64,000 bases of DNA from Patescibacteria group bacterium (GTDB taxonomy: Bacteria > Patescibacteriota > Microgenomatia > JAMCZE01): positions 62,456-126,455 of the forward strand of contig JAMCZE010000001.1 in the NCBI GenBank assembly GCA_023485845.1, in the 5' to 3' direction. The notes below the pieces were generated by a model. That model did no database searches and was not told the DNA's origin. It saw only the letters and a program-made list of their open reading frames with translations. Shown one piece after another: positions 1 to 64,000 of this stretch. Both the position numbers and the translations under genes were made by a program. How positions within the stretch are numbered: position 1 is the first letter of the stretch; every line of letters begins with the position of its first letter.

Positions 1-671
1 GCTTTCGCGGTGACATTCTTAATTTATTCTACTATTCTTCGTTGGCGGCTTTTGTTGGTTGGGCAACAGTGAAATTCCGTCAAGAGAAACCAAAGGTCAT
101 TGTTTTGGGCAGTTGGCTTTTGATTGGTGTCTTGGGCGTCGGCTCATATCGGGGAACGCTATATGAGCATTATTTTAATATCCTCTACCCATTGCCGTTT
201 TTGTTTTTAGGCCTAGGCGGCAGTTGGTTATTAAGCAAGAAATATTTATGGGTAATTTTTGTGATCGCCCTGGCCGGTTTGATCTATTTACAGCAGCCAA
301 AGATGTTCTTCTATCAGCCGCCGAACAATCTTCTTACCCAAACACAGGATATTGATAAGATAGTTCTAGCCGAGGCTGACGGCAAGCTCTTTAACTTTGC
401 TTTAATTGCTCCCGGCAACAGCGATCATGCCTATCTCTATTTTCTTGAAATTTGGCACCAATCCCCGGTAACAATCTTAAATTCTGATTTAGATCCGCAG
501 CGAAAAACCGTGACGGACCAATTGATTGTGGTCTGTGAACAGAAAGATTGCGCTCCGCTGGGCAATCCGGCGTGGGAAATTGCCGGCTTCGGCCGCGGAG
601 AAATTGTAGACAAGCTTATCGGCCCCGCTGGGATTATGATCTATAAATTGATACACTACACTGGTAAATGA
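1..671 (+). CDS. 3' portion of a PMT/ArnT-like GT-C membrane glycosyltransferase (5' end lies upstream of the window)
   Basis: The frame is open from nt 3, so the gene begins upstream. TM helices are followed by a soluble C-terminal domain whose end (..PLGNPAWEIAGFG..) parallels the C-terminus of the 30402..31883 paralog (..PAGAPAFEIGTI..). Stop overlaps the next start (ATGA). Confidence 0.5.
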   Translation, partial: FRGDILNLFYYSSLAAFVGWATVKFRQEKPKVIVLGSWLLIGVLGVGSYRGTLYEHYFNILYPLPFLFLGLGGSWLLSKKYLWVIFVIALAGLIYLQQPKMFFYQPPNNLLTQTQDIDKIVLAEADGKLFNFALIAPGNSDHAYLYFLEIWHQSPVTILNSDLDPQRKTVTDQLIVVCEQKDCAPLGNPAWEIAGFGRGEIVDKLIGPAGIMIYKLIHYTGK

Positions 672-1447
672 AAAAAGTTTATCTTTCCGTGGTGATTCCC
701 TCATATAACGAGACGGAGAATTTGCGCCGGGGGGTGTTGGAGGAGGTTAAAAGCTACCTGTCCAAGCAAAAATATTCCTGGGAAGTGATTGTGTCCGATG
801 ATGCCTCGCCGGATGAAGAGTCGCGCCGGCTGGCCAAAGATTTTTGTGATCGAAATAGGGGTTTCACTTATTTGCAGAACCAGCACGGTGGCAAGCCGCT
901 GGCGGTTTGGGCCGGAATTCAAAAAGCCGTTGGGGAATTAGTTTTATTCACCGATATGGACCAGTCAACCCCCATCGGCGAGTTGGAAAAGTTGCTGCCG
1001 TATTTTGACCGGGGTTTTGACGTGGTCATCGGCAGCCGGGGATTGGAAAGGAAAAACTTTTCCCTGTTCCGCCAGTTGGCCTCATTTATCTTTCGTAACA
1101 TTCGCCGCTCGGTGCTGTTGCGAAAAATTGTGGACACCCAAGCCGGGTTTAAGTGTCTGCGTGCCAGTGTGGCTAGAGAGATTTTCCCGGTGATGGACGT
1201 GATCGCCAGTGCCGGAAAAGGATCGCAAGGTTGGACAGTAACGTCGTTTGATGTGGAAATGCTGGTGATTGCCCAAGACCGCGGTTATAAAATTGCCGAA
1301 GTGCCGGTTTCCTGGGCGGATCGGGACATCTCGGTGGCTAAAGCCGCCGAACGGGGCCAGGGGAAATTTATCAAAGAATCCATCGATATGCTCCAGGAAG
1401 TCTACCGAGTCAAATTTAACCAACTGCGCGGCCGATACAAAAAATGA
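668..1447 (+). CDS. GT2 glycosyltransferase, soluble DPM1-like polyprenol-phosphate sugar synthase type
   Basis: N-terminal VVIPSYNE..SDDAS..D.D signature of GT-A/GT2. Paralog of 31880..32635. ATGA overlap with upstream gene. Confidence 0.8.
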   Translation: MKKVYLSVVIPSYNETENLRRGVLEEVKSYLSKQKYSWEVIVSDDASPDEESRRLAKDFCDRNRGFTYLQNQHGGKPLAVWAGIQKAVGELVLFTDMDQSTPIGELEKLLPYFDRGFDVVIGSRGLERKNFSLFRQLASFIFRNIRRSVLLRKIVDTQAGFKCLRASVAREIFPVMDVIASAGKGSQGWTVTSFDVEMLVIAQDRGYKIAEVPVSWADRDISVAKAAERGQGKFIKESIDMLQEVYRVKFNQLRGRYKK

Positions 1448-2496
1448 TTATCTTTTTCTATCTTCTTGTCTTAGCCGTCCTTGGCGTTTATTCCTATTCG
1501 CAGATTGACCTTAATCTAACTCTTCTCCAAACACCGTGGTTCCTTTCTTTCCAGCACTTGATGATTCAACTTGGTTATTTTAATCGTCTGCTCTCGACGG
1601 CCATTTTTGCCGGATTGTTGCTTTTGCTCTTTTTATTCTACCTTCTCCTTTTGCGACAGAAACCGAATTTGTTCATTCTGGTTGCCGGGGTGGTGGTCCT
1701 GACGCTGTTTGCCTACCCGGCTTTCTCCCATGATTTTTTTAATTATCTTTTTGACGCGAGAATAGTTACCCACTATGGCCAAAATCCTTACTTTTTTAAA
1801 GCCCTGGATTTCCCCACCGACACTTGGACGCGGTTTATGCAGTGGACGCACCGGACCTATCCCTATGGCCCCATCTGGCTGGCTCTCACCGTGCCGCTTT
1901 CCTATCTTGGCTTTGGTAAGTTTATTCTCACCGTTTTTAATTTTAAAATCATGTTTGCCGCGGCCTATGTTGGCTCGGTGGTTTTGATAAAAAAGTTGTC
2001 CGGAGTGAAGAACGCTCTTTTTTTTGCTGCTAACCCATTGGTCATTATTGAGGGACTGGTTAGCCCGCATTTAGATGCGGTAATGGCCTTCTTTTTTCTT
2101 TTTGCCCTTTATCTTTTGCCCCGGCAACGGTTATTGGCAATGATTTCTGTTTTACTCTCCGGGGGGGTTAAGTTTTTGACCTTTGTCACCCTGCCGTTTT
2201 TTTTCTGGCCGAAAAAAATAGTCGAGCGGTCCTTAGTTATGCTTTTGCTGGTTTTAATTCCGGTGATCATACTACGAGAAGCCTATTCCTGGTATTTCCT
2301 GCCACCATTGGCGGTGGTGGCGCTGATTAACAATCGGACCCTTTGGATTCTGGCGGTGGCCACCACTTTCGGATTACTGCTGCGTTATTTGCCCTTTCTC
2401 TATCTTGGCCAGGAAAGTTTGGCCCCGGAGAATCTTTTGACAATTGTTCCGGTGGTGCTATGCGGTTTAGGTCTTACCTTTTACCGGCGGCGCTGA
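1444..2496 (+). CDS. Polytopic membrane protein, GT-C superfamily (DUF2029/GT87-like mannosyltransferase-like)
   Basis: About 9 predicted TM helices. Loop motif SHDFFNYLFDARI..GQNPYFF..YPYGP is shared with 27612..28976 and 5461..6588. No HMM was run. Confidence 0.55.
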   Translation: MIIFFYLLVLAVLGVYSYSQIDLNLTLLQTPWFLSFQHLMIQLGYFNRLLSTAIFAGLLLLLFLFYLLLLRQKPNLFILVAGVVVLTLFAYPAFSHDFFNYLFDARIVTHYGQNPYFFKALDFPTDTWTRFMQWTHRTYPYGPIWLALTVPLSYLGFGKFILTVFNFKIMFAAAYVGSVVLIKKLSGVKNALFFAANPLVIIEGLVSPHLDAVMAFFFLFALYLLPRQRLLAMISVLLSGGVKFLTFVTLPFFFWPKKIVERSLVMLLLVLIPVIILREAYSWYFLPPLAVVALINNRTLWILAVATTFGLLLRYLPFLYLGQESLAPENLLTIVPVVLCGLGLTFYRRR

Positions 2497-3743
2497 TTAT
2501 TTTTGGTTTGGCGCTGCGGTTCTATCAACTCCAAACCCGGGCGGGATTTGATTTTGATCAGGAAACAGCGGCCTGGTGGGTGCGGGATTTGTTGGTCAAC
2601 CATAAATTCTCTCTGATCGGCCAAGAAATCTCTGTCGGCGGAGTGTTTATTGGCCCGGCCTTCTATTACTTGTTGGCAGTTTTTTATGCTCTTTTTCGCT
2701 TTGATCCGGTGGCCGGCAATGTCATGGTGACGGTGGTTGCCGGAGCGACAATGTTAATGGTATATCTTGCCGCCCGTCGGTTGTTTGACCAAAAAACAGC
2801 CCTTTTATCCTTATTTCTTTATGCCATTTCTTCCTCACTGATTTTTTATGACCGGACAGTGGCGCCCTCAAATCTAATTATGCTCTTGTCGGTGGCAGCG
2901 CTCTATTTTCTTCTTCGACAATCATATTTTTGGTTAGGGGTGATTACCGGTCTGTCATTTAGTGTCCATCCGACGGCCGTGCTTCTTTTACCAATCATTT
3001 TTCTTTATAAAATTAAAATTACCAAAAGGCAATTATCGCTGTTCACTATTCCGGTGCTGCTTTTGGTTTCTCCGCTAATTATTTTTGACCTGCGGCACCA
3101 ATTTCTTAATATTCTCGGATTGGTTCACGGACTAGCCTCGTCGGGGATTGTTGACAGTGCTTATCCGGTGCCGTTTAAATTTTTGATTAATCTGCGGATT
3201 TTATTTGTTTCCTTGGCCCAGGTTGTGCTGCCGATAAATAACTGGTTAGTGAAATTCGCCATGGTTGGAATGGTGGGGTGGGCCATAAGAAAAAAGCGGC
3301 CGGCATGGTTATGGATTTTAACGCCGGCGGTGGCTTTAAGTTTCTACCGCCTCCATGTGCCGGAATATTATTTCTTAATGGTTTTTCCGGTGGTGCTGAT
3401 CCATTTTGGAAACTGGCTTTCTCGTTGGCCAAAAGTTTTTCTGGGGCTGTTTCTGGGCGTCACCGTCTTTTTTAATTTGCAGAATTTCTTCGCCTTTCGC
3501 AATCCAGTGAATCTAGCGGACAAAAAGGCGGCCGTTGCCACCATTGCCGCCCAGTCTGCCGGCGCCACAGTGGCTGTTAATGTTAACGCCGACCTGGGGC
3601 AAAATAACGGGTTTAATTATCTGTTCACTTTCTACCATCTGCGACTCTCGAGCGACGCTGATAAAAAATTTACGATTTTTGTGCCCTCACAACGATCCAC
3701 GGCCAGTGGGGAAATATTTGGTAATATTAAGGTGGTCCGATGA
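2460..3743 (+). CDS. GT-C glycosyltransferase, ArnT/PMT (GT39/GT83)-like
   Basis: The ORF-track start at 2343 overlaps the upstream gene. Internal ATG at 2460 gives MRFRSYLLPAALIIFGLALRFYQL (N-terminal TM) followed by the FDFDQETAAWW DE-type motif. Paralog of 7428..8909. Confidence 0.6.
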   Translation: MRFRSYLLPAALIIFGLALRFYQLQTRAGFDFDQETAAWWVRDLLVNHKFSLIGQEISVGGVFIGPAFYYLLAVFYALFRFDPVAGNVMVTVVAGATMLMVYLAARRLFDQKTALLSLFLYAISSSLIFYDRTVAPSNLIMLLSVAALYFLLRQSYFWLGVITGLSFSVHPTAVLLLPIIFLYKIKITKRQLSLFTIPVLLLVSPLIIFDLRHQFLNILGLVHGLASSGIVDSAYPVPFKFLINLRILFVSLAQVVLPINNWLVKFAMVGMVGWAIRKKRPAWLWILTPAVALSFYRLHVPEYYFLMVFPVVLIHFGNWLSRWPKVFLGLFLGVTVFFNLQNFFAFRNPVNLADKKAAVATIAAQSAGATVAVNVNADLGQNNGFNYLFTFYHLRLSSDADKKFTIFVPSQRSTASGEIFGNIKVVR

Positions 3744-5464
3744 AGAAAAAAACTTTTGCCATAATTTTTGCTTTAATTCTCTTGGTTGGTTTGGGATTGC
3801 GGACGTGGCGGCTCAATGATTTACCGGTGGGACTGCACTTTGACGAGGCCCAGGCGGGCTATAATGCTTATCTTCTTGGCCTAACCGGCAAGAACATCCA
3901 AGGCCAATTCCTGCCGATCTATATTGATTCCTGGGGAGACTATCGCCCCGCGCTGGTGGCCTATGCCTCCATCATCCCAGTGAAGCTTTTCGGGTTGTCT
4001 CCTTTTTCCACCCGGTTGCCCATTGCCCTAACCGGAGTGCTCTTGGGAGTGATTGCTTATGTTTTTTGTGTCAAGTTTTTTAAAAACAAAATCATGGGGC
4101 TATTGGCGATGGCATTGGTGATGGTCTCACCATATGGCTTTATCACCAGTCGGGGAACTCTTGAAGGCATCTTTGATGTGGTCCTTAGTCTCGCCGCCGT
4201 CTTGCTGTTGGTGCGGTTCTTTGAGACTAAACATACCCGTTGGCTACCGGCAGTTTATTTCCTTTATCTCCTGGCCTATTTTTCCTATCAAACCTCCCGG
4301 GCCCTCACGCCGTTTTTCTGGCTGGCCACGGTGGGCCTCTGCTTTTGGCAGTTTCGGCCCAATAAAAAATTACTGCTGCTGGTGGTGCTGCCATTAGTGG
4401 CTTATGTGGTCTTTCCTTGGTTTTATTTTTTCCGCACACCGGTGGGCCTGGGCCGTTTTGACCAGGTGAGCGTTTTCACCTATCCGGAAGTCCAACATAA
4501 TTTAAACACGGACATTGCCGAAGATGGTCCGAACGCTAACCCGCTGGTGGTTCGAGTGTTTCATAATAAAGTCCTGGCTTATGCCTTCGACATTGGTCAG
4601 CGCTATGTCACTTTTTTCTCACCCAACCCGATGCTCTTTTCCATGCGGGAGCCGGGGCGCCACTATGTGGAAAATGTCGGGGCAATCACGATGGTGGAAT
4701 TCATCGGCTTTTTGCTGGCGGCGGCTATCTTCCTTAATCGCCGTTACCCACCCTTAACTTATTTACCGCTGGCCCTACTTTTCCTGGCCCCTTTGCCGGC
4801 CGCTCTCACCATTGAGGGTTTTCCTAATTTTTCCCGGATTGTGTTTTTTGTTCCCCTTTGGCAGGTGGTGGCCGCATTTGGTCTGGTGACTTTTTTGAAA
4901 AACAAAAAATTGCTTGTTTTACCGTTAATCCTTCTGGCTGGTTGGCAGTTTATCGCCATGCTCCATGCCTATTTTGTCCACGAGCCGGTGCATTATTGGT
5001 CAATTGACACCCGCAGCACGGAAATGAAAAGTCTGGCTCTCTTTTTGAAAAAAGAGAGAGATGAGAATAAAAATATCATCCTCTCTCAATATGACGGCGG
5101 CTATATCTACTATCTGTTTTATAACCAAATTAATGTTTTCGATGTCCCCGTCGTTAAAACCAGACCATATTTTACCGGCCGGTTTTCTCTTGATGTCATT
5201 GATTTTTCCAAGAATGACTGTGTTGACCCGGATGATCTGATGGCCAAAAAATATGATGTTTTAGTCATGCGGGCTGGCTGCTTCCAACCAAGATTTGGCC
5301 GGGAGATTAGCCAGTTTAAGCGTTCCGACGGATCGCTGGTGCTTCGCGCCTACGATCTAACCGGATCGGCCTCCCAGATTTATCTTGATTATTTTGAGTC
5401 AGTGCCAAATAAACAGACAATTAATAATATCCGTGGAGCAATGGGCTTTTCTCTCTTGCCATGA
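3740..5464 (+). CDS. GT-C glycosyltransferase, PMT/ArnT (GT39/GT83) family
   Basis: AAGGTGG RBS 6 nt upstream of ATG. N-terminal TM then LHFDEAQAGYNAY motif (classic H-F-D-E loop-1 of PMT/ArnT). 574 aa polytopic protein. Confidence 0.75.
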   Translation: MKKKTFAIIFALILLVGLGLRTWRLNDLPVGLHFDEAQAGYNAYLLGLTGKNIQGQFLPIYIDSWGDYRPALVAYASIIPVKLFGLSPFSTRLPIALTGVLLGVIAYVFCVKFFKNKIMGLLAMALVMVSPYGFITSRGTLEGIFDVVLSLAAVLLLVRFFETKHTRWLPAVYFLYLLAYFSYQTSRALTPFFWLATVGLCFWQFRPNKKLLLLVVLPLVAYVVFPWFYFFRTPVGLGRFDQVSVFTYPEVQHNLNTDIAEDGPNANPLVVRVFHNKVLAYAFDIGQRYVTFFSPNPMLFSMREPGRHYVENVGAITMVEFIGFLLAAAIFLNRRYPPLTYLPLALLFLAPLPAALTIEGFPNFSRIVFFVPLWQVVAAFGLVTFLKNKKLLVLPLILLAGWQFIAMLHAYFVHEPVHYWSIDTRSTEMKSLALFLKKERDENKNIILSQYDGGYIYYLFYNQINVFDVPVVKTRPYFTGRFSLDVIDFSKNDCVDPDDLMAKKYDVLVMRAGCFQPRFGREISQFKRSDGSLVLRAYDLTGSASQIYLDYFESVPNKQTINNIRGAMGFSLLP

Positions 5465-6588
5465 AGATTTTTGCTTTCCCTCTTAGCTTAGCAACGGTTA
5501 TTTTTCTGGGCTTTCAGCAACGCTGGCACTACACTTTAAGTGGGGATCTAATTAACTACTACTATCCGATTGCCCGGCATGTTTGGACCGCAGGCACACT
5601 GATTTATCCGCCCGGGGCCAATCTCTTCTTTCTGTCTTTGCCGGCGATGTCTTTTAGTATTTATCAAGTTGCTTTTATTTGTGTCGATATAATTTTTCTT
5701 TTAATTTTGTTGGCACTGACCAAGAAACCGATAATGCTCGGGCTATTAATCCTGGCAGCCGGACCGATCATCCTGTTTCGCTTTGATCTTTTGGTGGTCA
5801 CACTAATGGTTGCCGCCTTAGTGTTTTTTCAGCGGCTCCGTTATGGTCTTTCTGGATTTTTCTTGGGGCTGGCCGTGGCCACGAAAATTTTCCCCATCGT
5901 TCTGTTGCCATATTTGTTGTTAGTGGCTGGGCGAAAGTTCGGGAGATTTCTTCTGGCCTTTGTCGCTGCCATTGTTTTGGTTTTTCTCGTTTATGCTGGG
6001 ACCACCGGCCAAAGTATGCCGGCAATCATTGCCAACATGGGTTTTGTTTTTTCCGGGACGGTGCATATGGAATCCGTGCTGGGAACGGTGCTAACCATGG
6101 TGACGGCCTTCACCAATCCCGGACCGCATGGTGTCAGCTTTGTGGCTGCTGTTTGGGCCCTGGATCCGCTGTATTATTTGGGTCATGAGCGGCTTTTCCG
6201 GCTTCTTCTCCCCGTGAGCATAGCTGTAATCTATTTAATTATCTTTCTGCGCCGTCCGAGAATGCTGGACATATCCGTCTGCTTACTGCTTATCGGCACG
6301 ATGATTGCCGCTTCGCAACTTTTCTCACCGCAATACATGATTTGGCTGGCCTTCCTCTTGCCGCTGGCAAAGAACAACAGGGTCAACAGTATTCTTGTGT
6401 TGGCGGCGCTGGTTTGCACCCAATTAATTTATCCTTTAAACTATGGCGAATTGATTGACTTTTTTAACAAGGGGGCCAATTTACATTTATTTCTAATTCT
6501 GGCCGCTAGGAATTTTCTGTTAGTTGCCTTTGTCTGGCGCCTGGTAAAATATGAACTCTTGCCGATTCTGCCGGCGAAAAAGTCTTAA
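5461..6588 (+). CDS. Polytopic membrane protein, DUF2029/GT87-like GT-C
   Basis: Motifs SGDLINYYYP..YPPGA and LAVATKIFP; about 10 TM helices; ATGA overlap. Confidence 0.5.
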   Translation: MKIFAFPLSLATVIFLGFQQRWHYTLSGDLINYYYPIARHVWTAGTLIYPPGANLFFLSLPAMSFSIYQVAFICVDIIFLLILLALTKKPIMLGLLILAAGPIILFRFDLLVVTLMVAALVFFQRLRYGLSGFFLGLAVATKIFPIVLLPYLLLVAGRKFGRFLLAFVAAIVLVFLVYAGTTGQSMPAIIANMGFVFSGTVHMESVLGTVLTMVTAFTNPGPHGVSFVAAVWALDPLYYLGHERLFRLLLPVSIAVIYLIIFLRRPRMLDISVCLLLIGTMIAASQLFSPQYMIWLAFLLPLAKNNRVNSILVLAALVCTQLIYPLNYGELIDFFNKGANLHLFLILAARNFLLVAFVWRLVKYELLPILPAKKS

Positions 6589-7441
6589 GTTGCTTTTTCC
6601 CGCTAACAAAGAAGAAATAATCTCCGATCCAACGGCGTTTGCCTGCACCAATTGTGGCTTTGGCTCTCACGGGCCGATTGTGAGATGTCAGTTTTGCAAA
6701 ATGATCTATCTTGATGAAAAAATTTCCCAAAGGCAAATCAGCACTTACTATGAAGTTGCAAAAGATCCACTATATTTCTCCGAACAAAATGCCCGGAGAA
6801 AAACATTTAGCAGTTACCTGAAAAGATTGGAGCGGGCATTTCCTGAAAAGGGAAGATTGCTAGATATCGGGACCAACACCGGACTATTTGTCCGGCTGGC
6901 CCTGGATCAAGGATGGCAAGCCAAGGGGTTAGAGCCCAATCGTTGGGCGGTGGAGTTCGCCAAAAAGAACTACCAAATTAATCTAATAAATAAGCCGTTT
7001 GAGAGAAACACTTTTCCCAAAAATAGCTTTGAAGTGATTACCATGTGGGATGTGATTGAGCATTTCACCGATCCGGTGGCGGAGATAGAAAAAGTCTACC
7101 ATCAACTTAAGCCGGGGGGGTTGTTTGCTTTTTCCACAGTTGATCCGGAGAGCCTGTTGGCAAAAATCATGGGAACGAAATGGTCCTGGTATATGGACAT
7201 GCACCGGGCATTTTTCAGCCACCGGGCAGCAAAGCATTATTTAAAAAAGATTGGATTTACAAAGGTTGTTTTCCAATCACATTGGCGATTTTTGTCATTG
7301 GGCTATCTGGCGACGCGGCTGGCGGCAATTAATCCGTTGGTTGCGAAAGCGGCCCAGCGGACAATTAGTTTCCTTGGGCTGTCTAAAACAGTGGTGCCTT
7401 ATTACGCCAATGATCTTTTTGACTGTTATGCGTATAAGTAA
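6551..7441 (+). CDS. Class I SAM-dependent methyltransferase with N-terminal CxxC zinc ribbon
   Basis: CRFC..CTNC..CQFC cysteine pairs, then LLDIGTNTGLF (motif I, GxGxG-like) and ITMWDVIEH..LKPGGLF (post-II/III motifs). Confidence 0.75.
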   Translation: MNSCRFCRRKSLKLLFPANKEEIISDPTAFACTNCGFGSHGPIVRCQFCKMIYLDEKISQRQISTYYEVAKDPLYFSEQNARRKTFSSYLKRLERAFPEKGRLLDIGTNTGLFVRLALDQGWQAKGLEPNRWAVEFAKKNYQINLINKPFERNTFPKNSFEVITMWDVIEHFTDPVAEIEKVYHQLKPGGLFAFSTVDPESLLAKIMGTKWSWYMDMHRAFFSHRAAKHYLKKIGFTKVVFQSHWRFLSLGYLATRLAAINPLVAKAAQRTISFLGLSKTVVPYYANDLFDCYAYK

Positions 7442-8909
7442 GGTATTACTCATTATTGTTCTATTTGTTCTGGCGGCTTATGTCCGTCTTCTTCCGGCCT
7501 TCTCCGGTAATGTTCATTTTAGTTTCGATCAGGGGTTGGACATGATTATGACCAAACAATTGGTGGTGGACCACAAAATTAATTTAATCAGCCGCTATAG
7601 CGGTTTGCAGGGAGTGTTGATGGGGCCAGTGTGGACCTGGACCCTGGCGATTCCTTTTGCTGCCAGCGGGGGGAACCCGGCGGCCAACATCGTTTTTCTG
7701 TCGGCGCTTTGCTTAGGAAGTGCCCTATTAATGTTTTTTTTGCTGCGGTGGGAATTTGGTTGGCCAACAGCTTTTCTAACCCTAATTATTGCTCTTTTCT
7801 CACCACAATTTGTTTCTAATTCCCAAGTGGTCTTAAGCCCTAACCCACTAACGTTCTTATTTTTCTTTTATCTCTGGGGGATTAATAAGAAAAATTGGTT
7901 ATTGACTTGGGTGTTAGTGGGAATTTTTTTTCAATTAGAGCTGGCTTTTGCCATCATCACCCTGTTCCCACTGCTGATTTATTTTTTCTTGTCTAAGCAA
8001 TTTAAGTCAAAACGGTTTTGGCTGGGAGTGGGGGTTTTTGGCCTAACGCTTTTGCCGCAGGCGGTCTTTGACCTTCGCCATAATTTCCTGATTACCAAAA
8101 GCCTGCTCACTTTTCTTTCGGGCAATGATAGCAGCTTATATAAAGAGGGAGTGCCGTTAGTTAGGCGCTTTGGGGAGCGGCTAGCAACTTTCCGGGAGGA
8201 TTTTGCGGCCATGGCGCTTTATTTTCAAGTCGGGGTCTTATCATTAATCACCTTAATTGCTGCTGGCGGCGGTTGGTGGAAAGTTAAAGTGAAACACTTG
8301 AGTAGGGAAATTGTTTGGGGAAAAATGCTACTCATTGTTTTGGGATGTTTCTTTATCGGCTTCACACTTTACCCCGGTTCGCTTTGGGGATGGTATCGGG
8401 CCGGACTGCCGGTTGTTTACATTTTGCTGTTAACAATCCCCATCGGGCGAACTTCAAAGATTTTGGTGGCCGGCTTTGTCCTGGCGTTTCTTGCCCAGGG
8501 ACTATTGCTTGTCAACACACCACAAACCAGCGGTTCCAACCTGTCGGTCCAGGAGCGGGTGTTGGATTATGTTTACACTAGTTCCTCCGGCCAAAATTTT
8601 TTCTCATTTGTCTACACACCACCGGTTTATGACTACATCTGGCAGTATGACTATTGGTGGTATGGCCGGCAGAAATATGGCCGGTTGCCGGATAATTGGC
8701 AAATGTCCGTGCCGCTTCTGGGGGTGGGAACCCAATCGCCGGGGCCGACCGGGCAGGAAAAGTTGATGTATTTAATCATTGAGCCAGATTTTGAGCGCCC
8801 CTGGGCCCCAGCCGGTTGGTTGGAAACCTACATAAAATCCGGTCGTCCCATCTCCCGTCAAACTTTTCCTGGGGGAATTGTTGTTGAGAAGAGAGTGGCC
8901 GCGTTATAA
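7428..8909 (+). CDS. GT-C glycosyltransferase, ArnT/PMT-like (paralog of 2460..3743)
   Basis: Start moved from the track start 7251 to the internal ATG 7428 (MRISKVLLIIVLFVLAAY, overlaps upstream stop by 14 nt). HFSFDQGLDMIM motif and polytopic topology. Confidence 0.6.
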   Translation: MRISKVLLIIVLFVLAAYVRLLPAFSGNVHFSFDQGLDMIMTKQLVVDHKINLISRYSGLQGVLMGPVWTWTLAIPFAASGGNPAANIVFLSALCLGSALLMFFLLRWEFGWPTAFLTLIIALFSPQFVSNSQVVLSPNPLTFLFFFYLWGINKKNWLLTWVLVGIFFQLELAFAIITLFPLLIYFFLSKQFKSKRFWLGVGVFGLTLLPQAVFDLRHNFLITKSLLTFLSGNDSSLYKEGVPLVRRFGERLATFREDFAAMALYFQVGVLSLITLIAAGGGWWKVKVKHLSREIVWGKMLLIVLGCFFIGFTLYPGSLWGWYRAGLPVVYILLLTIPIGRTSKILVAGFVLAFLAQGLLLVNTPQTSGSNLSVQERVLDYVYTSSSGQNFFSFVYTPPVYDYIWQYDYWWYGRQKYGRLPDNWQMSVPLLGVGTQSPGPTGQEKLMYLIIEPDFERPWAPAGWLETYIKSGRPISRQTFPGGIVVEKRVAAL

Positions 8910-11181
8910 TGAAATTGTGAAGAAGTTTTGGGTGATTGCGGTTTTTGCGGCAGCCAATGTTGCCTGCTTTTGGCAGCTGTATCTGAAAGGGTTGGTGCCG
9001 TTTCCCGGGGACCTTTTAGTTTCTTTTTTCTTTCCTTGGAACAGTGGGGGATTTGCGGCTTACAGCCCTTGGACGACCCACAAAGAATTTTTGGCCGGGG
9101 ATGCGATTCGCCAGATCATGCCTTGGAAAGCACTGGTGGTTGACCAGTTGAGACATTTCCAATGGCCGTTGTGGAACCCGTATAATTTCTCCGGCAATCA
9201 TTTGCTGGCCAACATTCAGTCCTCAGTTTTTGCCCCCAGCAATTTATGGTTTTCGTTTTTGCCGTTTAACACTGCCTGGGTTGTCAACGTGGTGACACTA
9301 TTGACCCTCTTTGGGCTGTTCACCTATCTTTTCCTGCGCAGCTTGAAGCTGTCCCGGCCAGCGGCGCTTTTGGGCGGCCTCGCTGCCGCGAATCTGGGCT
9401 ATCTTGTTGGCTGGCTGGAGATTATTGTCAATGCCCAGTCGGCCTTATTTTTCCCCTTGGCCATGTGGGCAATTAATCGGTTTAGCGACACCAAAAAGAG
9501 GATCTATTTAGCGGCGGTTGCCCTATTTTCAGCTTTTAGCGTCTTTGGCGGTCATGCCCAAACAACGGTTTATGTCTTAGCGGCCACCGGTCTCTACTGT
9601 TTTTTTAAGAAAGTCCCCGTAAAAACAATTGTCGTCGTTTTTTCTTTGGCCGCGATGCTTTCGGCTGTGCAGTTATTGCCAACACTTGATGCCTATCAGT
9701 TTTCGGCTCGGGAAACAACGGCTAATTGGCAGGTGTTTGAACGAAGTTTGTTTCCTTGGAGCCGGGTGATCACGGCTGCAGCGCCAGATTTTTTTGGTAA
9801 TCCGGCCACCGGCAATTTTGTCGGCGAGAGCTATGAGGATAACCGGATCTATTTTGGTTTGGTGGCTCTGGTGTTTGCCACTGGCGCCGGTTGGCTTCTT
9901 TTCAAAAAAAATTCGGAAGTAAAATTTTTCACTGCCTTGGCCACCGGCAGTTTGATTTTTTCCTCCTGGCCGCTGGCTAACATTTTTCCTTTATTGAAAA
10001 TCCCAGTGCTGTCGTCTTCTGCCCCGGCCCGATTATTATTCCTTTTTCAATTTAGCGGAGCGGTGCTGGCTGCTTTTGGCCTAGAAGTCTGGCTGAAAGA
10101 GCGGGAAAAATTTCTAGCCGTGGCTAAAAAAATAGTTCCCGTGATTTTTATTCTGCTGGCGGCCGCGGCCGTTGCTTCACGATCGTCGGTTTCTCTTAAA
10201 AACAGCTTCTTGCCGCTGGCGATGCTAGCCGCGCTCTTTTTATTACTGCGTTTCCGTGGCCGATTTGTCTTGACAGCTGTTTTTCTTCTGGTTATCTTGG
10301 AATTCGGTTTCTACTTTTCCAAGTTTCAGCCGTTTGCTGATGCCAACTTCATATTTCCCGATCATCCGGTGATTGATTTTCTCCAACAGCGAGCCGGCGT
10401 CAACCGCTTCTTTGGTTTTGGCACGGCCTATATCGACAATAACTTTGCCAGCGAATATCGAATTTTCTCGGCCGAGGGCTATGACCCGTTATACATTAAA
10501 CGCTACGGGGAGCTGATAGCCTCGACACAAAATGGCCAGTTGCCGGTGACCGTCCCCCGTTCCGATGCCAATTTTACCCATGATGATAATTTCAATCGCC
10601 AGCGCCTGTTTGACATTTTGGGGATCAAATATATCCTGGACAAAAACGATAACCCCCAGTGGAACTGGGAACCGGAGCCGGCCAAGTTTCCCCCGGACAA
10701 ATATCAACTGGTCTGGCAAAGCTATAAATGGAAAGCCTACGAATGGAAATCCGCCCTGCCCCGGGCTTTTTTGGCCGGAGGGTTCGAAGTGGTCGCTGAC
10801 CCGGCCAAAATCATCAGCCGGCTCTACGACAAGAATTTTGATTATCGTCATAATTTAATTCTGGAAAGGGATCCGGGGGTCAAAGATTTGGCCTCCGGTT
10901 CGGCACAAATTGTTTCCTATCAACCGGAACAGGTAACAATCAACACCGATTCGTCCGGCCCCAGCTTACTTTTCCTCTCCGATGCTTATTTTCCCGGCTG
11001 GCAGGCCACGGTGAATGGTCGGCCGACTGAAGTCTTGCGGGCTGACTATGCCTTGCGCGCCGTTGTCGTCCCTCCCGGCCCCAACACGGTTATTTTCACT
11101 TATGATCCGCTTAGTTTTAAGGTCGGGTTAATTATTTCTTTATTCTCGCTGCTATGTCTGGGCGGACTCGTCATCTTTTAG
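8878..11181 (+). CDS. YfhO-family GT-C membrane glycosyltransferase
   Basis: GDAIRQIMPW...WNPYNFSGNHLLANIQSSVFAPSN signature; about 13 TM plus a large extracytoplasmic domain and a terminal TM. Start is ambiguous (TTG 8878 or GTG 8917). Paralog of 19957..22104. Confidence 0.6.
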   Translation: MLLRREWPRYNEIVKKFWVIAVFAAANVACFWQLYLKGLVPFPGDLLVSFFFPWNSGGFAAYSPWTTHKEFLAGDAIRQIMPWKALVVDQLRHFQWPLWNPYNFSGNHLLANIQSSVFAPSNLWFSFLPFNTAWVVNVVTLLTLFGLFTYLFLRSLKLSRPAALLGGLAAANLGYLVGWLEIIVNAQSALFFPLAMWAINRFSDTKKRIYLAAVALFSAFSVFGGHAQTTVYVLAATGLYCFFKKVPVKTIVVVFSLAAMLSAVQLLPTLDAYQFSARETTANWQVFERSLFPWSRVITAAAPDFFGNPATGNFVGESYEDNRIYFGLVALVFATGAGWLLFKKNSEVKFFTALATGSLIFSSWPLANIFPLLKIPVLSSSAPARLLFLFQFSGAVLAAFGLEVWLKEREKFLAVAKKIVPVIFILLAAAAVASRSSVSLKNSFLPLAMLAALFLLLRFRGRFVLTAVFLLVILEFGFYFSKFQPFADANFIFPDHPVIDFLQQRAGVNRFFGFGTAYIDNNFASEYRIFSAEGYDPLYIKRYGELIASTQNGQLPVTVPRSDANFTHDDNFNRQRLFDILGIKYILDKNDNPQWNWEPEPAKFPPDKYQLVWQSYKWKAYEWKSALPRAFLAGGFEVVADPAKIISRLYDKNFDYRHNLILERDPGVKDLASGSAQIVSYQPEQVTINTDSSGPSLLFLSDAYFPGWQATVNGRPTEVLRADYALRAVVVPPGPNTVIFTYDPLSFKVGLIISLFSLLCLGGLVIF

Positions 11182-12454
11182 TATTTATATTATTACTGAT
11201 TTTTATTTTGCCGGCGATTTGGCCGTTGGTGCAGCCGGGATTCTTTGTGACCGATGATGGCGATTGGATGATTATCCGCCTATCGGCTTTTCACCAGACC
11301 CTGCGTTCCGGCCAGTTCCCCGTTCGGTTTCTTGACCGACTTAACTTCGGCTATGGCTATCCAGTTTTAGACTTTCTTTATCCGTTACCTTTTTATTTTG
11401 GTGAGGTCATCCACTTACTTGGTTTTGGTTTTATGGACTCGGTAAAGATTCTTTTTATCGCCAGCATTATTTTCGGGGCGGCATTTATGTATCTTTATGC
11501 CGGCTTTATTGCTGCTGTGGTGTATACCTATTTGCCTTATCGGCTCTTTGATATCTATAAGCGGGGCTCCCTGGGGGAGGCAGTGGCCTTTGTCTTTTTA
11601 CCCGTGATTCTTTATCTAATTGATAAAAAGAAGATAATATTAGCCGCCATCGCCACCGCCGGTTTGATCACGGCTCACAACGTGATTGCCTTTCTCTTTT
11701 TGCCGGTGGTTTTTCTCTACAGTCGCAACATTAAATTAATTTTGTTAGCGCTGCTACTATCCGCCTGGTTTTGGCTGCCGGCCTTATATGATTTGCAATT
11801 TACCAAAGCGGCGATAACAACCGTGGCTGATTATCGTCAATATTTTCTATGGCCTTTCTAATCTCTCTTATTATTATTTCGTTATTTTTTGCTTTGCCGG
11901 TGTCTGCGCCGGTTTGGCAACACTCTTTGCTGCCCAAGGTTGTCCAGTTTCCTTGGCGGTTTCTCTCCATCACTATTTTTGTCCTGGCCGTTTTAATCGG
12001 GCGGATGCCCAAAAAGCTTGGCGTAATATTGATGATCATCACGATTGTTTTTGCTGTCCCTTTTTTGCGAGTTGTCCGAACTTTCCATCCCGAGGGGTTC
12101 TACACGACTAATGACGATTCCACAACCGTGAAGAACGAATATGACAACCGTTGGTTGACAGTTAATCCAGTCAGCCGGCCGGACAAAGAAATGGTTTGGC
12201 TGACGCCGACAAAAATCCAGGTGAATAAAATGTATTTTCCCGGGTTGGAGACTTTCGTTGATGGTGTTAAAACCCCCATTGACTATCAAACTAATGGCCT
12301 GGTGCAACTAACTGTCTCTCCTGGTTCCCACGTGGTAACCACTCACTTCACCGAAACTCCAGTTAGGCTGTTTGCTGATTTATTAACCGTTTTGGGAATC
12401 CTGATAATTTTTGCGTCATGGTTTTCAAAAACTGTTTGGCCGGGGAAAAGATAA
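11154..12454 (+). pseudogene. Disrupted YfhO-like GT-C gene: two ORFs (11154..11861, 11849..12454) in different frames, about 70 aa shorter than the intact paralog 14151..15764
   Basis: ORF1 matches the N-terminal half of 14151..15764 (HPGFF..GQFPVR..FGYGY..GEIIHL). ORF2 matches its C-terminal half (LQFPWRFL...TPVR..TM anchor). A frame change plus a missing internal segment separates them. Confidence 0.55.
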
Positions 12455-13929
12455 AAAGAATATTTTTTTGGAAGATAGAGATAGTCTACTTGGGAATAGT
12501 CGGGGTGGGCAAGGCGGGCGGCAGCGCCGGGAACTTGATGATCCTGTAAGACCCCGATGTAGCCGGCAACATAAAGCGGGCGGTTGGCTAGGAAACTGAC
12601 ATAGAGAGAAACTTCCTGTCGAGCCAGATCGGGCGGCAGGGCAACCACCGCATTAGCCGGTGTTTGGTTTTTTAAGTAATTAAGAGCCGCCATCTCGTCG
12701 GCCGACACAAAAAATCCTTGGCGGGAAATTAACATCTGCATGTTACCCCAGACTTCATGAAGGGGTCTGGGCAAAGTTAGCAAAATTACCACTAGCCCGA
12801 TGATTAGCGGCCAACGGGAAACGGCCAGGGCTGCATATAAGGCGCCGACAAAATAGAGGCTGATAAGGAATTGAACACTGTTAAGTCCGCCGATGTTTTG
12901 CACAAAGAACAACCCGACAATGGCCGTGACCGTGGTGGCCGTTAGCAAGAAGATGTTAAGTTCTCGTGGCAAAAATCTCAGTGTTTTTCTCGTCTGAAAA
13001 AGCGCCAGCAGGGAAGTGCCATAGAGGAAAATTAAATAAGCGGCAAAAAAGAGCGGCTCCAAATACCAGGCACCGGCTTTTTCCCACAATTCCAAATTGG
13101 TGAGGCCAAAAACCGGTTGGGAGATGAAATCATCAAAGCGATAGGAGCCGTTGAAGATCAACCCGCCGGTCAGGCCATTAACGGGTAAATAGACGGCTAG
13201 ACTAACACATAAGACCATCAGCGGAGGAAGAATCATTTTCCAATCCCGTCGAAATAGATAGTAGGCACCGATTGCGGCCATCCCGGCCATGGCAAATAAA
13301 CCGGTATAAACTTTAAAACCGATTAGGCTGCCAAAAATGATAGCTATCAAAATGCCGGAGAGAAGATACCGCTTTTTGATCCAGATAACAAATAAGGCCA
13401 GGCCGGTGAACAAAAGAAGGAGGGAAAACGACCGTGGCGGTCCGGCCAAAAGTTTGGTGGCGTCATCAAAAATGGTGACGTCAAAATTGAGCCCCTTGCC
13501 CCGGAGAAACAACAATAGGTACAAAATGTCGCCATTAAAATAGAGGAAAATCAGCCACCAGCGAGTGATTTTATTACCCAAATCCAAAAGTTGGGCGATG
13601 ACAATAACGGTTAGTCCCATTAGCACAGACACGAGGACGGCAAAGTATTGGTAGACACTGGCTGCCAGTGGCAGATGGAAAATCCTGATGAAGTCAGCCA
13701 TCACCAAGTTGGCCAAGTAGTGGTAGTTTTTAACAATCACGCCGCTTTCTCCCGGTTCCTGCGGCGGGAAATGGGAAACAAGTTCGTTAGTAAGAGCCAA
13801 ATGATAAATGTCATCGGGCACGCCCCGGCAGCAAAAAAAAGTTCCTCCGTTGAGACTTGAGCCCAAGAACCAAACGGCCGAAAGTTGCAAAATAACGCCG
13901 AAAGCAATAATCGCTAGTGTTTTAACCAT
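12343..13929 (-). CDS. Antisense-embedded polytopic membrane protein (GT-C-like, uncharacterised) with C-terminal extracytoplasmic domain
   Basis: 528-aa ORF on the minus strand with no competing + ORF. Multiple TM helices, PDDIYHLAL loop. The 3' end overlaps the + strand ORF 11849..12454 by 112 nt. Confidence 0.6.
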   Translation of the reverse strand: MVKTLAIIAFGVILQLSAVWFLGSSLNGGTFFCCRGVPDDIYHLALTNELVSHFPPQEPGESGVIVKNYHYLANLVMADFIRIFHLPLAASVYQYFAVLVSVLMGLTVIVIAQLLDLGNKITRWWLIFLYFNGDILYLLLFLRGKGLNFDVTIFDDATKLLAGPPRSFSLLLLFTGLALFVIWIKKRYLLSGILIAIIFGSLIGFKVYTGLFAMAGMAAIGAYYLFRRDWKMILPPLMVLCVSLAVYLPVNGLTGGLIFNGSYRFDDFISQPVFGLTNLELWEKAGAWYLEPLFFAAYLIFLYGTSLLALFQTRKTLRFLPRELNIFLLTATTVTAIVGLFFVQNIGGLNSVQFLISLYFVGALYAALAVSRWPLIIGLVVILLTLPRPLHEVWGNMQMLISRQGFFVSADEMAALNYLKNQTPANAVVALPPDLARQEVSLYVSFLANRPLYVAGYIGVLQDHQVPGAAARLAHPDYSQVDYLYLPKKYSFYLFPGQTVFENHDAKIIRIPKTVNKSANSLTGVSVK

Positions 13930-14132
13930 ATAAGAAAGGCCACCGTAAGATAAACATAAGTCAGATTGCGCAAGTTCAAATAGCCAAGAATAAAGCCCTG
14001 CAGGGCCCAGAGAACCAATCCTAGACCAAGTGCAAGGACCACCCGCTGAAAGATGGTGAGATTCAGTCGGCGAATAAAGATGTCCCCGGGGATGAATAAG
14101 GCAACCAAACAGGCAAAAAGAAAGACCACCAT
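13914..14132 (-). CDS. Small 2-TM membrane protein, translationally coupled to 12343..13929
   Basis: 72-aa ORF. Stop TAG sits 16 nt inside the downstream start region (ATGGTTAAAACACTAG). Confidence 0.35.
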   Translation of the reverse strand: MVVFLFACLVALFIPGDIFIRRLNLTIFQRVVLALGLGLVLWALQGFILGYLNLRNLTYVYLTVAFLIWLKH

Positions 14133-14150
14133 TCTTGTATAATAACAGTT
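14133..14150. promoter_or_regulatory. 18-bp divergent junction with perfect TATAAT 8 nt before ATG 14151 and a TATTAT on the opposite strand 7 nt before ATG 14132
   Basis: attcttgTATAATaacag read directly. The geometry implies leaderless starts in both directions. Confidence 0.3.
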
Positions 14151-15764
14151 ATGCTGTTAGTTGTTCTACTTTCTCTCTTGACTGTGGTTCCCCTGTTTCA
14201 TCCCGGTTTTTTTGTTATGCATGACTTCCAGCAAGTCGTGCGCCTGGCCCAATTGGATAAGGCCCTCTCGTTTGGTCAATTTCCGGTCCGCTGGGTGGCC
14301 GATCTAGGCTTTGGTTATGGCTATAATCTCTTTAATTTCTACCCACCGCTGGTTTATTATCTTGGTGAAATCATCCACTTAGTTTTTGAAACTTCGTTCT
14401 TGGATGCCACCAAAATTATCTGGGGGATCGCTCTGGTCGGATCAGCCCTGAGCATGTATTTTCTGGCGAAAGAATTTTTTGGGAAAGTCGGCGGGCTAGT
14501 TAGCGCCATGTTTTATCTTTATATTCCCTATCATGCCGTTGATGCTTATGTCCGCGGCGCCCTGGCGGAACTCTTTTCCTTTGTCTGGTTGCCATTAATT
14601 CTTCTTTTCTCCTATCAAAAACGAATAATCCTAACCGGCATCACCCTGGCCCTGTTGATGATCACTCATAATTTAGTTTTCCTGCCGTTCTTTGGCCTGT
14701 TTGCTGCCTGGTATCTGGTCCTCCACCGGGACATTAAGGGGTTAGCCCTAATTACTTTAATAACTTTTGGCCTATCGGCTTTCTTCTGGTTGCCATCTTT
14801 GGCACAGAAGCAGTTCACGCTGGTGGATCAATTCCTGACCACCGGTTTGGCTTCTTATTCAATTCATTTTGTTTGTCCGGCCCAGTTATGGAATTCACTC
14901 TGGGGGTATGGGGGGTCGGCAGCCGGTTGCGTTGACGGGTTATCTTTCAAGATAGGCAAACCGCAAGTGGTTTTAGCCCTGGTTGCATTGCTGATTGCCA
15001 TTTGGAAGCGGTCCAAAATCTTACTGGTGACATTTACTCTTTTTGTTTTCTGTGTGTTTATGACCACTGATTATTCAAGGTTTATCTGGGACCACGTCAA
15101 GCTGTTGTGGTATTTGCAGTTTCCCTGGCGGTTTTTGGAATTTGTGGCCCTTTTCTCCTCACTTTTGGCCGGAAGCTTTGTTTTGGTTGTCAAGAAAACC
15201 CGCTGGCGGCTAGTTCTAGGGGCGGTGTTAATTGCCGCGGTTATTTTTCTTCATGGCAAATATTTTGTTCCCCAAAGCTATCTTCCTCAGGCCACTGATG
15301 CCACCCTGCTTTCCGATAGCCAGGTGAAATGGGTGGTGAGTCAAACATCGTTTGAATATATGCCGGCCGGAGTGGCCGTTCACCCCACCCCCCAAGGGTC
15401 GTATATGTTAGACATTGCTGCTTACCCGACAAGAAAGTATGTGGTCACGGCCGGCAGTTTTGGGGAAACCAAATCTCAATTTGGGGCCGATCGTTTTTTG
15501 CTGGCCGGAATCGCTACCCAATCCTCGCAGATTCAGTTCCAAATCACGAACTTTCCCGGCTGGAAAGTGTGGGTTGACGGCAAGGCAACGGCCATCACCG
15601 ACAACAATAAACTAAAATTAATCACCGTGTCGATCCCGGCAGGGCAGCATCAAATCACCGGCCAATTCACTAACACCCCAGTGCGCACCGCCGGCAATTT
15701 AATCACCCTTTTTGCAATAATAGTTTTGATGGCAATTTATCTATATGGAAGAAGACGAACTTAA
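14151..15764 (+). CDS. YfhO-like GT-C membrane protein (short form, 537 aa)
   Basis: N-terminal HPGFFVMHD..GQFPVRW..FGYGY motifs. C-terminal beta-rich domain ending ..PAGQHQITGQFTNTPVR plus TM, as in the YfhO paralogs (..PAGQHVVRFY..). Confidence 0.6.
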   Translation: MLLVVLLSLLTVVPLFHPGFFVMHDFQQVVRLAQLDKALSFGQFPVRWVADLGFGYGYNLFNFYPPLVYYLGEIIHLVFETSFLDATKIIWGIALVGSALSMYFLAKEFFGKVGGLVSAMFYLYIPYHAVDAYVRGALAELFSFVWLPLILLFSYQKRIILTGITLALLMITHNLVFLPFFGLFAAWYLVLHRDIKGLALITLITFGLSAFFWLPSLAQKQFTLVDQFLTTGLASYSIHFVCPAQLWNSLWGYGGSAAGCVDGLSFKIGKPQVVLALVALLIAIWKRSKILLVTFTLFVFCVFMTTDYSRFIWDHVKLLWYLQFPWRFLEFVALFSSLLAGSFVLVVKKTRWRLVLGAVLIAAVIFLHGKYFVPQSYLPQATDATLLSDSQVKWVVSQTSFEYMPAGVAVHPTPQGSYMLDIAAYPTRKYVVTAGSFGETKSQFGADRFLLAGIATQSSQIQFQITNFPGWKVWVDGKATAITDNNKLKLITVSIPAGQHQITGQFTNTPVRTAGNLITLFAIIVLMAIYLYGRRRT

Positions 15765-17190
15765 ACACAAGGCGGTCCGCAGTGTCATTGCCCTGACTTT
15801 CCGGACAATTTTTCTCCAGTTAATCGCGGCGGTGGCACTCTTTTTGCTGCAAATTTTCCTGTCCCCATCGCAAATCGGTGTTTTCTTTGTCGTCACCTCG
15901 CTGTTTCAAATCTTCACCCTTTTCACTGATGTTGGTTTGGGGGCGGCCTTAGTCCAGCGGCATGAGGAAATTGAGGACAAAGATCTTAGAACGGTTTTTT
16001 TCATGCAAGAGATTTTGGTGGTGATGGCGATTGCCTTAGGGGTGGCTGTCACACCGCTAATTAGGGCTTATTCCCATCTGGACGCGGCTGGCATCACTCT
16101 TTATTATGTCCTGCTTTTCACCTTATTTGTCTCTTCTTTGAAGGTTATCCCTTCAATTTTGATGGAGCGCAAACTGGCCTTTGAAAAGCAGATTATGCCC
16201 CAAATTTTTGAGAGCATCGTCTACTACATAATTGTCGTCTATTTGGCCGCTAAAGGTTTTGGGGTGGCCTCATATTCCTGGGGCTTTTTCGTCTCCGCCC
16301 TGGTCGGCCTGCCAATTTATTATCTCCTATCTCCCTGGCGAGTCGGTTTTGCTTTTGCCCGCGACCGGGCCAAGCATTTCCTGTCTTTCGGGGTGTTTTA
16401 CCAGGGCAAAAGCGTGTTGTCGGTGATTAAAGATAATCTTTTTACCGTGTTTTTGTCCGGCGTGGTAGGCACCAGCGGGGTGGGCTACTGGGGGACGGCC
16501 CAGCGTTGGGCCTATTTTCCCTATCGCTTCATGGTTGACAGTGTCACTAAGGTCACCTTCCCGGCCTATTCCCGAGCCCAACATAACACGGATATTTTGC
16601 GGGCCGGAATTGAGCGGTCACTCTTTGCCATCAGTGTTGTTCTTTTTCCGCTTTATGCCGTGATGACCGTGAACATTAACAGTCTGATTCAATTAATTCC
16701 AAAATACACCAAGTGGGAACCAGCGGTTATTTCTTTCTACTTTCTTTGCGCTCAGGCATTAATTGCCGCTCTAACTAACATTCTCGTTAACGTTTTAGAT
16801 GCCACTGGCCGGGTGAAAACTACTCTTTATTTGATGATTCTTTGGATCATCGGCACTTGGGGGCTGACGATTCTTTTAATTGGCCGGCTGGGATTCACTG
16901 GGATCGCGGTGGCCCAATTTTTGGTGGCCATAACAATCGTGCTAGTTATCTATCTGGTGAAGCGGTTTGTTAATTTCGATTTTGTCGGCAACGTCCTTTG
17001 GCCACTTTTGGCCACGGCATTGATGACAGCCGTTATGGTGGCGATGGCAAAAACTCTTCCGGTTAGCTTTGTTTCCGTTATCGCCACCGGGGCAGTTGGC
17101 GGTATAATCTATCTAGTCATTATCTGGCTATTGGCATCGGCAAAAATTCTTGCCACTGCCCGGCTAATTTTAAGAGCATATCACCGATGA
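15745..17190 (+). CDS. wzx: Wzx-like oligosaccharide flippase (MOP superfamily)
   Basis: 481 aa, about 12-14 TM. N-terminal ..RSVIALTFRTIFLQLIAAVALFLLQIFLSPSQIGVFFVVTSLFQIF pattern typical of Polysacc_synt proteins. Confidence 0.75.
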   Translation: MEEDELKHKAVRSVIALTFRTIFLQLIAAVALFLLQIFLSPSQIGVFFVVTSLFQIFTLFTDVGLGAALVQRHEEIEDKDLRTVFFMQEILVVMAIALGVAVTPLIRAYSHLDAAGITLYYVLLFTLFVSSLKVIPSILMERKLAFEKQIMPQIFESIVYYIIVVYLAAKGFGVASYSWGFFVSALVGLPIYYLLSPWRVGFAFARDRAKHFLSFGVFYQGKSVLSVIKDNLFTVFLSGVVGTSGVGYWGTAQRWAYFPYRFMVDSVTKVTFPAYSRAQHNTDILRAGIERSLFAISVVLFPLYAVMTVNINSLIQLIPKYTKWEPAVISFYFLCAQALIAALTNILVNVLDATGRVKTTLYLMILWIIGTWGLTILLIGRLGFTGIAVAQFLVAITIVLVIYLVKRFVNFDFVGNVLWPLLATALMTAVMVAMAKTLPVSFVSVIATGAVGGIIYLVIIWLLASAKILATARLILRAYHR

Positions 17191-18113
17191 AACCATATTA
17201 TTCCATCGTCGTTCCGGTTTATAATGAGGAAAAGAATCTAGAGGAGTTATTCTTGCAGTTGATGGCCGCGCTTAGATCTTTGGCCAAGCCTTGGGAAATT
17301 ATTTTTGTTAACGATGGGAGCCGTGATCAGTCGTTGGAAATGCTGACAAACTTTACCCGCAAGGACAAAACTGTCCGAGTGGTGTCCTTGTCCCGAAACT
17401 TTGGCCAGCAAGCAGCGGTGACCGCCGGATTGGCCAACAGTTCCGGTCAGGTGGTAGCCTTGATGGATGCCGACCTTCAAGATCCGCCGGAAACACTATT
17501 AAAACTTTTAGGAAAGGTTGACGAAGGATTTGACGTGGCCTACGCTGTTTCTAAGAAACGCCATGACCCCCCCTTGCGCAAATTCCTAATTAATAATTAC
17601 TACCGGGTAATGAATTTGGCAGCGACCTATGAAATTCCTCCGGGCGCGGGGATTTTCTCAGCCCTATCGCGCCGGACGGTGGACACCCTGCTGGGCTTGT
17701 CAGAGCGCAACCGGTTTTTGCCGGCCTTGCGTTCCTGGGTTGGTTTTAAACAGATTGCCGTTCCTTTTGAAAAACCGGCCCGATTTGCCGGCAAAGAGAG
17801 CCAATCGCTGGCCAAACTATTTAAAATGGGTTTTGATGCTCTCTTTTCTTTTTCTTATTTGCCGCTGCGCTTGGCCACGATTCTTGGTTTATTGGTTTCC
17901 ACCGTGGCGTTTGTGTCCATTGTGGACGTTCTCTATCAAAAACTGGTGGCCGGCACGGCCATCTTGGGTTGGGCATCGCCGTTGGTGGCCACTTTATTTA
18001 TTGGCGGCGTGCAGCTGCTGATTCTAGGAATCATCGGGGAATATCTCGGCCGGATTTATGACGAAGTGAAGCATCGACCCTACTATATTATTGCCGAAAA
18101 GATCGGATTTTAA
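17187..18113 (+). CDS. GT2 polyprenol-phosphate glycosyltransferase, GtrB/CsbB/ArnC-like with two C-terminal TM helices
   Basis: YSIVVPVYNEEKNLEEL..EIIFVNDGSRD..DADLQDPPE (DxD), then two C-terminal TM segments. Confidence 0.85.
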   Translation: MKPYYSIVVPVYNEEKNLEELFLQLMAALRSLAKPWEIIFVNDGSRDQSLEMLTNFTRKDKTVRVVSLSRNFGQQAAVTAGLANSSGQVVALMDADLQDPPETLLKLLGKVDEGFDVAYAVSKKRHDPPLRKFLINNYYRVMNLAATYEIPPGAGIFSALSRRTVDTLLGLSERNRFLPALRSWVGFKQIAVPFEKPARFAGKESQSLAKLFKMGFDALFSFSYLPLRLATILGLLVSTVAFVSIVDVLYQKLVAGTAILGWASPLVATLFIGGVQLLILGIIGEYLGRIYDEVKHRPYYIIAEKIGF

Positions 18114-18114
18114 A

Positions 18115-18921
18115 ATGAAACTTTCCGCGATTGTTTTTGTTTTTTGGCCCGAGGAAGAAAATTATGTTGCGGCATGTTTGCAAACCGTATCTTTTGCCGA
18201 CGAGATTATTGTTATTGATAATGGGGCCACGGCAAAAACGCTAGCGGTGTGCAAAGAATATACCCCAAAGATTTTCCACACGGACTCTAAGAATTTTTCT
18301 GACCATCATAATCTTGGAAAACAGAAAGCCACCGGAGACTGGCTGCTTTATGTCGATGCCGATGAACGGGTTTCCGCTGGTCTGGCAGACGAAATTAAAA
18401 GTGAACTGGCCAAGCCGTCGGCGGCGGCCTACGAGCTGCGCCGGGTGAATTTCTTTTTGGGAAAAAAGGTTCGTTTTGGTGACCGCTACCCCGACTATGT
18501 CACCCGGCTTTTTCAAAAAGATAAGTTGGTTGGCTGGAAAGGGGAGATCCATGAAAGTTCCAAGGTTGATGGGGAAATCGGCCGGCTAAGCCAACCTTTA
18601 TATCATTTAACTCACCGTGACATCTATTCGATGCTTGCAAAGACGGCGAATTTTGCCGAACATGAGGCTAATCTCCGGCTGGCGGCCGGCCATCCTCAAA
18701 TCTCCGGCTGGCGGCTGCTGCGGATTTTTGCCACCGAGATGTTTAATCGCCTGATTAAACTTCAAGGTGTTCGTGGGGGGACGGAGGGTTGGATCGACGG
18801 CATCTTCCAGTCCTTCTCCCTGTTTATTGCCTATGTTCGCCTCTGGGAGCTCCAGCGCAGGCTATCATTAGCCGAGACATATAAGGAAATTGACAAAAAG
18901 ATCATAAGCGGAGAATTATGA
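18115..18921 (+). CDS. GT2 glycosyltransferase, WaaE/KdtX-like
   Basis: ATG 2 nt after the upstream stop. LSAIVFV..EEENY..EIIVIDNG..YVDADE..GW.DG pattern. Paralog of 35553..36428. Confidence 0.65.
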   Translation: MKLSAIVFVFWPEEENYVAACLQTVSFADEIIVIDNGATAKTLAVCKEYTPKIFHTDSKNFSDHHNLGKQKATGDWLLYVDADERVSAGLADEIKSELAKPSAAAYELRRVNFFLGKKVRFGDRYPDYVTRLFQKDKLVGWKGEIHESSKVDGEIGRLSQPLYHLTHRDIYSMLAKTANFAEHEANLRLAAGHPQISGWRLLRIFATEMFNRLIKLQGVRGGTEGWIDGIFQSFSLFIAYVRLWELQRRLSLAETYKEIDKKIISGEL

Positions 18922-19982
18922 AAGTGGGGATTTTTAGTCCGTATTTTGCAACCACGATTGGTGGGGGAGAGCGCTATGTTCTCACCGTCGCCGAGTTTTT
19001 TCTTAAGCGTGGTGATCAAGTGGACATTTTTTGGACCGGCGACCACAATGTGGCCGACATAAAAGAGAAATTCAATCTGGATTTAGCCGGTGTCCATTTT
19101 CGGCCGGATGTTTTCTTTAATAAAACCAATCGTTTCAATAAGGTCGTTGTGACGGCTGCTTATGACTTAATGTTTTTCCTGTCTGATGGCAGCATTCCCC
19201 TAAGTTTTGCCAGGAAAAACATTCTCCACTTCCAGACACCGTTTCACTATGACAATCAACGGACGCTGACTAATAAACTTAAATTGGCCCGATTCCAGTC
19301 AGTGGTTTGTAATTCCGCATTTACAAAAAGTTTTATTGATAAAACGTATGGGATCAACAGCAAGATTCTTTATCCCCCGGTGGATGTGGCGAAATTTTCT
19401 GTTGGCAAAAAAGAAAAACTAATCGTCTCCGTTGGTCATATTTATGGTCATATTCGCCCCAAGTGCCAGGACATAATGATTAAAACTTTCACTGCCATGG
19501 TGAAAGAAAAAAAATTAGCTGGCTGGAAATTGGCTTTAATCGGATCGGTGCACAATGATTCCGAAGATGAGCTGGTGATGCTCAAGCGCTTGGCTAAAGG
19601 CTATCCGGTCGAGATTATCACCGATGGACCATTTCGGGTAGTTAAAGATTATCTTTCCCGGGCGGCCATTTATTGGCATGCGGCCGGTTTCGGGGTGGAC
19701 TTAGAAAAAGAACCCGAGAAAGCGGAACATTTCGGCATGTCCACTGTGGAAGCCATGGCCGCCGGTGCTGTGCCGGTGGTTTTTAACGGCGGCGGGCAGC
19801 GTGAGGTCGTAAATGACGGTGTTGACGGGTTCTTTTGGAACACAACCGACGAGTTGTGTGACCGGACACTTCAGCTGGTGAACAACCCTAAACGTTGCCA
19901 TGCTTTGGCCAAACAGGCTGAAGAAAAATCAAAGACCTTTAGTAAGGAGAAATTTTATGCCGCGCTTGAAAAAATTTTTTAA
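18918..19982 (+). CDS. GT4 (GT-B fold) glycosyltransferase
   Basis: GGAG 4 nt upstream. C-terminal EHFGMSTVEAMAAGAVPVV..GG (E-x7-E region of Glycos_transf_1). Confidence 0.8.
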   Translation: MKVGIFSPYFATTIGGGERYVLTVAEFFLKRGDQVDIFWTGDHNVADIKEKFNLDLAGVHFRPDVFFNKTNRFNKVVVTAAYDLMFFLSDGSIPLSFARKNILHFQTPFHYDNQRTLTNKLKLARFQSVVCNSAFTKSFIDKTYGINSKILYPPVDVAKFSVGKKEKLIVSVGHIYGHIRPKCQDIMIKTFTAMVKEKKLAGWKLALIGSVHNDSEDELVMLKRLAKGYPVEIITDGPFRVVKDYLSRAAIYWHAAGFGVDLEKEPEKAEHFGMSTVEAMAAGAVPVVFNGGGQREVVNDGVDGFFWNTTDELCDRTLQLVNNPKRCHALAKQAEEKSKTFSKEKFYAALEKIF

Positions 19983-22104
19983 ATTTTTTCCGCTGATTTT
20001 TCTGGTCGCGTTCGTTATCATTGTTTTTCGCCAGTTTTTCTTTTCCGGACAATTGCCAATCCCGGCGGACACCATCGTTGGTCTCTATCATCCTTGGCGT
20101 GATGCTCTGGCCGGTCAGTACCCTAATGGGCTGCCCTTTAAGAATTTCCTAATTACTGATCCGGTTCGCCAGACTTACCCCTGGCGGCAGTTGGCCATGT
20201 CCGTTCTTAAAAGTGGGCAGGTGCCCTGGTGGAATCCCTACTCGTTTTCCGGGGCCCCATTGTTAGCTAACTTACAGTCGGCAGTTTTTTATCCCCTAAA
20301 CCTGCTTTACATTTTTGATAATTTTCCCTTGGTTTGGTCCTGGCAGATTGTCTTCCAAGTTATCCTCGGTGGGCTGTTCATGTGGCTTTATCTGCGTCAC
20401 TTTCGGCTTCACCTTTTTGCCCAAGCCCTGGGGGTTCTAACCTGGGTGGGCAGCGGATTTTGGCTGTCCTGGTTGGAGTGGAACACCCTGGTTCAAGCCG
20501 TTCTTTGGTTACCGTTGTTGTTGTTATGTGTGGAGAAGTTAAATTTTAAATATGGATTAATTTTTGTTTTTGCTCTGACGGCCAGTTTTTTGGCCGGTCA
20601 CCTGCAAACCTTTGCTTACGTGTTCTCTGTTGTTTCTTTATACATCATGGTGCGCCGGCCGCGTCTTATTGCCAGGTTCTTGCTTCTTTATCTGTTATTT
20701 TTTGCTATAACTGCCCCGGTGTGGTGGCCGGCCTTTGGTTTTATCCAACAATCAGCCCGCAGTGCCGACCAGTCGGCAGTTGGCCGGGTCGATTGGTTTT
20801 TGCCTTGGCAGAACCTGGCCCAATTTGTTGCCCCGGATTTTTTTGGCAACCCGGCAACGCTAAATTATTTTGGGGTTTGGAACTACCAGGAGTTTATCGG
20901 CTATACCGGCATCGCTGGTTTGGTCTTTTCGTTGCTTGCCGTTTTCTTTCGACGGGATAAGAAAACACTTTTCTGGGGGACCTTGGCAGTTCTTTGTCTG
21001 GCGTTGGCCTTGCCGACACCATTGGCAAAGATTATGCCCCAACCGGCTCAACCAACCAGATTGTTGTCGATTATTGATTTTTGTCTGGCCATGTTGGCAG
21101 CCTTAGGGTTGGATCTCTATCTGCACCGGTCGCGAAGAATTTTCTGGTTGGTCCCGATTACAGTTTTAATGATAGTCCTGGTTCTTTTTGTTGTTGCCGC
21201 AAAACTTTCTTTAGCGGTAAGTTTACATAATCTCTATCTGCCGATTGCTCTGGCGGCAATGACATTAGTCTTGTTCATTAACAGGAAACTTGCCATCTTG
21301 ATTTTGCTTTTGGCCCTCTTTGACCTGTCACGCTTTTTTATTAAATTTGAATCCTTTTCTAATCCCACTTGGCTTTTTCCCCAAACGAAAGTGGTGTCTT
21401 TTTTGCAAGATCAAACAAGGAAAGACACTTTTCGCATTGCCGCCACGGACGACCGGATTTTCCCCCCAAACTTTTCGGTTGATTATAAACTTCAGATGGT
21501 CTCCGGCTATGACCCGCTATATTTGTTGCGTTATGGGGAATTTGTTGCCGCCATGGAGCGGGGGAAGCCGGACATTTCTGCCCCACTAGGTTTCAACCGA
21601 ATTATCACGCCGAAAAATTATCGTAGCAAACTCTTTAATTTGCTCAATGTTAAATATTTGTTATCGCTTGACCCGGTTGCTGATCCTCAATATCAGTTAG
21701 TTTTCCAGGAGAGGGAAACAAAAGTTTATGAGAACAAGGCAGTTTTGCCTCGGGCGTTTTTCGTGGCGCAGGTGGTTAGTTCATCTGGTGAGCAGGACAC
21801 CATTAATAGAATGTTTGCCGCTGATTTTGATCCGGCTAACACGGCCGTTGTTCAGAACCAAAGTTTTTTTTCTCATCCCGGTCAGGCGCAGATAAAAATT
21901 TATAACGAAAATTCGGTGGTAGTGGAGACCAGCAACACTGATGCCGGCTTTCTGGTGTTAACGGACAACTTCTATCCTGGTTGGCAAGCAACTATTGATG
22001 GACAAAAAACCACAATCTATTTAACCGATTTTGCTTTCCGGGGGGTCGTGGTTCCCGCTGGCCAACACGTCGTGCGCTTTTATCTATATAATAGTGTTCT
22101 ATGA
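19957..22104 (+). CDS. YfhO-family GT-C membrane glycosyltransferase
   Basis: AGGAGA RBS 6 nt upstream of ATG 19957 (track start 19900 rejected). DPVRQTYPW..WNPYSFSGAPLLANLQSAVFYPLN motif; C-terminal ..VVVPAGQHVVRFYLY. Confidence 0.7.
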   Translation: MPRLKKFFKFFPLIFLVAFVIIVFRQFFFSGQLPIPADTIVGLYHPWRDALAGQYPNGLPFKNFLITDPVRQTYPWRQLAMSVLKSGQVPWWNPYSFSGAPLLANLQSAVFYPLNLLYIFDNFPLVWSWQIVFQVILGGLFMWLYLRHFRLHLFAQALGVLTWVGSGFWLSWLEWNTLVQAVLWLPLLLLCVEKLNFKYGLIFVFALTASFLAGHLQTFAYVFSVVSLYIMVRRPRLIARFLLLYLLFFAITAPVWWPAFGFIQQSARSADQSAVGRVDWFLPWQNLAQFVAPDFFGNPATLNYFGVWNYQEFIGYTGIAGLVFSLLAVFFRRDKKTLFWGTLAVLCLALALPTPLAKIMPQPAQPTRLLSIIDFCLAMLAALGLDLYLHRSRRIFWLVPITVLMIVLVLFVVAAKLSLAVSLHNLYLPIALAAMTLVLFINRKLAILILLLALFDLSRFFIKFESFSNPTWLFPQTKVVSFLQDQTRKDTFRIAATDDRIFPPNFSVDYKLQMVSGYDPLYLLRYGEFVAAMERGKPDISAPLGFNRIITPKNYRSKLFNLLNVKYLLSLDPVADPQYQLVFQERETKVYENKAVLPRAFFVAQVVSSSGEQDTINRMFAADFDPANTAVVQNQSFFSHPGQAQIKIYNENSVVVETSNTDAGFLVLTDNFYPGWQATIDGQKTTIYLTDFAFRGVVVPAGQHVVRFYLYNSVL

Positions 22105-24181
22105 GCAGGAAAGTTGGTGTTCTTTTAATTTTGGTCACTTTTCTCGGGGCGTTGCTGCGATTTCGCGACATCACCATTAACCCGCCGAACATTAACACTG
22201 ACGAGGCGGCTATCGGCTACAATGCTTATTCAATTTTAAAAACCGGCCGTGATGAATATGGCCAGCCCTTCCCGTTAGCCTTTCGATCCTTTGATGACTA
22301 TAAACCGCCGCTCTACATTTATATGACCGTTCCGTCAGTGGCAGTTTTTGGCCTTAATGAATTTGCCGTTCGATTCCCCTCGGCTCTGCTAGGCATTCTT
22401 GCTATCCCCATCGTCTTTTTCCTAACTAGGGAGTTACTGGACAACCTGCCTGCCAGCAGGCAGATTGGGTTACTGTCTTCATTTTTGTTGGCGATTTCTC
22501 CCTGGCACATCCAGTTTACCCGAACGGCTTATGAAACCGGAAGCAATGCTTTTTTCACAGGGCTTGGTCTGCTGCTTTTTTTGAAGGGTTTAAAAAACAA
22601 GTGGTTTTTGGTTGGGGCGGGCATCGTTTTTGGCCTGCAAACTTATCTCTATCAGGCCAGCAAAGTTTTTGTTCCGATGCTTATTCAATTTTAAAAACCG
22701 GCCGTGATGAATATGGCCAGCCCTTCCCGTTAGCCTTTCGATCCTTTGATGACTATAAACCGCCGCTCTACATTTATATGACCGTTCCGTCAGTGGCAGT
22801 TTTTGGCCTTAATGAATTTGCCGTTCGATTCCCCTCGGCTCTGCTAGGCATTCTTGCTATCCCCATCGTCTTTTTCCTAACTAGGGAGTTACTGGACAAC
22901 CTGCCTGCCAGCAGGCAGATTGGGTTACTGTCTTCATTTTTGTTGGCGATTTCTCCCTGGCACATCCAGTTTACCCGAACGGCTTATGAAACCGGAAGCA
23001 ATGCTTTTTTCACAGGGCTTGGTCTGCTGCTTTTTTTGAAGGGTTTAAAAAACAAGTGGTTTTTGGTTGGGGCGGGCATCGTTTTTGGCCTGCAAACTTA
23101 TCTCTATCAGGCCAGCAAAGTTTTTGTTCCGATGCTGCTGGCCTGCCTGCTGGTAATTTTCTTTCGCCGGGTGCCCTGGCGGCAATTTATCTGGTTGGCG
23201 TTGCCCCTTGGTCTTCTTCTAATCCCGGTGGTCATAACCACTCTTTCACCAACCGGAATTCTTCGGGTTCAGGGAACCAGCATTTTCCAGGACCCCAAAC
23301 CACTAGAGCGCTATGGGGCCCTGGTGAAGACCGATTGGCTGAGAAATGATAATAAATCGGTGCTGTTGTTTCATCCGAAAGTGTTGACATACTTCCAGGA
23401 CATTTTGGCTGGCTATCTGTCCCATTTCCGGCCGGATTTTTTCTTAGTTAGCAACGGCGATCCAAAAGTAACCTACGTTCCCCAGGTGGGCCTGATGAAC
23501 TTGTGGGTCTACCCGTTTTTCCTGGCCGGTTTTTATTTCCTATTTAAAAGGCGTGATAAAACGGCCGCGGCAGTGCTTGTTTCCTGGTTCTTAATTGCCC
23601 CGATTCCGGCAGCGGTTACTATTGGGTTGCCTAATTCTGTCCGCAGTGCGGTTTTTTTGCCCGATTTGCAGATTATTGCGGCCTATGGTTTGTTTAGTCT
23701 TTTCCCCAAGCTGGCGGGGATTTTAAAAACTGCTTTATTTCTTGCGGCAGTTTATCTGTTTGCTTTTTATGTCCATATGCTCTTTGTTCATGCCCCTGTT
23801 GCTTCCGCCCAGCAATGGTATTACGGCTATAAACAGATGGTGGAACAAACGCTTGAACTTCAAAAAGATTATAAGCAAGTTTACGTTTCCACCGATCTGG
23901 ACCAGCCGCAGATTTTTTATCTTTTCTATCTTAAATATGACCCCCAACATTATCTTAATGTTGACGGCGGCACCAAGGGTGGAGGGTTTGATGAACAAGG
24001 GAATCGCTTTGCTAATTATTACTTTCGCTCTTTGGATTTTGGGCAAAATCGCTCAAACTTCGATATTCTTTTCGTTGGCCCGCCAAAGGAATTTCCCACC
24101 ACGGTTAAGCCAATAAAGATTTTGTATGATCCCGACGGTCAGCCCTTTGTCTATTTTGTCAAACCCAGCTTGCCGACATAA
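22101..24181 (+). pseudogene. PMT/ArnT-like GT-C gene split by an internal 455-bp tandem duplication (ORFs 22101..22694 and 22601..24181)
   Basis: The N-terminal ORF carries the TDEAAIGYNAYSILKTG DE motif and stops at LIQF* just inside the second repeat copy. The second ORF resumes in another frame. Removing one 455-bp copy restores a single ~541-aa ORF closely similar to 30402..31883. Confidence 0.6.
22222..23136. repeat. Perfect tandem duplication, 455-bp unit x2, junction microhomology ATGCT
   Basis: 22222..22681 equals 22677..23136 base for base as far as checked. Both strands yield identical shadow ORFs (22319..22510 and 22774..22965). Unit length is not a multiple of 3. Confidence 0.85.
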
Positions 24182-25650
24182 TGAAAAAGTTTTTACTGCC
24201 CGCCACGTTTATCTTAATCATTGTCCTGGCATTCTTTCTTCGGTTTTACCACTTGACTCTTGACCCGCCCCATCTTTATTGGGACGAAGCCTCGATTGCC
24301 TATAATGCCTACTCAATTAACCAGACGGAAAAGGATGAGTGGGGAGCAGCCGCCCCGGTGCTTTTTAAGGCCTTCGGGGAATACAAATTTCCGGCCTATA
24401 TCTATCTCACAGCGGCGTCGCAGCGGCTTTTCGGCCTCACCGATTTTGCTGTCCGTTTCCCCTCTGCCATCGCCGGGGTCTTAATAGTTGTCGTGGTGTT
24501 TTTTCTCACCAAAGAACTATTTGGTAATTTGATCACGGCCTTATTGTCTTCATTTTTTGTAGCGGTTTCTCCCTGGGCACTGCAATTTTCCCGGGCCGGC
24601 TTTGAAGCAAACCTGGCCGTCCTTCTCATCGTCTCCGGAATCTATTTTTTCCTGCGCAAGGCCTATCTTATTTCCTTGATGCTAATCGCCGCCGCTCTCT
24701 ACACTTATCAGGCTGCCTTTGTTAGTGTTCCTTTGGTTTTGCTGTTGCTAATTATCTCTTTTTCTCACACAAAAAGATTAATCCTGCCGTTAATTGTCTT
24801 TGCCGTTGTTTTGCTGCCGCTGGCGAATGCCTATCTTTTCTCTGGCGGTCGTGCCCGGGCGGCCAGTGAAAACTTTTTAAATATGGCCGGCAATCCGGTG
24901 ACAAATCTCACCAATAATTACGTGGCAAATTTTTCCCTGGATTATCTTTTCTTCCATGGGGATCAGGACGGCCGCCACTCGGTGAAAAAAATCGGCGAGT
25001 TATATCTTTGGCAGCTGCCGTTAATTTTGGCCGGCTGCTATGTTCTTCTTCGCCGGCCATCCAAAGCAGGAGCGCTGGTTTTTGGGTTGATCTTGGCCGG
25101 CAGTTTGCCCCCGGCTTTGACCACTGTTTCTCCCCATGCCCTGCGCGGGCTGCTGGCAATGGTCGGCTGGCAGCTTTTGTCTGCCAGCGGCGCGGTTTGG
25201 CTATTGGCAAAAACGCCGAAGTTCTGGCGCCTTTTAGCTATTGCGGTGATTGGATATGCCCTGATTATTTATCTAAATCTCTATTGGGTTAATTACCCAG
25301 CAGCCTACGCGGCTGACTGGCAAGATGGCCAGCGCCAGACTGTGGAATACTTGAAGCGGGTGGAAGGAAATTATAGCGAAATCTTAGTTAGTCAAGACCT
25401 AAATCCGATTTATATTTTTCTCTATTGGCCCGTTGACCCAAGGGTTGTTCAGGACAGCGGTCACAACGAACAGACTTTTTTGAAGTTTCATTATGTTGAT
25501 CTTGGTGGAGGGTTTGACCCGGTTAAACAATATGCCGGCAGAAAAGTTTTGGTGGTGACGCCGGGGTGGTATAACAATGAGTCTTGGACCATTTTACGAG
25601 CGATAAAGTCTGCCAGTGGAGACTATGTCTTTCGAATTTATGAATTTTGA
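24181..25650 (+). CDS. GT-C glycosyltransferase, PMT/ArnT-like
   Basis: LYWDEASIAYNAYSI DE motif after the first TM. 489 aa polytopic. TAATG overlap. Confidence 0.7.
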   Translation: MKKFLLPATFILIIVLAFFLRFYHLTLDPPHLYWDEASIAYNAYSINQTEKDEWGAAAPVLFKAFGEYKFPAYIYLTAASQRLFGLTDFAVRFPSAIAGVLIVVVVFFLTKELFGNLITALLSSFFVAVSPWALQFSRAGFEANLAVLLIVSGIYFFLRKAYLISLMLIAAALYTYQAAFVSVPLVLLLLIISFSHTKRLILPLIVFAVVLLPLANAYLFSGGRARAASENFLNMAGNPVTNLTNNYVANFSLDYLFFHGDQDGRHSVKKIGELYLWQLPLILAGCYVLLRRPSKAGALVFGLILAGSLPPALTTVSPHALRGLLAMVGWQLLSASGAVWLLAKTPKFWRLLAIAVIGYALIIYLNLYWVNYPAAYAADWQDGQRQTVEYLKRVEGNYSEILVSQDLNPIYIFLYWPVDPRVVQDSGHNEQTFLKFHYVDLGGGFDPVKQYAGRKVLVVTPGWYNNESWTILRAIKSASGDYVFRIYEF

Positions 25651-26068
25651 TTTTGCATGTAACATCGGACACATTCAACTTGATGTTCCCCATCAGGTTT
25701 GGGAAGCTGTGGTGGCCGGAGGCAATGTCGACCCTTTGATTTCCCGGTTTTTACACTCCACGCCGTCTTTCTATGCTAATAATCTTCTTCGTTGCTATCT
25801 TTCCTATTTTTCCCCGGACTTTCTAACCCAAGCGTTCACTCTTGTTGGCCTGATTCTTTTCGGCCTGGGGTTATGGCACCTGGTGATCAATAATCACTGG
25901 AAACTTCTCGCTCTCGTTCTTCTCGCCCCGCTCTCACCACTTTTCAATATCCCCCAAAGCGGACTATATCAAGGCGCCATTCTCTATTTTACTCTCGTCC
26001 TAGTGATACTTTTCGGGATTTATAATTTATTTGTATGGTTAGTAAAGATAAAATCCTCCTGGTGGTAG
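25640..26068 (+). CDS. Hypothetical small membrane protein (3 TM)
   Basis: ORF bridging two GT-C genes, with hydrophobic segments. The start could be 25616 or 25640. No recognisable motif. Confidence 0.35.
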   Translation: MNFDFACNIGHIQLDVPHQVWEAVVAGGNVDPLISRFLHSTPSFYANNLLRCYLSYFSPDFLTQAFTLVGLILFGLGLWHLVINNHWKLLALVLLAPLSPLFNIPQSGLYQGAILYFTLVLVILFGIYNLFVWLVKIKSSWW

Positions 26069-27627
26069 TTGTTTTTTTGGCGTTTGTTTTGCGGTTCTAC
26101 CAGTTGGGGAGTAATCCGCCAAGTTTATATTGGGATGAAGCGTCACTAGGTTATAACGCCTTTTCTATTGCCACCACCCTGCGTGATGAGCACGGCGAGT
26201 TTTTACCCTTAACCCGCTTTATTGCCTTTGGTGATTATAAAGCGCCCGGCTACATTTATGCAGCCGCTGCCGCCGTCAAACTTTTCGGCCTTTCCGAGTT
26301 AACCGTCCGTTTGTCTTCCGCTCTGGCCGGCACCTTATTGGTTTTAGTGACCTATTTTTTAGTTAAGGAGTTAATTAATGATAAGCAGATAGCTTTAATT
26401 TCTTCGTTTTTGGTCGCCATTTCACCGTGGTCATTGCAATTGAGCCGGGGAGCTTTCGAGGCTAATCTCGCTACCCTTTTCTCCACCGCTGGCGTTTGGT
26501 TTTTTCTTATTGCTCTTCGCCGTAAATCAGCTATCAGCTATCAGCTATCAGCTATCAGCTTCATCTTGTCAATGTACACCTTCAATTCTCACCGGATCTT
26601 CGTGCCGCTGATGATTGGAGCACTACTACTAATTTTTTCCCGTCGTCTCTGGATGCAGAAAAAACATGTTGGCCTGTTTCTTGTATCTTGTTTCTTGTTT
26701 CTTGTTCCCTTGTTATTGTATGCCCGGACCCGAGAAGCCCAGCTGCGTTTTAATGAGGTCAGTTGGCTTAATGATTCTGCCCCGATTGAGTTGTCTAACC
26801 AACGGATCGCTTATGATCATGATGTCTGGTGGGCAAAAATTATTCATAACCGCCGGGTGGTCTACAGCCTGGAGTTTCTCAAACACTACACTGACGCTTT
26901 TAGCACCGACTTCCTATTTATAAAGGGTGACGTTAATGAGCGGTTGTCTATCCAAACCATGGGCGAGCTATATTTAATTGATCTGCCGTTTTTGTTGGCT
27001 GGCCTTTATCTGTTGGTTCGGCGCCCCAATAAATCGACGGCCGTCATCTTGGCCTGGGCATTATTGGCACCAATTCCGGCGGCCATGGCTCGGGAAACGC
27101 CCCACGCGCTGCGGACACTTAATCTTTTGCCGATTCCCCAGATTATCACCGCCATCGGAGTGGCGTGGTCTATCAAGAAATTTCCTAAATTCCTTATCCC
27201 CCTGACCCTCCTAATCTCCCTTAGTGTCTTATTTTATCTTCACAGTTATTATATTGATTATCCGAAAAAATATGATCTGGCTTGGCAGTATGGTTATAAA
27301 CAATTGGTCAGCTATGTGGCGGCGCATGAGAATAACTACGATCATATTAGTGTCACCGAGACCTATGGCCGGCCTTATATTTATTTTCTCTTCTACGAGC
27401 AATACCCCCTGGAGAAATACTTGCAGACAGTGAGCACAGACCGGGATTGGTATGGCTTTTGGTATGTCCACGGCTTTGATAAACTGGTTTTTGGAGACAC
27501 AGCGCCGGGGCAGGGGAGCACGCTTTTTGTCCGCGGGCCGGACGAAGCTCCGGCGGGCGCAAAATTGGTCGATACAATTGATGATTTGAATCATAAACCT
27601 GTCTTTTTGTTATGGGCATCGCGTTAG
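26035..27627 (+). CDS. GT-C glycosyltransferase, PMT/ArnT-like
   Basis: LYWDEASLGYNAFSIA motif; 530 aa. Contains (ATCAGCT)5 and a (GTTTCTT)n tract in frame. Confidence 0.7.
   Translation: MVSKDKILLVVVVFLAFVLRFYQLGSNPPSLYWDEASLGYNAFSIATTLRDEHGEFLPLTRFIAFGDYKAPGYIYAAAAAVKLFGLSELTVRLSSALAGTLLVLVTYFLVKELINDKQIALISSFLVAISPWSLQLSRGAFEANLATLFSTAGVWFFLIALRRKSAISYQLSAISFILSMYTFNSHRIFVPLMIGALLLIFSRRLWMQKKHVGLFLVSCFLFLVPLLLYARTREAQLRFNEVSWLNDSAPIELSNQRIAYDHDVWWAKIIHNRRVVYSLEFLKHYTDAFSTDFLFIKGDVNERLSIQTMGELYLIDLPFLLAGLYLLVRRPNKSTAVILAWALLAPIPAAMARETPHALRTLNLLPIPQIITAIGVAWSIKKFPKFLIPLTLLISLSVLFYLHSYYIDYPKKYDLAWQYGYKQLVSYVAAHENNYDHISVTETYGRPYIYFLFYEQYPLEKYLQTVSTDRDWYGFWYVHGFDKLVFGDTAPGQGSTLFVRGPDEAPAGAKLVDTIDDLNHKPVFLLWASR
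26526..26560. repeat. Perfect heptanucleotide repeat (ATCAGCT)5 inside CDS
   Basis: 35 bp, 5 exact copies, read directly. Encodes ..SAISYQLSAIS..; a one-unit change shifts the frame. Confidence 0.9.
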
Positions 27628-28976
27628 TAATCAGTTTTGTGTTTTACACCCTACTTTCCTGGGCGATTTTATTTCGTGATGCCTGGACGTTAGAAGTGTT
27701 ACGAACAAAGTTTTACCCCGGACAAGCAGCTTTAATCAACCAGATTGAACTATTCCTTCAGCCATTAAAACTGAACACTATTCCTACCCTATTATTTGCT
27801 GTTTTTGCCATTTTTGCGTTTATTGTTTACTTTTTGGCCCTGCGAAAACGAATAGCAGCCTCGAAAATCTTGATTTTCTCTTTGCTTTTCCAAATTATCG
27901 TCTTTTTCTCTTATCCCATCCTTTCCACTGACGTTTTGAGTTACATCCTCTCGGATCGGATCGCCGTGGTTTATCATCAGAGCGTCTGGACCACTAAACC
28001 GAATGTTTTTAACCACGACCCCTACTATTATTTGGTTTATCCCATTTATGCCGCTTCTGATTGGACAAACCAGACTCGGATCTACGGCCCGGTCAATCAG
28101 GTGATCTACTCGGCCGTGACCGCGATCTCCGGGAATGATTTTCTGACTAATCTAGCGGCGCATAAGTTAGTGGTGTTGGTTTTTAATCTGCTGACAATGG
28201 CCCTGGTCTATAAGATTTTGAAGGAGCATTTCCCTGATAAATTAAATTTTAGCCTGGTGTTGCTTTTTTGGAACCCGTTATTTATTTTGGAAACAGTCGG
28301 TTCCGGCCACAACGACATCTTGATGGTTTTCTTTATGTTGCTCTCCTATCTTTTCTATCTTGGAAAGAAGCCAATTTTGGTGGCGCTGGCACTGGCACTG
28401 GCCGTTAATGTCAAGTCCACCGCCTTGCTCTTGGCCACGTTTTACACTGTAGTCTTTCCTCTAACATTTTTTGCGCCCTTTTGCGCCTTTGCATTTGCTG
28501 GATTTTTGACAATGGGAGTGAGTTTGTCGGCCTTTATCAGGCGGACGGCTTTTAGCACCACCCTTTATTGGCAATCCCTGCCGCAACAAGTGGCAAGGGT
28601 CTTGCCTTTTGGCACGCGCGTTCTCACGCCGGTCTTTTTGGTTATTTACGCTTTTCAGTGTCTGCGCGGCTGGCTGACCCGGCGCGATCCGTTAGTTTTG
28701 TATGGCCAGGCAATTCTTTTTTATCTTCTTTTTGCCCTGGGGGCCTATTGGAATTGGTATAGTCTTTGGGTCCTGACCGCATTTGCCTTCTTGGGGCGGG
28801 GACTTTGGAGCCGGATCGCAGCCGCTTTCACTTTCACTTCAGCCCTTGCCTATCCGCTCTATTGGCTCTCATTGCGATTTAACTACCAACATCCCCTCTG
28901 GCCCGTGATAATATATTTAGTGATTGCCGGGGGACCGGTGGGGGTTTTTCTCTATGATAAAGTTAAAGCGCGCTGA
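27612..28976 (+). CDS. Polytopic membrane protein, DUF2029/GT87-like GT-C
   Basis: STDVLSYILSDRI..NHDPYYYLVYP..IYGP loop motifs are shared with 1444..2496. About 10 TM. Confidence 0.55.
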   Translation: MGIALVISFVFYTLLSWAILFRDAWTLEVLRTKFYPGQAALINQIELFLQPLKLNTIPTLLFAVFAIFAFIVYFLALRKRIAASKILIFSLLFQIIVFFSYPILSTDVLSYILSDRIAVVYHQSVWTTKPNVFNHDPYYYLVYPIYAASDWTNQTRIYGPVNQVIYSAVTAISGNDFLTNLAAHKLVVLVFNLLTMALVYKILKEHFPDKLNFSLVLLFWNPLFILETVGSGHNDILMVFFMLLSYLFYLGKKPILVALALALAVNVKSTALLLATFYTVVFPLTFFAPFCAFAFAGFLTMGVSLSAFIRRTAFSTTLYWQSLPQQVARVLPFGTRVLTPVFLVIYAFQCLRGWLTRRDPLVLYGQAILFYLLFALGAYWNWYSLWVLTAFAFLGRGLWSRIAAAFTFTSALAYPLYWLSLRFNYQHPLWPVIIYLVIAGGPVGVFLYDKVKAR

Positions 28977-30405
28977 TATTTTTGCCTGGGTTCTTCTGAC
29001 GTCTGGTTATCTGATTAGTCGTCTGGTTAACTTGGGAATTATTCCCATCTTCACTGATGAGGCCATCTATTTGCGCTGGAGCCAAATCATGGCCAATGAC
29101 GCGGCGCTGCGCTATTTGCCCCTGGTTGACGGCAAACCGCCGCTATTTATGTGGCTAACAGCCGTGGTGATGCGCCTTTTGCCTCGCCTTGACCCACTTT
29201 TAACCGGACGGTTGGTTTCTGTTGGCGCTGGTCTTGCCAGCACCATCGGCATCTTTTTTGCTTCTTATGTGCTCTTTAAAAACAAAAAAATCTCTTATCT
29301 TGCTTCTCTATTCTATATACTCACCCCTTTCTGTTTTTTTTACGATCGTTTCGGCCTTGATGATTCACTCTTGGCGATGTTTGGCATCTGGAGCTTGGGT
29401 TTGGGTGTTTTATTGGCGAAGAAACTCCGCCTGGATGTGGCGATGATTGATGGAATCGCCATCGGTTTTGGGCTCTTGACCAAAACCCCGGCCAATTTTT
29501 TCCTGGTGCTTTTGCCGACCCTGCTACTATTTTTTGATTTTCGCAATAAGAACTGGCAGTCTAACCTGTTAAAACTGGCCGGATTGTTTATGGTGGTAGT
29601 GGTTTTTGCCCAGGGCATTTTCTCCGTCTTGCGGCTTTTTCCGCTGTTTAGCATGATTGGTCAAAAAAACCTGGAATTTGTTGTTCCTTTGTCAGTTTTG
29701 ATCACCCACCCATTGGAATTTTTCCCGGGCAATTTGCACAGCCTACTTAGTTGGGAATTTGTTTATCTAACCCCCTTAATCTCCCTGATATCCCTTATTG
29801 GTCTTTGGGTTGGCCTGAAGAAGTGGCCGCGGCAAACTCTTTTCTTGGCTGCCGGTTTTGTCCTCCCTCTGGTGGCCATTGCCTTGTTCAATAAAGTTAT
29901 CTATCCGCGTTATCTTTCGACTTTCACCCCGGTTCTTTTAATCCTGGCCGCCGTCGGTCTGGCCAATTGTAAGAAAGTTTCCCTAATCTTTCTGATTTCC
30001 CTTATAGTTTTTGCCTGGCCAATCTACACTGATCTTAAGTTGATCACTGACCCGGTTCATGCTCCGCTCCTGCAGGCGGACCGGGACCAATATCTTGACG
30101 GCTGGCCGGCCGGCTTTGGCGTGATTCAGATTCGCAAGTATTTAGCGGGCAAAACCGGGGTCATCGCCACCGAGGGGACCTTTGGTCTAATGCCTTATTC
30201 ACTGGAGCTTTATCAAAAAGACTATCCGAATGTGGAAATAAAAGCTTATTGGCCGCTGCCGGCAACTGCCCCGGCCGGATTGAACTATGTGATTGTCTAC
30301 CAGCACCCCGGTGCGCCGGCCGGCTGGCACGTGGAACTGCTGGCGAAATACCGTCAAGGCCTGGGCGATAGCTATTTGCGGCTGTATAAAGTGCTTCCCC
30401 AATGA
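28954..30405 (+). CDS. GT-C glycosyltransferase, ArnT-like (GT83-like)
   Basis: ATG 28954 chosen (track TTG 28924). PIFTDEAIYLRW DE motif; 483 aa polytopic. Confidence 0.7.
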   Translation: MIKLKRADIFAWVLLTSGYLISRLVNLGIIPIFTDEAIYLRWSQIMANDAALRYLPLVDGKPPLFMWLTAVVMRLLPRLDPLLTGRLVSVGAGLASTIGIFFASYVLFKNKKISYLASLFYILTPFCFFYDRFGLDDSLLAMFGIWSLGLGVLLAKKLRLDVAMIDGIAIGFGLLTKTPANFFLVLLPTLLLFFDFRNKNWQSNLLKLAGLFMVVVVFAQGIFSVLRLFPLFSMIGQKNLEFVVPLSVLITHPLEFFPGNLHSLLSWEFVYLTPLISLISLIGLWVGLKKWPRQTLFLAAGFVLPLVAIALFNKVIYPRYLSTFTPVLLILAAVGLANCKKVSLIFLISLIVFAWPIYTDLKLITDPVHAPLLQADRDQYLDGWPAGFGVIQIRKYLAGKTGVIATEGTFGLMPYSLELYQKDYPNVEIKAYWPLPATAPAGLNYVIVYQHPGAPAGWHVELLAKYRQGLGDSYLRLYKVLPQ

Positions 30406-31883
30406 AGAAATATGCGCTTTTATTAACCATTGTTTTTCTAGCGGCATTGCTTCGCCTCTGGCAGTTGGGAGTCAATCCGCCCAGTCTGGATTGGGATGAA
30501 GCCTCGTTAGGCTGGAACGCTTATTCAATTTTAAAAACCGGTAGTGATGAGTTTGGTAAACCCATCCCGGTTTCTTTGCGGTCGTTTAATGACTATAAAC
30601 CGGCCATGTATGCCTACGCGGCCATTCCGTCGATTGCCGTTTTTGGCCTCAATGAATTTTCCGTTCGCCTGCCTTCGGCAATCGCCGGCATCTTGACGGT
30701 GTTGGTTACTTTCTTTCTGGTCAAGGAACTCACAGACAATGATCTATTGAGTTACTGTGTCGCTGGGTTACTGGCGGTTTCTCCTTGGTCGATTCAGTTT
30801 TCCCGAGTGGCTTTTGAAGCCAATCTTGCCCTTTTTTTCTTTGTTCTCGGGGCCTACTTTTTAATTAAGTTTCTCCACCGCCCCAACATTCTATTTTCTA
30901 TTGCCTACTGTCTGTCGTTTGTTGCCTCTATTTATTCCTATCACAGTCCGCGGGTGGTGGTGCCGGTGTTATTGGTCGCAATAGTTTTAATTTATCGCCG
31001 CATCTTTCTTTCCCACTGGCGTTTGTTTCTTGTTTCTTATTTCTTATTTCTTGCACTGCTTTATCCCTTGGCGCGCAACACGGTTCACACGGGGTCACTT
31101 GAGGCCCGCTATCAAACAGTAGCCGCCAAATTAGATCCAATGGTGATCACCGGCAACTACTTGCGCCATTTTAATTTTGACTTTCTTTTTCTGACCGGGG
31201 ACGACCAGGACCGCCATCACGCGCCCGATATGGGCCTTCTTTATTTGTGGGAGTTTCCTTTTCTTCTAGCTGGCCTTTATTTTCTGGTTAAGGATCGGCC
31301 AAAGTTTTTGCCCTTTTTGGCCATATGGTTTTTTGCCGCCCCGACTGCCTCGTCTTTAGCTAACGATGCTCCCCATGCCGTCCGCTCCCTTTTATTCTTG
31401 CCCACCTGGCAAATTATTACCGCCTATGGTCTGGTGAATCTCCTTCGTGGTCGTCCCCTTCTGGTTTGTCTGATCAGTCTGGTTATCTTCGCTAATGTTT
31501 TCTATTTTCTCCATCAATATTTTGTTCATTTGCCGGTGGAGGATGCCCCCGCTTGGCAATATGGCTACAAACAAATGGTCAAAAACGTTTTGGCGGTCGA
31601 GAAAAATTATGACCGAATTTATGTCACCGGTGCTTATGACCAGCCCTACATTTATTTTCTCTTTTATGGCCGCATCGCCCCGACGATCAAAAATGATGGC
31701 TATTTCTACACTGGCTTTGACAAATACCAGTTTTCCACCACCGACGTAGTCGACCTCAAGGGCCTCTACGTCCTGGCCCCGAAAGACAACCCTCCGGCGG
31801 GATATAAATTAAATGTTTTAGAAACGGTTAATTTCCCCGCTGGCGCCCCGGCGTTTGAAATTGGTACAATACAAAAATCATGA
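30402..31883 (+). CDS. GT-C glycosyltransferase, PMT/ArnT-like (close paralog of the 22101..24181 gene)
   Basis: LDWDEASLGWNAYSILKTGSDEFGKPIP..DYKPAMYAY closely matches the duplicated gene's N-terminus. Contains a (TTTCTTR)4 tract. Confidence 0.7.
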   Translation: MKKYALLLTIVFLAALLRLWQLGVNPPSLDWDEASLGWNAYSILKTGSDEFGKPIPVSLRSFNDYKPAMYAYAAIPSIAVFGLNEFSVRLPSAIAGILTVLVTFFLVKELTDNDLLSYCVAGLLAVSPWSIQFSRVAFEANLALFFFVLGAYFLIKFLHRPNILFSIAYCLSFVASIYSYHSPRVVVPVLLVAIVLIYRRIFLSHWRLFLVSYFLFLALLYPLARNTVHTGSLEARYQTVAAKLDPMVITGNYLRHFNFDFLFLTGDDQDRHHAPDMGLLYLWEFPFLLAGLYFLVKDRPKFLPFLAIWFFAAPTASSLANDAPHAVRSLLFLPTWQIITAYGLVNLLRGRPLLVCLISLVIFANVFYFLHQYFVHLPVEDAPAWQYGYKQMVKNVLAVEKNYDRIYVTGAYDQPYIYFLFYGRIAPTIKNDGYFYTGFDKYQFSTTDVVDLKGLYVLAPKDNPPAGYKLNVLETVNFPAGAPAFEIGTIQKS

Positions 31884-32635
31884 AGCCATATTTGTCGGTT
31901 GTCATCCCTGCCTATAATGAAGCCAGGAACTTTCGGGATGGAGTTTTGGACCAGGCAATAGGCTATCTAAAAAAACAAAAATATTCCTGGGAGGTTTTGC
32001 TGGTTAATGACGGTTCCACCGACGACACTAAGGTCCTTTTGGAAGGATTTTGCAAAAAGAATAGGAACTGCCGATTGATGACAATTTCCCACGGTGGCAA
32101 GGCAGCAGCCGTGACCGCCGGAATGCTGGCAGCGGGAGGAGAAATGGTTGTTTTCACCGACTTTGACCAGTCAACACCGCTTAACCAAATAGAGAAGTTT
32201 ATTAAGGAGCACAAAGCCGGGGCAGGCGTGGTGGTCGGTGATCGGGGAGGAATGGGCAAGATGAATAACACCCTCTTTCGCCGGATCAGAAGTATGGTTT
32301 TTGTCACCTTAGTAAATATTATCCTTTTGCCGGGGATCCGTGACAGCCAATGTGGGTTCAAGTCCTTCACCGGTGGCGCCGCCAAAGAGATCTTCAAGAG
32401 CTTGAAGGTTACCCGGACAAGGAAAGTCACCGGGGGCTACATGGGGGCGTTTGATGTTGAGGTTCTTTACTTGGCTCGAAAATTTGGCTATAAAATAGTT
32501 CAAGTCCCGGTAATTTGGAAAAATGTCGAAGGAACCAGGCTTAATCCTTGGCTGGAGCCACTTAAGATGTTGTGCGACACCGTTAAAGTTCGTTTAACCA
32601 ATTATGATTATCACTCAAACACCGCTGCGGATTAG
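31880..32635 (+). CDS. GT2 glycosyltransferase, soluble DPM1-like (paralog of 668..1447)
   Basis: LSVVIPAYNEARN..EVLLVNDGSTDDT..TDFDQSTP motifs. Confidence 0.8.
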   Translation: MKPYLSVVIPAYNEARNFRDGVLDQAIGYLKKQKYSWEVLLVNDGSTDDTKVLLEGFCKKNRNCRLMTISHGGKAAAVTAGMLAAGGEMVVFTDFDQSTPLNQIEKFIKEHKAGAGVVVGDRGGMGKMNNTLFRRIRSMVFVTLVNIILLPGIRDSQCGFKSFTGGAAKEIFKSLKVTRTRKVTGGYMGAFDVEVLYLARKFGYKIVQVPVIWKNVEGTRLNPWLEPLKMLCDTVKVRLTNYDYHSNTAAD

Positions 32636-33584
32636 TTTTCTTGGGGGCAACACCGATTTCCCGGATTTTTTCAGGAAACACGGCGGGGCGGTGCTGACCA
32701 CGGCTATCGATAAGTATATTTATTGTATTCTCACTGAACGCTTTGATGACAAGATTTATGTTAACTGGAGTAAGAAAGAAATTGTTGACAATGTTGATCA
32801 GATTGAACATGAACTGGTGCGGGAGGCCATGAAGAAAACCGGCGTCACCAAGGGGGTGGAAATTTCTTTTTTGGCAGACATTCCTTCCGAAGGTTCCGGC
32901 CTTGGTTCCTCCGGCTCGGTGTTGGTGGGAGCCTTAAACGCTCTCTATCACCATGTTGGTCACACCCCAACCCCAGAACAGCTAGCAGAAGAAGCGGTGG
33001 AGATTGAGGTGGAGAAATTGGGTAAACCGGTTGGTGTCCAGGACCAGTACATTGCCGCTTTTGGCGGTTTACGCTTTTTGGAATTTCACAAAACCGGAGA
33101 TATTTCTACCGAGAAAGTGAACTTAACCAACGGTCGGCTGGCCGATCTGGCGAGCTCTCTGATGCTTTTCTACACTGGTCGATCCCGACTTTCCAAGACT
33201 ATTTTGGTTGATGTCCATCAAAATCTTGACAAAAAAACACAAGTTCTCTTGCAAACTAAGAGGCTGGCGCAGACGGGGCACCGGGCACTGGTCAGCGGCA
33301 ACGTGCAAAAACTTGGAGAACTAATGAACGAATATTGGCAACTGAAAAAGGCGATGGCGGATAATATTTCCGACCGGGAGATCGATCGGATGTATTCTCT
33401 GGCAAAAAAGGCCGGGGCCATCGGCGGAAAAATTGCCGGCGCCGGGGGTGGCGGGTTTTTGGTGTTAATCGTTCCCAGCCAGAGGCGGGAATCAGTCCGC
33501 CAAGCCCTATCTTCTTATAAAGAGCTTCCTATTGGATTGGAGCGGGATGGCAGCAAGGTCATTTTTAATGTTCGCCGCTATTAG
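32604..33584 (+). CDS. GHMP-family sugar kinase, D-glycero-D-manno-heptose 7-phosphate kinase (HddA)-like
   Basis: GHMP ATP motif PSEGSGLGSSGS and C-terminal GAGGGGF. Placed directly upstream of gmhA. Confidence 0.65.
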   Translation: MIITQTPLRISFLGGNTDFPDFFRKHGGAVLTTAIDKYIYCILTERFDDKIYVNWSKKEIVDNVDQIEHELVREAMKKTGVTKGVEISFLADIPSEGSGLGSSGSVLVGALNALYHHVGHTPTPEQLAEEAVEIEVEKLGKPVGVQDQYIAAFGGLRFLEFHKTGDISTEKVNLTNGRLADLASSLMLFYTGRSRLSKTILVDVHQNLDKKTQVLLQTKRLAQTGHRALVSGNVQKLGELMNEYWQLKKAMADNISDREIDRMYSLAKKAGAIGGKIAGAGGGGFLVLIVPSQRRESVRQALSSYKELPIGLERDGSKVIFNVRRY

Positions 33585-33587
33585 AAC

Positions 33588-34175
33588 ATGAAAGACTACA
33601 TTGCCAATTTAAAGATATACCTGGATAAGATTAATTTGGCAAAGTTAGAATCCGCTGCTAAATTGCTAGCCGGTACTTATCAAAAACGCTCAACTGTGTT
33701 CGTGGTTGGTAATGGCGGATCAGCTGCCACCGCTTCGCATATTGCTTGTGATTTGGCCAAAACAGTTCGTGGACATAAAGGCGATTCCCCCTGGCTGTCT
33801 TTCAAGGTGATCACGCTGACCGACAACGTTCCCCTGATAACTGCCTGGAGCAATGATGTGGGCTATGAATCAGCTTATTCCGGTCAGTTAGAGGCCTTGG
33901 GAGAAAAAGGAGACTTGTTAATTGCCATTTCTTCTTCGGGAAACTCACAAAACATTCTAAACTGCGTTAAGGCTGCTCGGAAAATGGGAATCAAAACCAT
34001 TGGAATTTCCGGCTTTGGCGGGGGAAAACTAAAGAAAATTTGTGATCTTTCTTTAACCACGGATGCGGCCGCCTATGGTCCGGTCGAGGATATACAATTA
34101 ATTATCAACCACATGTTAACAGACTATTTTTTAAAAACATTGTCACAGGGAAAACTAAAAGTTAATACCCCATAA
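33588..34175 (+). CDS. gmhA: Phosphoheptose isomerase (SIS domain), GmhA
   Basis: VFVVGNGGSAATASHIACDL SIS/GmhA signature. 195 aa. Confidence 0.8.
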   Translation: MKDYIANLKIYLDKINLAKLESAAKLLAGTYQKRSTVFVVGNGGSAATASHIACDLAKTVRGHKGDSPWLSFKVITLTDNVPLITAWSNDVGYESAYSGQLEALGEKGDLLIAISSSGNSQNILNCVKAARKMGIKTIGISGFGGGKLKKICDLSLTTDAAAYGPVEDIQLIINHMLTDYFLKTLSQGKLKVNTP

Positions 34176-35528
34176 ACTTCCGGGCGGACAAATAAGTGAT
34201 AGTTGGGTTGCGATTATCCGGCAGTTGCGATAAATAGGCTACTTGGTATTTTCCCGGGTAAAAAACGGCAAAGAAATCCTGATTTGATAGGTCTAATTTT
34301 AACTCGCTTGCCGGGCTCCAGGGCAGTCCGGCATCCGCTGGTGTGTCATAGAAAACGATATTTTTGTTTCCTTGGTATGTTCGGAAATATGTTTCCACCC
34401 GTTTGGCCACCTGGGCTCCCTGAACGATCCAATGAGTTTGGGCAGTTAGCCGCAAAGTGAAAAGGGAAGTTGCCAGCCAGGCTCCGCAAATAATTAAGAG
34501 GAATTTATTATTTTGTCTGGCCATCAACCAGCCCAGAAACAAAACCAGCCCGACTAGGGGAACGCCCAGCTCATAGGTGAACTTGTGCCAGGGGAGAAAG
34601 GCTACTGGGACCAGTGTCAAGAAAAACCAGCTGGCAGCGATTATGGTTATTGCCCAGTTCCCTTTTGGTTTTTTAACCAGGGCAAAAAGAGCACCGGTCA
34701 CGGTAACGGCGAAAAATGCCAGGATCACCATTGTCTGTGTCCCGTGGAAAGCCCAAAGATTAGGGTTAATATGTAATCCCGGGCCGATGTAGTCAACCAG
34801 TAGCTCGGGAAGATTAAAGGCCCAAAGCAGATACCAACCCAGGGTGTTGAGAACCTTCGGTGAAAACTGCAAAACATACACGCTTCCCGGCGGCAGGCCA
34901 AAGAAAAGCAAATGGATAACTAGATAGGCGGCCACCAGCACATAATGGGGAATCAGGCTAAAAAGCCGGCGCCAAGATCTTTCCAAAAGAACCAACACGG
35001 TTAGCATGGGGGGATCATGATGGCGGTTTCCTTGGACATTAGCGCTGCCACTAGAGCCAGGAAGGACAGAATACCCCGTTTTTCTAAAAAAAGAATTACC
35101 GAAAGAAGAAAGAATAAGATTAATCCTGTTTCCTGAAAGATTGCGGTCCAATAGAGGTGGGCAAAGTGAGTAGCGGAAACGGCGTAGAGAAAGGTGCTGA
35201 TCAAAGCCGATTTCTCATTGCGAAGAATAATCTTTGCCAACCGGTGGATAAGATAGATGTCGGCAAAGAAGACAATAAAGGAAATAATGTGCAAAGGAAT
35301 GGGAGAAAGGTTAAACAGGTGGCTGACAAAAAAATAGGCTTGGGTGGTTAGCGGCCGGTAGGAGCCCATTCGTTCCGGGGCATGAATGGGGTCAAAAAAA
35401 TTTAAAAACCCGGCAACGCTATGGACATCGGCCAGCCGCAGTTCCAAAAAATCATCCCGGGTGAAGAAATTACCCAAGGACGGCAAAAAGAGCAGGAAGG
35501 CTAAAAGACAAATCAACTTAAGTTTCAT
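34162..35528 (-). pseudogene. Antisense-embedded GT-C-like membrane protein gene present as two ORFs (35001..35528 and 34162..35007) joined at a C6 tract
   Basis: Upstream ORF ends ..ATGATCCCCCCATGCTAA. The downstream ORF's ATG (35007) lies 7 nt inside it. A +1 C insertion in the C6 run (plus-strand G6 at 35008..35013) fuses both into one ~456-aa polytopic protein. Confidence 0.5.
35008..35013. repeat. G6/C6 homopolymer at an ORF junction
   Basis: Read directly; see the pseudogene entry above. Confidence 0.9.
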
Positions 35529-35552
35529 CTAAAGCTATGATATCATCAAATC
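35529..35552. promoter_or_regulatory. 24-bp divergent junction containing the 10-bp perfect palindrome ATGATATCAT (35537..35546)
   Basis: Read directly. TATGAT / TATCAT -10-like hexamers face both divergent starts (35528 minus, 35553 plus) at about 7 nt. Confidence 0.3.
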
Positions 35553-36428
35553 GTGAAACTTTGTGTCACCTTGGCCACCTTTAATGAGGAGAAGAACCTG
35601 GCCCGCTGTCTGGAAGCGGTCAAGGACATCGCCGATGAGATTGTGATTGTGGACGGCACTTCCACCGACAAAACCCGTGATATCGCCAAAAGCTTCGGGG
35701 CAAAAATTACCATGGTCTTAAACCGGCCGGAAAATTTCCACATAAATAAAGAGAAAGCTCTTCGTCTGTCGAAAAGCGAATGGATTCTTCAACTGGACGC
35801 AGATGAAGTGGTCTCTTCCGATCTTGCTAAAGAAATAATCAAAGTGGTTAACATGGATCCGGTGAGTCTGGAAAAATATCAAAATACCCTGCTGAACAAA
35901 GAATTATTTCTTAGGCACCAGTTGGTGGTGGAACAGCGCGATGGAAAAATTGGAAGTGATAGCGGCCCATATACGGCATTTTTTATTCCCCGCCTCAATT
36001 TTTTTCTGGGTAAATTCATCCGACATGGGGGTATTTACCCGGACGGAGTCATTAGACTAGTTAAGAATGGGCACGCCCATTTCCCCCAAAAAAGTGTTCA
36101 TGAACAAATTAAAATTGATGGTCGCGTGGGCTGGTTGACCAATAATCTCTTACACTATGGCAATCCAAGTTTTTCAACCTACCTGGAGAAGCGGTTTAAT
36201 CGATACACGAATATTATGGCGGTGAGTTTATCCGGCGGATTTATAGAGAATGTTATTTGGCGGCCATTGTTTGATAAATATCAAGGCTTTTTCTTTATTT
36301 ATTTTCGCCATCTGGGTTTTTTGGACGGTTTCCCGGGGTTTGTCTGGGCGCTTTTTTCCGCCCTGCATTTCCCGATTGCCTACTTTAAAAAGATGGAGAA
36401 AAAATATGGTGCGCGTTCAACTCATTAA
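35553..36428 (+). CDS. GT2 glycosyltransferase, WaaE/KdtX-like (paralog of 18115..18921)
   Basis: GTG start. LCVTLATFNEEKN..EIVIVDGTSTD..LQLDADE motifs. Confidence 0.7.
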   Translation: MKLCVTLATFNEEKNLARCLEAVKDIADEIVIVDGTSTDKTRDIAKSFGAKITMVLNRPENFHINKEKALRLSKSEWILQLDADEVVSSDLAKEIIKVVNMDPVSLEKYQNTLLNKELFLRHQLVVEQRDGKIGSDSGPYTAFFIPRLNFFLGKFIRHGGIYPDGVIRLVKNGHAHFPQKSVHEQIKIDGRVGWLTNNLLHYGNPSFSTYLEKRFNRYTNIMAVSLSGGFIENVIWRPLFDKYQGFFFIYFRHLGFLDGFPGFVWALFSALHFPIAYFKKMEKKYGARSTH

Positions 36429-37377
36429 CCCGCCAAATCTCGGCAACTCTTTCCGGGGTGTGGGTTTTTATGGACAGAATCTAACGGCCGCTTTGGAAAA
36501 GATTCCCGATTTGGACTTAACCGATCAAAATCCGCAGGTCATCCACTATCTCTATTTTGACCCGTTTTTTCTGACTTTGCCGCCATTTCACCGGGCAAGA
36601 ACCGTGGTCACTATTTTTGATCTCACGCCATTTATTCTTCCAACACTTTTTCCCCGCGGCCTCCGGGGGGAAATCAAATGGCAAATTCAAAAAAGGCTGG
36701 TGTCCCAAGCAGATGCCATTATCACCATTTCTCAATCCGCGAAAGCCGACATTGCCCGCATTATTGGTGTCCCCAAAGAAAAAATATTGGTCACCTATTT
36801 AGCAGCCGGCAAAAGCTGTCGACCAAAAAAGGTTAAGCAGGAAAATTTTATCCTTTATATTGGCGACGTCAACCCAAACAAAAATCTTTCCAGTCTGATT
36901 AGGGCGATGGTCCAGCTGCCAGACGAGAAATTAGTCCTTGTCGGCAAGGCCTTCACGGACATGAATCTGCCGGAGACCAGGGCAATCAGGGCCGAAATTA
37001 AAAATTTGGGACTTGAAAAAAAGGTTTCCCTGCCGGGATTTATTAGTGAGGAGGAAAAAGTGAGCCTTCTTAATCGGGCGGCGGTCTATGTTCAGCCGTC
37101 AATTTATGAAGGTTTTGGACTGCCGGTTTTGGAGGCCATGGCTTGTGGCACGCCGGTGGTTTGCGGCCGAAATTCCAGTTTGCCGGAAATTGCGGGAGAA
37201 GCGGCCGTGTTTGCGGATGTTTCTGATTCCAGTGATCTAGCGCGAAAGATTTTGGAAGCAAAGAAGGGGAAGTTAATTCAAAAAGGACTAGCCCAAGCGG
37301 CAAAATTTAGTTGGGAAAAAACTGCCCGGGAAACTGCCCGGATTTATGAAGACCTTTGTCATCATTCCCGCTTATAA
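36406..37377 (+). CDS. GT4 (GT-B fold) glycosyltransferase
   Basis: GGAGAA RBS 6 nt upstream of ATG 36406 (track start 36250 rejected). C-terminal EGFGLPVLEAMACGTPVV. Confidence 0.8.
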   Translation: MVRVQLINPPNLGNSFRGVGFYGQNLTAALEKIPDLDLTDQNPQVIHYLYFDPFFLTLPPFHRARTVVTIFDLTPFILPTLFPRGLRGEIKWQIQKRLVSQADAIITISQSAKADIARIIGVPKEKILVTYLAAGKSCRPKKVKQENFILYIGDVNPNKNLSSLIRAMVQLPDEKLVLVGKAFTDMNLPETRAIRAEIKNLGLEKKVSLPGFISEEEKVSLLNRAAVYVQPSIYEGFGLPVLEAMACGTPVVCGRNSSLPEIAGEAAVFADVSDSSDLARKILEAKKGKLIQKGLAQAAKFSWEKTARETARIYEDLCHHSRL

Positions 37378-38017
37378 CGAGGCCGAAACCATCGCTAATG
37401 TGATTGCCGATTTGCGCCGCTTCGGCTATTGGGACATTGTGGTGGTCAATGACGGTTCCCGAGACGACACGGGCAAGATTGCCCGCCGGTTAAAAGTCAC
37501 GGTGCTGACCCATGTGCTCAATCGCGGCTTGGGGGCGGCTTTGGGCACCGGGTTTGCTTATGCCCAAAAGACGGGGGCTGATGTTCTGGTCACGTTTGAT
37601 GCTGACGGTCAGCATAAGGCAAAAGACATAAAGAAACTTCTCGATGTGTTGGTGAAAAAAAATGTTGACGTGGTGATTGGCAGCCGGACTCGGCAGCGGG
37701 CCAATATGCCGCTTGGTCGCCGCCTGTTAAATTTTCTAAGTAACGTTCTCACGCTTATTTTGTTCCAAGTTTGGTCCAGTGATTCCCAATCAGGCCTACG
37801 GGTGTTTAACAAAAAAGCCCTGGAATGTATTAATATTAAGACGGACAAGATGGAGGTCAGCAGTGAATTTTTTAAGGAAATAAGAGATAATCATCTAAAG
37901 TTTGCCGAGGTGCCGATTTCCGCCGTCTACACGGCCTATGGGATGCTCAGCAGCAAACAAGGGGAATTCGCGTCAGCCAGAATTTCCTGGAAACTTTTTT
38001 TGCGGCTGTTTCGCTAA
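37346..38017 (+). CDS. GT2 glycosyltransferase, DPM1/GtrB-like (soluble)
   Basis: FVIIPAYNEAETI..IVVVNDGSRDDT..TFDADGQH. Confidence 0.8.
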   Translation: MKTFVIIPAYNEAETIANVIADLRRFGYWDIVVVNDGSRDDTGKIARRLKVTVLTHVLNRGLGAALGTGFAYAQKTGADVLVTFDADGQHKAKDIKKLLDVLVKKNVDVVIGSRTRQRANMPLGRRLLNFLSNVLTLILFQVWSSDSQSGLRVFNKKALECINIKTDKMEVSSEFFKEIRDNHLKFAEVPISAVYTAYGMLSSKQGEFASARISWKLFLRLFR

Positions 38018-38020
38018 ATT

Positions 38021-38350
38021 ATGTTTTTATTTCAAATCATCACTATCTTTTTCCTGCTGTTTGCTCTAAGCCGGGTTTTTTTGCGGGCTAAGGGAGGTCA
38101 GATTAAAACCGGGGAATCTTTTTTCTGGGGGGTGGTTTTCACCGCCGCCGGATTGGCCATTGTTTTCCCCCGGGAGCTAACGTCGCTGGCAAATTCCTTG
38201 GGCGTTGGTCGGGGAGCGGATCTGGTGGTCTACATTTCCATCATCGCCCTCTTCTATTTGGTTTTTCGCATCTATGTGATGATGGAGAACATCCGTCACG
38301 AAATCACCGAACTGGTCCGCAAAGTTGCCCTGGAAAAGAAAACTAAATGA
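38021..38350 (+). CDS. DUF2304-like small membrane protein
   Basis: 109 aa, 3 TM, charged C-terminal tail. This family typically sits beside DPM1-like GT2 genes (recalled from memory). Confidence 0.5.
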
Positions 38351-39048
38351 AAACGCTCTCCGTAATTATTCCTGTCTACAATGAGGAACAGACGGTGGCG
38401 GAGGTGATTGAACGAGTGGCTGCGGTCAAACTGCCGCGGATAAAAAAAGAAATTATTGTCGTCAATGATGGCTCAACCGACCGAACCCGGGAACGGATTA
38501 GACTAACTCCGAAAAAGGGCAATGGGTTAATCGTTCATAATCAACTAATAAATTTGGGAAAGGGAGCAGCCGTCCGAACCGGTTTAGCGCTTGCCAGTGG
38601 AGATTTCATTATTATCCAAGATGCCGATTTAGAGCTTAACCCGCAGGAGTATTACAAGATTCTTTCCCCGATCGTCTCCGGAAAGAGTCAGGTTGTTTAC
38701 GGATCCCGTTTTGCTAAAGGCCAAAACGCCATTTCTTTGCGGACCAAAGTTGCCAACGGCATGCTGACCGCTTTGACAAATTGTCTTTTTGGCGGCCATC
38801 TGACGGATATGGAAACAGCATATAAAGCTTTTGACAAAAAAGTCTTAGGCTTTTTAAGTAAAACAAAACTTCGGTCTCTTGAATTTGAATTCGAGCCGGA
38901 AATCACCGCAAAATTGTTAAAAAATAAGATAAAGATTTTAGAAGTGCCGATTGAATATCACCCGCGCACTGTCGCCGCCGGCAAGAAAATTCGGCTCAAG
39001 GATGGCTTGGAAGCGATTTTAACTTTGTTGCGTTGCCGATTTTGGTAA
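38347..39048 (+). CDS. GT2 glycosyltransferase, DPM1/GtrB-like (soluble)
   Basis: [33 protein letters not shown]. Confidence 0.8.
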
Positions 39049-39058
39049 GATTAATTTA

Positions 39059-40120
39059 ATGAAGATTCTTTGGTTCACGGATTTCTTCCCGGAAAGTGAT
39101 AAGGCGGAAATCACCGGCGGGGTGGAGGCCCGCTGTTTTTTTGTCCGGCGCCATTTGGAGGCCGCCGGCCATCAGGTGCAAATCATCGCCCGGCCGACCC
39201 ACGGTCAGGTTTGGAAACCGGCTTCATTTGGCTCAATGCCGGAACGGTTTCTCTTTACGATAAAATCCATCATTTGTGGGTTGCAGTCAGATTTCGATAT
39301 TGTTGAAGGAACAAACTTTGCCACCTATCCGGTGGCCTGGCTGGTCGGCGTTCTTAAGCACAAGCCGGTCGTCCTTTGGTATCCGGATGTTTTTCTGGGT
39401 TCTTGGATAAAGACCGTTGGCCCGGTAGGGACGATTGGCGGGCTAATTGAGTGGCTGGTTCTTCGCCTGCCTGTCAACCACTATCTGGCTATCAGCCAAT
39501 CAACGAAAGACAAGTTGGTTAAAGCCGGCGTTTTGGCAAAAAAGATCAGCGTGGTCGATTGCGGTGTTGAGCCAGCAGAATTTGTCGGCTTAAAGAAAAC
39601 AGTTAAAAAATTTGACGTTTGTGTCGTCTCCCGGCTGGTTGGCTATAAGCGGGTCGACGCGCTGGTGGCTGCCGCGCCGCCAGATTTAATAGTGGCAATT
39701 GTCGGCCAGGGACCGGAAAGGTCAAAGTTAGAGAAACTGGCGGTTGGGAAGAAAATAATTTTTTTTGGCCACGTGGCTTCGCATAAAAAAGTCTTGGAAA
39801 CCATCGCCTCTTCAAGGATTTTCTGTTTGTTGTCAACCACCGAGGGTTTTGGGATTGTGATTATTGAGGCGGCGGCGTTGGGGGTGCCGTTTGTCGCCCG
39901 GGACATTCCCGTGATTGCCGAAATCACCGCTAACGGCCGTGGGGGGCTGTTATTCCATGACGATGATCTGTCCAACCAGATCAACCGATTATTAACGGAC
40001 AAAAAACTTTATCAGCAGAAATGCCGGGAAGCAACGACCTTGGCTAAGAAATACACCTGGGAGAAAGCGGCGGCGGAAACAGAAAAGATTTATGCTAGAA
40101 TTTTAGAAAATGTCCACTAA
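39059..40120 (+). CDS. GT4 (GT-B fold) glycosyltransferase
   Basis: C-terminal TEGFGIVIIEAAALGVPFV Glycos_transf_1 motif. Confidence 0.75.
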   Translation: MKILWFTDFFPESDKAEITGGVEARCFFVRRHLEAAGHQVQIIARPTHGQVWKPASFGSMPERFLFTIKSIICGLQSDFDIVEGTNFATYPVAWLVGVLKHKPVVLWYPDVFLGSWIKTVGPVGTIGGLIEWLVLRLPVNHYLAISQSTKDKLVKAGVLAKKISVVDCGVEPAEFVGLKKTVKKFDVCVVSRLVGYKRVDALVAAAPPDLIVAIVGQGPERSKLEKLAVGKKIIFFGHVASHKKVLETIASSRIFCLLSTTEGFGIVIIEAAALGVPFVARDIPVIAEITANGRGGLLFHDDDLSNQINRLLTDKKLYQQKCREATTLAKKYTWEKAAAETEKIYARILENVH

Positions 40121-40439
40121 GACATTGGTCATCTTGTTAATGCTGTTCAACACCATGGGGACGGCAGTGGCCCAGGTTCTTCTGAAACTTGGCGTTAGTG
40201 ACCTTGCAAAAAGTTGGCCGTTCGTTTTGCTGGGAATCGCGATTTACGGCTTAGCAATGCTGGTTTGGTTATTTGTTCTAAGTAAAGCGGACTTATCTTT
40301 TGCCTACAGTCTGGTGGCGTTAACGTTTGTTTTCCTTCTAATTTTTTCCCGGTTGTTTCTGCATGAAACCCTGAGTGCTCTCCGGCTGTCTGGGGCAGCA
40401 TTAATTATCGTGGGAATTTTCCTTGTTGCCCGCTCGTAA
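40110..40439 (+). CDS. SMR/EamA-like 4-TM protein resembling ArnE/ArnF (undecaprenyl-phosphate-aminoarabinose flippase subunit)
   Basis: 109 aa, 4 TM. By my recollection it aligns with E. coli ArnE: ..AVAQVLLKLG.. and ..YGLAMLVWLFVLSKADLSFAYSLVALTFVFL..LHETLSALRLSGAALIIVGIFLV. Confidence 0.6.
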   Translation: MSTKTLVILLMLFNTMGTAVAQVLLKLGVSDLAKSWPFVLLGIAIYGLAMLVWLFVLSKADLSFAYSLVALTFVFLLIFSRLFLHETLSALRLSGAALIIVGIFLVARS

Positions 40440-40443
40440 TTAT

Positions 40444-41388
40444 ATGAAAACCTGCTTCCTTATTGATGATCCGTCGCCAGTCGGCGGAGGGCCGGAGCAC
40501 CTTCGGCGGGTGAGTGCCATTTTGCGCCAGAAATACGGCTGCGCTATTGATGTCGTCACTCCGCTGACAATGGACCAAAAATTTAATGTTCATGACTTTT
40601 GGCAGCGGGTGAAATTCACGTTCTGGGTTATGTGGTTTCTGTTTAACTCTGACTATGATGTTTATCATAGTCATGCGTTTTCCGCTGATGCTTTCCTGCC
40701 GGCCGTTAAACTGCGCGGCAAAAAATGCGGCATCACTGTCCATGGCCAAGGGCAAAGTTTAGTTGGCGGGGGAATCCTTAATCGAACCGGTTTGCCGCGA
40801 TTGCTGCGCTGGTTAGTTTTGCGCGTTTGGCCCTATGATTTTCGCCTGTCGGCGGCCACTTTGCCTGGGTTTGTGCGGGTTGGCAACGGGGTGGACTGGG
40901 AAGAATTTAAAAAAGTTAAAAGAAAAAGCGGCGGCCCGTTCACTGTCCTTTGCGTCAGTCGTCGGGATCCGGTTAAAGGAATTGACGTTTTAGAAAAAGC
41001 GGTCGGGAGTCTGCCGTGGGTGAAACTTAATTTAGTTTCCGGCCGGCGGCGCACCCTGGCCGACTTTTCCGCTGCTGATATTTATGTTCTTCCCTCACTG
41101 TCCGAGGGCTTGCCCATTGTTCTCCTGGAGGCGATGGCGGCCAAGCTGCCGGTTGTCGCTACCAATGTGGGTGACTGCCGGGAAATTGTGGAAGCGGCCA
41201 AGTGTGGGCTTATTGTCCCGCCGGGGGATTGTGCCCGGCTGGCCCAGGCAATTTGGCAGCTGAAGCAAGACAGAAATCGCGCTAAAATGGGGGAGCGAGG
41301 CTTTATTTATGTCCAAAAGAATTTTAGCTGGGACAAAGTGGCCGCTGCTTGTTATTCTGCTTATCGGGGGGCTGGCACTCTCCTATAA
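40444..41388 (+). CDS. GT4 (GT-B fold) glycosyltransferase
   Basis: ATG 40444 lies 5 nt after the upstream stop. C-terminal SEGLPIVLLEAMAAKLPVV. Confidence 0.75.
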   Translation: MKTCFLIDDPSPVGGGPEHLRRVSAILRQKYGCAIDVVTPLTMDQKFNVHDFWQRVKFTFWVMWFLFNSDYDVYHSHAFSADAFLPAVKLRGKKCGITVHGQGQSLVGGGILNRTGLPRLLRWLVLRVWPYDFRLSAATLPGFVRVGNGVDWEEFKKVKRKSGGPFTVLCVSRRDPVKGIDVLEKAVGSLPWVKLNLVSGRRRTLADFSAADIYVLPSLSEGLPIVLLEAMAAKLPVVATNVGDCREIVEAAKCGLIVPPGDCARLAQAIWQLKQDRNRAKMGERGFIYVQKNFSWDKVAAACYSAYRGAGTLL

Positions 41389-42598
41389 CCTTGACAAACC
41401 TTTTTGGGGTCACCATGACTGGAATGGAGTTTATTGGGGGACGGTGGCCCGTAATTTTGCCCGTTTTGGGCCAATTAATCTCCATTTTGCCCAGATTCTT
41501 TCCCCGGGCGACTATAATTTCCACTTTTTGCCGCTATTCACTTTGATCTGGTCGGCATTTTTTGGCGTGTTTGGGGTGGCCAATTGGGTGTCGCGCTTTA
41601 TGGCGGCGACGTTTTCCCTGGCGGCCGTTGCCGTTTTCTATCAATTGGCGCGGCGCTATTTTTCTCTCCGGGTGGCCGTGATGGGGGCAATCTTTTGGCT
41701 GGCCACTCCGATGTTTATTTATTTCGGCAAGATGCCGGTGCACGAAATCCCCCTAATGTTTTTTGTCCTGGCGGCACTTTATTTTTATCTAGGCGGCCGC
41801 GATCGGCTGATGTTTTTTTTCATCATTCTGGCAGAGCTGACCACTTGGCCGGGTTTCTTTTTAGTCCCGGCCATCACAATCCATTATTTTCTTTTCGGTC
41901 GTCATTCTGGCAAGCGCAGCGCGGCCAGAATCTTAATTTTGTTGTGGTTTGTTTCTTTCGTCCTTTTTGGCCTTCACCTAACCCACGACTATTTGGTCAC
42001 CGGCTCCTTTTTCGGCGGGGGACTGGCACAAATTTTTTTCCAGCGGGTTGGGGGCGTGCCGCTGGTTCCTTATCTGACTACCTTGGCGCACTGGGCCTGG
42101 ACGTATTACTCGTTTTTGATCCCATTGTCATTGGTTGGGTTGTTTTTAGTCAGGCGCCGAGATATTTTATTGCTGCTTCTAACCTACGCCCTTTTCTATC
42201 CAATTATTTTCCGTGATGCTGCATTTCGCCATGACTATCTCCTGATTTATTTCTGGCCGTTTCTGGCGCTGTCGTCAGCTCTAGCTGTCAATCGGCTATT
42301 TTCCAAAAAGCCTGTTCTAATTTTTTCGTTTCTAGCCATTGTCGTGGGCATGGTGGCTTTGCGTTTTCAATATATCCTGGCTTTGGAAAACAGTGATCTC
42401 TACCGGGATAGTGTGGTGTTTGGTCAATATATTCATGACCACACGGCTCCAGCGGACAGAATCCGGGTGGTCACGGCCGATCCAAATGTTCCTTGGGACG
42501 GCTGGTTTATTGGTTATTATGCCGATCGGCCAATTGTTTTCTCCGGCTTTAACAAAACGGCCACCTATTCCCCCGGCGGGAAAATGACGGTAGAATAG
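41309..42598 (+). CDS. GT-C glycosyltransferase-like polytopic membrane protein
   Basis: 429 aa, more than 10 TM. N-terminal region ..DKPFWGHHDWNGVYW... Start uncertain (80-nt overlap with upstream gene). Confidence 0.55.
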   Translation: MSKRILAGTKWPLLVILLIGGLALSYNLDKPFWGHHDWNGVYWGTVARNFARFGPINLHFAQILSPGDYNFHFLPLFTLIWSAFFGVFGVANWVSRFMAATFSLAAVAVFYQLARRYFSLRVAVMGAIFWLATPMFIYFGKMPVHEIPLMFFVLAALYFYLGGRDRLMFFFIILAELTTWPGFFLVPAITIHYFLFGRHSGKRSAARILILLWFVSFVLFGLHLTHDYLVTGSFFGGGLAQIFFQRVGGVPLVPYLTTLAHWAWTYYSFLIPLSLVGLFLVRRRDILLLLLTYALFYPIIFRDAAFRHDYLLIYFWPFLALSSALAVNRLFSKKPVLIFSFLAIVVGMVALRFQYILALENSDLYRDSVVFGQYIHDHTAPADRIRVVTADPNVPWDGWFIGYYADRPIVFSGFNKTATYSPGGKMTVE

Positions 42599-42606
42599 CA
42601 TTAACC

Positions 42607-43083
42607 ATGAAGTTGCTGGTTATCACAGAATTTAACCCGGAAAAGCTTGGGGGAGCAGAGATGCATGCCAGCCAAGTTTTAAAACGGATCAGGCCAAAGT
42701 TTTCCGCGGTTATTGTTCCCAAGATTTCCTACCCCTACGTCCCCAATTTTTCCTGGATTTTTTATATGCTTTTTGCCACACCGGTTATTTTCTGGGAGAC
42801 GATTCGATCTAAGCCGGATTTGCTTTGGGCCACCCTGGATTTTCCCCAGGCCCAGGTGGGAGCAGTTATTAAGGTGCTCACTAGTAAGCCGCTTTACGTC
42901 ACTTCGCAAAATCCCCTGTTGGGGGAGGAAGAGTTTGTTGGTTTGGGCGGGAAATTAGTCAAATATTTGGTTTCCTTTGCGTTTGCCCGGGCCGATGTGG
43001 TGGCCGCTGTCAGCACTTATTCCGCCAACCTGGCGAAAAAACTCGGGGCCAAAAAAGTGGTTATTATTCCCAACGGCGTATGA
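42607..43083 (+). CDS. GT4 N-terminal Rossmann-domain fragment, ends ..VVIIPNGV*
   Basis: Stops just after the IPNG motif that normally precedes the C-terminal domain. ATGA overlap with the next ORF. Confidence 0.55.
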   Translation: MKLLVITEFNPEKLGGAEMHASQVLKRIRPKFSAVIVPKISYPYVPNFSWIFYMLFATPVIFWETIRSKPDLLWATLDFPQAQVGAVIKVLTSKPLYVTSQNPLLGEEEFVGLGGKLVKYLVSFAFARADVVAAVSTYSANLAKKLGAKKVVIIPNGV

Positions 43084-43601
43084 TTAAAATCATTACCACT
43101 TCATCACTGATCCCGCGCAACGGCATTGACGTGCTAATTAACGCCTGTAAGCTATTAGCTATCAGCTATCAGCTCGTTATTGCTGGAGACGGGCCGGAGC
43201 GAGCAAAGTTGGAAAAGCTGGCTGCCGACATGCCGGTGAAGTTTCTTGGTCGTGTCCCCAATAATCTAGTCCCTAGTCTACTAGTCACTAGTCACTTATT
43301 TGTCCGTCCGTCCCGTTTTGAGGGCTTTGGCAGTTCATTTATTGAGGCAATGGCCGCCGGATTGCCGGTGATCGGCACGCCGGTCGGGGGAATCGTCGAT
43401 TTTCTTAAAGACGGCCAAACCGGGCTTTTGGTTCCGCCGGATGACCCACCGGCCCTGGCTGCCGCCATCACCCGGTTGACAAAGGACAAAAAGCTGGCCA
43501 AAAAACTGTCCGAAGACGGTCGGGAGCTGGTGGAGAAAAAATACCGCTGGGACAAAATCGCCGACCACGTCTATTTGGAAATGAAGAAGCTATGTGGTTA
43601 A
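43080..43601 (+). CDS. GT4 C-terminal (Glycos_transf_1) domain fragment
   Basis: ..SLIPRNGIDVLINA..VIAGDGPE..RFEGFGSSFIEAMAAGLPVIGT.. This is the C-terminal half of a GT4. Carries an (AGCTATC)n tract. Confidence 0.55.
   Translation: MIKIITTSSLIPRNGIDVLINACKLLAISYQLVIAGDGPERAKLEKLAADMPVKFLGRVPNNLVPSLLVTSHLFVRPSRFEGFGSSFIEAMAAGLPVIGTPVGGIVDFLKDGQTGLLVPPDDPPALAAAITRLTKDKKLAKKLSEDGRELVEKKYRWDKIADHVYLEMKKLCG
43150..43174. repeat. Imperfect heptanucleotide tract, same unit as 26526..26560 (AGCTATT AGCTATC AGCTATC AGCT)
   Basis: Read directly. Shares the exact 18-mer AGCTATCAGCTATCAGCT with the (ATCAGCT)5 locus. Confidence 0.8.
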
Positions 43602-45199
43602 GAATCCTGCTTGGTTTTCCCGCCGTCTATTTTTTGTCGGGCTTTCCGCTGGCCCGGTTGTTTTTGCCGCAAGAGAAAACCTTTTCCCTAAAATTATTAC
43701 TTACCTCTTTTGCCTTCAGCTGTTTTCTCACCTATCCGGCGGCCGTTTTAACCACAATGATCGAAGGCCAATCGGCCGCCGCCATCTACAGTGTTCATTT
43801 GCCACATTCTCTGCTGTCCCTGGCGATTATTAGCTTGCCGTTTTGGTTTCTTCTCTGGAAAAAGAGGCTCCCGCGTCTTCATCTGCCCAGTCTTCGTAAA
43901 GTTCATCTTTTATTGGCCCTATTCTTGATTCTTTATTCCCTATTCGTCTTTGTTAATCTGAACCGCGCCGATGTTCTGGGTGATGATTATGATCTGGGCT
44001 ACCAGGCCTACAATCTCCAGGATGGCATCCTTGATGCCCGCCGGGCTTACGTGATTTCCTTTAACACCCATCCGCCGCTAATGATGACCATAAAGCATTA
44101 TGGCATGCAGCTTTTCTATCCTTGGGGTCTTGACGGCCTTTCTGACTGGATGTTTCGGGGAGTGGAAGGCATGATGGGTCTGGGGGTGATCCTGACATCA
44201 TACTTACTGGTCCGGGACTTTTTTAGTGAGCGGACTGCACTATTAACAGCCGCCCTCCTGGCGGTGAATAATTATTTGATCTTTATGGGGCGGATTTTTC
44301 TCCGGGAAATATACCTCACGTTTTTTCTGGTTATCGCCCTCTATTTTTTCCTGCATAAGAGAGTGTTCTTAGCCGCGTTTTTTCTTGGTTGCGCGCTTCT
44401 TGTCAAAGCCTCCGCCGTCATCTTGTTGCCGGTTTTTATTCTCTGGTTGTTAAAGGAGAAGAGAGTTAAAGAATTGGCTGTGGTGTTCTCAACTTTAATC
44501 GCTGTTTATGCACCGGTGGTTGTTTATAACGTCGGGGCTTACCTGGTGACTGGACATATGGATGCCACCTTTTCCTGGCTGTTTCACTTGCCAAACCCTT
44601 TTTTAACCGGACAATCCGCAAATCCTTTGTTAACCAACCCATCGGCCATTATTTCCATTTTAACGGATTTGTACGGTTGGCCGGTGTTTGCCTTTTTCCT
44701 CCTCTGTTTGGTAATTTTCCTTTTTCAGCGTCGGCACCAATATCTGCTGGTCTGGTTGGTGTCGTCCTTAATTTTCTTTTGTCTTGGCCCGCTGCGGGAA
44801 TATTACCTTTTGCCGTTGACAATCCCCCTGGTTATTATTTTGGCCGATGTTTTTAAAAAATTGCCGATTTTGATTGTTTCCATCTTAATTTTTTCGGCCG
44901 TTTATTCATTTAGCTCCGATTCCGCTATCGTCCGAGCATACAGTGCAGATCGGGGATGGAAAAATCTTAGCGCAAATCTATCAAAAGTCTATCTGCCAGG
45001 TGATTGTCTAATTGCTGGCCAGGGAGTCTCCGACTTGCCATTGCGTCGCTACCTGAAAACCGACGATGGTGTTAAGACCTATCTTCTCGGTCCAAATTAC
45101 CCTCACTATTACAAGATGTGCACGGAAGTTAAAGATCCAGAAAGAGAAATTGTGATTACTTATAATAATATTGGTAAAGTGACTTATGAAGTTTATTAA
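43592..45199 (+). CDS. GT-C glycosyltransferase, ArnT/PMT-like
   Basis: LGDDYDLGYQAYNL DD-type loop motif. 535 aa polytopic. Confidence 0.65.
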   Translation: MWLRILLGFPAVYFLSGFPLARLFLPQEKTFSLKLLLTSFAFSCFLTYPAAVLTTMIEGQSAAAIYSVHLPHSLLSLAIISLPFWFLLWKKRLPRLHLPSLRKVHLLLALFLILYSLFVFVNLNRADVLGDDYDLGYQAYNLQDGILDARRAYVISFNTHPPLMMTIKHYGMQLFYPWGLDGLSDWMFRGVEGMMGLGVILTSYLLVRDFFSERTALLTAALLAVNNYLIFMGRIFLREIYLTFFLVIALYFFLHKRVFLAAFFLGCALLVKASAVILLPVFILWLLKEKRVKELAVVFSTLIAVYAPVVVYNVGAYLVTGHMDATFSWLFHLPNPFLTGQSANPLLTNPSAIISILTDLYGWPVFAFFLLCLVIFLFQRRHQYLLVWLVSSLIFFCLGPLREYYLLPLTIPLVIILADVFKKLPILIVSILIFSAVYSFSSDSAIVRAYSADRGWKNLSANLSKVYLPGDCLIAGQGVSDLPLRRYLKTDDGVKTYLLGPNYPHYYKMCTEVKDPEREIVITYNNIGKVTYEVY

Positions 45200-46283
45200 T
45201 TTTCTTATTGATTTGGTTGTAGTCAGCCTATTCTTGTTTAATATCATCCCTCAGAAATATCATGTCATGGGCTTCTCTTTCCATAATGGTGGCGATGATG
45301 TCACTTACTTCAAGTTAGCCCAGAGCTTTGCCCAAGGAAATCCTTTTGGATGCGGCTGTTCAATCGGATATTCATTGACTTTAGCCCCGATTTTAAAATT
45401 GATGCCAAACATGTCTCACGATGATTTTCTTGTTGCAGTTTCGTTTATCACTTCAATAGGGCTCTTCCCACTCGGACAGATACTCCTATTCGAAATAAGT
45501 AAAAAAATGACCGGGTCAACTGAAACTGGGTCAGTAGTGGTGTTATTTTGGACGCTGTTGCCAATCGTCACCTTCTTGTTGTTAAAATTTATTATCCACG
45601 ATCCTAATGCTGGAGATATTTCGTCACATCTAATCTGGGCCCAAATGCTGACCGAGGGAATAACAACGATGGTTTCGCTTCTGGCATTAAATTTATTTTT
45701 AGATTTGCATAAAAAGCAAACCATCTCAAACATTATCCTGTTTGGAGCAATGTCTGGTTATATATTTCTCCTAAGAATAACTGGTGTTGTGGCAATTGTG
45801 GTGTTTGCTTTAATTTTTATTAAAAGCAAAAAATGGAAACAACTATTAATCTTTCTCACTTCTGCTTTTGTAATTGTGCTTCCCCAGTTGATCTATAATT
45901 ACACATTTTTTGGATCTCCACTTACTAGCGGATATGTAGTTAATAATCGTCTCGAGAGTGGCCTTTTTAGCGCGAAATATTTACTTGATGCTCTTATTAA
46001 AACTTGGACAAGGTTTGGTCCACTGGTGTTAGTAGTGATACCAATTACAGTAATGATTTTTTGGTCAAGCCTTATAAAATTAAAACGTTACTGCCAGGAC
46101 GGCGCTCTGGTAATTTTTCTCTGGACGATCGGGACAGTGGCAATATACTCCCTGTACTATTATACTTATACTGGTGACTACGTTCGGTTCATGATCCCAA
46201 TTCTGCCATTCCTGAGCCTAATTTTTATTTCCGGAATACCTTATGAGAATATTATCAATCGGCTTAGATCGCGCGCTATTTGA
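45186..46283 (+). CDS. GT-C-like polytopic membrane protein
   Basis: HNGGDDVTYFKLAQSF DD motif after TM1. 365 aa. AT-richer than upstream genes. Confidence 0.5.
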   Translation: MKFINFLIDLVVVSLFLFNIIPQKYHVMGFSFHNGGDDVTYFKLAQSFAQGNPFGCGCSIGYSLTLAPILKLMPNMSHDDFLVAVSFITSIGLFPLGQILLFEISKKMTGSTETGSVVVLFWTLLPIVTFLLLKFIIHDPNAGDISSHLIWAQMLTEGITTMVSLLALNLFLDLHKKQTISNIILFGAMSGYIFLLRITGVVAIVVFALIFIKSKKWKQLLIFLTSAFVIVLPQLIYNYTFFGSPLTSGYVVNNRLESGLFSAKYLLDALIKTWTRFGPLVLVVIPITVMIFWSSLIKLKRYCQDGALVIFLWTIGTVAIYSLYYYTYTGDYVRFMIPILPFLSLIFISGIPYENIINRLRSRAI

Positions 46284-47265
46284 TCAGGAATCAGACACTT
46301 TCTGGCGAGTGTCCACCTATGCTTCGTGGTTTGTGAACTACACGGTAATTGTGACCACACTAAAAAGTGAAAAGAGAAAGGAATTCTCGCAAAAAAGCCT
46401 CCGGGTCATTCCGACAAATAGCACAATTAGACTTCTTTATCCATTAGATGTTTTGCGCATTGCCTGGCAAAATCGAAAAGAAAGTTTTGACCTGGTTACC
46501 GTCCAGGACCCCTTTATCTGCGCTATTGCCGGGGTCCTCGTTAAATTTTTACTTCACATTCCGCTTAATATCCAAGTCCACAGTGAGTTTTTCAACAGCA
46601 AATATTTTAGGGAAGAAAGTAAATTTAATCGTATTCTTTACTATATTGGCTTGGCCACCACCCATTTTGCGGACACAATCCGCGCCCGGAACCGTCGAAT
46701 CGCCGCCTATTTCAAGAACAGGAAAACTTTTTATGTGGCGGCGCCGATCAATCCAATCTATCTCCGGCCGCTTTCCCGAGCCAAGCGTGATAAAAATCTG
46801 ATCATTTCCGTCGGCCGCGATGTTCCCCAGAAAAATTTCGCTCTGCTTCGGGAAGCCGTCGGGATGGTTAAGAAAAAGTTCCCCGGTGTGCGTTTAGAAA
46901 TTGTCACTGGCGGAAAGTCCTCGGCGGAATTAAAAAGGCTATATGAGCACGCTGGTGTTTTTATTCTGTCCAGCAACCATGAGGGTTGGGGATTGGTGGT
47001 TCTCGAAGCCCTGGCCCGTGGCTGCCCGGTGGTGATGACGGACACCGGCTGTGCTAGGGAAATAGTGATTGATGGCCGGACTGGCTACGTAGCCCCAGTT
47101 GGCAATGCCAGAGCATTGGCTCAGAAAATTATTTTGACGTTAGGAGATTATCAGCACTCGCTGGCGATGGCTAAAGATGGTCGCAATCTGGTGACAAAAG
47201 ATTGTTCTTTTAAAACTATAAAAAAACAGACGGTTTTAATGTATGAAGCTACTCTACATCACTAA
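46243..47265 (+). CDS. GT4 (GT-B fold) glycosyltransferase
   Basis: C-terminal NHEGWGLVVLEALARGCPVV. Confidence 0.8.
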   Translation: MRILSIGLDRALFDQESDTFWRVSTYASWFVNYTVIVTTLKSEKRKEFSQKSLRVIPTNSTIRLLYPLDVLRIAWQNRKESFDLVTVQDPFICAIAGVLVKFLLHIPLNIQVHSEFFNSKYFREESKFNRILYYIGLATTHFADTIRARNRRIAAYFKNRKTFYVAAPINPIYLRPLSRAKRDKNLIISVGRDVPQKNFALLREAVGMVKKKFPGVRLEIVTGGKSSAELKRLYEHAGVFILSSNHEGWGLVVLEALARGCPVVMTDTGCAREIVIDGRTGYVAPVGNARALAQKIILTLGDYQHSLAMAKDGRNLVTKDCSFKTIKKQTVLMYEATLHH

Positions 47266-48352
47266 TTCTCGCTTGCCAACAAGCAAAGCCCACGGTGTTC
47301 AGATTGCCAAAATGTGTGAGGCACTGATTGAAAATGGAATCAATTTGCAGTTGATAATTCCCAGGAGGAATAATTCGATTAAAGAGACAATTGAGCAGTA
47401 CTATGATCTGCGAGTAAAAATTTCATTCAGAAAACTTTTGGTAATTGACCTTTTCCCAAAATTTGACTCTTTTGCTTTTGTAGTCGAATCATTAACATTT
47501 TACTTGGGTGTTTTGTTAATCACCCTTGTCGATCAAAAGACGAAGGTTTTCACTAGGGATAGCTACTCTCCTTTGTTCTGTTTTTTTAAGGGGCGTGTTA
47601 CCTGGGAAGTCCATGAATTGCCAAAGACAATTTTTGGTAATATTCTGACAACTTTTCTAATAAGAAAATGTCAATTGATCGTTGCACCCAACAAAGCAGT
47701 GGCGCAATTTTGCTTATCCCGTGGCGTTTCTAAAGATAGAGTAGTCTATCTTCCTAACGGCGTGGATCTGAAAGCATTTTCCATTCCCTTGTTGACGAAT
47801 AAGGCCCGGCAATTGTTAGATCTACCCCCAAAATACTTCCTAGTTGGTTATATGGGTTCACTATATCAAAGAAAAGGTGTTGACATCCTGATCAAGTCGG
47901 CTGCGTTGTTGCCGGCTGGTTTTAAAATAGTGATTTTTGGTGGCCCAGACAACGAATTTAGAAGAATTAAGGATTTAATTTACAAGCTTGGTGTTAATAA
48001 AAGAGTTCTTATCTTCTCGGCGATTCCCTATAAACAAGTGCCGATAGCACTTCGAGCAATGAATGTCCTTGTTATTCCCAATAGTGCTAAGGAGCGTCTC
48101 TCCAGTGATGAAACCTCTCCGCTAAAATTCCGGGAATATTTGGCATCAAAAAAGCCGGTTGTTGCCTCAGATGTCCCTAGCCTTCGCGAACTGAATCCTA
48201 TGACCGGACAAGTTCGCTATTTCCTTTCTGATGATCCAAAATCCTTATCGCAGGCAATATTGGCAGCCACAAAGATGCACAAAGTGTTTGAAATTGATAA
48301 AAATATCTCTGTTAAGGAAAGGGCAAGAAAACTTATTCTTAAACTAAGATGA
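47243..48352 (+). CDS. GT4 (GT-B fold) glycosyltransferase
   Basis: LVGYMGSLYQRKGVD and a C-terminal E-x7-E-like region. Confidence 0.7.
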   Translation: MKLLYITNSRLPTSKAHGVQIAKMCEALIENGINLQLIIPRRNNSIKETIEQYYDLRVKISFRKLLVIDLFPKFDSFAFVVESLTFYLGVLLITLVDQKTKVFTRDSYSPLFCFFKGRVTWEVHELPKTIFGNILTTFLIRKCQLIVAPNKAVAQFCLSRGVSKDRVVYLPNGVDLKAFSIPLLTNKARQLLDLPPKYFLVGYMGSLYQRKGVDILIKSAALLPAGFKIVIFGGPDNEFRRIKDLIYKLGVNKRVLIFSAIPYKQVPIALRAMNVLVIPNSAKERLSSDETSPLKFREYLASKKPVVASDVPSLRELNPMTGQVRYFLSDDPKSLSQAILAATKMHKVFEIDKNISVKERARKLILKLR

Positions 48353-49512
48353 AAATTTTCTACGTTACTAATCTTAGGTTACCCAATGAGCGGGGAGTTT
48401 CTTTCGGCGTGGTGACAATGTGTAAGGCTCTGTCCCAGGCTGGGAATGAGGTGGAACTAATTGCCCCAAATCAAGATCAACCCTCAACAATGAAAGGAGA
48501 AACAATTTGGCACTACCACCAAATTGACCCAAAGACATTCACTCTCACCAAGTTGTCTTTCTGGGATATTTCGGTGCCGCACTTACATAATCTGGCATTG
48601 AATTGGAGCTTTGGATTGAAAGTAATCATCTACCTTCTTAAAAAGAAAGCAGAAGTGGTTCATTTATTTAATGACACTAGAGAAATCCTATTTCTCTTGA
48701 AATTAATTTCCTGGTTCTACCACCCCTTTGTCATTTTTGAGCTTCATATCTTGCCAATTGGTAGGTATGAAAAAATAATAGAAGACTTAGCGATTAAAAG
48801 AGTTGATCTGTTGTTAGTAACTACTAATAGATTTGCGAAGTACTACCAAGACCATAATTTTGAAAAAGGGAAAATTCTTGTTTTCCCAAATGGAATTGAT
48901 CTTAGTGAGTTTGACTACGGAACATCAAAGAAAAAATTGCGCAGCGAGTTGAATCTGCCGCAGGATGCATTTATTGTCGGCTATGCCGGTCGGTTTGTGA
49001 CCATGGGGATGGAGAAGGGGATTCCGGAGTTAATTATTGCAGGCAAGTCCTTAAAAGCAAGATTTCCCAATATTCAACTTGTCTGTGTTGGGGGGCCGGA
49101 GGAGTACGTCGCAAGATATAAGCAGCTTGATGAAGGGGCTATCTTTATTGGTAATGTTCCCAGAAAAACTCTCTATAAATATATGCGTGCCTTTGATGTT
49201 TGTGCCATGCCCTTCCCTTGGACAGAACATTTTGCCTATAATATGTCTCCATTGAAAATGTTTGAGTATATGGCTAGTAAAAATCCTATTATTGCCACAA
49301 AGTTGCCGTCTTTCGGAGAAATATTAGCTGACCATAAAAATGCTTTACTGTCCAAACCGGGAAGCTGGAAAAGTATTGCCTGGAACATAGAAGAATTAAT
49401 CAGAGATAAACGTCTTTGTAATAAACTTTCTGGAGCGGCCTTTACAGAAGTAACACAGAAATACACTTGGGAAAAAAGAGCCGATAGCGAGGTTGCCCGC
49501 ATTATTCTATAA
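48349..49512 (+). CDS. GT4 (GT-B fold) glycosyltransferase
   Basis: IVGYAGRF..KGIPELI pattern and C-terminal motifs. Confidence 0.7.
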   Translation: MKIFYVTNLRLPNERGVSFGVVTMCKALSQAGNEVELIAPNQDQPSTMKGETIWHYHQIDPKTFTLTKLSFWDISVPHLHNLALNWSFGLKVIIYLLKKKAEVVHLFNDTREILFLLKLISWFYHPFVIFELHILPIGRYEKIIEDLAIKRVDLLLVTTNRFAKYYQDHNFEKGKILVFPNGIDLSEFDYGTSKKKLRSELNLPQDAFIVGYAGRFVTMGMEKGIPELIIAGKSLKARFPNIQLVCVGGPEEYVARYKQLDEGAIFIGNVPRKTLYKYMRAFDVCAMPFPWTEHFAYNMSPLKMFEYMASKNPIIATKLPSFGEILADHKNALLSKPGSWKSIAWNIEELIRDKRLCNKLSGAAFTEVTQKYTWEKRADSEVARIIL

Positions 49513-49520
49513 TCAAATTT

Positions 49521-50345
49521 ATGACGAAGGAAATAGTAATAAAGCCCAACGGGTCTTTTTTAGATGTTGATCTTCGAGAAATCTGGCGATATCGAGAGCT
49601 TTTTTATATTTTTGCGTGGCGGGATATCAAATTACGATATAAACAGACTGTGTTGGGTATAATTTGGGTTCTTTTTCAACCATTGGTCTCCACCGGTATT
49701 TTTAGTATCTTTTTTGGAAAGATTGCAAAAATCCCCTCTGACAATTTACCATACCCCCTTTTTGTGCTCGCCGGGCTGGTGATTTGGAATTTTTTTTCTA
49801 GCGCATTATCGGCATCAAGCCAAAGTTTGATCGGAAACGAAGGAATAATTAAAAAAGTATATTTTCCCAGACTAATTCTTCCGATTTCCTCGGTTGTCAC
49901 CGCCGGTGTTGATTTTTTTATAACATTTCTGGTTCTTTTGGTTGCTGTTGTTTATTTTGGTTACCTTCCTAGTCTATTAATCCTACCGGTTCTCCCGGTT
50001 CTATTAATAATCACGATTCTTATGGCCTCTGGTCTTGGAATGTTTATGGCATCGCTCAATGTTAAATATCGGGATGTGCGATTTATTCTGCCTTTTTTTA
50101 TTCAGATTGGACTCTTTGTTACGCCGGTAATTTATCCCCTATCGATAATTTATGATTGGAGGAAATGGTTTTTGATCATTAATCCCCTGACAGGAGTTAT
50201 TGAAACACTACGAGCATTAATAGTTGGCAGAGCGCAACCTGATTTTAGTTTGTTGATTATCGGTCTAATTGTGTCAATTCCGGTTTTTTGTTTCGGGCTT
50301 TTTTATTTTCGGCGAACTGAAGCCTATTTTGCCGATATTGCGTGA
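49521..50345 (+). CDS. wzm: ABC-2 type polysaccharide export permease (Wzm/TagG/KpsM family)
   Basis: N-terminal ..REIWRYRELFYIFAWRDIKLRYKQTVLGIIW (ABC2_membrane signature). 6 TM. Confidence 0.8.
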   Translation: MTKEIVIKPNGSFLDVDLREIWRYRELFYIFAWRDIKLRYKQTVLGIIWVLFQPLVSTGIFSIFFGKIAKIPSDNLPYPLFVLAGLVIWNFFSSALSASSQSLIGNEGIIKKVYFPRLILPISSVVTAGVDFFITFLVLLVAVVYFGYLPSLLILPVLPVLLIITILMASGLGMFMASLNVKYRDVRFILPFFIQIGLFVTPVIYPLSIIYDWRKWFLIINPLTGVIETLRALIVGRAQPDFSLLIIGLIVSIPVFCFGLFYFRRTEAYFADIA

Positions 50346-50351
50346 GTGCTT

Positions 50352-51575
50352 ATGGATTCAATAGTCGAGGTTAATAAACTATCCAAAAAGTATCGCCTTG
50401 GCGGTCAGCAGCCATATCTGACCCTTAGGGATACCCTGGCGGAACTTGTCCGTCACCCAATTATCAAGAGGGACAATCATGAATTTTGGGCCCTTAGGGA
50501 TGTTACTTTCCGGGTTGCTCCCGGAGAGGTGGTTGGGATTATCGGGCGTAATGGAGCCGGTAAGAGCACTTTGTTAAAAATAATCAGCCGCATCACTTGC
50601 CCAACTGCGGGGGATGTGAGGTTACAAGGCAACGTCTCCAGCTTGCTAGAGGTTGGCACCGGTTTCAGCCCCGAGTTAACAGGCCGGGAGAATATCTTTC
50701 TTAACGGAGCAATATTAGGAATGAGCCGGTCAGAAATCAGGCGCCGCTTTGACGCCATCGTTGATTTTGCCGAGACAGAAAAATTTCTTGATACACCAGT
50801 TAAATATTATTCCTCGGGGATGTATATGCGCCTGGCATTTTCCGTGGCTGCCCATCTGGAGCCAGATATTTTACTAGTCGATGAAGTGCTTGCAGTCGGT
50901 GATGCTGAATTCCAAAAAAAATGCTTAGGGAAGATGGAGGAGGTTCGTAATAGGCAGGGGCGAACGATTCTTTTTGTCAGTCATAATATGAAAACAATTG
51001 AGCAGCTGTGCAGCCGGTGTTTGCTTATTGACAAGGGAAAGATTGTTATGGATGGTGACAGCCAAAAAGTGATCAGTCATTATCTTAACAAACAAAAGAT
51101 TCAAAGTTCGGCAATGCTTTTCCCAGTTGATAAAAACAAAATCGCGCAAATAACAAAAATTGCTATTTTAAATTCCAAATATCAGTCCCGGTCGGAAGTG
51201 CCCATCAGTGAAGATTTTTACATTAATATTGAGATGAGAGTCAACCATAGGGTTAAGAAAGCATTAATAAGTATTTATTTTTATTCCCAAGGTGACTTAC
51301 TACTATTTTCAACGGAGGGCGATCATAGCGGACAATTGCTTAGTTATCCTGCTGGAAAATACAAAACCATGGTCAGAATTCCTGCGTTTTTATTTGAATC
51401 GGGTAATTATACTATCGATGTGGCCATTCAAAATCCGGGAGTGGAAATTATTGATAAGGTATCTGAAATTGGCTTCGAAGTTCTTAACCAAGATAATCCC
51501 CGAAGTCTTCTGATAAATGGCGTCGCTCATGATAAAATAGCCGTCATCTTAGACTATGAGACGAAAAAATCTTAA
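50352..51575 (+). CDS. wzt: ABC transporter ATP-binding protein Wzt/TagH type with ~160-aa C-terminal (putative glycan-binding) extension
   Basis: Walker A GIIGRNGAGKSTLL, signature YSSGMYMRLAFS, Walker B ILLVDE. C-terminal beta-rich extension. Confidence 0.85.
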   Translation: MDSIVEVNKLSKKYRLGGQQPYLTLRDTLAELVRHPIIKRDNHEFWALRDVTFRVAPGEVVGIIGRNGAGKSTLLKIISRITCPTAGDVRLQGNVSSLLEVGTGFSPELTGRENIFLNGAILGMSRSEIRRRFDAIVDFAETEKFLDTPVKYYSSGMYMRLAFSVAAHLEPDILLVDEVLAVGDAEFQKKCLGKMEEVRNRQGRTILFVSHNMKTIEQLCSRCLLIDKGKIVMDGDSQKVISHYLNKQKIQSSAMLFPVDKNKIAQITKIAILNSKYQSRSEVPISEDFYINIEMRVNHRVKKALISIYFYSQGDLLLFSTEGDHSGQLLSYPAGKYKTMVRIPAFLFESGNYTIDVAIQNPGVEIIDKVSEIGFEVLNQDNPRSLLINGVAHDKIAVILDYETKKS

Positions 51576-52332
51576 TAATCTTCGCAAAACAATCGTTGAG
51601 GCTGCATTTCACAGTGGGGAGGGGCATATCCCCAGCGCCCTTTCAATCCTGGATATACTCTGGGTTCTTTATGGTGGGGTTCTCAATGTCAGTCCTAAAA
51701 GTTGCCAAAGCATTTCTCGTGATAGATTTATCCTCAGTAAGGGGCAAGCATCGCTGGGTTTATACGCTATTCTTTCAGAAAAAAAGTTTTTTCCCAAAAG
51801 AGAGTTTAAAAAATTTGGCAGTTATGGGGGTATATTAGGTGGCCATCCGGATATGAACAAAATTCCGGGAGTGGAAGCATCCACTGGCTCGCTTGGACAT
51901 GGTTTCCCTATGGCTGCTGGAGTCTCCCTTGGTTTAAAAATTCAGCATATTAATGCAAAGGTTTATGTTCTTATCGGTGACGGAGAGTGTAATGAGGGGT
52001 CTGTTTGGGAAACCGCGTTAATTGCAGCCCATCACAAATTAGACAATCTTTGCTGTATTATTGACCACAACCACTCCACTGATAGGGCCTTAAAAGTTGA
52101 CGACTTAGAGGAAAAATTTAGATCATTTAACTGGAAATCATTGAGCGTTAATGGCCATGACCAGCTAGAGATTAAGAAGGCTTTAATGACGAAACATCCT
52201 GGGAAGCCATTGGCAATCGTGGCTAACACTATAAAAGGTCACGGCATCAAAATCATGGAAAATAATCCCGCTTGGCATCATAAAGCGCCGACCCGGGAGG
52301 AACTTAGTCAAATCTTACAGGAGCTAATCTAG
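51556..52332 (+). CDS. Transketolase, N-terminal (TPP-binding) subunit of a split transketolase
   Basis: ..GHIPSALSILDIL.., GHPD.., GSLGHGFPMAAGVS.., GDGECNEGSVWE.. motifs. Confidence 0.85.
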   Translation: MRRKNLNNLRKTIVEAAFHSGEGHIPSALSILDILWVLYGGVLNVSPKSCQSISRDRFILSKGQASLGLYAILSEKKFFPKREFKKFGSYGGILGGHPDMNKIPGVEASTGSLGHGFPMAAGVSLGLKIQHINAKVYVLIGDGECNEGSVWETALIAAHHKLDNLCCIIDHNHSTDRALKVDDLEEKFRSFNWKSLSVNGHDQLEIKKALMTKHPGKPLAIVANTIKGHGIKIMENNPAWHHKAPTREELSQILQELI

Positions 52333-52333
52333 T

Positions 52334-53212
52334 ATGAGAAAGCAGTTTGTGACCACAGTTGAAGATATCATTGCCAATGACCAGAAAACGGTTCTTATGT
52401 TGGGTGATATTGGTGTCTTCGGTTTTCGCCGATCATTTGAGCTTTATCCCAGTCGGGTCTATAACATCGGAATTTTAGAACAAGCCACTATCAGTATGGC
52501 GGCTGGTCTGAATATGACTGGATTAACACCGATTGTTCATACGATCGCCACGTTCATTACGGAAAGGTGTTTTGAACAGATCAAAGATGATTTTGGATAC
52601 CAAAAACTGAACGGAAATATTGTTAGTGTTGGCGGATCTTATGATTATGCTGCACTCGGATGCACGCACCATGCCCCGGACGATGTTCCAATTCTTATGA
52701 ATATCCCCACTGTCCAGGTGGTTGTTCCCGGGACAGCAGGGGATTTTGATAGCCTCTTTAGACAATCATATTCAAATCGTGGCTTAAGGTATTATCGTTT
52801 AAGCGAAAGAGAAAATGAATTTCGTGTTCCGGTTAAATTTGGTAAGGCAAACGTTATAAAATTAGGGAGAAAAGCTACAGTTATTGCTGTGGGCCCGCTT
52901 CTTGATAAGGCTTTGGTGGCAGTAAAAAATCTAGATGTGACAGTTATCTATTTGACAACAGTGCGACCTCTGGATACGAAGACAATAACAGCTAATCTTT
53001 CTTCCGGTAAATTACTAATTTGTGAGCCTTACTATAGCGGTTCAATTACTCAGGAAATTATGTCCGCATTCAAAGGTACGCTGAGGATAGATCACCTAGG
53101 CGTGCCAAAAAAGTTCCTTGTAAATTATGGGACAGCCAAAGATCACGATCGACACATGGGTTTTACGGAAAAAGAAATAAATAGGCGGGTGAAGGAGCTT
53201 ATTCATGAATAG
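52334..53212 (+). CDS. Transketolase, C-terminal (pyrimidine-binding) subunit
   Basis: Follows the N-terminal subunit with a 1-nt gap. Transket_pyr/Transketolase_C-like sequence. Confidence 0.8.
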   Translation: MRKQFVTTVEDIIANDQKTVLMLGDIGVFGFRRSFELYPSRVYNIGILEQATISMAAGLNMTGLTPIVHTIATFITERCFEQIKDDFGYQKLNGNIVSVGGSYDYAALGCTHHAPDDVPILMNIPTVQVVVPGTAGDFDSLFRQSYSNRGLRYYRLSERENEFRVPVKFGKANVIKLGRKATVIAVGPLLDKALVAVKNLDVTVIYLTTVRPLDTKTITANLSSGKLLICEPYYSGSITQEIMSAFKGTLRIDHLGVPKKFLVNYGTAKDHDRHMGFTEKEINRRVKELIHE

Positions 53213-54224
53213 GTTAGCGGCCAAAATGCTAGATGAGGCTAAGACGGTACATCGTCAAGTTCGCCTCACCGAACTAAAAGGAAAAACAGTCTTACTGACT
53301 GGGGCATCTGGCATGATTGGTAGCGCTTTTCTTGCTTCAATGAAAGGCATGGTTGGAAGAGTGATAATTGTCTCTAAAACAAGCTTTCCTAATTATTTTA
53401 ATGACTTGGTTAATGCAAAGAGAACATTAATGTTGGTTGGTGATTTAACAGATCAAGGCTTTTATAAGCAGTTGCCAAGAGCAGATTATATTATTCACTG
53501 CGCCGGGTATGCCCAGCCACAAAAGTTTTTGAGCGATCCCATTTCCACCATAACTTTAAATACCTGGACGGTGGTTAAATTAATGGAAAAACTTAATCCC
53601 GACGGGAAATTCCTGTTTATTAGCAGCAGCGAAATTTATAGTGGTTTAGATCATCCTCCATACAAAGAGGAACAAATAGGAACGACTAGTCCCATGCACC
53701 CCCGTTCGTGCTATATTGAGTCAAAGCGGTGTGGCGAAGCAATCTGTATGGCTTATAGACAAAAAGGTTTGGACGTTAAGATAGCTCGGGCGTCTCTGGT
53801 ATACGGGCCGGGAACCAGACTAGGAGACAAAAGAGTTCTTAATAGTTTCATTGAGAAGGGGCTAAATGGGAAAATTGATTTACTAGACACCGGCAAATCA
53901 AGGCGGACTTATTGTTATATATCAGATGCTGTGAGCTTAATGTGGAAAATTCTTCTCAAGGGGGAACAGCCGGTTTATAATGTTGGCGGAAAATCAAAGA
54001 TAACCATCGGACGGCTGGCTAAGAAAATTGGTCGTAATCTTGGTGTCCCCGTGAGTTTTCCTAAGAGCTCTAGCTCGGGACTAGCAGGAGCTCCGGCGGA
54101 AGTTTATGTTAACGTAAATCGTGCGGAGAAAGAATTTGGAAAGATTAATTATGTGTCGTTCGATGAAGGACTAAGAAGGGTTATTGAATGGGAGAAACTC
54201 CTTAACTCTTATGAAGCTAAATAG
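53205..54224 (+). CDS. NAD(P)-dependent sugar-nucleotide epimerase/dehydratase (extended SDR)
   Basis: GAAGGAG RBS. TGASGMIGS Rossmann motif and catalytic YIESK (YxxxK). Confidence 0.8.
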   Translation: MNRLAAKMLDEAKTVHRQVRLTELKGKTVLLTGASGMIGSAFLASMKGMVGRVIIVSKTSFPNYFNDLVNAKRTLMLVGDLTDQGFYKQLPRADYIIHCAGYAQPQKFLSDPISTITLNTWTVVKLMEKLNPDGKFLFISSSEIYSGLDHPPYKEEQIGTTSPMHPRSCYIESKRCGEAICMAYRQKGLDVKIARASLVYGPGTRLGDKRVLNSFIEKGLNGKIDLLDTGKSRRTYCYISDAVSLMWKILLKGEQPVYNVGGKSKITIGRLAKKIGRNLGVPVSFPKSSSSGLAGAPAEVYVNVNRAEKEFGKINYVSFDEGLRRVIEWEKLLNSYEAK

Positions 54225-56322
54225 AAATGATAAGATATTTATTGCTGGCCATACCGGCATGGTTGGCTCTGCTATTTTGAGAGAACTTCAAAGAAGAGGC
54301 TTCAGAAACCTAATAATGGCAACACACGAGGAGCTTAATTTAGAGGATCAAGCTGCGGTAGCAAAATTTTTTGACAATCAAGAGCCAGACTATGTTTTTC
54401 TGGCTGCAGCAAAGGTTGGTGGTATTAAAGCAAATATGGAACATATGGCACAGTTCCTTTATCAAAATATTGCTATCCAAATAAATGTTATTCATCAAAG
54501 TTATCTCCATAAGGTAAAGAAGCTTTGCTTTTTAGGAAGCAATTGTGTTTATCCCAAGGACTCTCCTCAACCGATTAGAGAAAATTCACTTTTAACCGGT
54601 CCTTTTGAACCAACGAACGAAGGGTATGCCGTGGCGAAGTTAGCAGGGCTGAAAATGATTCAGTATTATCAAAAAGAATATGGTCTAAACGCGATTAGCC
54701 TGATGCCGTGCAATCTTTACGGACAAAATGATAATTTTGATCCGTCCGGGTCGCATGTCATGTCAGCCCTGGTGAAACGTTTTGTTGATGCACAAGAGGA
54801 TGGTTTGGAAGAGGTTATTAATTGGGGGACCGGTAAAGTTATCCGCGAATTTCTCCATGTTGATGACTTGGCCAAGGCGATTTTATTTCTGATGGATAAC
54901 TACAATTCTTCAGAGATTATTAATATCGGAACCGGAAAAGGAGTTTCGATTGAAGAATTAACTAATTTAATTTCTAAAGCAGCAGGTTATAAAGGAGTAA
55001 TAAAATGGGATACTACTAAGCCTGACGGCATGCCGAAGAAGTTGCTTGATGTCACTAAGCTATTTAGTCTTGGTTATAAGCCGGAAATTTCTCTCGAAGA
55101 TGGCATAAAAGAACACGTGGCATATTATCGTAAGATAAAAAAAAGGAATATTCCCTTAATTAGAAACGCTTTTGCCCACGAACAGGAAACCCGTAAGGCT
55201 TTAGCAGATTTTATTCTCAAGACTAAAATGCTGAGTATGAGTGATCAGTGTTTTGAATTTGAGAAGCAATTCGCAAAATATCAGGGAAGAAATGAGGCAG
55301 TGTTTTTTAACAGCGGCAGTAGTGCGAATCTAGCAGTCCTCCAATCGCTGATTAATATGGGTAGATTAAGAAGGGGTGATAGGGTCGGTTTCTCGGCCTT
55401 GACCTGGTCCACGGATGTCATGCCGATGATTCAGCTTGGCTTGCAACCGGTCCCGGTTGATTGCGAACCTAATACTTTAAATAGTATGCCTAAGAATTTA
55501 CTTGATTGTCTTAAAACCACTTCGCTGAAGGCTTTTTTTATAACTAACGTTTTAGGATTTACCTCTTCTTTAGAGAAGATAAAAGATATTTGTCAAAAGA
55601 GGAAGATAATTTTACTGGAAGATAATTGTGAATCATTAGGAACAGAGTTACCTGGTGGGAAGGCGGGAAATTTTGGATTAGCTTCAACTTTTTCTTTTTA
55701 TGTGGCCCACCATCTGTCCACTATTGAAGGGGGAATGGTGACAACAAACGATGTTGATTTAGCGGAAATGTTAAGAATTGTTCGGGCTCATGGTTGGGAT
55801 AGAAACCTACGCCCGGAACAGCAAAGCAACTGGAGAAAGAAGTATCAGATTGTGGATGAATTTGAGGCAAAGTATAGTTTTTATGACCTGGGGTTTAATT
55901 TTCGACCGACGGAAATAAATGGTTTTATTGGACTTTATCAACTTTCGTATATCGAAGATATTATCAATAAGAGAGAAAGTAATTTTTTGAGACTCGAAAA
56001 AGCTGCCCGTAAGAATAAGGATTTAATTTTTCTTGACCATTCTCACATTAAAAGATTGTCTAACTTTGCCTTTCCGGTTATCTGTAAAACAAAAGAATTG
56101 AAAGAAAAATATTTGAAAAAATTTCAGGATGCCGGAGTAGATGCTAGGCCGATAATCACCGGCAACATTCAGCGCCAGCCTTTCTTTGGTAAATATGTCA
56201 AGAGAAAATATTCTCTGCCCGGAGCTGATTTTATCCACGATAATGGCTTCTATTTCGGTAATTACCCGGAACTTAAAGATTCAGAACTAGAAGTATTAAC
56301 TGAGTGTTTGAGAAGGGTCTAA
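54211..56322 (+). CDS. Bifunctional fusion: N-terminal GDP-L-fucose-synthase (Fcl/ColC-like epimerase-reductase) and C-terminal ColD-like PLP-dependent GDP-4-keto-6-deoxymannose 3-dehydratase domain
   Basis: N-domain: IAGHTGMVGSAI, YAVAK, NLYGQNDNFDPSGSHVMSALVKRF. C-domain: ILLEDNCES, FSFYVAHHLSTIEGG (His where DegT aminotransferases have the PLP lysine, as in ColD), RAHGWDRNL, ARPIITGN. Confidence 0.7.
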   Translation: MKLNRNDKIFIAGHTGMVGSAILRELQRRGFRNLIMATHEELNLEDQAAVAKFFDNQEPDYVFLAAAKVGGIKANMEHMAQFLYQNIAIQINVIHQSYLHKVKKLCFLGSNCVYPKDSPQPIRENSLLTGPFEPTNEGYAVAKLAGLKMIQYYQKEYGLNAISLMPCNLYGQNDNFDPSGSHVMSALVKRFVDAQEDGLEEVINWGTGKVIREFLHVDDLAKAILFLMDNYNSSEIINIGTGKGVSIEELTNLISKAAGYKGVIKWDTTKPDGMPKKLLDVTKLFSLGYKPEISLEDGIKEHVAYYRKIKKRNIPLIRNAFAHEQETRKALADFILKTKMLSMSDQCFEFEKQFAKYQGRNEAVFFNSGSSANLAVLQSLINMGRLRRGDRVGFSALTWSTDVMPMIQLGLQPVPVDCEPNTLNSMPKNLLDCLKTTSLKAFFITNVLGFTSSLEKIKDICQKRKIILLEDNCESLGTELPGGKAGNFGLASTFSFYVAHHLSTIEGGMVTTNDVDLAEMLRIVRAHGWDRNLRPEQQSNWRKKYQIVDEFEAKYSFYDLGFNFRPTEINGFIGLYQLSYIEDIINKRESNFLRLEKAARKNKDLIFLDHSHIKRLSNFAFPVICKTKELKEKYLKKFQDAGVDARPIITGNIQRQPFFGKYVKRKYSLPGADFIHDNGFYFGNYPELKDSELEVLTECLRRV

Positions 56323-56380
56323 ACGGGGTCAGCTAATGATGTTTTCATAGTCTGACGACTTTATGCCGGGGTTTCTGTAC

Positions 56381-56409
56381 TTGTCAAACCGTTAGGAGTA
56401 AAATATAGT
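56381..56409 (+). promoter_or_regulatory. Candidate sigma70-like promoter (TTGTCA-17 bp-TATAGT) and AGGAG SD in the only 88-bp intergenic gap
   Basis: Read directly. The -10 lies too close to ATG 56411 for a normal leader, so the start codon or the promoter call is uncertain. Confidence 0.3.
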
Positions 56410-56410
56410 A

Positions 56411-57322
56411 ATGTTAGGCGCTGAGACTGCTACAGAACGAAAAGAGGGAATTGACCCCAGATCGATTGCCATTTGTGCTGCCACGTTTTACAAAACCTGG
56501 ATGCCAGGGGAGAGAACAGCTCCTAATATTGATATTGACCGCGGCGACGCTTCCTTACAAGCTTTTGAATTAGCCCAAAGGGCTGGGTATCAAATGGTGG
56601 TGGTGGATGGTGGTAGTTCGGACGCCTATTTAAACGAGGCTAGGGAGCGCGGTGTTTTATTACTGTCCCAACAGGAAAAGAGTATTTCATCAGCAAAAAG
56701 GCAAGCGTTCAAAGCCGCTCAAGAATCAAAGGGCTGTCGGTTTATTATCCTAATTCAGCCGGAAAAAGACTCCATTATTAAGGATGTGCCACAAATTATT
56801 CGACCGATTTATTCCGATGGAGCAGATGTTGTCGTTGCTAGTCGAGATCCGATTCTTTTTAGAGACACATACCCGTCTTTCCAATATGAATCAGAGAATT
56901 GGGCGAATAGACAATGTAATAGAATTGCTCATCTGATGAAAATTCTTCCACTCGGCGCAAATTTAGATTGGTTTTTTGGGGTAAAAGTCTTTAGAAACAC
57001 CCCAGAGATTGTGGCCTTATTTGTGAGAAAATTTCAGATTACTGACGAATCTTATGCTAAAAAGAATAATCTTGACCCGGAAAGATACTTTGATGTGGAC
57101 TTCTTTCCGATAGTTGAGGCTTTGCGAATTGGGAAAAGGGTTGTGGATGTTCAAGTTCCCTTTGAATATCCCAGGCCACAAAAAGAAATGGAGGAGACTT
57201 TACAAGAGAAATTTGTAGAAAAAAGACGACTTCAAAGAAGAAGCATCTTAACCGAATACGTCCAGTATTTTCGACTCTTAACAAAAAGCCAAAAGAATAA
57301 ATTGATGGAGTCAGAGGCATGA
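56411..57322 (+). CDS. Divergent GT-A-fold glycosyltransferase-like protein
   Basis: VVVDGGSSD (DxD-like) and ..FGVKVFR.. pattern. No confident family assignment. Confidence 0.4.
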   Translation: MLGAETATERKEGIDPRSIAICAATFYKTWMPGERTAPNIDIDRGDASLQAFELAQRAGYQMVVVDGGSSDAYLNEARERGVLLLSQQEKSISSAKRQAFKAAQESKGCRFIILIQPEKDSIIKDVPQIIRPIYSDGADVVVASRDPILFRDTYPSFQYESENWANRQCNRIAHLMKILPLGANLDWFFGVKVFRNTPEIVALFVRKFQITDESYAKKNNLDPERYFDVDFFPIVEALRIGKRVVDVQVPFEYPRPQKEMEETLQEKFVEKRRLQRRSILTEYVQYFRLLTKSQKNKLMESEA

Positions 57323-58506
57323 AAAATAATTTGATAGGTAAGGGACATAAGCCAACTAAGAATCAATCGACCTTTAATAAGGCAATATCTCTTCAAAGTC
57401 ATCTAAAGAATTCAAATTTTCCTAAAATTCGGAATTTTATCATAAATGACCCAGACTCAATTAGATTTGAACCATTTTTGAACAGAGATCTACTTAGGTT
57501 AAATTTAGAGAGTCTGCAAAAAATAAAGCCGAATGAGACTAAGGTAATAAAGCAGGTGAAAGAAGAAATTGGCCGTATTGACAAAATTGTTAATAAAACA
57601 CCAGATATTATGACTAAGAATCTTCGGCCTTTATCACGAAGCTTAAGTAAGTCACCGAAGGTTTCGATTATCACAACTTCAATGAACCTGGCTCCACTAT
57701 TAGATGAGACGATGAGATCGATTTTCAATCAGGAAGGGGATGATTATGAATATATTGTCATTGATGGCGGATCGTCTGATAACTCTTTAAAGTTAATGAA
57801 GAAATACCCAATTTCGGTTTTGATTTCCGAAAAAGACAGTGGCTATCCAGAAGCTTTCTGGAAAGGGCTACGTTTGGCAAAAGGGAAGTATATTATGCAG
57901 TGTTGTATTTCTGATGGCTATGCTTCACCATCTTGGGTCAAGAAATGTGTCCAATTTCTTGATAGCCATAAAGATATCTCTTTGGTTTGGGGAAATGCGT
58001 CTGGTTTATCTGCAAAAGGTCAAATGGTTGATATTACTTATCCGCGTTTTGTTTACGAAGAGGCACCGCAGGGTGAACAAATGTTTTCTTATTGGTTAAA
58101 GACGGCATTTCATTACCCGGAGGTAAACCTATGCGTCAGGAAAGAAGTTATTCTTAAATGCTATCCACCCATGCCCTGGCGAAACGAAGATATGTTGGAT
58201 TGGTTGGAATTTGACTACCGGTTTAATAAATCAGGTTATCTTTCAAAATATTTACCGATTCTGGCCAGTTTTCATTATCTTGAGCACGGCAACAAATTAG
58301 GCAAGAAACTTGACAAAAATGGTTGGTACCAGAGAGTATTAAAAATACACAAAAGAAGAATTTGGTTTTACAAATGGCAGTTATTACTTGGTTTTGCTAC
58401 ACACCGTTTTGTAAACTCTAAAGAAGAAGAACTATCTACCAAGTTTGATCACAACAAGTTAAGACAAGAAACGCTTTCAGAAATTAAATCACATCTGCTG
58501 CAATGA
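57319..58506 (+). CDS. GT2 glycosyltransferase with C-terminal extension
   Basis: VSIITTSMN..YEYIVIDGGSSDNS GT2 signature. Confidence 0.7.
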   Translation: MKNNLIGKGHKPTKNQSTFNKAISLQSHLKNSNFPKIRNFIINDPDSIRFEPFLNRDLLRLNLESLQKIKPNETKVIKQVKEEIGRIDKIVNKTPDIMTKNLRPLSRSLSKSPKVSIITTSMNLAPLLDETMRSIFNQEGDDYEYIVIDGGSSDNSLKLMKKYPISVLISEKDSGYPEAFWKGLRLAKGKYIMQCCISDGYASPSWVKKCVQFLDSHKDISLVWGNASGLSAKGQMVDITYPRFVYEEAPQGEQMFSYWLKTAFHYPEVNLCVRKEVILKCYPPMPWRNEDMLDWLEFDYRFNKSGYLSKYLPILASFHYLEHGNKLGKKLDKNGWYQRVLKIHKRRIWFYKWQLLLGFATHRFVNSKEEELSTKFDHNKLRQETLSEIKSHLLQ

Positions 58507-59528
58507 AAAAAATTTTTCTTGCAGTTCCGAACCCACTTTTCGCGAATAATGGTATATTTACCCGGAAGGATTGGAATCATACATTTGACTGCTGGAGGGG
58601 GTTAAGAGTTCGATTAAAAAAACTTGGTTATAGCCTTACTACTCCCGATAATAATTCACTATCAGGTTGCGAGTGGGTGATTTTTATTGATACGTCAAGC
58701 GTTGATGGTCTTTCCAGTGATAAAAGTTGGCCTAATAGGCAATTATATTCAGAAGCATTAAGAGTAAACCTAAAAAGTAAAATGATATTGTTTCTGTGGG
58801 AAGGAAAAGTTATTAATTCCATCAATTACGCAAGAGAAACGTGGGATAAGTTTGATAATATTTTTACCTGGGATGATGATTTAGTAGACAACCATAAATT
58901 TCACAAATTCTATTTGCCCGTACCGAATGTGCCACCGGTTAAAAAAACTATACCGTTTAATAAAAAAAAATTATTGGTTAATATCTCAATAAATAAATAT
59001 GCAAAAGGACCGAATGAATTATATTCAGCCAGGAGAAAAACGATTGAATATTTTGACAATAACTTTCCTAATGATTTTGATCTTTTTGGCCCTCGATGGA
59101 ACAAGCCAATAAACACTTTTCAAAAATATCTTCCCTGGACATGGAAAAAATATCGTACATATCGCGGCGTGTCGTTTAATAAACTTAAAACCTTGTCTCA
59201 ATATAAATTTACCCTTTGCTATGAGAATATGACAGGTTCAAAGGGGTGGGTGACAGAGAAAATATTTGATGCCCTTAAAGCTAAAAGTGTGCCTATATAT
59301 TGGGGGGCGCCAAATATTGGAAAGTATGTAGACAATGATGTGTTTATTGACAGGCGAAATTTTTCTAGTGAAGAGAAACTGGCAAAATTCCTGATGCATA
59401 TGACAGAAAATGAATATAATAACTATATAATCTCCGGCGAGCAATATATAAAAAGCAGCAGATTTAATAAATTTTCATCTAGATATTTCGGCGACACGAT
59501 CCTAAAACTACTTAAAATTAATGCATAA
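58503..59528 (+). CDS. GT10-family (alpha-1,3-fucosyltransferase-like) glycosyltransferase
   Basis: KFTLCYENMTGSKGWVTEKIFDALKAKSVPIYWGAP matches the GT10 motif of H. pylori FutA (KFxLxFENS..GYVTEKI.DA....PIYWG.P) as I recall it. Confidence 0.7.
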   Translation: MKKIFLAVPNPLFANNGIFTRKDWNHTFDCWRGLRVRLKKLGYSLTTPDNNSLSGCEWVIFIDTSSVDGLSSDKSWPNRQLYSEALRVNLKSKMILFLWEGKVINSINYARETWDKFDNIFTWDDDLVDNHKFHKFYLPVPNVPPVKKTIPFNKKKLLVNISINKYAKGPNELYSARRKTIEYFDNNFPNDFDLFGPRWNKPINTFQKYLPWTWKKYRTYRGVSFNKLKTLSQYKFTLCYENMTGSKGWVTEKIFDALKAKSVPIYWGAPNIGKYVDNDVFIDRRNFSSEEKLAKFLMHMTENEYNNYIISGEQYIKSSRFNKFSSRYFGDTILKLLKINA

Positions 59529-60333
59529 TATGGCTAATTTAGCCAAGCGACTTATTCTCTTATTGGCACAGTTGTTCAATATTAATCTGACACTTTTAGC
59601 CTATCGGGCAAACGGGATTTTGAATTCTGGTTCGCTTAGCAAGACGGGAGAGCAATTTGTTATCGACGAAGTGCTGCCAAAATTAATCGCCGCCAAAATA
59701 CCAATTTTTTTTGATGTTGGTGGCGATACTGGAGAAACTTCGGAGGAATTAATCAAAAAATTTCCTAACAGTAGACTCTTTTCGTTTGAACCAAACCCCA
59801 TTGGATTTATAGCGATGAGGAATAAGCTTAAGGCATACCCCCATGTCATATGCGAGAACTTAGCACTTGGTAATAAATCAGGGAGAGTTAAATTATATCG
59901 ATATCAAAAGTATAAAACTGGGCTGATCACGGGATCAAAAGTTGCGTTATCAGAGTTCTACAGAACGCGCGGTAAGATAGTTGAATTTTCTCGCTCCATG
60001 AAGACAATCGATCAATATTGCGGACTACGTCAAATTAGAACCATAGATTTTCTGAAAATCGATGTTGAAGGTAACGAACTAAACGTGTTAAAAGGCGCAA
60101 AAAAAATGATTAAACAGAACAAAATTAAAACCATTCAGTTTGAGTTTAACAATTTTAATGTTATTAACAGAACGTTTTTGTATGACTTTTATAAGTTGTT
60201 GCCCAATTTTGACTTATATCGAATTAGGAGAGGGGGTCTGGTTTATTTAGACCATTATGATAGTATAAATGAGATTTTTAAATTCCAAAATATACTTGCA
60301 GTGATAAAACATGGTAATGACAAAACAATTTGA
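59521..60333 (+). CDS. FkbM-family SAM-dependent methyltransferase
   Basis: FFDVGGDTGETS, FEPNP, IDFLKIDVEGNELNVLKGA motifs typical of Methyltransf_21 (FkbM). Confidence 0.75.
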   Translation: MHNMANLAKRLILLLAQLFNINLTLLAYRANGILNSGSLSKTGEQFVIDEVLPKLIAAKIPIFFDVGGDTGETSEELIKKFPNSRLFSFEPNPIGFIAMRNKLKAYPHVICENLALGNKSGRVKLYRYQKYKTGLITGSKVALSEFYRTRGKIVEFSRSMKTIDQYCGLRQIRTIDFLKIDVEGNELNVLKGAKKMIKQNKIKTIQFEFNNFNVINRTFLYDFYKLLPNFDLYRIRRGGLVYLDHYDSINEIFKFQNILAVIKHGNDKTI

Positions 60334-61129
60334 TGTTCCTATTCTACTGTTAATTTTTAATCGACCTGAGATGACAAGAAAAGTGTTGGCATCTATCAGG
60401 TTGATAAAGCCGAAAAAGTTATACATTGCGGCTGATGGGCCAAGAGACAAGGGCGATATCTCTAAATGCCTTGCGGCTAGGAAAATCGTTAAGGAAGTTA
60501 ACTGGCCTTGTCGGGTAAAAACTCTCTTCCAAGACAATAATTTGGGTTGCGGACTTGGACCTGTGACCGGTATTAATTGGTTCTTTAAGCATGTGGAAGC
60601 AGGAATTATTCTGGAAGATGATTGCCTGCCAGCCCCCTCCTTTCTTTACTTTTGTCAGGAATTATTGAACCACTACTGGAATAATTCCAGTATAATGCAC
60701 ATCAGTGGTAATAATTTCCAATATGGCAAAAAATTTGGGCATGGGTCTTATTATTTTTCGCAATATACTCACAATTGGGGTTGGGCTACCTGGCGCCGCG
60801 CCTGGAGACATAATAACTACCGACTTTTAAGCCGGGAGAAAAGAAAACAAGTGTGGGATAAACAATGGCTCATGTCGGTGGAAAAGGCAAAGGGGCTGGC
60901 GATTCTTCCAAATGTTAATTTGGTTTCTAATATCGGGTTTGGAGCTGAGGCAACGCACACAAAAAAGATAGAACGATATGCCAAGCTTCCACTTCAGACA
61001 ATGAAATTTCCGCTAGTTCATCCAAAGTCCATATCAAGGAATGTTATGGCTGATTTTCTCACCTACCATAACCATTTCGGAGGGAGCACTCTTGGCTTTA
61101 TCTTTCAGGAGCTGTCTAAATTAATATGA
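60311..61129 (+). CDS. GT-A-fold glycosyltransferase, GNT-I/HlpA-like
   Basis: LLIFNRPEMTRKVL..LYIAADGP..GIILEDDCLP motifs. Tentative. Confidence 0.45.
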   Translation: MVMTKQFDVPILLLIFNRPEMTRKVLASIRLIKPKKLYIAADGPRDKGDISKCLAARKIVKEVNWPCRVKTLFQDNNLGCGLGPVTGINWFFKHVEAGIILEDDCLPAPSFLYFCQELLNHYWNNSSIMHISGNNFQYGKKFGHGSYYFSQYTHNWGWATWRRAWRHNNYRLLSREKRKQVWDKQWLMSVEKAKGLAILPNVNLVSNIGFGAEATHTKKIERYAKLPLQTMKFPLVHPKSISRNVMADFLTYHNHFGGSTLGFIFQELSKLI

Positions 61130-62010
61130 ATATCCTTAATCCAATTACCAAAAATAGAAATGTTGTTTTGGAAGAAAAAATTTCCATTTCTCGTGTTATT
61201 AGAGAGTATCGAGACCAACTGCATGTTAATGTTAGACGGTTTTTTCGTGGCCATAAAGAAATAAGCATCTATCGGTGTTTAGACACCGGGTACCGTTTTT
61301 ATTACCCCTTTAATCTTGCTGGTGACAGTTTGTTTTACCAAAGACTAGAAAGATTTCGTTGGTATTACATGGATTGGAAATGGGAGCAGGAAATTGCCCA
61401 GAAAGAAATCAGCCACACAGATGTCATCCTGGAGATTGGCTGTGCTAGGGGTGGGTTTCTCGACAAAGTCAAGACAAGTTGCAGAGAGAGTATCGGATTA
61501 GAGACAAACCAAAAGGCCCTGACTGCCGCCAGAAAGAGAGGTTTGAGTGCTTTTAATCAAACGATCGAGGAATATGCTAAAGCTAATAAAAGGCAATATG
61601 ATGTCGTCTGTTCGTTTCAGGTTCTTGAGCATATTCCTGATGTTCAAGGCTTTATTTTGTCTTCGCTTGCCGTCTTAAAAAAGGGCGGAAAAATGATTAT
61701 TAGTGTGCCCAATAACGATAGCCTTGTGATTCGAAACAATAATATTGCCTTAAACTTTCCGCCCCATCATATGGGGCTGTGGAACCTTAATTCATTAATC
61801 AAGATTCAGAATTTTTTTGATATACGACTTGATAAAATCTTGCTTGAGCCGCTGCAGCCCTATCACTTAGGTTTTGCCCAAAGACGTTTTGCGATGAGCT
61901 CGGGTAAATTGATAAGGCTCATGCCAAAAAGTGTCACGGCCGGTATTATAGAAGCAGTTAGGGAAGATATTATTGGCCACACAATTATGGCTGTCTATAT
62001 AAAGAAATAG
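61126..62010 (+). CDS. Class I SAM-dependent methyltransferase
   Basis: ILEIGCARGGF (motif I), DVVCSFQVLEHI..LKKGGKMIISVP (motifs II/III). Confidence 0.75.
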   Translation: MNILNPITKNRNVVLEEKISISRVIREYRDQLHVNVRRFFRGHKEISIYRCLDTGYRFYYPFNLAGDSLFYQRLERFRWYYMDWKWEQEIAQKEISHTDVILEIGCARGGFLDKVKTSCRESIGLETNQKALTAARKRGLSAFNQTIEEYAKANKRQYDVVCSFQVLEHIPDVQGFILSSLAVLKKGGKMIISVPNNDSLVIRNNNIALNFPPHHMGLWNLNSLIKIQNFFDIRLDKILLEPLQPYHLGFAQRRFAMSSGKLIRLMPKSVTAGIIEAVREDIIGHTIMAVYIKK

Positions 62011-62012
62011 TT

Positions 62013-64000
62013 ATGAGACAAGAGAATTCTATTAGTTTTGTTATGCCAGCGTATAACAGTGAACGTACCGTTAATGAGGCAGTTGAGTCAATTATTAATG
62101 GAAACCTTATAGACGGAGATGAGATTATTATTGTGGACGACGCGTCCACGGACAAAACGACAGAAAGGATTCAGACTTTAGCCGCAAAATATCCCATAAT
62201 AAGAATAATTCGTAACAGAGTGAACAAGGGTTGTCCAGCCTCAAGAAACATTGGAATAAGAGCGGCAAAAAATCTTCTCATTTTTAATCTTGATGCGGAT
62301 GATGTTTTGATAGCCGGAAGTGTTTCTAAACTGAAAGAATATCTCCTTTTTGAGAAAGCAGATGTCGCCGCCTTCGGAGAAATTCATTTTTTTAAGAATA
62401 ATACAAACGAAGTCACACATCGCTGGATACTTCCGTCTGGTATTCTTACTTTGGCAGACTATTTATCTGGACCGTATGTGCCCGGGGGAAATTATCTTTA
62501 CACTAAAAAAAGCTGGGCAAAAGTTAATGGCTATTGGGAATACGGAAAAGGACTTCATGAATTTTGGGGATTTAGCCTTAAACAAATTGCCTCTGGGTCA
62601 AAATTTATAGTGTTAGCAAACACCTTCTATTATCATCGATACAACCATAAGTCTCTTTTTATCCGGGAAACCAGTAGCAGTGATGACAGCTCTTTAATGG
62701 CAACGAAAATGACAAAGCCATTTCTTTCTTTAATAGAACCTCATGATCGGCAATATATTGAAAGTGAAGAGGGTAGCCGAACGTGGTTTACAAATCTGTC
62801 TAATCATCCGATCCGTGTCAAAAATAAAGAGATCGGCCGGCAAGGTATAAAGGAGGTTCTCGAGAAAAAAACGCGACCGTTTTTTGGCGGTTGGATTGGA
62901 TCAAAAGTGGAACGAGCACATGATTATTATCGATTTGCTAAGGACTTTGTAGCTTTTAAATCCATCCAAAATGATCGTTTCTTGGTTTCATGGAGAGATA
63001 GTCGACCCAGATTAGGTGAGGACACACCCAATACTGTCTTTGATCCCCATTACATCTATCATACTGCTTGGGCTGCTAGAATTTTGTCAAAGATCAAGCC
63101 AAAATATCATACCGATATATCATCTATTCTCTACTTTAGTTCGATTATTTCTGCCTTTATACCGGTAAGATTTTACGATTACCGTCCTGTTAATTTAAGG
63201 TTAAATAATTTAACCTCCGGCTTCGCGGATCTGACAAAGTTACCGTTTGCTGATAACAGCATCCCTTCACTTTCGTGCATGCATACCGTTGAACATATTG
63301 GGCTAGGTCGGTATGGGGACAAGCTTAATCCAGATGAAGACCTCCGGGCAATAAGCGAATTAAAAAGAGTTCTCGCCTATGGGGGGTCACTTTTGTTTGT
63401 GGTACCCATTGGTCGGCCAAGAGTTTTATTTAATGCCCACCGCATATATTCTCTAAATCAGGTCATCTCTTATTTTCCCGATCTTGAGTTAAAAGAATTT
63501 TCCTTAGTGCCAGACGACTATGATCGATTGGGAATGGTAGATAATCCGTCGGAGGAATTTTGTAACCAGCAAGATTACGCTTGCGGGTGTTTCTGGTTTA
63601 CAAAGAGGGAGCTCAAAACTTTTGGAAGTAGAAATAGTAAAAAATACTCAGTCGATGTAGTGATACCCGTCTACAACGGACAAGACTACATCATTCAAGC
63701 GATTGAGTCTGTCAATAAACAGACTTATAAACCGAATAAAATTATTGTTGTTGACGATGGGTCGACAGATAAAACGCCGGCGTTAATTAAACGTCTGAGG
63801 AAAAGCAATCAGACATTATTTTATTTGCGAAAAAGAAGAGGAGGGCCGAGCTCTGCCCGCAATGTTGGTATTAAATATAGCAATGCTGAATTCATTGCTT
63901 TTTTAGATGCTGATGATGTTTGGGAGTCAGCTAAACTGGAAAAACAAATTAAACTGTTTAAAAATAGCGACAATCAAAATTTAGGCGTTGTTTATTGCAA
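62013..64000 (+). CDS. Large multidomain protein GT2 - DUF268-like methyltransferase-fold domain - GT2, 3' end beyond window
   Basis: Hand-translated: no stop from ATG 62013 to nt 64000, so the ORF track omits it. N-terminal SFVMPAYNSERTV..IIIVDDASTDKT..LDADD. Middle ..SCMHTVEHIGLGRYGD..LAYGGSL..NAHRIYS. C-terminal VDVVIPVYNGQDYI..IIVVDDGSTDKT..LDADD. Confidence 0.6.
   Translation, partial: MRQENSISFVMPAYNSERTVNEAVESIINGNLIDGDEIIIVDDASTDKTTERIQTLAAKYPIIRIIRNRVNKGCPASRNIGIRAAKNLLIFNLDADDVLIAGSVSKLKEYLLFEKADVAAFGEIHFFKNNTNEVTHRWILPSGILTLADYLSGPYVPGGNYLYTKKSWAKVNGYWEYGKGLHEFWGFSLKQIASGSKFIVLANTFYYHRYNHKSLFIRETSSSDDSSLMATKMTKPFLSLIEPHDRQYIESEEGSRTWFTNLSNHPIRVKNKEIGRQGIKEVLEKKTRPFFGGWIGSKVERAHDYYRFAKDFVAFKSIQNDRFLVSWRDSRPRLGEDTPNTVFDPHYIYHTAWAARILSKIKPKYHTDISSILYFSSIISAFIPVRFYDYRPVNLRLNNLTSGFADLTKLPFADNSIPSLSCMHTVEHIGLGRYGDKLNPDEDLRAISELKRVLAYGGSLLFVVPIGRPRVLFNAHRIYSLNQVISYFPDLELKEFSLVPDDYDRLGMVDNPSEEFCNQQDYACGCFWFTKRELKTFGSRNSKKYSVDVVIPVYNGQDYIIQAIESVNKQTYKPNKIIVVDDGSTDKTPALIKRLRKSNQTLFYLRKRRGGPSSARNVGIKYSNAEFIAFLDADDVWESAKLEKQIKLFKNSDNQNLGVVYC

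Follow-up and report, generated by a model that had tools for sequence, protein, structure and literature searches.

A one-base frameshift, probably young and fixed, divides a conserved GT-C glycosyltransferase gene in a Patescibacteria glycan gene cluster

Glycosyltransferases of the GT-C type are lipid-linked-sugar-dependent membrane enzymes, and those of the PMT_2/PF13231 clan, among them ArnT (GT83) and PMT (GT39), share a polytopic N-terminal membrane domain with the protein described here. Two kinds of described system are pertinent to the interruption of its gene. The contingency loci found in glycan genes of Campylobacter, of Neisseria (pgtA) and of Helicobacter (poly-G/C tracts) combine a G/C homopolymer within a glycosyltransferase ORF with a reading frame that is toggled by a change of one base, and the tracts concerned are typically 8 or more bases long; in Neisseria meningitidis, tracts of 8 or more are those that are predominantly variable (PMC5084427). 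Shorter tracts can also vary, as illustrated by Neisseria NMB1760, in which C5/C6 variation is seen between strains (PMC5084427), and by the 7-nt tract of glpK in M. tuberculosis, cited as a case of short-tract variation together with a 7G tract that gains one base at ~3e-8 per generation in M. smegmatis (PMC10334774). The second kind is represented by the G-run mutants of herpesvirus thymidine kinase (PMC5009743), in which a one-base indel at a homopolymer forms a shift-prone sequence, and 'compensatory' low-level frameshifting at such indels has been documented (PMC5009743).

The locus described here has features of both. It shares with the contingency loci a G/C homopolymer within a glycosyltransferase ORF and a one-base toggle of the frame, and with the thymidine kinase mutants a one-base indel at a homopolymer that forms a shift-prone sequence, from which a trace of product is to be expected. 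Unlike the contingency loci, it has a tract of only 6 nt that is not conserved in orthologues, is not accompanied by genome-wide tract enrichment and shows no length polymorphism among assemblies; unlike the documented cases of compensatory slippage, its trace product is an expectation only, and stimulatory elements are lacking. The window, by which we mean the whole stretch of 64,000 nucleotides that was analysed, contains the following features at this locus.

35528..35001, minus strand: ORF1, 175 aa, N-terminal GT-C fragment, hypothetical protein MCL4390436.1 / MCL5431567.1
35007..34162, minus strand: ORF2, 281 aa, C-terminal GT-C fragment, MCL4390437.1 / MCL5431566.1
35008..35013, minus strand: C6 run (G6 on the plus strand), the frameshift site
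35001..35007, minus strand: ATGCTAA, 7 nt shared by the two ORFs, from the start codon of ORF2 to the stop codon of ORF1
35007..35013, minus strand: C_CCC_CCA, a -1 slippery heptamer of the form X_XXY_YYZ in the frame of ORF1

Around the seam the minus strand reads ...GCC ATC ATG ATC CCC CCA TGC TAA CCG..., where TAA (35003..35001) is the stop codon of ORF1. The frame of ORF2 is -1 relative to that of ORF1 and is open from 35151, with its first ATG at 35007..35005. The C6 run takes in the final base of the Ile172 codon, the whole codon of the invariant Pro173 and two bases of codon 174, which is variable, and a single base inserted between the Pro173 codon and the ATG results in one protein of 455 aa, whose junction reads ...SKETAIMIPP-MLTVLVLLE... 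(junction peptide of the full-length product, ETAIMIPPMLTVLVLLER). The run is thus a coding-region homopolymer at which the addition of one base toggles the frame and yields the 455-aa ORF. A preliminary description of this DNA had located the two ORFs, the ATG embedded 7 nt inside ORF1 and the C6 run correctly. It had also proposed that one extra base fuses the ORFs into a protein of about 456 aa, the size of the neighbouring GT-C enzymes; the fusion, at 455 aa, is borne out by a gap-free alignment to homologues and by a PMT_2 match across the seam, and the neighbours with PMT/PMT_2, MptA_B or YfhO domains are indeed of like size, at 429-530 aa.

The two ORFs are halves of one gene of the GT-C family. 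A search of 5.8 billion clusters with the fused sequence recovered 94 homologues besides ORF2 itself (P0001, 100% identity), nearly all of them 447-514 aa in length, and the closest 14, at 57-62% identity, cover 97-100% of the query. When the fused protein was aligned with 23 homologues of 447-502 aa that match it end to end, no gap was required at the seam, and all 53 columns that are invariant in these 24 sequences are kept across both halves. The motif SKETAIMIP, with invariant K166, E167, A169 and P173, closes ORF1 at its extreme C-terminus, and the alignment runs on from there into ORF2. ORF1 also holds TM1 and, directly after the helix at residues 2-19, the pair D25-D26, which is invariant in the 24 sequences and which we take to be the acidic motif of the first loop that typifies GT-C enzymes; this motif is catalytic in that class. 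The other predicted transmembrane helices and a small C-terminal alpha/beta domain (fused residues 390-455) are contained in ORF2. In Pfam, PMT_2 (PF13231) matches the fused protein at residues 68-205, across the seam, with 23.2 bits and an E-value of 8.7e-5, which is below the gathering cut-off of 26.1, while neither ORF1 alone nor ORF2 alone matches it. Precomputed PF13231 matches are present on four of the homologues (P0017, P0019, P0039 and P0044), the last of which also matches PF02366, and NCBIfam yielded only a weak, sub-threshold match to a 'cell surface glycopolymer formation protein' family.

A profile search against the sequences in the PDB gave no solved relative, and the family was therefore assigned by fold instead. 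The AlphaFold2 model built on the 24-sequence alignment has a pLDDT of 87.5 and a pTM of 0.89, and with Foldseek its matches in the PDB at ranks 1-16 are all GT-C enzymes (STT3, ALG12, AglB, ALG9, PglB, ArnT, AftB and ALG6), with probabilities of 0.94-1.00, E-values down to 1.4e-4 and TMq of 0.35-0.50. The fused protein is on this basis confidently predicted to have the GT-C fold, with STT3/PglB/AglB, ALG12/ALG9/ALG6 and AftB as its structural kin. What it has in common with GT-C enzymes are the acidic pair after TM1, the PMT_2-like region at residues 68-205 and these top structural matches; it differs from the known members in being very divergent, with TM-scores of only ~0.45-0.5, in being short (455 aa) with a small C-terminal domain, and in that its gene is interrupted in this genome.

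Six orthologous loci were compared with this one. A single intact gene of 451-462 aa is present in all six (L005, L006, L009, L036, L037 and L038), in the same antisense slot relative to the surrounding cluster, and in all six it converges on the side of a GHMP-kinase gene, which is directly adjacent in four loci and separated by one to three genes in L009 and L038. On the other side, a GT2 gene diverges from the orthologue across a spacer of ~24-36 nt in five of the six loci, the exception being L036, where the upstream ORF is unannotated, 70 aa long and 66 nt away. The reading frame in the window is disrupted relative to these intact syntenic genes, as in a frameshift pseudogene. At the DNA level the C-run is absent from the seam in all six loci, where the codons are CCC ACC GTC, CCC GCT GTG, CCA GCG GTT, CCC ATT ATT, CCG GCA GTT and CCG ATT GTT. 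Residue 174 is variable among homologues (A, T, I, V, F or G), and at fused position 175 this genome alone has Met, in place of the V, I or A of the 14 closest homologues.

To cover the wider family, 1.84 billion representatives were scanned exhaustively with HMMER and an orthologue profile. ORF2 coincides exactly with profile positions 175-454, and among the best 150 family representatives a start at position 175 is seen only in this ORF2; the few other short matches have starts spread over positions 137-243 and resemble proteins cut off at contig edges. A word-index search with ORF1 alone gave three matches, two of them short fragments, and is uninformative as regards other N-terminal fragments. 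Relatives in GTDB genomes are only 25-43% identical, most being matched over nearly the whole query, and no relative closer than 62% protein identity was found by which the lesion could be dated. Given that relatives encode one intact protein, and that only this ORF2 starts at profile position 175, the split is, as judged by sequence comparison, lineage-specific.

The C6 sequence is the same wherever this genome has been recovered. The window is 100% identical, C6 included, to the contig JAMCSA010000023.1 of an NCBI MAG (GCA_023378825.1, 'Patescibacteria group bacterium'), whose source is a Microgenomates/Woesebacteria-like member of the Patescibacteria, and Logan assemblies of SRR10252151 (over 12.8 kb) and SRR10267473 (over 7.8 kb) are also 100% identical, with C6. 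Each fragment has two NCBI protein accessions, which implies that two MAG records hold the lesion. The recovered contigs (two MAG accessions and two Logan runs, which may share part of their read sets) are therefore without length polymorphism, all being C6, as evidence at the level of assemblies that is compatible with a minority C7 subpopulation in the reads. The fused C7 protein is absent from a collection of 15 billion sequences. A pattern that admits length variants of the C-run (GCCATCATGAT-N{4,10}-ATGCTAACCGTGTTGG) had zero matches in JGI metagenome contigs and GTDB representative genomes, an uninformative result. The preliminary description had held that a genuinely split gene would show C6 throughout and two separate proteins in relatives as well; of these the first is seen in all assemblies and the second is contradicted by the single intact protein of the relatives, a combination that points to a lineage-specific lesion rather than to an anciently split gene.

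We regard a young, fixed frameshift in a conserved syntenic GT-C gene, with loss or partial loss of function (a hypomorph), as the probable explanation of these data. The ancestral gene would have encoded a single protein of ~455 aa, from which one base was lost between the codon of the invariant Pro173 and codon 175. This loss could have been a contraction of C7 to C6 or, equally well, the removal of the first base (A or G) of an ACC or GCC codon at position 174; by the latter route the deletion would itself create the C6 run (ATC CCC CCA TG). Because loss of the first base of ACC or GCC yields the observed sequence, the run may be the product rather than the cause of the deletion. Translation would now end two codons after the lesion, in the middle of a hydrophobic helix, leaving a young pseudogene or a strong hypomorph that gene callers annotate as two hypothetical proteins. 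If some full-length enzyme is still made, it would be incidental, arising from low-level -1 slippage on C_CCC_CCA or from rare reversion of C6 to C7. The data show the lesion itself, its recurrence across assemblies, the intact and syntenic state of the orthologues, the GT-C fold and the location of the break in a helix; loss of function, recency and the incidental nature of any such rescue are what we infer.

The condition of the two halves bears on how old the lesion is. Measured against the 14 closest homologues, mean identity is 0.67 for the N-terminal and 0.55 for the C-terminal half, a C/N ratio of 0.82 that lies within the range of 0.80-0.90 seen among the homologues themselves. ORF2 contains no secondary stop codons, and the promoter-like palindrome upstream of ORF1 is intact. 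Since the conservation of both halves is within the orthologue range, either the lesion is very recent or selection has not been abolished. The perfect preservation of both halves, together with an ATG situated exactly at the seam and the unique Met175, counts against a pseudogene and fits a working split, recoding or a switch as well. A phmmer comparison with the other ORFs of the window found no paralogue of the fused protein and so gave no sign of redundancy.

Homopolymer-length switching, which the preliminary description had put forward as the classic mechanism for surface-glycan genes, would have slipped-strand events during replication interconvert C6 (OFF) and C7 (ON) and so switch the GT-C enzyme, the sampled populations being mostly OFF. 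The position of the homopolymer within a glycan-biosynthesis gene, the exact restoration of the frame by one additional C and the intactness of both halves and of the promoter motif are all as this proposal would have it, and the glpK and NMB1760 tracts show that short runs can vary. A tract of 6 nt is nevertheless below the hypermutable range for G/C (~8 or more), it may itself stem from the deletion, no orthologue has a C-run at the site, every recovered assembly is C6 and the C7 protein does not occur in public data. The window as a whole is depleted of such tracts, with 18 G/C runs of at least 6 observed and ~41 expected under a first-order Markov model, the longest being shorter than 8. 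Since its C6 tract is not conserved, has no companion tracts and is of one length in all assemblies, the locus does not qualify as a contingency locus. Classical phase variation finds no support in these data and we consider it unlikely to operate here, while an occasional reversion of C6 to C7 is possible in principle.

Another way in which the gene could have stayed active is as two polypeptides, of 175 and 281 aa, that come together in the membrane as an active GT-C enzyme, ORF2 being translated by termination-reinitiation at ATGCTAA. The 7-nt overlap is compatible with translational coupling, and the placement of the ATG exactly at the seam means that no residue is lost; all the invariant residues are kept, and Met175 is found in this genome only. 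Such an arrangement is difficult to reconcile with the location of the break, which in the AF2 model falls not in a loop but in the middle of a predicted hydrophobic helix at residues 167-183 (ETAIMIPP/MLTVLVLLE), and a designed two-subunit split is for this reason improbable. Neither an orthologue nor any other of the best 150 family representatives is split at position 175, and the ATG of ORF2 is preceded by C-rich sequence without an initiation signal. We therefore hold a functional split to be distinctly unlikely.

The seam could also be viewed more broadly as a working low-frequency switch or attenuator by which an episymbiotic member of the Patescibacteria tunes the level of a surface-glycan GT-C enzyme, through C6/C7 slippage or through -1 ribosomal slippage. 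Were this true, the seam would stand as the first such site, of contingency or of recoding, to be described in the Candidate Phyla Radiation, and a mixture of C6 and C7 in reads would give an initial indication of contingency-type variation in that group; nothing found here points that way, and our expectation that the seam works in this manner is correspondingly low.

A more specific form of this proposal is that the full-length enzyme is made by programmed -1 frameshifting on C_CCC_CCA and that its expression is thereby set low, the slip possibly being aided by slow Pro-Pro peptide-bond formation and by the nearby stop codon. The heptamer is a perfect X_XXY_YYZ sequence, and a -1 slip on it gives the same orthologue-like IPPML junction as the C7 allele. 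In E. coli, C_CC.C_CC.A is among the heptamers that give >0.1% -1 frameshifting without stimulators, and genes of E. coli contain it in frame less often than expected (Sharma et al., PMC4066793); it is thus plausible, by analogy, that a trace of full-length product arises from slippage at this site, and compensatory frameshifting at indels provides a precedent (PMC5009743). What would mark a programmed site is lacking. The sequence downstream of the seam gave no sign of a stimulatory stem-loop or pseudoknot (fold z-scores of +0.23 for 65 nt and +0.44 for 105 nt relative to shuffles), Rfam had no relevant match at the seam, and no upstream SD-like stimulator is present at the usual distance, the only AAGGA being 21 nt upstream of the ATG. 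The two-frame arrangement is not conserved in any orthologue, all of these being single ORFs, and the efficiency expected without stimulators, ~0.1-1%, amounts to leakiness and not to a programme. Recoding in this sense we judge very improbable, and the seam to be at most leaky.

Least probable of all is that the C6 run is a sequencing or assembly artefact and that the genome really carries a seventh C, or some other base, in the run and an intact gene: homopolymers are the classic site of indel errors, as the preliminary description had pointed out, and the gene is otherwise pristine, but error was rejected as the main explanation, and is unlikely at the consensus level, because C6 recurs in both NCBI MAGs and in the Logan assembly of each of the two runs, and because among the 80 long homopolymer runs of the window (A/T of at least 7 or G/C of at least 6) a frame break coincides with the C6 run only and with none of the 79 others. 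The data are also presumed to be from Illumina, SPAdes-style contig names in a sibling MAG record of the same accession series suggesting short reads of that type, and a 6-mer homopolymer is not error-prone at the consensus level on this platform.

A young frameshift, our preferred reading, is an event of an ordinary kind, and the main value of describing it lies in the correction of annotation. The proteins MCL4390436.1 and MCL4390437.1, like their twins MCL5431567.1 and MCL5431566.1, represent halves of one disrupted GT-C gene and should be flagged accordingly. One member of a conserved syntenic glycan-assembly cluster would then be knocked out or strongly attenuated in this population, and the lesion may reflect an ongoing turnover of surface-glycan genes in the Patescibacteria.

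Upstream of ORF1 the disrupted gene is separated from its divergent neighbour by a short spacer.

35529..35552, no strand assigned: divergent spacer of 24 nt between ORF1 and the GT2 gene (35553..36428, plus strand)

The spacer contains the palindrome (T)ATGATATCAT at about 35536..35546, which is intact here and recurs, 8-10 nt away from the ATG, in all the orthologous loci but L036 (L005, L006, L009, L037 and L038, five of the six). On either strand its sequence corresponds to an extended -10 box (TGnTATCAT), and it is probably a bidirectional -10 element, which suggests a bidirectional promoter that would give leaderless or near-leaderless mRNAs for both the GT-C and the GT2 gene. In the window at large, a Shine-Dalgarno core lies within 20 nt of only 7 of 42 ATG gene starts, and an argument against the initiation of ORF2 based on the lack of such a core was dropped for that reason. 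Several of the starts without one (those at 14151, 22101, 26035, 31880, 39059 and 49521, among others) have, 6-10 nt ahead of the ATG, a box that resembles TATAAT; these motif positions hint at widespread leaderless translation in this genome.

On the other side of the disrupted gene, a SIS-domain gene (33588..34175, plus strand) stands between the GT-C and GHMP-kinase genes and, lying tail-to-tail with ORF2, shares 14 nt with its end. The corresponding slot is empty in L005, L006, L036 and L037, is occupied in L009 by genes for an SDR, an acetyltransferase and a 2-hydroxyacid dehydrogenase, and in L038 by an epimerase gene; since its contents differ between orthologous loci, the slot is a variable insertion point.

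The surrounding cluster includes an unusually dense array of GT-C-type membrane glycosyltransferase genes (7251..31883 and 41309..42598, plus strand), made up of at least six PMT/PMT_2 genes, two of the YfhO family, one of the MptA_B family and a Polysacc_synt_3 flippase gene, with GT2 and GT4 genes interleaved. In sequence, none of the genes in this array resembles the frameshifted gene to a detectable degree. Four ORFs of the glycan cluster, three of them large (528, 537 and 552 aa) and one of 150 aa, are without a Pfam match at E <= 1e-3.

12343..13929, minus strand: ORF without a Pfam match
14151..15764, plus strand: ORF without a Pfam match
7251..8909, plus strand: ORF without a Pfam match
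25616..26068, plus strand: ORF without a Pfam match

The first of these is the sole other minus-strand gene in the window. The G+C content falls from ~0.47-0.50 to ~0.36-0.42 after ~44 kb (44000..64000 compared with 1..44000) and the cumulative GC skew climbs steadily; the region ~44000..64000 may represent a part of the glycan gene cluster with a composition of its own.

Follow-up and report, generated by a model that had tools for sequence, protein, structure and literature searches.

A low-GC glycan assembly block with an ABC-type exporter at a conserved surface-glycan locus of an uncultured Patescibacteria bacterium

The final 19 kb of the analysed window (a stretch of 64,000 nucleotides from an uncultured, ultra-small Patescibacteria bacterium known from a MAG) open a low-GC block that measures at least 27 kb in all and comprises two ABC-transporter-dependent glycan assembly modules in tandem. 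The pathway is of the ordinary ABC-transporter type for making and exporting glycan, and its product would be a capped, probably methylated, deoxy-sugar polymer. We consider it probable, though well short of certain, that this block at a conserved surface-glycan locus encodes an ABC-exported capped-glycan pathway whose cassette was replaced by recombination from a lower-GC relative; with such an origin it would represent a replacement-type glycan island. The gene content listed in the initial annotation (Wzm, Wzt, FkbM and class I methyltransferases, GT2-DUF268-GT2, GT4/GT2/GT10 enzymes, and sugar genes) is confirmed by Pfam for each item, including three GT4 genes, GT2 genes, one GT10 gene, and sugar-nucleotide genes (Table 1). 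The 19-kb tail described there is indeed a low-GC cassette, but the window end cuts it off: the block extends further and includes another Wzm/Wzt pair.

Table 1. Features at the border and in the low-GC part of the window
Position	Strand	Feature	Basis
43592..45199	+	GT-C (PMT_2 / GT39-like) membrane glycosyltransferase	Pfam PMT_2 32.9 bits, PMT 32.4 bits
45186..46283	+	Polytopic membrane protein, weak GT-C similarity	Pfam PMT_2 16.6 bits, below cut-off
46243..47265	+	GT4 glycosyltransferase, host-like GC	Pfam Glycos_transf_1 100.5 bits
47243..48352	+	GT4 glycosyltransferase, low GC	Pfam Glycos_transf_1 67.8 bits; GC3 0.386
48349..49512	+	GT4 glycosyltransferase, low GC	Pfam Glycos_transf_1 83.5 bits, Glyco_transf_4 48.8 bits
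49521..50345	+	Wzm, ABC-2 permease of glycan exporter	Pfam ABC2_membrane 76.6 bits
50346..51575	+	Wzt, ABC nucleotide-binding domain and C-terminal CBD	Pfam ABC_tran 76.7 bits, Wzt_C 34.7 bits
51556..52332	+	Transketolase-like ThDP enzyme, N-terminal subunit	Pfam Transketolase_N 123.6 bits
52334..53212	+	Transketolase-like ThDP enzyme, C-terminal subunit	Pfam Transket_pyr 68.3 bits, Transketolase_C 37.5 bits
53205..54224	+	Extended short-chain dehydrogenase on nucleotide sugar	Pfam Epimerase 143.1 bits
54184..56322	+	Fusion: GDP-L-fucose-synthase / ColC-like (N-terminal) and ColD-type PMP-dependent 3-dehydratase (C-terminal)	
56323..56410	.	Largest intergenic gap in tail, 88 nt (others 0-8 nt)	Gene spacing
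56411..57322	+	Probable GT-A glycosyltransferase, weak GT2 similarity	Pfam Glycos_transf_2 19.3 bits, below cut-off
57319..58506	+	GT2 glycosyltransferase	Pfam Glycos_transf_2 68.3 bits, residues 116-230
58503..59528	+	GT10-family (fucosyltransferase-type) glycosyltransferase	Pfam Glyco_transf_10 54.7 bits
59521..60333	+	FkbM-family SAM methyltransferase	Pfam Methyltransf_21 70.7 bits
60311..61129	+	Conserved protein, no assigned family	Homologues near Wzm/Wzt elsewhere
61126..62010	+	Class I SAM methyltransferase	Pfam Methyltransf_23 59.6 bits, Methyltransf_11 44.5 bits
62013..64000, cut by window end	+	GT2 - DUF268-type methyltransferase - GT2	Pfam

The compositionally distinct, lower-GC tail reported initially from ~45.1 kb onward is real. 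Its GC content equals 0.3949 (positions 45,101-64,000) vs 0.4724 across positions 1-45,100, and the ranges of the 1-kb windows hardly overlap (0.350-0.442 and 0.440-0.520, respectively). The maximum-likelihood single change point falls at 44,830 and raises the log-likelihood by 163, whereas the best change point within the upstream part alone raises it by just 6.8. Regarding codon positions, mean GC3 is 0.382 ± 0.040 for the 17 tail genes and 0.524 ± 0.036 for the 43 upstream genes (Mann-Whitney p = 4e-9); the shift is largest at third positions, and first positions (GC1) show it too, as do, weakly, second positions (GC2). GC-normalised tetranucleotide usage, whose correlation with the upstream reference is ~0.96, drops to ~0.80 in the tail. 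The windowed GC, tetranucleotide, and codon-position profiles proposed in the initial annotation thus reveal a significant shift at ~45 kb. The four 60-nt GC values given there are right (0.53, 0.57, 0.32, 0.40) but unrepresentative, the upstream level being 47% and not 50-55%. Past the window end, low GC continues for at least 8 kb, to ~72 kb in window-equivalent coordinates. In the 10 kb upstream of the window GC is still 0.46-0.53, and non-glycan surface proteins encoded there (fn3, CAP, Big_13) have GC3 of 0.56-0.64, so the high-GC side is an unbroken stretch of 55 kb or more at GC 0.45-0.53.

The source being a metagenome assembly, one might suspect that assembly or binning joined two organisms at ~45 kb, and two NCBI MAG assemblies do end at 55,652 and 55,818, with the two pieces placed in different bins. 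The junction itself (44.8-45.2 kb), however, is contiguous not only in the window source but also in Logan SRR10252151 (SRR10252151_40713, 100% identical over 39,521-64,000) and in NCBI JAMCSA010000023.1 (99.94% identical over 39,521-55,652). The border genes are co-directional and tightly packed, their reading frames overlap by 14 nt across the junction, and related loci likewise have GT-C followed by GT4, with Wzm/Wzt farther along. Because three assemblies cross the junction, we regard a chimera as extremely improbable.

The GT-C gene closes the conserved host-GC block (GC3 0.509), and the change point lies ~370 nt ahead of its stop codon. Its orthologues (45-58% identity) occupy the matching position in four related loci, L088-L091, which share with the window a syntenic block of 10 genes matching 35.5-45.2 kb at 38-68% amino-acid identity. 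The membrane protein that follows is encoded by a low-GC gene (GC 0.377, GC3 0.388) with no tblastn match in these four loci, and it is therefore an insertion relative to them. The next gene, GT4_46243, interrupts the low-GC region as a mosaic patch, having GC3 of 0.487 and GC by thirds of 0.43/0.48/0.47, compared with 0.33/0.37/0.36 for its L089 orthologue; the uninterrupted low-GC block begins at the second GT4 gene. While flank genes are nearest to L088 and L090, the tail genes GT4_46243, GT4_48349, and Wzm are nearest to L089 (58-65% vs 26-49%). The identities to L089 are 65%, 58%, and 65%, respectively, vs 34-38% and 26-29% to the other relatives for the two GT4 proteins and 46-49% to L088 and L090 for Wzm. 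Part of this incongruence could be due to cassettes having been replaced in the other lineages. GT4_46243 is nearest to L089 though its GC is host-like.

In three of the four relatives, the same GT-C gene is followed 9-10 kb downstream by Wzm and Wzt (with Wzt_C), so the position of the transporter is ancestral. The overall GC of the four loci is 0.37-0.44, near the tail value, and in all four GC3 of the flank equals that of the downstream part (p = 0.3-0.97). Foreign origin of the tail DNA is the best reading, given that the relatives have no GC break and that tail and flank differ in their nearest relative. With a foreign composition at an ancestral position, what is foreign is the particular cassette found here, which most likely came from a lower-GC relative and replaced the resident one by homologous recombination. 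One crossover would have taken place within the 3' end of the GT-C gene. The initial annotation's horizontally acquired graft on a higher-GC region therefore holds as to foreign low-GC DNA, but not as a simple graft, since the transporter position is ancestral and the region is mosaic. No tRNA and no Rfam match turned up, the tail has no Pfam match to an integrase or transposase, and the border has no repeats, tRNA, or mobility genes, which fits recombinational replacement. All five window proteins tested at 90% identity are singletons. The relatives compared are only 45-68% identical, and neither a close donor nor a true empty site turned up among them.

Two other origins are both unlikely. 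The tail could be native, its composition having drifted through, e.g., AT-biased mutation combined with selection, relaxed or diversifying, in a hypervariable surface-glycan region. The ancestral position of Wzm/Wzt in the clade, the border free of mobility genes, tRNA, and repeats, and the close, co-directional, overlapping gene packing across it would all suit such drift, as would the GC of glycan clusters, which is often below that of their genomes (PMC2943079). It is hard to reconcile, however, with a GC3 step of 0.14 inside a few hundred bases, with the accompanying shift in tetranucleotide usage, with four out of four relatives that have the same locus without a flank-vs-cassette GC difference, and with the different nearest relatives of flank and tail genes; moreover, the upstream 45 kb consists of variable glycan genes too, yet has kept host GC. 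Alternatively, the polarity could be reversed, in that the genome is natively low in GC, as the four related loci with their tail-like GC are, and the upstream stretch of at least 55 kb was acquired. Our call on the native composition rests on the visible DNA, 55 kb at 0.47 vs 27 kb at 0.39. The higher-GC stretch is contiguous, includes the fn3, CAP, and Big_13 proteins with GC3 up to 0.64, and contains the 10-gene block syntenic with the relatives; the host-GC GT4_46243 inside the low-GC stretch is also easier to understand if it is left over from the native locus.

As for the transporter of the replaced cassette, the Wzt_C match exceeds the Pfam cut-off of 30.4 bits, and the CBD extends over ~51,111-51,572 (the database start codon of Wzt is the ATG at 50,352). 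The best PDB sequence match of Wzt is full-length A. aeolicus Wzt (8dku, 1e-66, residues 29-360 aligned). The initial annotation took the C-terminal extension for a carbohydrate-binding domain and suggested a structure model and a phylogeny as checks. In the AlphaFold2 model (pLDDT 88.7, pTM 0.85) the fold is present: the top 17 Foldseek matches in the PDB are all Wzt CBDs (5hno, 8dky, 6o14, 2r5o), with the best E-value for the Kdo-cap CBD 5hno and the closest superposition for the A. aeolicus CBD bound to 3-O-methyl-mannose (rmsd 1.9 Å, TM 0.74). By this model, the C-terminal domain truly has the carbohydrate-binding fold of Wzt proteins. A rough neighbour-joining tree groups the window Wzt with all 13 named CPR sequences in one clade, and 31 of the 32 non-CPR-labelled genome sequences lie outside it, the exception being an unclassified uncultured bin. 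Wzt relatives with an organism name (51-57% identity) are all CPR, the closest matches, up to 63%, being outside this named set.

In the studied systems with a CBD-bearing Wzt only capped chains are exported, and the caps known so far are methyl, methyl-phosphate, or Kdo (PMC9445017, PMC11231755). Given a true CBD, a terminal cap would therefore be needed for export here as well. The methyl group bound by the A. aeolicus CBD is covered by the lid residue Trp362 (PMC9445017), whereas the window CBD has no tryptophan at all and hence no counterpart of this residue, so its pocket gives no indication of a methyl cap.

Downstream of Wzt, the N-terminal transketolase-like subunit scores 232 bits with the NCBIfam transketolase model, under the equivalog cut-off of 488; a similar pair occurs 9.7 kb downstream of Wzm/Wzt in another locus (L049). 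The short-chain dehydrogenase is predicted from its sequence to be of dehydratase, decarboxylase, or reductase type, with UDP-glucuronate decarboxylase as the best PDB match (3e-28). It is not recognisable as a GDP-mannose dehydratase (NCBIfam gmd merely 21 bits), and NCBIfam and PDB sequence comparison found no Gmd for GDP-sugar supply. In the fusion protein, the N-terminal half matches GDP-fucose synthase in the PDB at 1.6e-97, and the C-terminal half matches ColD (2gms) at 7e-62 vs 2e-44 for the CDP-sugar dehydrase E1. The latter half keeps the His-His of the ColD active site where aminotransferases have Lys; the 'DegT' domain is a ColD-type dehydratase and not an aminotransferase. The nearest relatives of each half are separate proteins, and fused relatives are just 30-35% identical. 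This combination points to a colitose/fucose-type sugar, and the enzyme is predicted to make GDP-3,6-dideoxyhexose (colitose-type) and/or GDP-fucose.

Among the remaining glycosyltransferases, the probable GT-A enzyme has a weak NCBIfam AglJ match (29 bits), the GT2 enzyme after it carries an N-terminal extension of ~110 residues, and the GT10 gene is the lowest in GC (0.336). The FkbM protein (NCBIfam fkbM_fam 76.1 bits, cut-off 37.7) is a candidate sugar O-methyltransferase. The conserved protein next to it, which has no match by sequence in Pfam, NCBIfam, or PDB, has homologues near Wzm/Wzt in L055 (Parcubacteria), L006, and L080; from its sequence we suspect a GT-A-like enzyme. The GT2-DUF268-GT2 protein (Glycos_transf_2 in two stretches 213.9 bits, DUF268 48.3 bits) has a complete length of 849 aa, as seen in L003. 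The two-domain GT2-DUF268 form is common in Paceibacterota and Parcubacteria (50-57% identity), from which the closest such proteins come, and one other protein with all three domains was found. It is a candidate for a polymerase that is also a methylating, possibly capping, enzyme. Further methyltransferases lie beyond the window end, and in the whole block six or more such genes or domains are present.

In the pathway that we propose, cytoplasmic GT4, GT2, GT10, and GT11 enzymes would assemble the polymer on a polyprenyl-phosphate carrier from GDP-activated 6-deoxy or 3,6-dideoxy hexoses, partly supplied by the Fcl/ColC-ColD fusion enzyme, and the FkbM-type and class I methyltransferases and the DUF268 domain would decorate it. 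A cap at the non-reducing end would halt elongation and be recognised by the Wzt carbohydrate-binding domain, after which Wzm/Wzt would export the completed lipid-linked chain, to be moved to an envelope acceptor (candidates are an S-layer or other protein, a wall polymer, or a lipid). Within the window Pfam recognised no initiating phosphoglycosyltransferase, ligase, or oligosaccharyltransferase. Patescibacteria are not known to have LPS or an outer membrane, so the product would be a wall, S-layer, or lipid-linked glycan; the O-polysaccharide-like pathway proposed initially stands as an ABC-dependent glycan cassette but, in this host, not strictly as an O antigen.

Terminal methylation as the chain terminator is plausible by analogy. 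The S-layer glycan cluster of Geobacillus, a bacterium without an outer membrane, is also low in GC; besides Wzm/Wzt it includes WsaE, a fusion of a methyltransferase with two GT domains by which the chain receives its terminating 2-O-methyl cap (PMC2943079). The window GT2-DUF268-GT2 protein resembles WsaE as a GT-methyltransferase fusion. Pfam found no WbdD-like kinase, and inspection of the sequences by eye revealed no long coiled coil. Since the block has six or more methyltransferases, most of them would probably decorate internal residues, and none can be singled out as the terminator. A less probable but still sizeable alternative keeps the same pathway and origin and supposes that the methyltransferases decorate internal residues only, Wzt recognising a non-methyl cap such as a distinct terminal sugar (e.g., 3,6-dideoxyhexose) or a phosphate-containing or acetyl group. 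The number of methyltransferases, far beyond the need of one terminator, would agree with it, as would the known Kdo and methyl-phosphate caps (PMC11231755, PMC9445017), the best Foldseek E-value, the CBD without a methyl-lidding Trp, and the ColC-ColD rare-sugar enzyme directly after the transketolase pair and dehydrogenase that follow Wzt. The superposition on the 3-O-methyl-mannose-bound CBD, the WsaE-like fusion, and the presence of methyltransferases beside Wzm/Wzt(CBD) in all three transporter-bearing relatives argue instead for a methyl cap.

The 88-nt gap after the fusion gene lies near a weak second GC step (0.407 to 0.376 near 56,850) and near the two assembly ends. It contains a promoter-like site (56,381-56,409), such sites overall being not above chance, and it is a possible boundary between two modules.

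According to two-kb windows, GC content equals 0.45-0.50 at 1-45 kb vs 0.36-0.43 at 45-64 kb, and overall it drops from 0.4724 before position 45,100 to 0.3949 beyond. One-kb windows of the two parts are nearly disjoint (lowest upstream value 0.440, highest tail value 0.442). In a two-segment likelihood scan the break falls at 44,830 and improves the log-likelihood by 163, in comparison with 6.8 for the best break when the upstream part is scanned alone. Per-gene GC3 is 0.524 +/- 0.036 upstream (n=43) and 0.382 +/- 0.040 in the tail (n=17; Mann-Whitney p = 4e-9), the change being mostly at synonymous positions, smaller for GC1 and slight for GC2. GC-corrected tetranucleotide usage behaves likewise, with the correlation to the upstream reference falling from ~0.96 to ~0.80. 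The shift at ~45.1 kb reported by the initial annotation is thus borne out by both profiles it had proposed as checks; its four spot samples of GC are also correct in value, but the upstream level of 50-55% read from them is wrong, the actual one being 47%.

The break sits ~370 nt 5' of the stop codon of the boundary GT-C gene, and the genes at the GC junction overlap by 14 nt. The next gene has low GC, the GT4 gene that follows (GT4_46243) is host-like in GC along its full length, and low GC is uninterrupted from ~47.25 kb on, with a further, weak step at ~56.85 kb. A MAG contig labelled 'Patescibacteria group bacterium' matches the window. An assembly chimera is ruled out, since three assemblies span the junction: Logan SRR10252151_40713 is contiguous over it at 100% identity (39,521-64,000), as is NCBI JAMCSA010000023.1 at 99.94% (39,521-55,652).

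The DNA beyond the window end, reached via exact-protein matches (contig L003), has GC of 0.35-0.40 and GC3 of 0.32-0.39. Because it remains low in GC and carries a second Wzm/Wzt pair, the 19-kb tail opens a block that spans 27 kb or more. Overall identity between the two Wzt proteins is 39%; according to the alignment read by eye, this similarity is found mainly in the nucleotide-binding domain, where roughly half of the residues are identical, and the two C-terminal carbohydrate-binding domains (CBDs) are barely alignable. Such divergence suggests, at the sequence level, that the tandem transporters may serve two different glycans.

As for assembly ends within this region, two NCBI MAG assemblies stop inside the ColD domain of the fusion protein (at 55,652 and 55,818, with the last few bases diverging), and the two NCBI pieces fell into different bins. 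Logan and NCBI contigs both end near 76.3 kb, past the window (L002 and L004). Contig breaks at ~55.7 and ~76.3 kb suggest a strain-variable module of ~20.5 kb, and the low-GC block is probably modular and variable within the population.

Features of the window and, in the last rows, of the adjoining DNA in which the low-GC block continues
Feature	Coordinates	Remarks
MptA_B-like gene	1,444-2,496	350 aa; compared with L086 10,777-11,830
Wzx-like flippase	15,745-17,190	only one upstream
Tandem duplication	22,222-22,681 = 22,677-23,136	perfect, 455-bp unit, 100% identity
GHMP kinase and SIS isomerase	32,604-34,175
Gene order shared with relatives	35.5-45.2 kb	GT2, GT4, GT2, DUF2304, GT4, GT4, PMT_2, GT4 (sometimes split), GT-C
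Split GT4 gene	42,607-43,601	N-terminal ORF 158 aa, C-terminal ORF 173 aa, 4-nt overlap
Mismatch cluster	42,728-42,740	13 nt, in the N-terminal ORF of the split GT4
Boundary GT-C gene	43,592-45,199 (+)	PMT_2 / GT39-like
Membrane protein	45,186-46,283 (+)	weak GT-C similarity
Three GT4 genes	46,243-47,265 (+); 48,349-49,512 (+)	GT4_46243 and GT4_48349 are two of the three
Wzm	(+)
Wzt	50,346-51,575 (+)	with CBD
Transketolase-like pair, split, and extended SDR	51,556-54,224 (+)	top PDB match of SDR: UDP-glucuronate decarboxylase; no recognisable Gmd
Fusion protein	54,184-56,322 (+)	712 aa; GDP-fucose-synthase/ColC-like and ColD-type domains
Largest gap of the tail	56,323-56,410	88 nt
Weak GT2, GT2, GT10	(+)
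FkbM methyltransferase	(+)
Conserved protein	60,311-61,129 (+)	without known family
Class I methyltransferase	(+)
GT2-DUF268-GT2 protein	(+)	interrupted by window end; 849 aa at full length
Second Wzm, second Wzt		beyond the window; weak Wzt_C in Wzt
Hexapeptide acyltransferase, methyltransferase		beyond the window
Protein of unknown function		beyond the window; 290 aa
GT2, GT11, methyltransferase, GT2		beyond the window; GT11 being the alpha-1,2-fucosyltransferase family

The tail was annotated by Pfam, NCBIfam and PDB comparisons. All its genes lie on the + strand and mostly overlap, and apart from the largest gap the remaining ones are 0-8 nt. Pfam recovers the genes named by the initial annotation, i.e. 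Wzm, Wzt with its CBD, FkbM and class I methyltransferases, the GT2-DUF268-GT2 protein and the glycosyltransferases; the conserved protein without known family has no match in Pfam, NCBIfam or PDB. No integrase or transposase was detected in the tail by Pfam, no tRNA and no border repeats were found, and Rfam, tRNA and promoter/terminator scans returned nothing beyond chance. A prophage or integrative element is ruled out by the absence of mobility genes.

Regarding the exporter, Wzm (Pfam ABC2_membrane, 76.6 bits) is encoded directly upstream of Wzt, whose nucleotide-binding domain scores 76.7 bits for ABC_tran. The best PDB sequence matches of Wzt are A. aeolicus Wzt (1e-66) and then TarH/TagH; it aligns to full-length A. 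aeolicus Wzt across residues 29-360, and Foldseek reports 1e-33 for 8dne. Its start codon is GTG in the ORF list and ATG at 50,352 in databases. The CBD alone has no PDB match by sequence and exceeds the Pfam Wzt_C cut-off of 30.4 with 34.7 bits. For the final 162 residues, an AlphaFold2 model computed from a 27-sequence alignment is all-beta and confident (pLDDT 88.7, pTM 0.85), and its top 17 PDB fold matches according to Foldseek are all Wzt carbohydrate-binding domains: those of K. pneumoniae/R. terrigena O12 (5hno, 5hnp), A. aeolicus (8dky with 3-O-methyl-mannose, 6o14, and full-length cryo-EM structures 8dku, 8dne, 8dl0 and 7k2t) and E. coli O9a (2r5o). These matches have E-values of 1e-7 to 1e-5 and TM up to 0.74, with an rmsd of 1.9-2.9 A to 8dky, 6o14 and 2r5o and a sequence identity to known Wzt CBDs of 13-16%. 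The model and its 17 fold matches thus confirm a carbohydrate-binding fold, the lack of which the initial annotation had named as evidence against its reading. A Wzm permease, a Wzt/TagH-type nucleotide-binding domain and a jelly-roll CBD, by which ABC-transporter glycan export is recognised, are all present.

In studied systems, a Wzt CBD goes with a non-reducing-end cap that ends elongation and licenses export, known caps being methyl, methyl-phosphate and Kdo (PMC9445017, PMC11231755, PMC3482155). The modelled fold does not tell which of these kinds would be bound here. In contrast to A. aeolicus, where Trp362 lids the methyl group (PMC9445017), the CBD contains no tryptophan and hence no counterpart of this residue. 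The literature offered nothing useful on Wzt in Patescibacteria/CPR.

As for sugar supply, the N-terminal half of the fusion protein resembles GDP-L-fucose synthase (1.6e-97 in a PDB sequence search), and the C-terminal half and ColD 2gms align over their full lengths at 7e-62, in comparison with 2e-44 for CDP-sugar dehydrase E1. Its AHHLSTIEGG stretch aligns with SHHIATMEGG of ColD, so that the ColD His-His is kept at the site where aminotransferases have the PLP lysine. A DegT fold with His in place of the PLP-binding Lys is the mark of ColD-type 3-dehydratases, and an aminotransferase role of the DegT domain was therefore rejected in favour of a 3-dehydratase. For the fusion enzyme, the predicted product is a 3,6-dideoxyhexose of colitose type and/or fucose. 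Both enzymes of the GDP-L-colitose pathway (ColD and ColC in E. coli O55 and Yersinia) are matched, namely ColD and a GDP-fucose-synthase/ColC-type reductase-epimerase; here, however, they are joined in one protein. Each half has stand-alone proteins as nearest relatives (54-60% identity), and in a library of 1.84 billion proteins fused relatives are rare and only 30-35% identical. No Gmd or ManB/ManC was found near the fusion gene.

The split transketolase-like ThDP pair and the SDR lie directly 3' of Wzt inside the glycan cassette, and in L049, a deltaproteobacterial MAG, a comparable transketolase pair follows Wzm/Wzt at a distance of 9.7 kb. Heptose precursor supply and the building of a branched or higher-carbon sugar are both possibilities for its role. 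Nothing useful on transketolase pairs in glycan clusters was found in the literature.

The observations are the domains, the fold of the CBD and the transporters in tandem, and homology to studied systems would order them as follows. The GT4, GT2, GT10 and GT11 enzymes would assemble a glycan in the cytoplasm on polyprenyl phosphate, with a GDP-deoxyhexose supplied by the ColC-ColD fusion, and the FkbM, class I and DUF268 methyltransferases would O-methylate it. The chain would then be capped, the cap recognised by the CBD, the capped chain exported by Wzm/Wzt and finally transferred to some acceptor. WsaE of the Geobacillus S-layer glycan cluster, which combines a methyltransferase with two rhamnosyltransferase domains, adds the terminating 2-O-methyl cap (PMC2943079). 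The 849-aa protein, joining GT2, DUF268/Methyltransf_11 and GT2, resembles WsaE in logic and would therefore be the best terminator candidate; in contrast to WsaE, its domain order is GT2-MT-GT2 rather than MT-GT-GT, and its methyltransferase is DUF268-type. The block has at least six methyltransferases, most of which therefore probably act in decoration. No kinase domain was detected by Pfam in any tail protein, no coiled coil longer than ~40 residues that could act as a ruler, as in terminators of WbdD, WbbB or ORF6-O7 type, was seen in them by eye, and no initiating phosphoglycosyltransferase, ligase or oligosaccharyltransferase was recognised by Pfam in the window. In metagenomic proteins, as noticed from L003 10,888-13,437 and its homologues, DUF268-type methyltransferase domains are fused to varied partners (GT2, GT10, GT8, FkbM methyltransferase and TPR repeats), and DUF268 appears to be a mobile sugar-methylation module.

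By analogy, the locus would work like CBD-dependent O-polysaccharide pathways and Gram-positive S-layer glycan clusters. With the former (E. coli O8/O9a with WbdD and Wzt, K. pneumoniae O12 with WbbB, and Aquifex aeolicus WzmWzt) it shares the Wzm ABC-2 permease, a Wzt with nucleotide-binding domain and C-terminal jelly-roll CBD (2r5o, 5hno, 8dky) and a GT4/GT2 and methyltransferase cluster adjoining the transporter; the expected logic, i.e. export of capped chains only, would also be the same (PMC9445017, PMC11231755). In contrast to these pathways, there are two tandem transporter pairs with divergent CBDs, no WbdD-type kinase-methyltransferase as in E. coli O8/O9a was found, and the host is a patescibacterium without a lipid A-core acceptor. 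LPS is not known from Patescibacteria. No Wzy_C/WaaL-type Pfam match was found among 60 window ORFs either, and for these two reasons the product, described initially as O-polysaccharide-like, does not count as an O antigen when the term is used strictly.

With the slg clusters of Geobacillus stearothermophilus NRS 2004/3a and Paenibacillus alvei the locus shares an envelope without outer membrane, a Wzm/Wzt exporter, tightly overlapping genes and a multidomain protein of one methyltransferase and two GT domains, proposed there to add the terminating methyl cap; lowered GC is common to both, that of slg clusters being below the GC of the genome, which was taken as lateral transfer (PMC2943079). 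In contrast to them, the sugars here are predicted to be GDP-derived (fucose/colitose type) rather than dTDP-rhamnose. No WsaB-like oligosaccharyltransferase, rml genes or S-layer gene was seen in the window by Pfam, and several membrane ORFs have no family, so that an oligosaccharyltransferase or S-layer gene may still be among them.

Regarding origin, a search of 5.8 billion proteins yields only ~22 homologues of the boundary GT-C, four of them on long Logan contigs (L088-L091) from distant, taxonomically unlabelled relatives. All four keep the shared gene order of the table over 9-10 genes with 38-68% identity. Downstream of the GT-C, the four differ in how they combine GT4 genes, methyltransferases, an acetyltransferase and a Wzx-like gene, and 3 of the 4 have Wzm and Wzt (with Wzt_C) 9-10 kb downstream. 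This position of the transporter is thus ancestral in the clade, and the pathway was not simply grafted on in a one-off event as the initial annotation had it. Its overall interpretation is supported in part: the composition break and the CBD hold and a foreign origin is the best reading, but the simple graft does not hold.

Among these genomes the GC break is confined to that of the window: flank and downstream GC3 in L088-L091 are 0.35/0.36, 0.34/0.33, 0.45/0.45 and 0.37/0.35 (p = 0.3-0.97). Flank genes are nearest to L088 and L090 (e.g., the GT-C is 58, 49, 50 and 45% identical across L088-L091, respectively), and tail genes to L089, with 65% for GT4_46243, 58% for GT4_48349 and 65% for Wzm vs 26-49% for other relatives. 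The most economical reading is that homologous recombination with a clade member of lower GC replaced the cassette, the crossover lying in the 3' end of the boundary GT-C gene. The host-GC GT4_46243 would then be a leftover, or a piece of older date whose composition has ameliorated; gene conversion from an upstream paralogue was rejected, as window self-BLAST shows no DNA-level paralogy between tail and upstream part. Which composition is native was judged from the visible DNA, 55 kb at 0.47 vs 27 kb at 0.39.

Organism names are available for Wzt relatives of 51-57% identity (Patescibacteria, Paceibacterota, Zambryskibacteria and Sungbacteria), the nearest matches (up to 63%) carrying none; the nearest GT2-DUF268 proteins are from Paceibacterota and Parcubacteria. 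The Wzt phylogeny proposed by the initial annotation was computed as a rough neighbour-joining tree without support values and from similarity-biased sampling; in it, the window Wzt falls into a clade with all 13 named CPR sequences, and 31 of 32 non-CPR-labelled genome sequences stay outside, the exception being an unclassified uncultured bin. By sequence, the affinity of the tail genes is within CPR. A profile search of genome contigs with the Wzt alignment gave no donor among the matches listed, mostly 45-50% homologues from many phyla with synteny limited to Wzm-Wzt. The same search with the boundary GT-C gave no relative, nor was the source genome recovered, and all 5 tested window proteins are singletons at 90% identity.

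Replacement-type flexible genomic islands (O-chain or 'glycotype') carry envelope glycans in free-living bacteria. As a genomic feature the locus behaves like such an island: the upstream flank, the one seen, is conserved, downstream content differs at the same position except for Wzm/Wzt and some GT4 genes, and composition deviates to lower GC (host level taken from visible DNA) without integrase or tRNA, exchange in such islands likewise being explained by homologous recombination in the flanks. In contrast to these islands, the comparison here is between distant relatives (45-68% amino-acid identity) rather than strains of one species.

The locus follows rules known from O-antigen and S-layer glycan clusters in a poorly studied host phylum, and its uncommon parts (the ColC-ColD fusion, the GT2-DUF268-GT2 enzyme, the transketolase pair and the tandem exporters) are peripheral. 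A further-reaching picture, which we consider rather doubtful, is a recombination hot spot downstream of the conserved GT-C with interchangeable cassettes, in an ultra-small cell without LPS. In this genome, two tandem cap-reading exporters with different CBDs would deliver two methylated fucose/colitose-type glycans, which would define strain-specific surface types and serve in attaching to a host or escaping phages. If true, the CPR radiation would be added to the groups with cap-checked ABC export and serotype-like cassette swapping, along with such rare parts as the ColC-ColD fusion, the GT2-DUF268-GT2 enzyme and a transketolase pair that might make an unusual sugar. Surface glycans of CPR/Patescibacteria are essentially uncharacterised, and the cells are host-attached and phage-exposed. 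A conserved flank with exchangeable export cassettes would make strain-level glycan diversity trackable in metagenomes, and for the confidently modelled Wzt CBD the ligand could be determined in vitro.

As for the surroundings, the upstream 45 kb, at host GC, are an unusually dense array in which genes for extracytoplasmic glycosylation point the same way: at least 10 PMT_2-type GT-C genes, two YfhO, a GT87, the Wzx-like flippase, GT4 genes and small polyprenol-phosphate-type GT2 genes with DUF2304 and EamA-half partners. The initial annotation was thus accurate in describing a higher-GC Wzx/GT-C region. The GHMP kinase and SIS isomerase suggest a heptose pathway. Taken over window 1-45000 and L086 1-10000, the array also contains 2-3 YfhO, MptA_B-like genes and GtrA partners. 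The next 10 kb upstream of the window still have GC of 0.46-0.53 and encode surface proteins (fn3, CAP, Big_13) whose GC3 is 0.56-0.64.

Several local differences were observed between assemblies. The tandem duplication cuts a PMT_2 GT-C gene into a 197-aa fragment and a 526-aa gene, and NCBI JAMCSA010000023.1 and Logan SRR10278331 have a single intact 541-aa gene, exactly 455 bp shorter; the duplication either is peculiar to one strain or arose when the window source was assembled. The GT4 split recurs in other assemblies of the organism and in L089 and L091, the gene being intact in L088 and L090, and the two-ORF form may be functional rather than a pseudogene. In comparison with JAMCSA010000023.1, 8 of 10 mismatches of the window belong to the mismatch cluster, which looks like a small local variant or micro-inversion. 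The MptA_B-like gene is intact in the window and Logan and called as 202-aa and 137-aa ORFs in JAMCSA010000023.1, where identity is lost from ~2,043; we read this difference as an indel.

Follow-up and report, generated by a model that had tools for sequence, protein, structure and literature searches.

Among the closest systems known, the YerE/YerF pair is a match in function: its ThDP enzyme transfers two carbons onto the C4 ketone of a 6-deoxy sugar nucleotide, and a reductase acts next (PMC12247030). In miharamycin and amipurimycin biosynthesis, a proposed but undemonstrated role of split-gene transketolases is the addition of a hydroxyacetyl branch to keto sugars (PMC12247030), and 13 further Streptomyces clusters resemble these two in placing split transketolases beside an oxidoreductase within a sugar-modifying cluster. 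With respect to fold, the reference enzymes are E. coli TktA and the split transketolase of Carboxydothermus hydrogenoformans (PDB 6yak/6yaj). A laboratory variant of the E. coli enzyme (S385Y/D469T/R520Q) was evolved from phosphorylated towards non-phosphorylated and non-polar acceptors (PMC5073344).

ORF calls and Pfam matches for the window (the entire 64-kb stretch of DNA that was analyzed) agreed with the first-pass annotation in placing a split transketolase between wzm/wzt and SDR/ColC-ColD genes. That annotation had assigned the interval 51556-54224 to the transketolase; both halves do lie within it (51556-53212), but so does an SDR gene (53205-54224). The two halves (TK-N and TK-C) and the SDR (SDR339) are encoded by three co-directional ORFs that overlap or abut, and the 3′ end of wzt overlaps the start of TK-N by 20 nt. 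Two public assemblies of this organism, whose genes were called independently, contain the same proteins. The features of the region are as follows:

49521..50345, + strand: wzm, polysaccharide exporter ABC-2 permease (Pfam ABC2_membrane, 2.6e-21)
50346..51575, + strand: wzt, exporter ATPase with a C-terminal Wzt_C carbohydrate-binding domain (ABC_tran, 3.6e-21; Wzt_C, 2.1e-8)
51556..52332, + strand: TK-N, ThDP (diphosphate)-binding half, 258 aa (Pfam Transketolase_N, 1e-35)
52334..53212, + strand: TK-C, pyrimidine-binding and C-terminal half, 292 aa (Transket_pyr, 9e-19; Transketolase_C, 2.5e-9)
53205..54224, + strand: SDR339, extended SDR, 339 aa (Epimerase, 1e-41)
54184..56322, + strand: fused GDP-L-fucose-synthase-type (ColC-like)/ColD-type 3-dehydratase, 712 aa (NCBIfam Fcl, 423 bits; RfbH, 224 bits)
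58503..59528, + strand: GT10 (fucosyltransferase-like) glycosyltransferase (Glyco_transf_10, 1.3e-14)
62931..64000, + strand: DUF268-type methyltransferase leading into a GT2 domain (tblastn, 61% identity to a cassette-locus DUF268 methyltransferase)

The last ORF runs past the end of the window, and its translation shows the frame continuing into the GT2 motif. GC content within the window drops at roughly 44 kb, from about 0.47 to 0.40. The pair shares its fold and split architecture with the C. hydrogenoformans enzyme; unlike the canonical and housekeeping split transketolases, it is part of a glycan operon and not of a pentose-phosphate operon. No pentose-phosphate gene was recovered when the window was searched by tblastn, in keeping with the setting that had been noted previously.

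TK-N and TK-C together are a ThDP enzyme of transketolase fold. TK-N scored 217 bits against the N chain of the C. hydrogenoformans enzyme (6yak), with transketolase a far better match than DXS, and TK-C scored only 85 bits against 6yaj and 65 bits against DXS. Against the NCBIfam transketolase model NF004559 the halves reached 232 and 88 bits, below the cut-off of 488. Identity as DXS was rejected based upon TIGR00204 (79 bits against a cut-off of 466) and upon the split enzyme differing from the single-chain architecture of DXS. A YerE-like fold, of the acetolactate-synthase type (TPP_enzyme_N/M/C), was likewise rejected, as Pfam instead returned Transketolase_N, Transket_pyr, and Transketolase_C; TPP_enzyme_C gave a marginal match of 21 bits to the shared ThDP motif only.

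Residues were counted across alignments of 54 relatives for TK-N and 45 for TK-C, using E. coli transketolase numbering. The GDG...N ThDP/metal motif (Asp155, Asn185) and the cofactor-activating Glu411 were invariant in the window protein and in all 54 or 45 relatives, and the equivalents of His26, His100, His261, and His473 were invariant family-wide. The window TK-N keeps counterparts of His26, His100, Asp155, Asn185, and His261, and TK-C those of Glu411, His473, and Arg358. His66, retained in 50 of the 54 relatives, is Gln in the window TK-N, in which a loop following Asn185 is also deleted. The conserved histidines that contact the donor C1 hydroxyl point to a glycolyl unit as the group transferred.

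The distal substrate pocket has been rebuilt. In the window TK-C, Ser385 is replaced by Phe, His461 by Gly, Asp469 by Leu, Arg520 by Glu, and Phe434 by Ile. Position 385, canonically Ser, is Phe or Trp in 43 of 45 members; position 461, canonically His, is Gly in 44 of 45; position 469 is Leu in 44 of 45, where the canonical Asp binds the C3/C4 hydroxyl (D-threo specificity); and position 520 carries Glu in place of the canonical Arg, a charge reversal, again in 44 of 45. Three of the four canonical phosphate ligands (Arg358, Ser385, His461, and Arg520) are consequently replaced, with Arg358 alone being kept. The new residues fall within highly conserved motifs of the family (GDIGVFG and VGxSYDYAALGCTHH), and the canonical TH...GEDG..HQ motif was found in none of 150 family representatives. 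The same three positions are changed in S385Y/D469T/R520Q, with phosphate and hydroxyl contacts lost and an aromatic gained at 385, although that variant was made in the laboratory and acts on aromatic aldehydes (PMC5073344); the natural family differs in the additional His461 to Gly change and in having Glu rather than Gln at 520.

The phylogenetic comparison proposed in the first-pass annotation was made by neighbour joining, and the pair fell outside canonical Tkt, forming a clade separate from both canonical and housekeeping split enzymes. On alignment and tree, TK-N and TK-C represent a discrete, uncharacterised transketolase-like family with a rebuilt substrate pocket. We infer that the sugar-phosphate binding mode has been lost and that the pair would act at the level of nucleotide sugars. 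Against this, given the retained Arg358 and, in at least half of the family members, a basic residue at 521, directly after Glu520, the pair may still bind phosphate to some extent.

The order TK-N, TK-C, SDR339, with SDR339 directly behind TK-C, was kept in 41 of the 48 related loci with enough DNA, and these loci span more than 10 phyla; three CPR loci outside this count share the order. Carriers include Patescibacteria, Omnitrophota, Verrucomicrobiota, Bacteroidota, Syntrophia, Alpha- and Gammaproteobacteria, Treponema bryantii, Bifidobacteriaceae, Acidobacteriota, and others; one complete 5.5-Mb chromosome (L019) has two copies of the triad within a single locus. The neighborhood was then characterized within 10 kb of the pair in 53 related loci. 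Fcl-type SDRs and a methyltransferase-like protein of ~315 aa were each present in 31 loci, Gmd in 14, wzm and wzt in 15 and 16, respectively, GT10 in 12, and GT11 in 8. Homologues of wzm lie two genes 5′ of TK-N in about 15 loci, and wzt shows 54-65% identity in cassette loci over its ATPase domain but no conservation of its C-terminal domain. In 12 loci a GT10 lies downstream of the cassette, and the window GT10 shares 50% identity with it. The triad is conserved together with a GDP-deoxyhexose and ABC-exporter neighborhood. The pair travels with one particular sugar-nucleotide reductase in surface-glycan clusters of many phyla and, judged by this gene context, most likely makes an unusual sugar and has no role in central metabolism.

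The partner SDR339 has human UDP-xylose synthase (UXS) as its closest structure both by sequence (102 bits) and by fold (AF2 pLDDT 87.5; Foldseek E = 3e-23). It shares with UXS/ArnA-type SDRs the extended SDR fold, S/T-x-E and YxxxK motifs (here S-S-E and C-Y-I-E-x-K), and a similar NDP-binding loop. Unlike the setting of these decarboxylating enzymes, the cassette has no uronic-acid-forming dehydrogenase. Membership in the UXS family was rejected given that SDR339 lacks both the Arg277 equivalent and, at the end of beta2 (Q/H/N-S/N), the Asp that holds tightly bound NAD+. SDR339 is probably an NADPH-dependent NDP-sugar ketoreductase, since a UXS-like NDP-sugar fold without the beta2 Asp fits a consuming reductase of the kind that YerF represents beside YerE.

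We tentatively favor a model in which a two-carbon ketol is added to a GDP-4-keto-6-deoxyhexose and SDR reduction then yields a branched sugar, and for which we infer the acceptor, donor, reduction site, and product. With hydroxypyruvate or a ketose, for instance, as donor, the TK pair would transfer a two-carbon ketol (glycolaldehyde) unit to the C4 carbonyl of the GDP-4-keto-6-deoxyhexose, the acceptor being the Gmd product or its epimerised or 3-deoxygenated derivative. The resulting 4-C-glycolyl branched sugar nucleotide would be reduced with NADPH by the co-translated SDR339, most simply at the new side-chain ketone. The branched 6-deoxyhexose may then be methylated in many loci, inserted into a glycan by the fucosyltransferase-like GT, and exported by Wzm/Wzt.

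This scheme would be YerE/YerF-like in function without being homologous. Both systems would combine C2 branching with a reductase in a surface-polysaccharide cluster, but YerE is a ThDP/FAD enzyme of acetolactate-synthase type (decarboxylase superfamily) that uses pyruvate as donor, forms an acetyl or hydroxyethyl branch, and acts on a CDP sugar, whereas the TK pair has a transketolase fold and a GDP-sugar neighborhood. The window locus also has the split transketolase and oxidoreductase arrangement of the Streptomyces clusters, with TK-N, TK-C, and an overlapping extended SDR in a nucleotide-sugar/GT operon. Those clusters are set apart by their descriptions: they make specialised metabolites, all belong to Streptomyces, and have a function that is proposed only, whereas the window cassette belongs to surface-glycan genes and is found across many phyla. 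Counting against the model, no Gmd gene was found in the 64-kb window, no sugar of the predicted branched structure was tied to a cassette-carrying organism, and there is as yet no demonstrated case of a transketolase accepting a sugar-nucleotide ketone (PMC12247030).

That the pair is a genuine sugar-phosphate transketolase, either a housekeeping enzyme located in a glycan operon or a dedicated copy making a glycan precursor (fructose-6-P for GDP-mannose, or sedoheptulose-7-P for the GmhA/HddA-like genes), is unlikely but is the best-surviving alternative. It is kept alive by one further patescibacterial locus (L043), in which a pair of the same family occurs in an rpiB-TKN-TKC operon beside fba, glpX, rpe, and a prs-like gene, without SDR339. 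The L043 pair is no sequence outlier: it shows 57%/55% identity and the same motifs, departs from the family in just 2 + 2 of 158 conserved columns, and branches within the SDR-linked clade, the sole difference seen being Lys at 385 instead of Phe/Trp. Its context and family-typical sequence argue that classical transketolase chemistry is within the reach of the family, and this is the main caveat to the branched-sugar model. Cofactor residues and catalytic histidines that are intact across the family (His66 being Gln in the window), together with Arg358 and the basic residue adjoining 520, would also fit such an enzyme. CPR genomes are small and may have one transketolase only. The pocket argues the other way, with the phosphate ligands and Asp469 replaced and the charge at 520 reversed, as do scores below the curated transketolase cut-offs. 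The tight coupling to one SDR family contrasts with a pentose-phosphate context in only 1 of the 53 loci (L043), and the carriers with large genomes in Verrucomicrobiota, Bacteroidota, Syntrophia, and Treponema, some having two cassette copies, would be expected to possess canonical tkt.

The heptose version of this explanation had been raised in the first-pass annotation, in which sedoheptulose-7-P would supply GmhA/HddA genes at 32604-34175. GHMP kinase and SIS genes do exist there, but they scored below the curated cut-offs for HddA (162 bits against 600) and GmhA (117 bits against 209). GmhA- and HldE-like genes do accompany a sister clade of the family, which favors such a role. In the cassette clade, however, no SIS gene was found within 10 kb in any of the 53 loci and GHMP-kinase genes were found in only 3; in the window, 18 kb and the GC shift separate the pair from the heptose-like genes, and three of four phosphate ligands are replaced. 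A heptose supply was accordingly not supported.

It is quite improbable that the acceptor is instead a small non-phosphorylated, non-nucleotide compound, whose C2-extended ketol would be reduced by the SDR to a polyol-type substituent, or that a glycolyl unit is delivered in the fashion of the QncN/L-type split transketolases, to decorate the glycan. The pocket changes do match those favoring non-phosphorylated, non-polar acceptors in the engineered transketolase, and the C. jejuni reductase converting CDP-fructose to CDP-glucitol is among the solved relatives of SDR339 (83 bits). Distant family members also occur in non-glycan secondary-metabolite contexts, namely the R. fascians fas operon and a locus on the 707-kb S. 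clavuligerus plasmid, where the split transketolase is 39.5% identical to TK-C. SDR339 nevertheless is a full NDP-sugar-type extended SDR with a UXS-like YGPG...D.RV..FI region, and no acyl carrier, lipoyl, or CoA-ligase gene was conserved with the cassette; a scan of 136 ORFs, drawn from the three positions that follow the cassette, gave no nucleotidyltransferase among its top 25 Pfam families.

The first-pass annotation had also suggested a YerE-like, TPP-dependent two-carbon transfer onto the ColD product. In its general form, with a 4-keto sugar nucleotide as acceptor, this suggestion agrees with the branched-sugar model and with the conserved partners (an NDP-sugar-type SDR, Gmd, Fcl-type enzymes, the methyltransferase-like protein, and fucosyltransferase-like GTs), but the ColD product cannot be the general acceptor because only 8 of 53 loci have ColD-type genes close to the cassette. 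That the acceptor in this particular locus is GDP-4-keto-3,6-dideoxymannose, giving a yersiniose-like 3,6-dideoxy-4-C-branched hexose, is very doubtful: a ColD-type domain lies directly downstream in the same operon and the chemistry would parallel that of YerE on CDP-4-keto-3,6-dideoxyglucose (PMC12247030), but the family's conserved acceptor needs no 3-deoxygenation, and fusion of ColD to a ColC-like partner suggests direct channelling to colitose; the fusion also takes the slot that a plain Fcl-type SDR occupies in most cassettes. Within this fusion, the N half is of the GDP-L-fucose-synthase type (333 bits to PDB 7ll6), and the C half is ColD-like (213 bits to PDB 2gms), having the DegT fold with His replacing the PLP lysine in a His-His motif (SFYVAHHLSTIEGG) that aligned to SFYSHHIATMEGG of ColD.

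The first-pass annotation had placed a split transketolase (TK) between exporter and deoxysugar genes, and this arrangement was borne out by the gene calls, with positions 51556-54224 also taking in an SDR gene. The three genes are closely packed and lie on the plus strand; the start of the first overlaps the end of wzt (50346-51575, with a Wzt_C domain; wzm lies upstream of wzt), and the SDR gene overlaps its predecessor by 8 nt. These and the other features discussed were as follows.

Features of the window
32604-34175: GHMP-kinase/SIS pair; resembles HddA and GmhA, well under the curated cut-offs
51556-52332, plus strand: TK-N, thiamine-diphosphate-binding half, 258 aa; Transketolase_N, E = 1e-35
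52334-53212, plus strand: TK-C, pyrimidine-binding half, 292 aa; Transket_pyr and Transketolase_C
53205-54224, plus strand: SDR339, extended SDR, 339 aa
54184-56322: Fcl-type/ColD fusion, 712 aa, downstream of SDR339
62931-64000: DUF268-type methyltransferase; a frame without a stop runs into a GT2 domain and past the window edge

The window derives from a Patescibacteria (CPR) MAG (GCA_023378825.1); gene calls were identical in two public assemblies, both of which called the fusion. The N half of the fusion is of the GDP-L-fucose-synthase type (333 bits to PDB 7ll6). The C half, which scores 213 bits to 2gms, is ColD-type: its PLP lysine is replaced by the diagnostic His-His. The ColC/Fcl-type epimerase-reductase and ColD-type 3-dehydratase that are fused here are separate neighbouring genes in three related loci (L007, L013, L033). 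Farther 3', a GT2, a GT10 fucosyltransferase-like gene, FkbM- and class-I methyltransferases and a DUF268 methyltransferase were found; the open frame at 62931-64000 may encode a methyltransferase-glycosyltransferase fusion.

The window as a whole is a single long glycosylation region with many PMT_2-type membrane glycosyltransferases, GT2 and GT4. At ~44 kb, GC falls from ~0.47 to about 0.40 (0.36-0.42) and stays lower through the last 20 kb, which hold GT4s, wzm/wzt, the TK cassette and methyltransferases. Based upon this drop, the exporter/TK block looks like a module of its own, apart from the heptose-like genes that lie 18 kb before it, and the shift suggests an acquisition independent of the PMT_2-rich region upstream.

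Relatives of TK-N were collected by scanning one genome per species (80 loci), and the 53 loci with a TK-N at least 50% identical were compared using tblastn and all-against-all clustering. In this set TK-N is followed directly by TK-C (48-71% identical), and SDR339 (44-55% identical) comes directly after TK-C in 41 of the 48 loci with enough downstream DNA. Carriers include Patescibacteria, Omnitrophota, Verrucomicrobiota (Prosthecobacter), Bacteroidota, Syntrophia, Alpha- and Gammaproteobacteria, Treponema bryantii, Bifidobacteriaceae and Acidobacteriota. Two triads of TK-N, TK-C and SDR339 occur in one locus of a complete 5.5-Mb Syntrophorhabdaceae chromosome (L019; OY762209.1, 2827067-2847822), where they are interleaved with Gmd and three Fcl-type genes.

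The usual order is (HTH_17) Gmd, Fcl, wzm, wzt, TK-N, TK-C and SDR339, then a second SDR (often Fcl-type), a ~315-aa protein (U315), GT10 and methyltransferases; the identical order was seen in three more CPR loci by precomputed Pfam labels. Within 10 kb, the 53 loci carry Fcl-type genes (31), U315 (31), wzm/wzt (15/16), Gmd (14), DegT (13, 8 of them ColD-type), GT10 (12) and GT11 (8). When Pfam families were counted for the three ORFs 3' of each cassette (136 ORFs in total), extended SDRs predominated, with methyltransferases, GT10 and DegT also present; no nucleotidyltransferase was among the top 25 families. Moreover, the Fcl-type gene beside SDR339 retains the Ser/Thr-x-Cys, YxxxK and His of GDP-fucose synthase. 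On these counts and active-site residues, the neighbourhood is one of GDP-deoxyhexose and fucosyl chemistry, not of heptose or pentose-phosphate metabolism.

U315, about +3.6 kb from TK-N in loci L001-L058, gave no significant Pfam match (best Methyltransf_31, E = 0.003), and profile searches of Pfam and the PDB returned weak class-I methyltransferase matches only. It has a SAM-binding-like core (EFGCGxG / LxGLDW) and a conserved N-terminal GEHR..W..GW. Both Gmd and U315 were looked for in the window and neither was found. A shared chain-terminating cap, recognised by the C-terminal domain of Wzt, was considered and rejected: across cassette loci the ATPase domain is 54-65% identical, while the C-terminal domains are mostly unalignable (30-36% in only three loci).

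The TK halves were aligned to E. coli TktA (numbering verified on the K-12 sequence) and to the housekeeping split TK from C. hydrogenoformans, which has a known structure. The family keeps the ThDP/metal motif, Glu411, His26, His100, His261 and His473; at the His66 position the window protein has Gln, most relatives His. Near-invariant replacements were found at Ser385 (Phe/Trp), His461 (Gly), Asp469 (Leu), Arg520 (Glu) and Phe434 (Ile), and they lie in new, strongly conserved motifs, GDIGVFG and VGxSYDYAALGCTHH. In canonical TK, Ser385, His461 and Arg520 bind the substrate phosphate and Asp469 reads the hydroxyl. In agreement with the loss of these ligands, TK-C scored 85 bits to the split-TK C chain, little above its 65 bits to DXS (TK-N scored 217 bits to the N chain), and both halves combined fall well under the NCBIfam transketolase cut-off.

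An exhaustive HMMER search (E ≤ 1e-30) returned 192 clusters at 50% identity, every one of split length. Among the best 150 of these, the canonical TH...GEDG..HQ motif was found in none, and G-x-S-x-D-Y...G..H-H/Q was found in nearly all full-length sequences with a recognisable motif. A neighbour-joining tree placed the housekeeping split TK outside the clade of the window pair and all SDR-linked pairs. Judged by sequence, the window pair and its relatives are thus not canonical transketolases. Positions 385, 469 and 520, replaced in this family, are also those mutated in engineered E. coli TK, where S385Y/D469T/R520Q is the outcome of stepwise evolution from phosphorylated acceptors towards non-phosphorylated and non-polar ones (PMC5073344).

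SDR339 belongs to a large unnamed family whose nearest relatives, by both sequence and AF2 fold (pLDDT 87.5, confident), are UDP-xylose synthase (UXS) and other NDP-sugar SDRs. It retains S-S-E, YxxxK and a UXS-like nucleotide-binding loop but lacks Arg277 of UXS. In UXS, RmlB and GalE, an Asp at the end of beta2 anchors tightly bound NAD+, whereas SDR339 has Gln/His/Asn-Ser/Asn there. Its sequence and predicted fold point to a probable NADPH-consuming ketoreductase acting on a nucleotide sugar.

From these data we infer the acceptor, donor and product of the TK pair. The likeliest mechanism, held tentatively, is that TK-N/TK-C would transfer a ketol C2 unit onto the C4 ketone of a GDP-4-keto-6-deoxyhexose and that SDR339 would reduce the C2-branched product. 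The resulting 4-C-branched 6-deoxyhexose would then be methylated, and a fucosyltransferase-like GT would add it to the Wzm/Wzt-exported glycan. A glycolyl unit is favoured over an acetyl unit because the family retains His26, His100 and His261, the residues that in transketolases bind the C1 hydroxyl of the donor. It is possible, if rather speculative, that a natural TK lineage has moved from aldose-phosphate acceptors to this ketone and, with its reductase, makes an undescribed 4-C-(glycolyl or 1,2-dihydroxyethyl) deoxyhexose in the ABC-exported surface glycans of many phyla, CPR included. The working logic is similar to that of YerE/YerF in yersiniose biosynthesis, although the TK pair is not homologous to YerE. 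A similar idea, still a proposal there, exists for the split TKs of miharamycin and amipurimycin (PMC12247030).

The strongest alternative is a sugar-phosphate transketolase serving as a housekeeping enzyme or in precursor supply. Arg358 is retained, and at least half of the family members carry a basic residue after Glu520, both in its favour. So is one Patescibacteria locus (L043; JBAZUL010000002.1, 9544-14555), in which a family pair without SDR339 forms an rpiB-TKN-TKC operon flanked by class-I fba, glpX, rpe and a prs-like gene. This pair cannot be set aside as a divergent sub-lineage: it is nested in the cassette clade with motifs unchanged, only 4 of 158 conserved columns deviate, and the sole difference found is a Lys in place of Phe/Trp at position 385. 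The locus counts as real evidence for an ability of the family to sustain pentose-phosphate metabolism, or for its re-recruitment to that role, and because of it this alternative, though unlikely, keeps an appreciable probability beside the replaced phosphate and hydroxyl ligands and the GDP-deoxyhexose neighbourhood. It may also be a natural experiment on whether the rebuilt pocket is still capable of pentose-phosphate chemistry.

The first-pass annotation had drawn an analogy to YerE with the ColD product as acceptor. The general form of that analogy is supported, but a role for the ColD product as the acceptor conserved across the family is unlikely, since ColD is a minority neighbour; within the window itself it keeps a low probability as the acceptor. 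ColD as an obligatory cassette partner was rejected (8 of 53 loci within 10 kb). Supply of sedoheptulose-7-P to GmhA/HddA, also put forward there, was unsupported for the cassette clade given the lack of linkage to such heptose genes (no SIS gene and 3 GHMP genes within 10 kb), the distance, the GC shift and the pocket changes.

A sister clade (L059-L078; e.g. L071:2152-12000, L065, L061) carries split TK-like pairs with TK-N 44-50% identical and His461 also replaced by Gly. Its module includes a GmhA-like SIS, an HldE-like kinase/nucleotidyltransferase, a 4,6-dehydratase-like SDR, PDH-E1 alpha/beta-like genes, a TylC3-type sugar C-methyltransferase, a Zn-ADH and short-chain SDRs, and resembles a heavily branched NDP-heptose pathway that employs two ThDP enzymes. 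A plasmid search returned distant TK-C relatives (34-40% identity) without a known reaction: one in a glycan locus of a Desulfobaculum plasmid (L084), a pair adjoining a condensation-domain gene on an S. clavuligerus plasmid (L085), and the transketolase-like gene of the fas cytokinin operon on R. fascians pFiD188 (79436-80326; L086), beside a P450, a ferredoxin and Fas4.

To our knowledge, YerE-type enzymes are the only ThDP enzymes so far for branched sugars of surface polysaccharides. In the literature, no characterised transketolase was found in O-antigen, capsule or GDP-sugar pathways, only unproven Streptomyces proposals and engineering work; according to reviews, TK-type branching of keto sugars is confined to Streptomyces metabolites and is unproven there. 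The window system thus appears to be a widespread, conserved but uncharacterised TK-like plus SDR glycan cassette, for which sugar branching is the hypothesised function. If this is correct, the very common "transketolase" label in glycan loci conceals a new sugar-branching enzyme, a label that metabolic reconstructions of CPR and other uncultured bacteria probably score as pentose-phosphate capacity. The pair would be a third ThDP enzyme class for branched sugars of surface polysaccharides and the first demonstrated TK-type branched-chain sugar synthase, a natural ketone-accepting transketolase; an unknown monosaccharide would be expected in fucose-rich, methylated glycans of many phyla. It would also offer biocatalysis a natural ketone-accepting TK scaffold, which reviews describe as still missing. 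If the pair is instead a working transketolase, the textbook phosphate-binding residues would be dispensable.

Two further observations concern the window's glycosyltransferases. A GT4 at 42607-43601 is divided into two overlapping ORFs, Glyco_transf_4 N-terminal (158 aa) and Glycos_transf_1 C-terminal (173 aa), which may reflect a frameshift, a pseudogene or a true split. At 22601-31883 and 41309-46283, at least nine tandem paralogues of PMT_2/GT39-like multi-pass membrane glycosyltransferases form an array that is unusually large for a small CPR genome.
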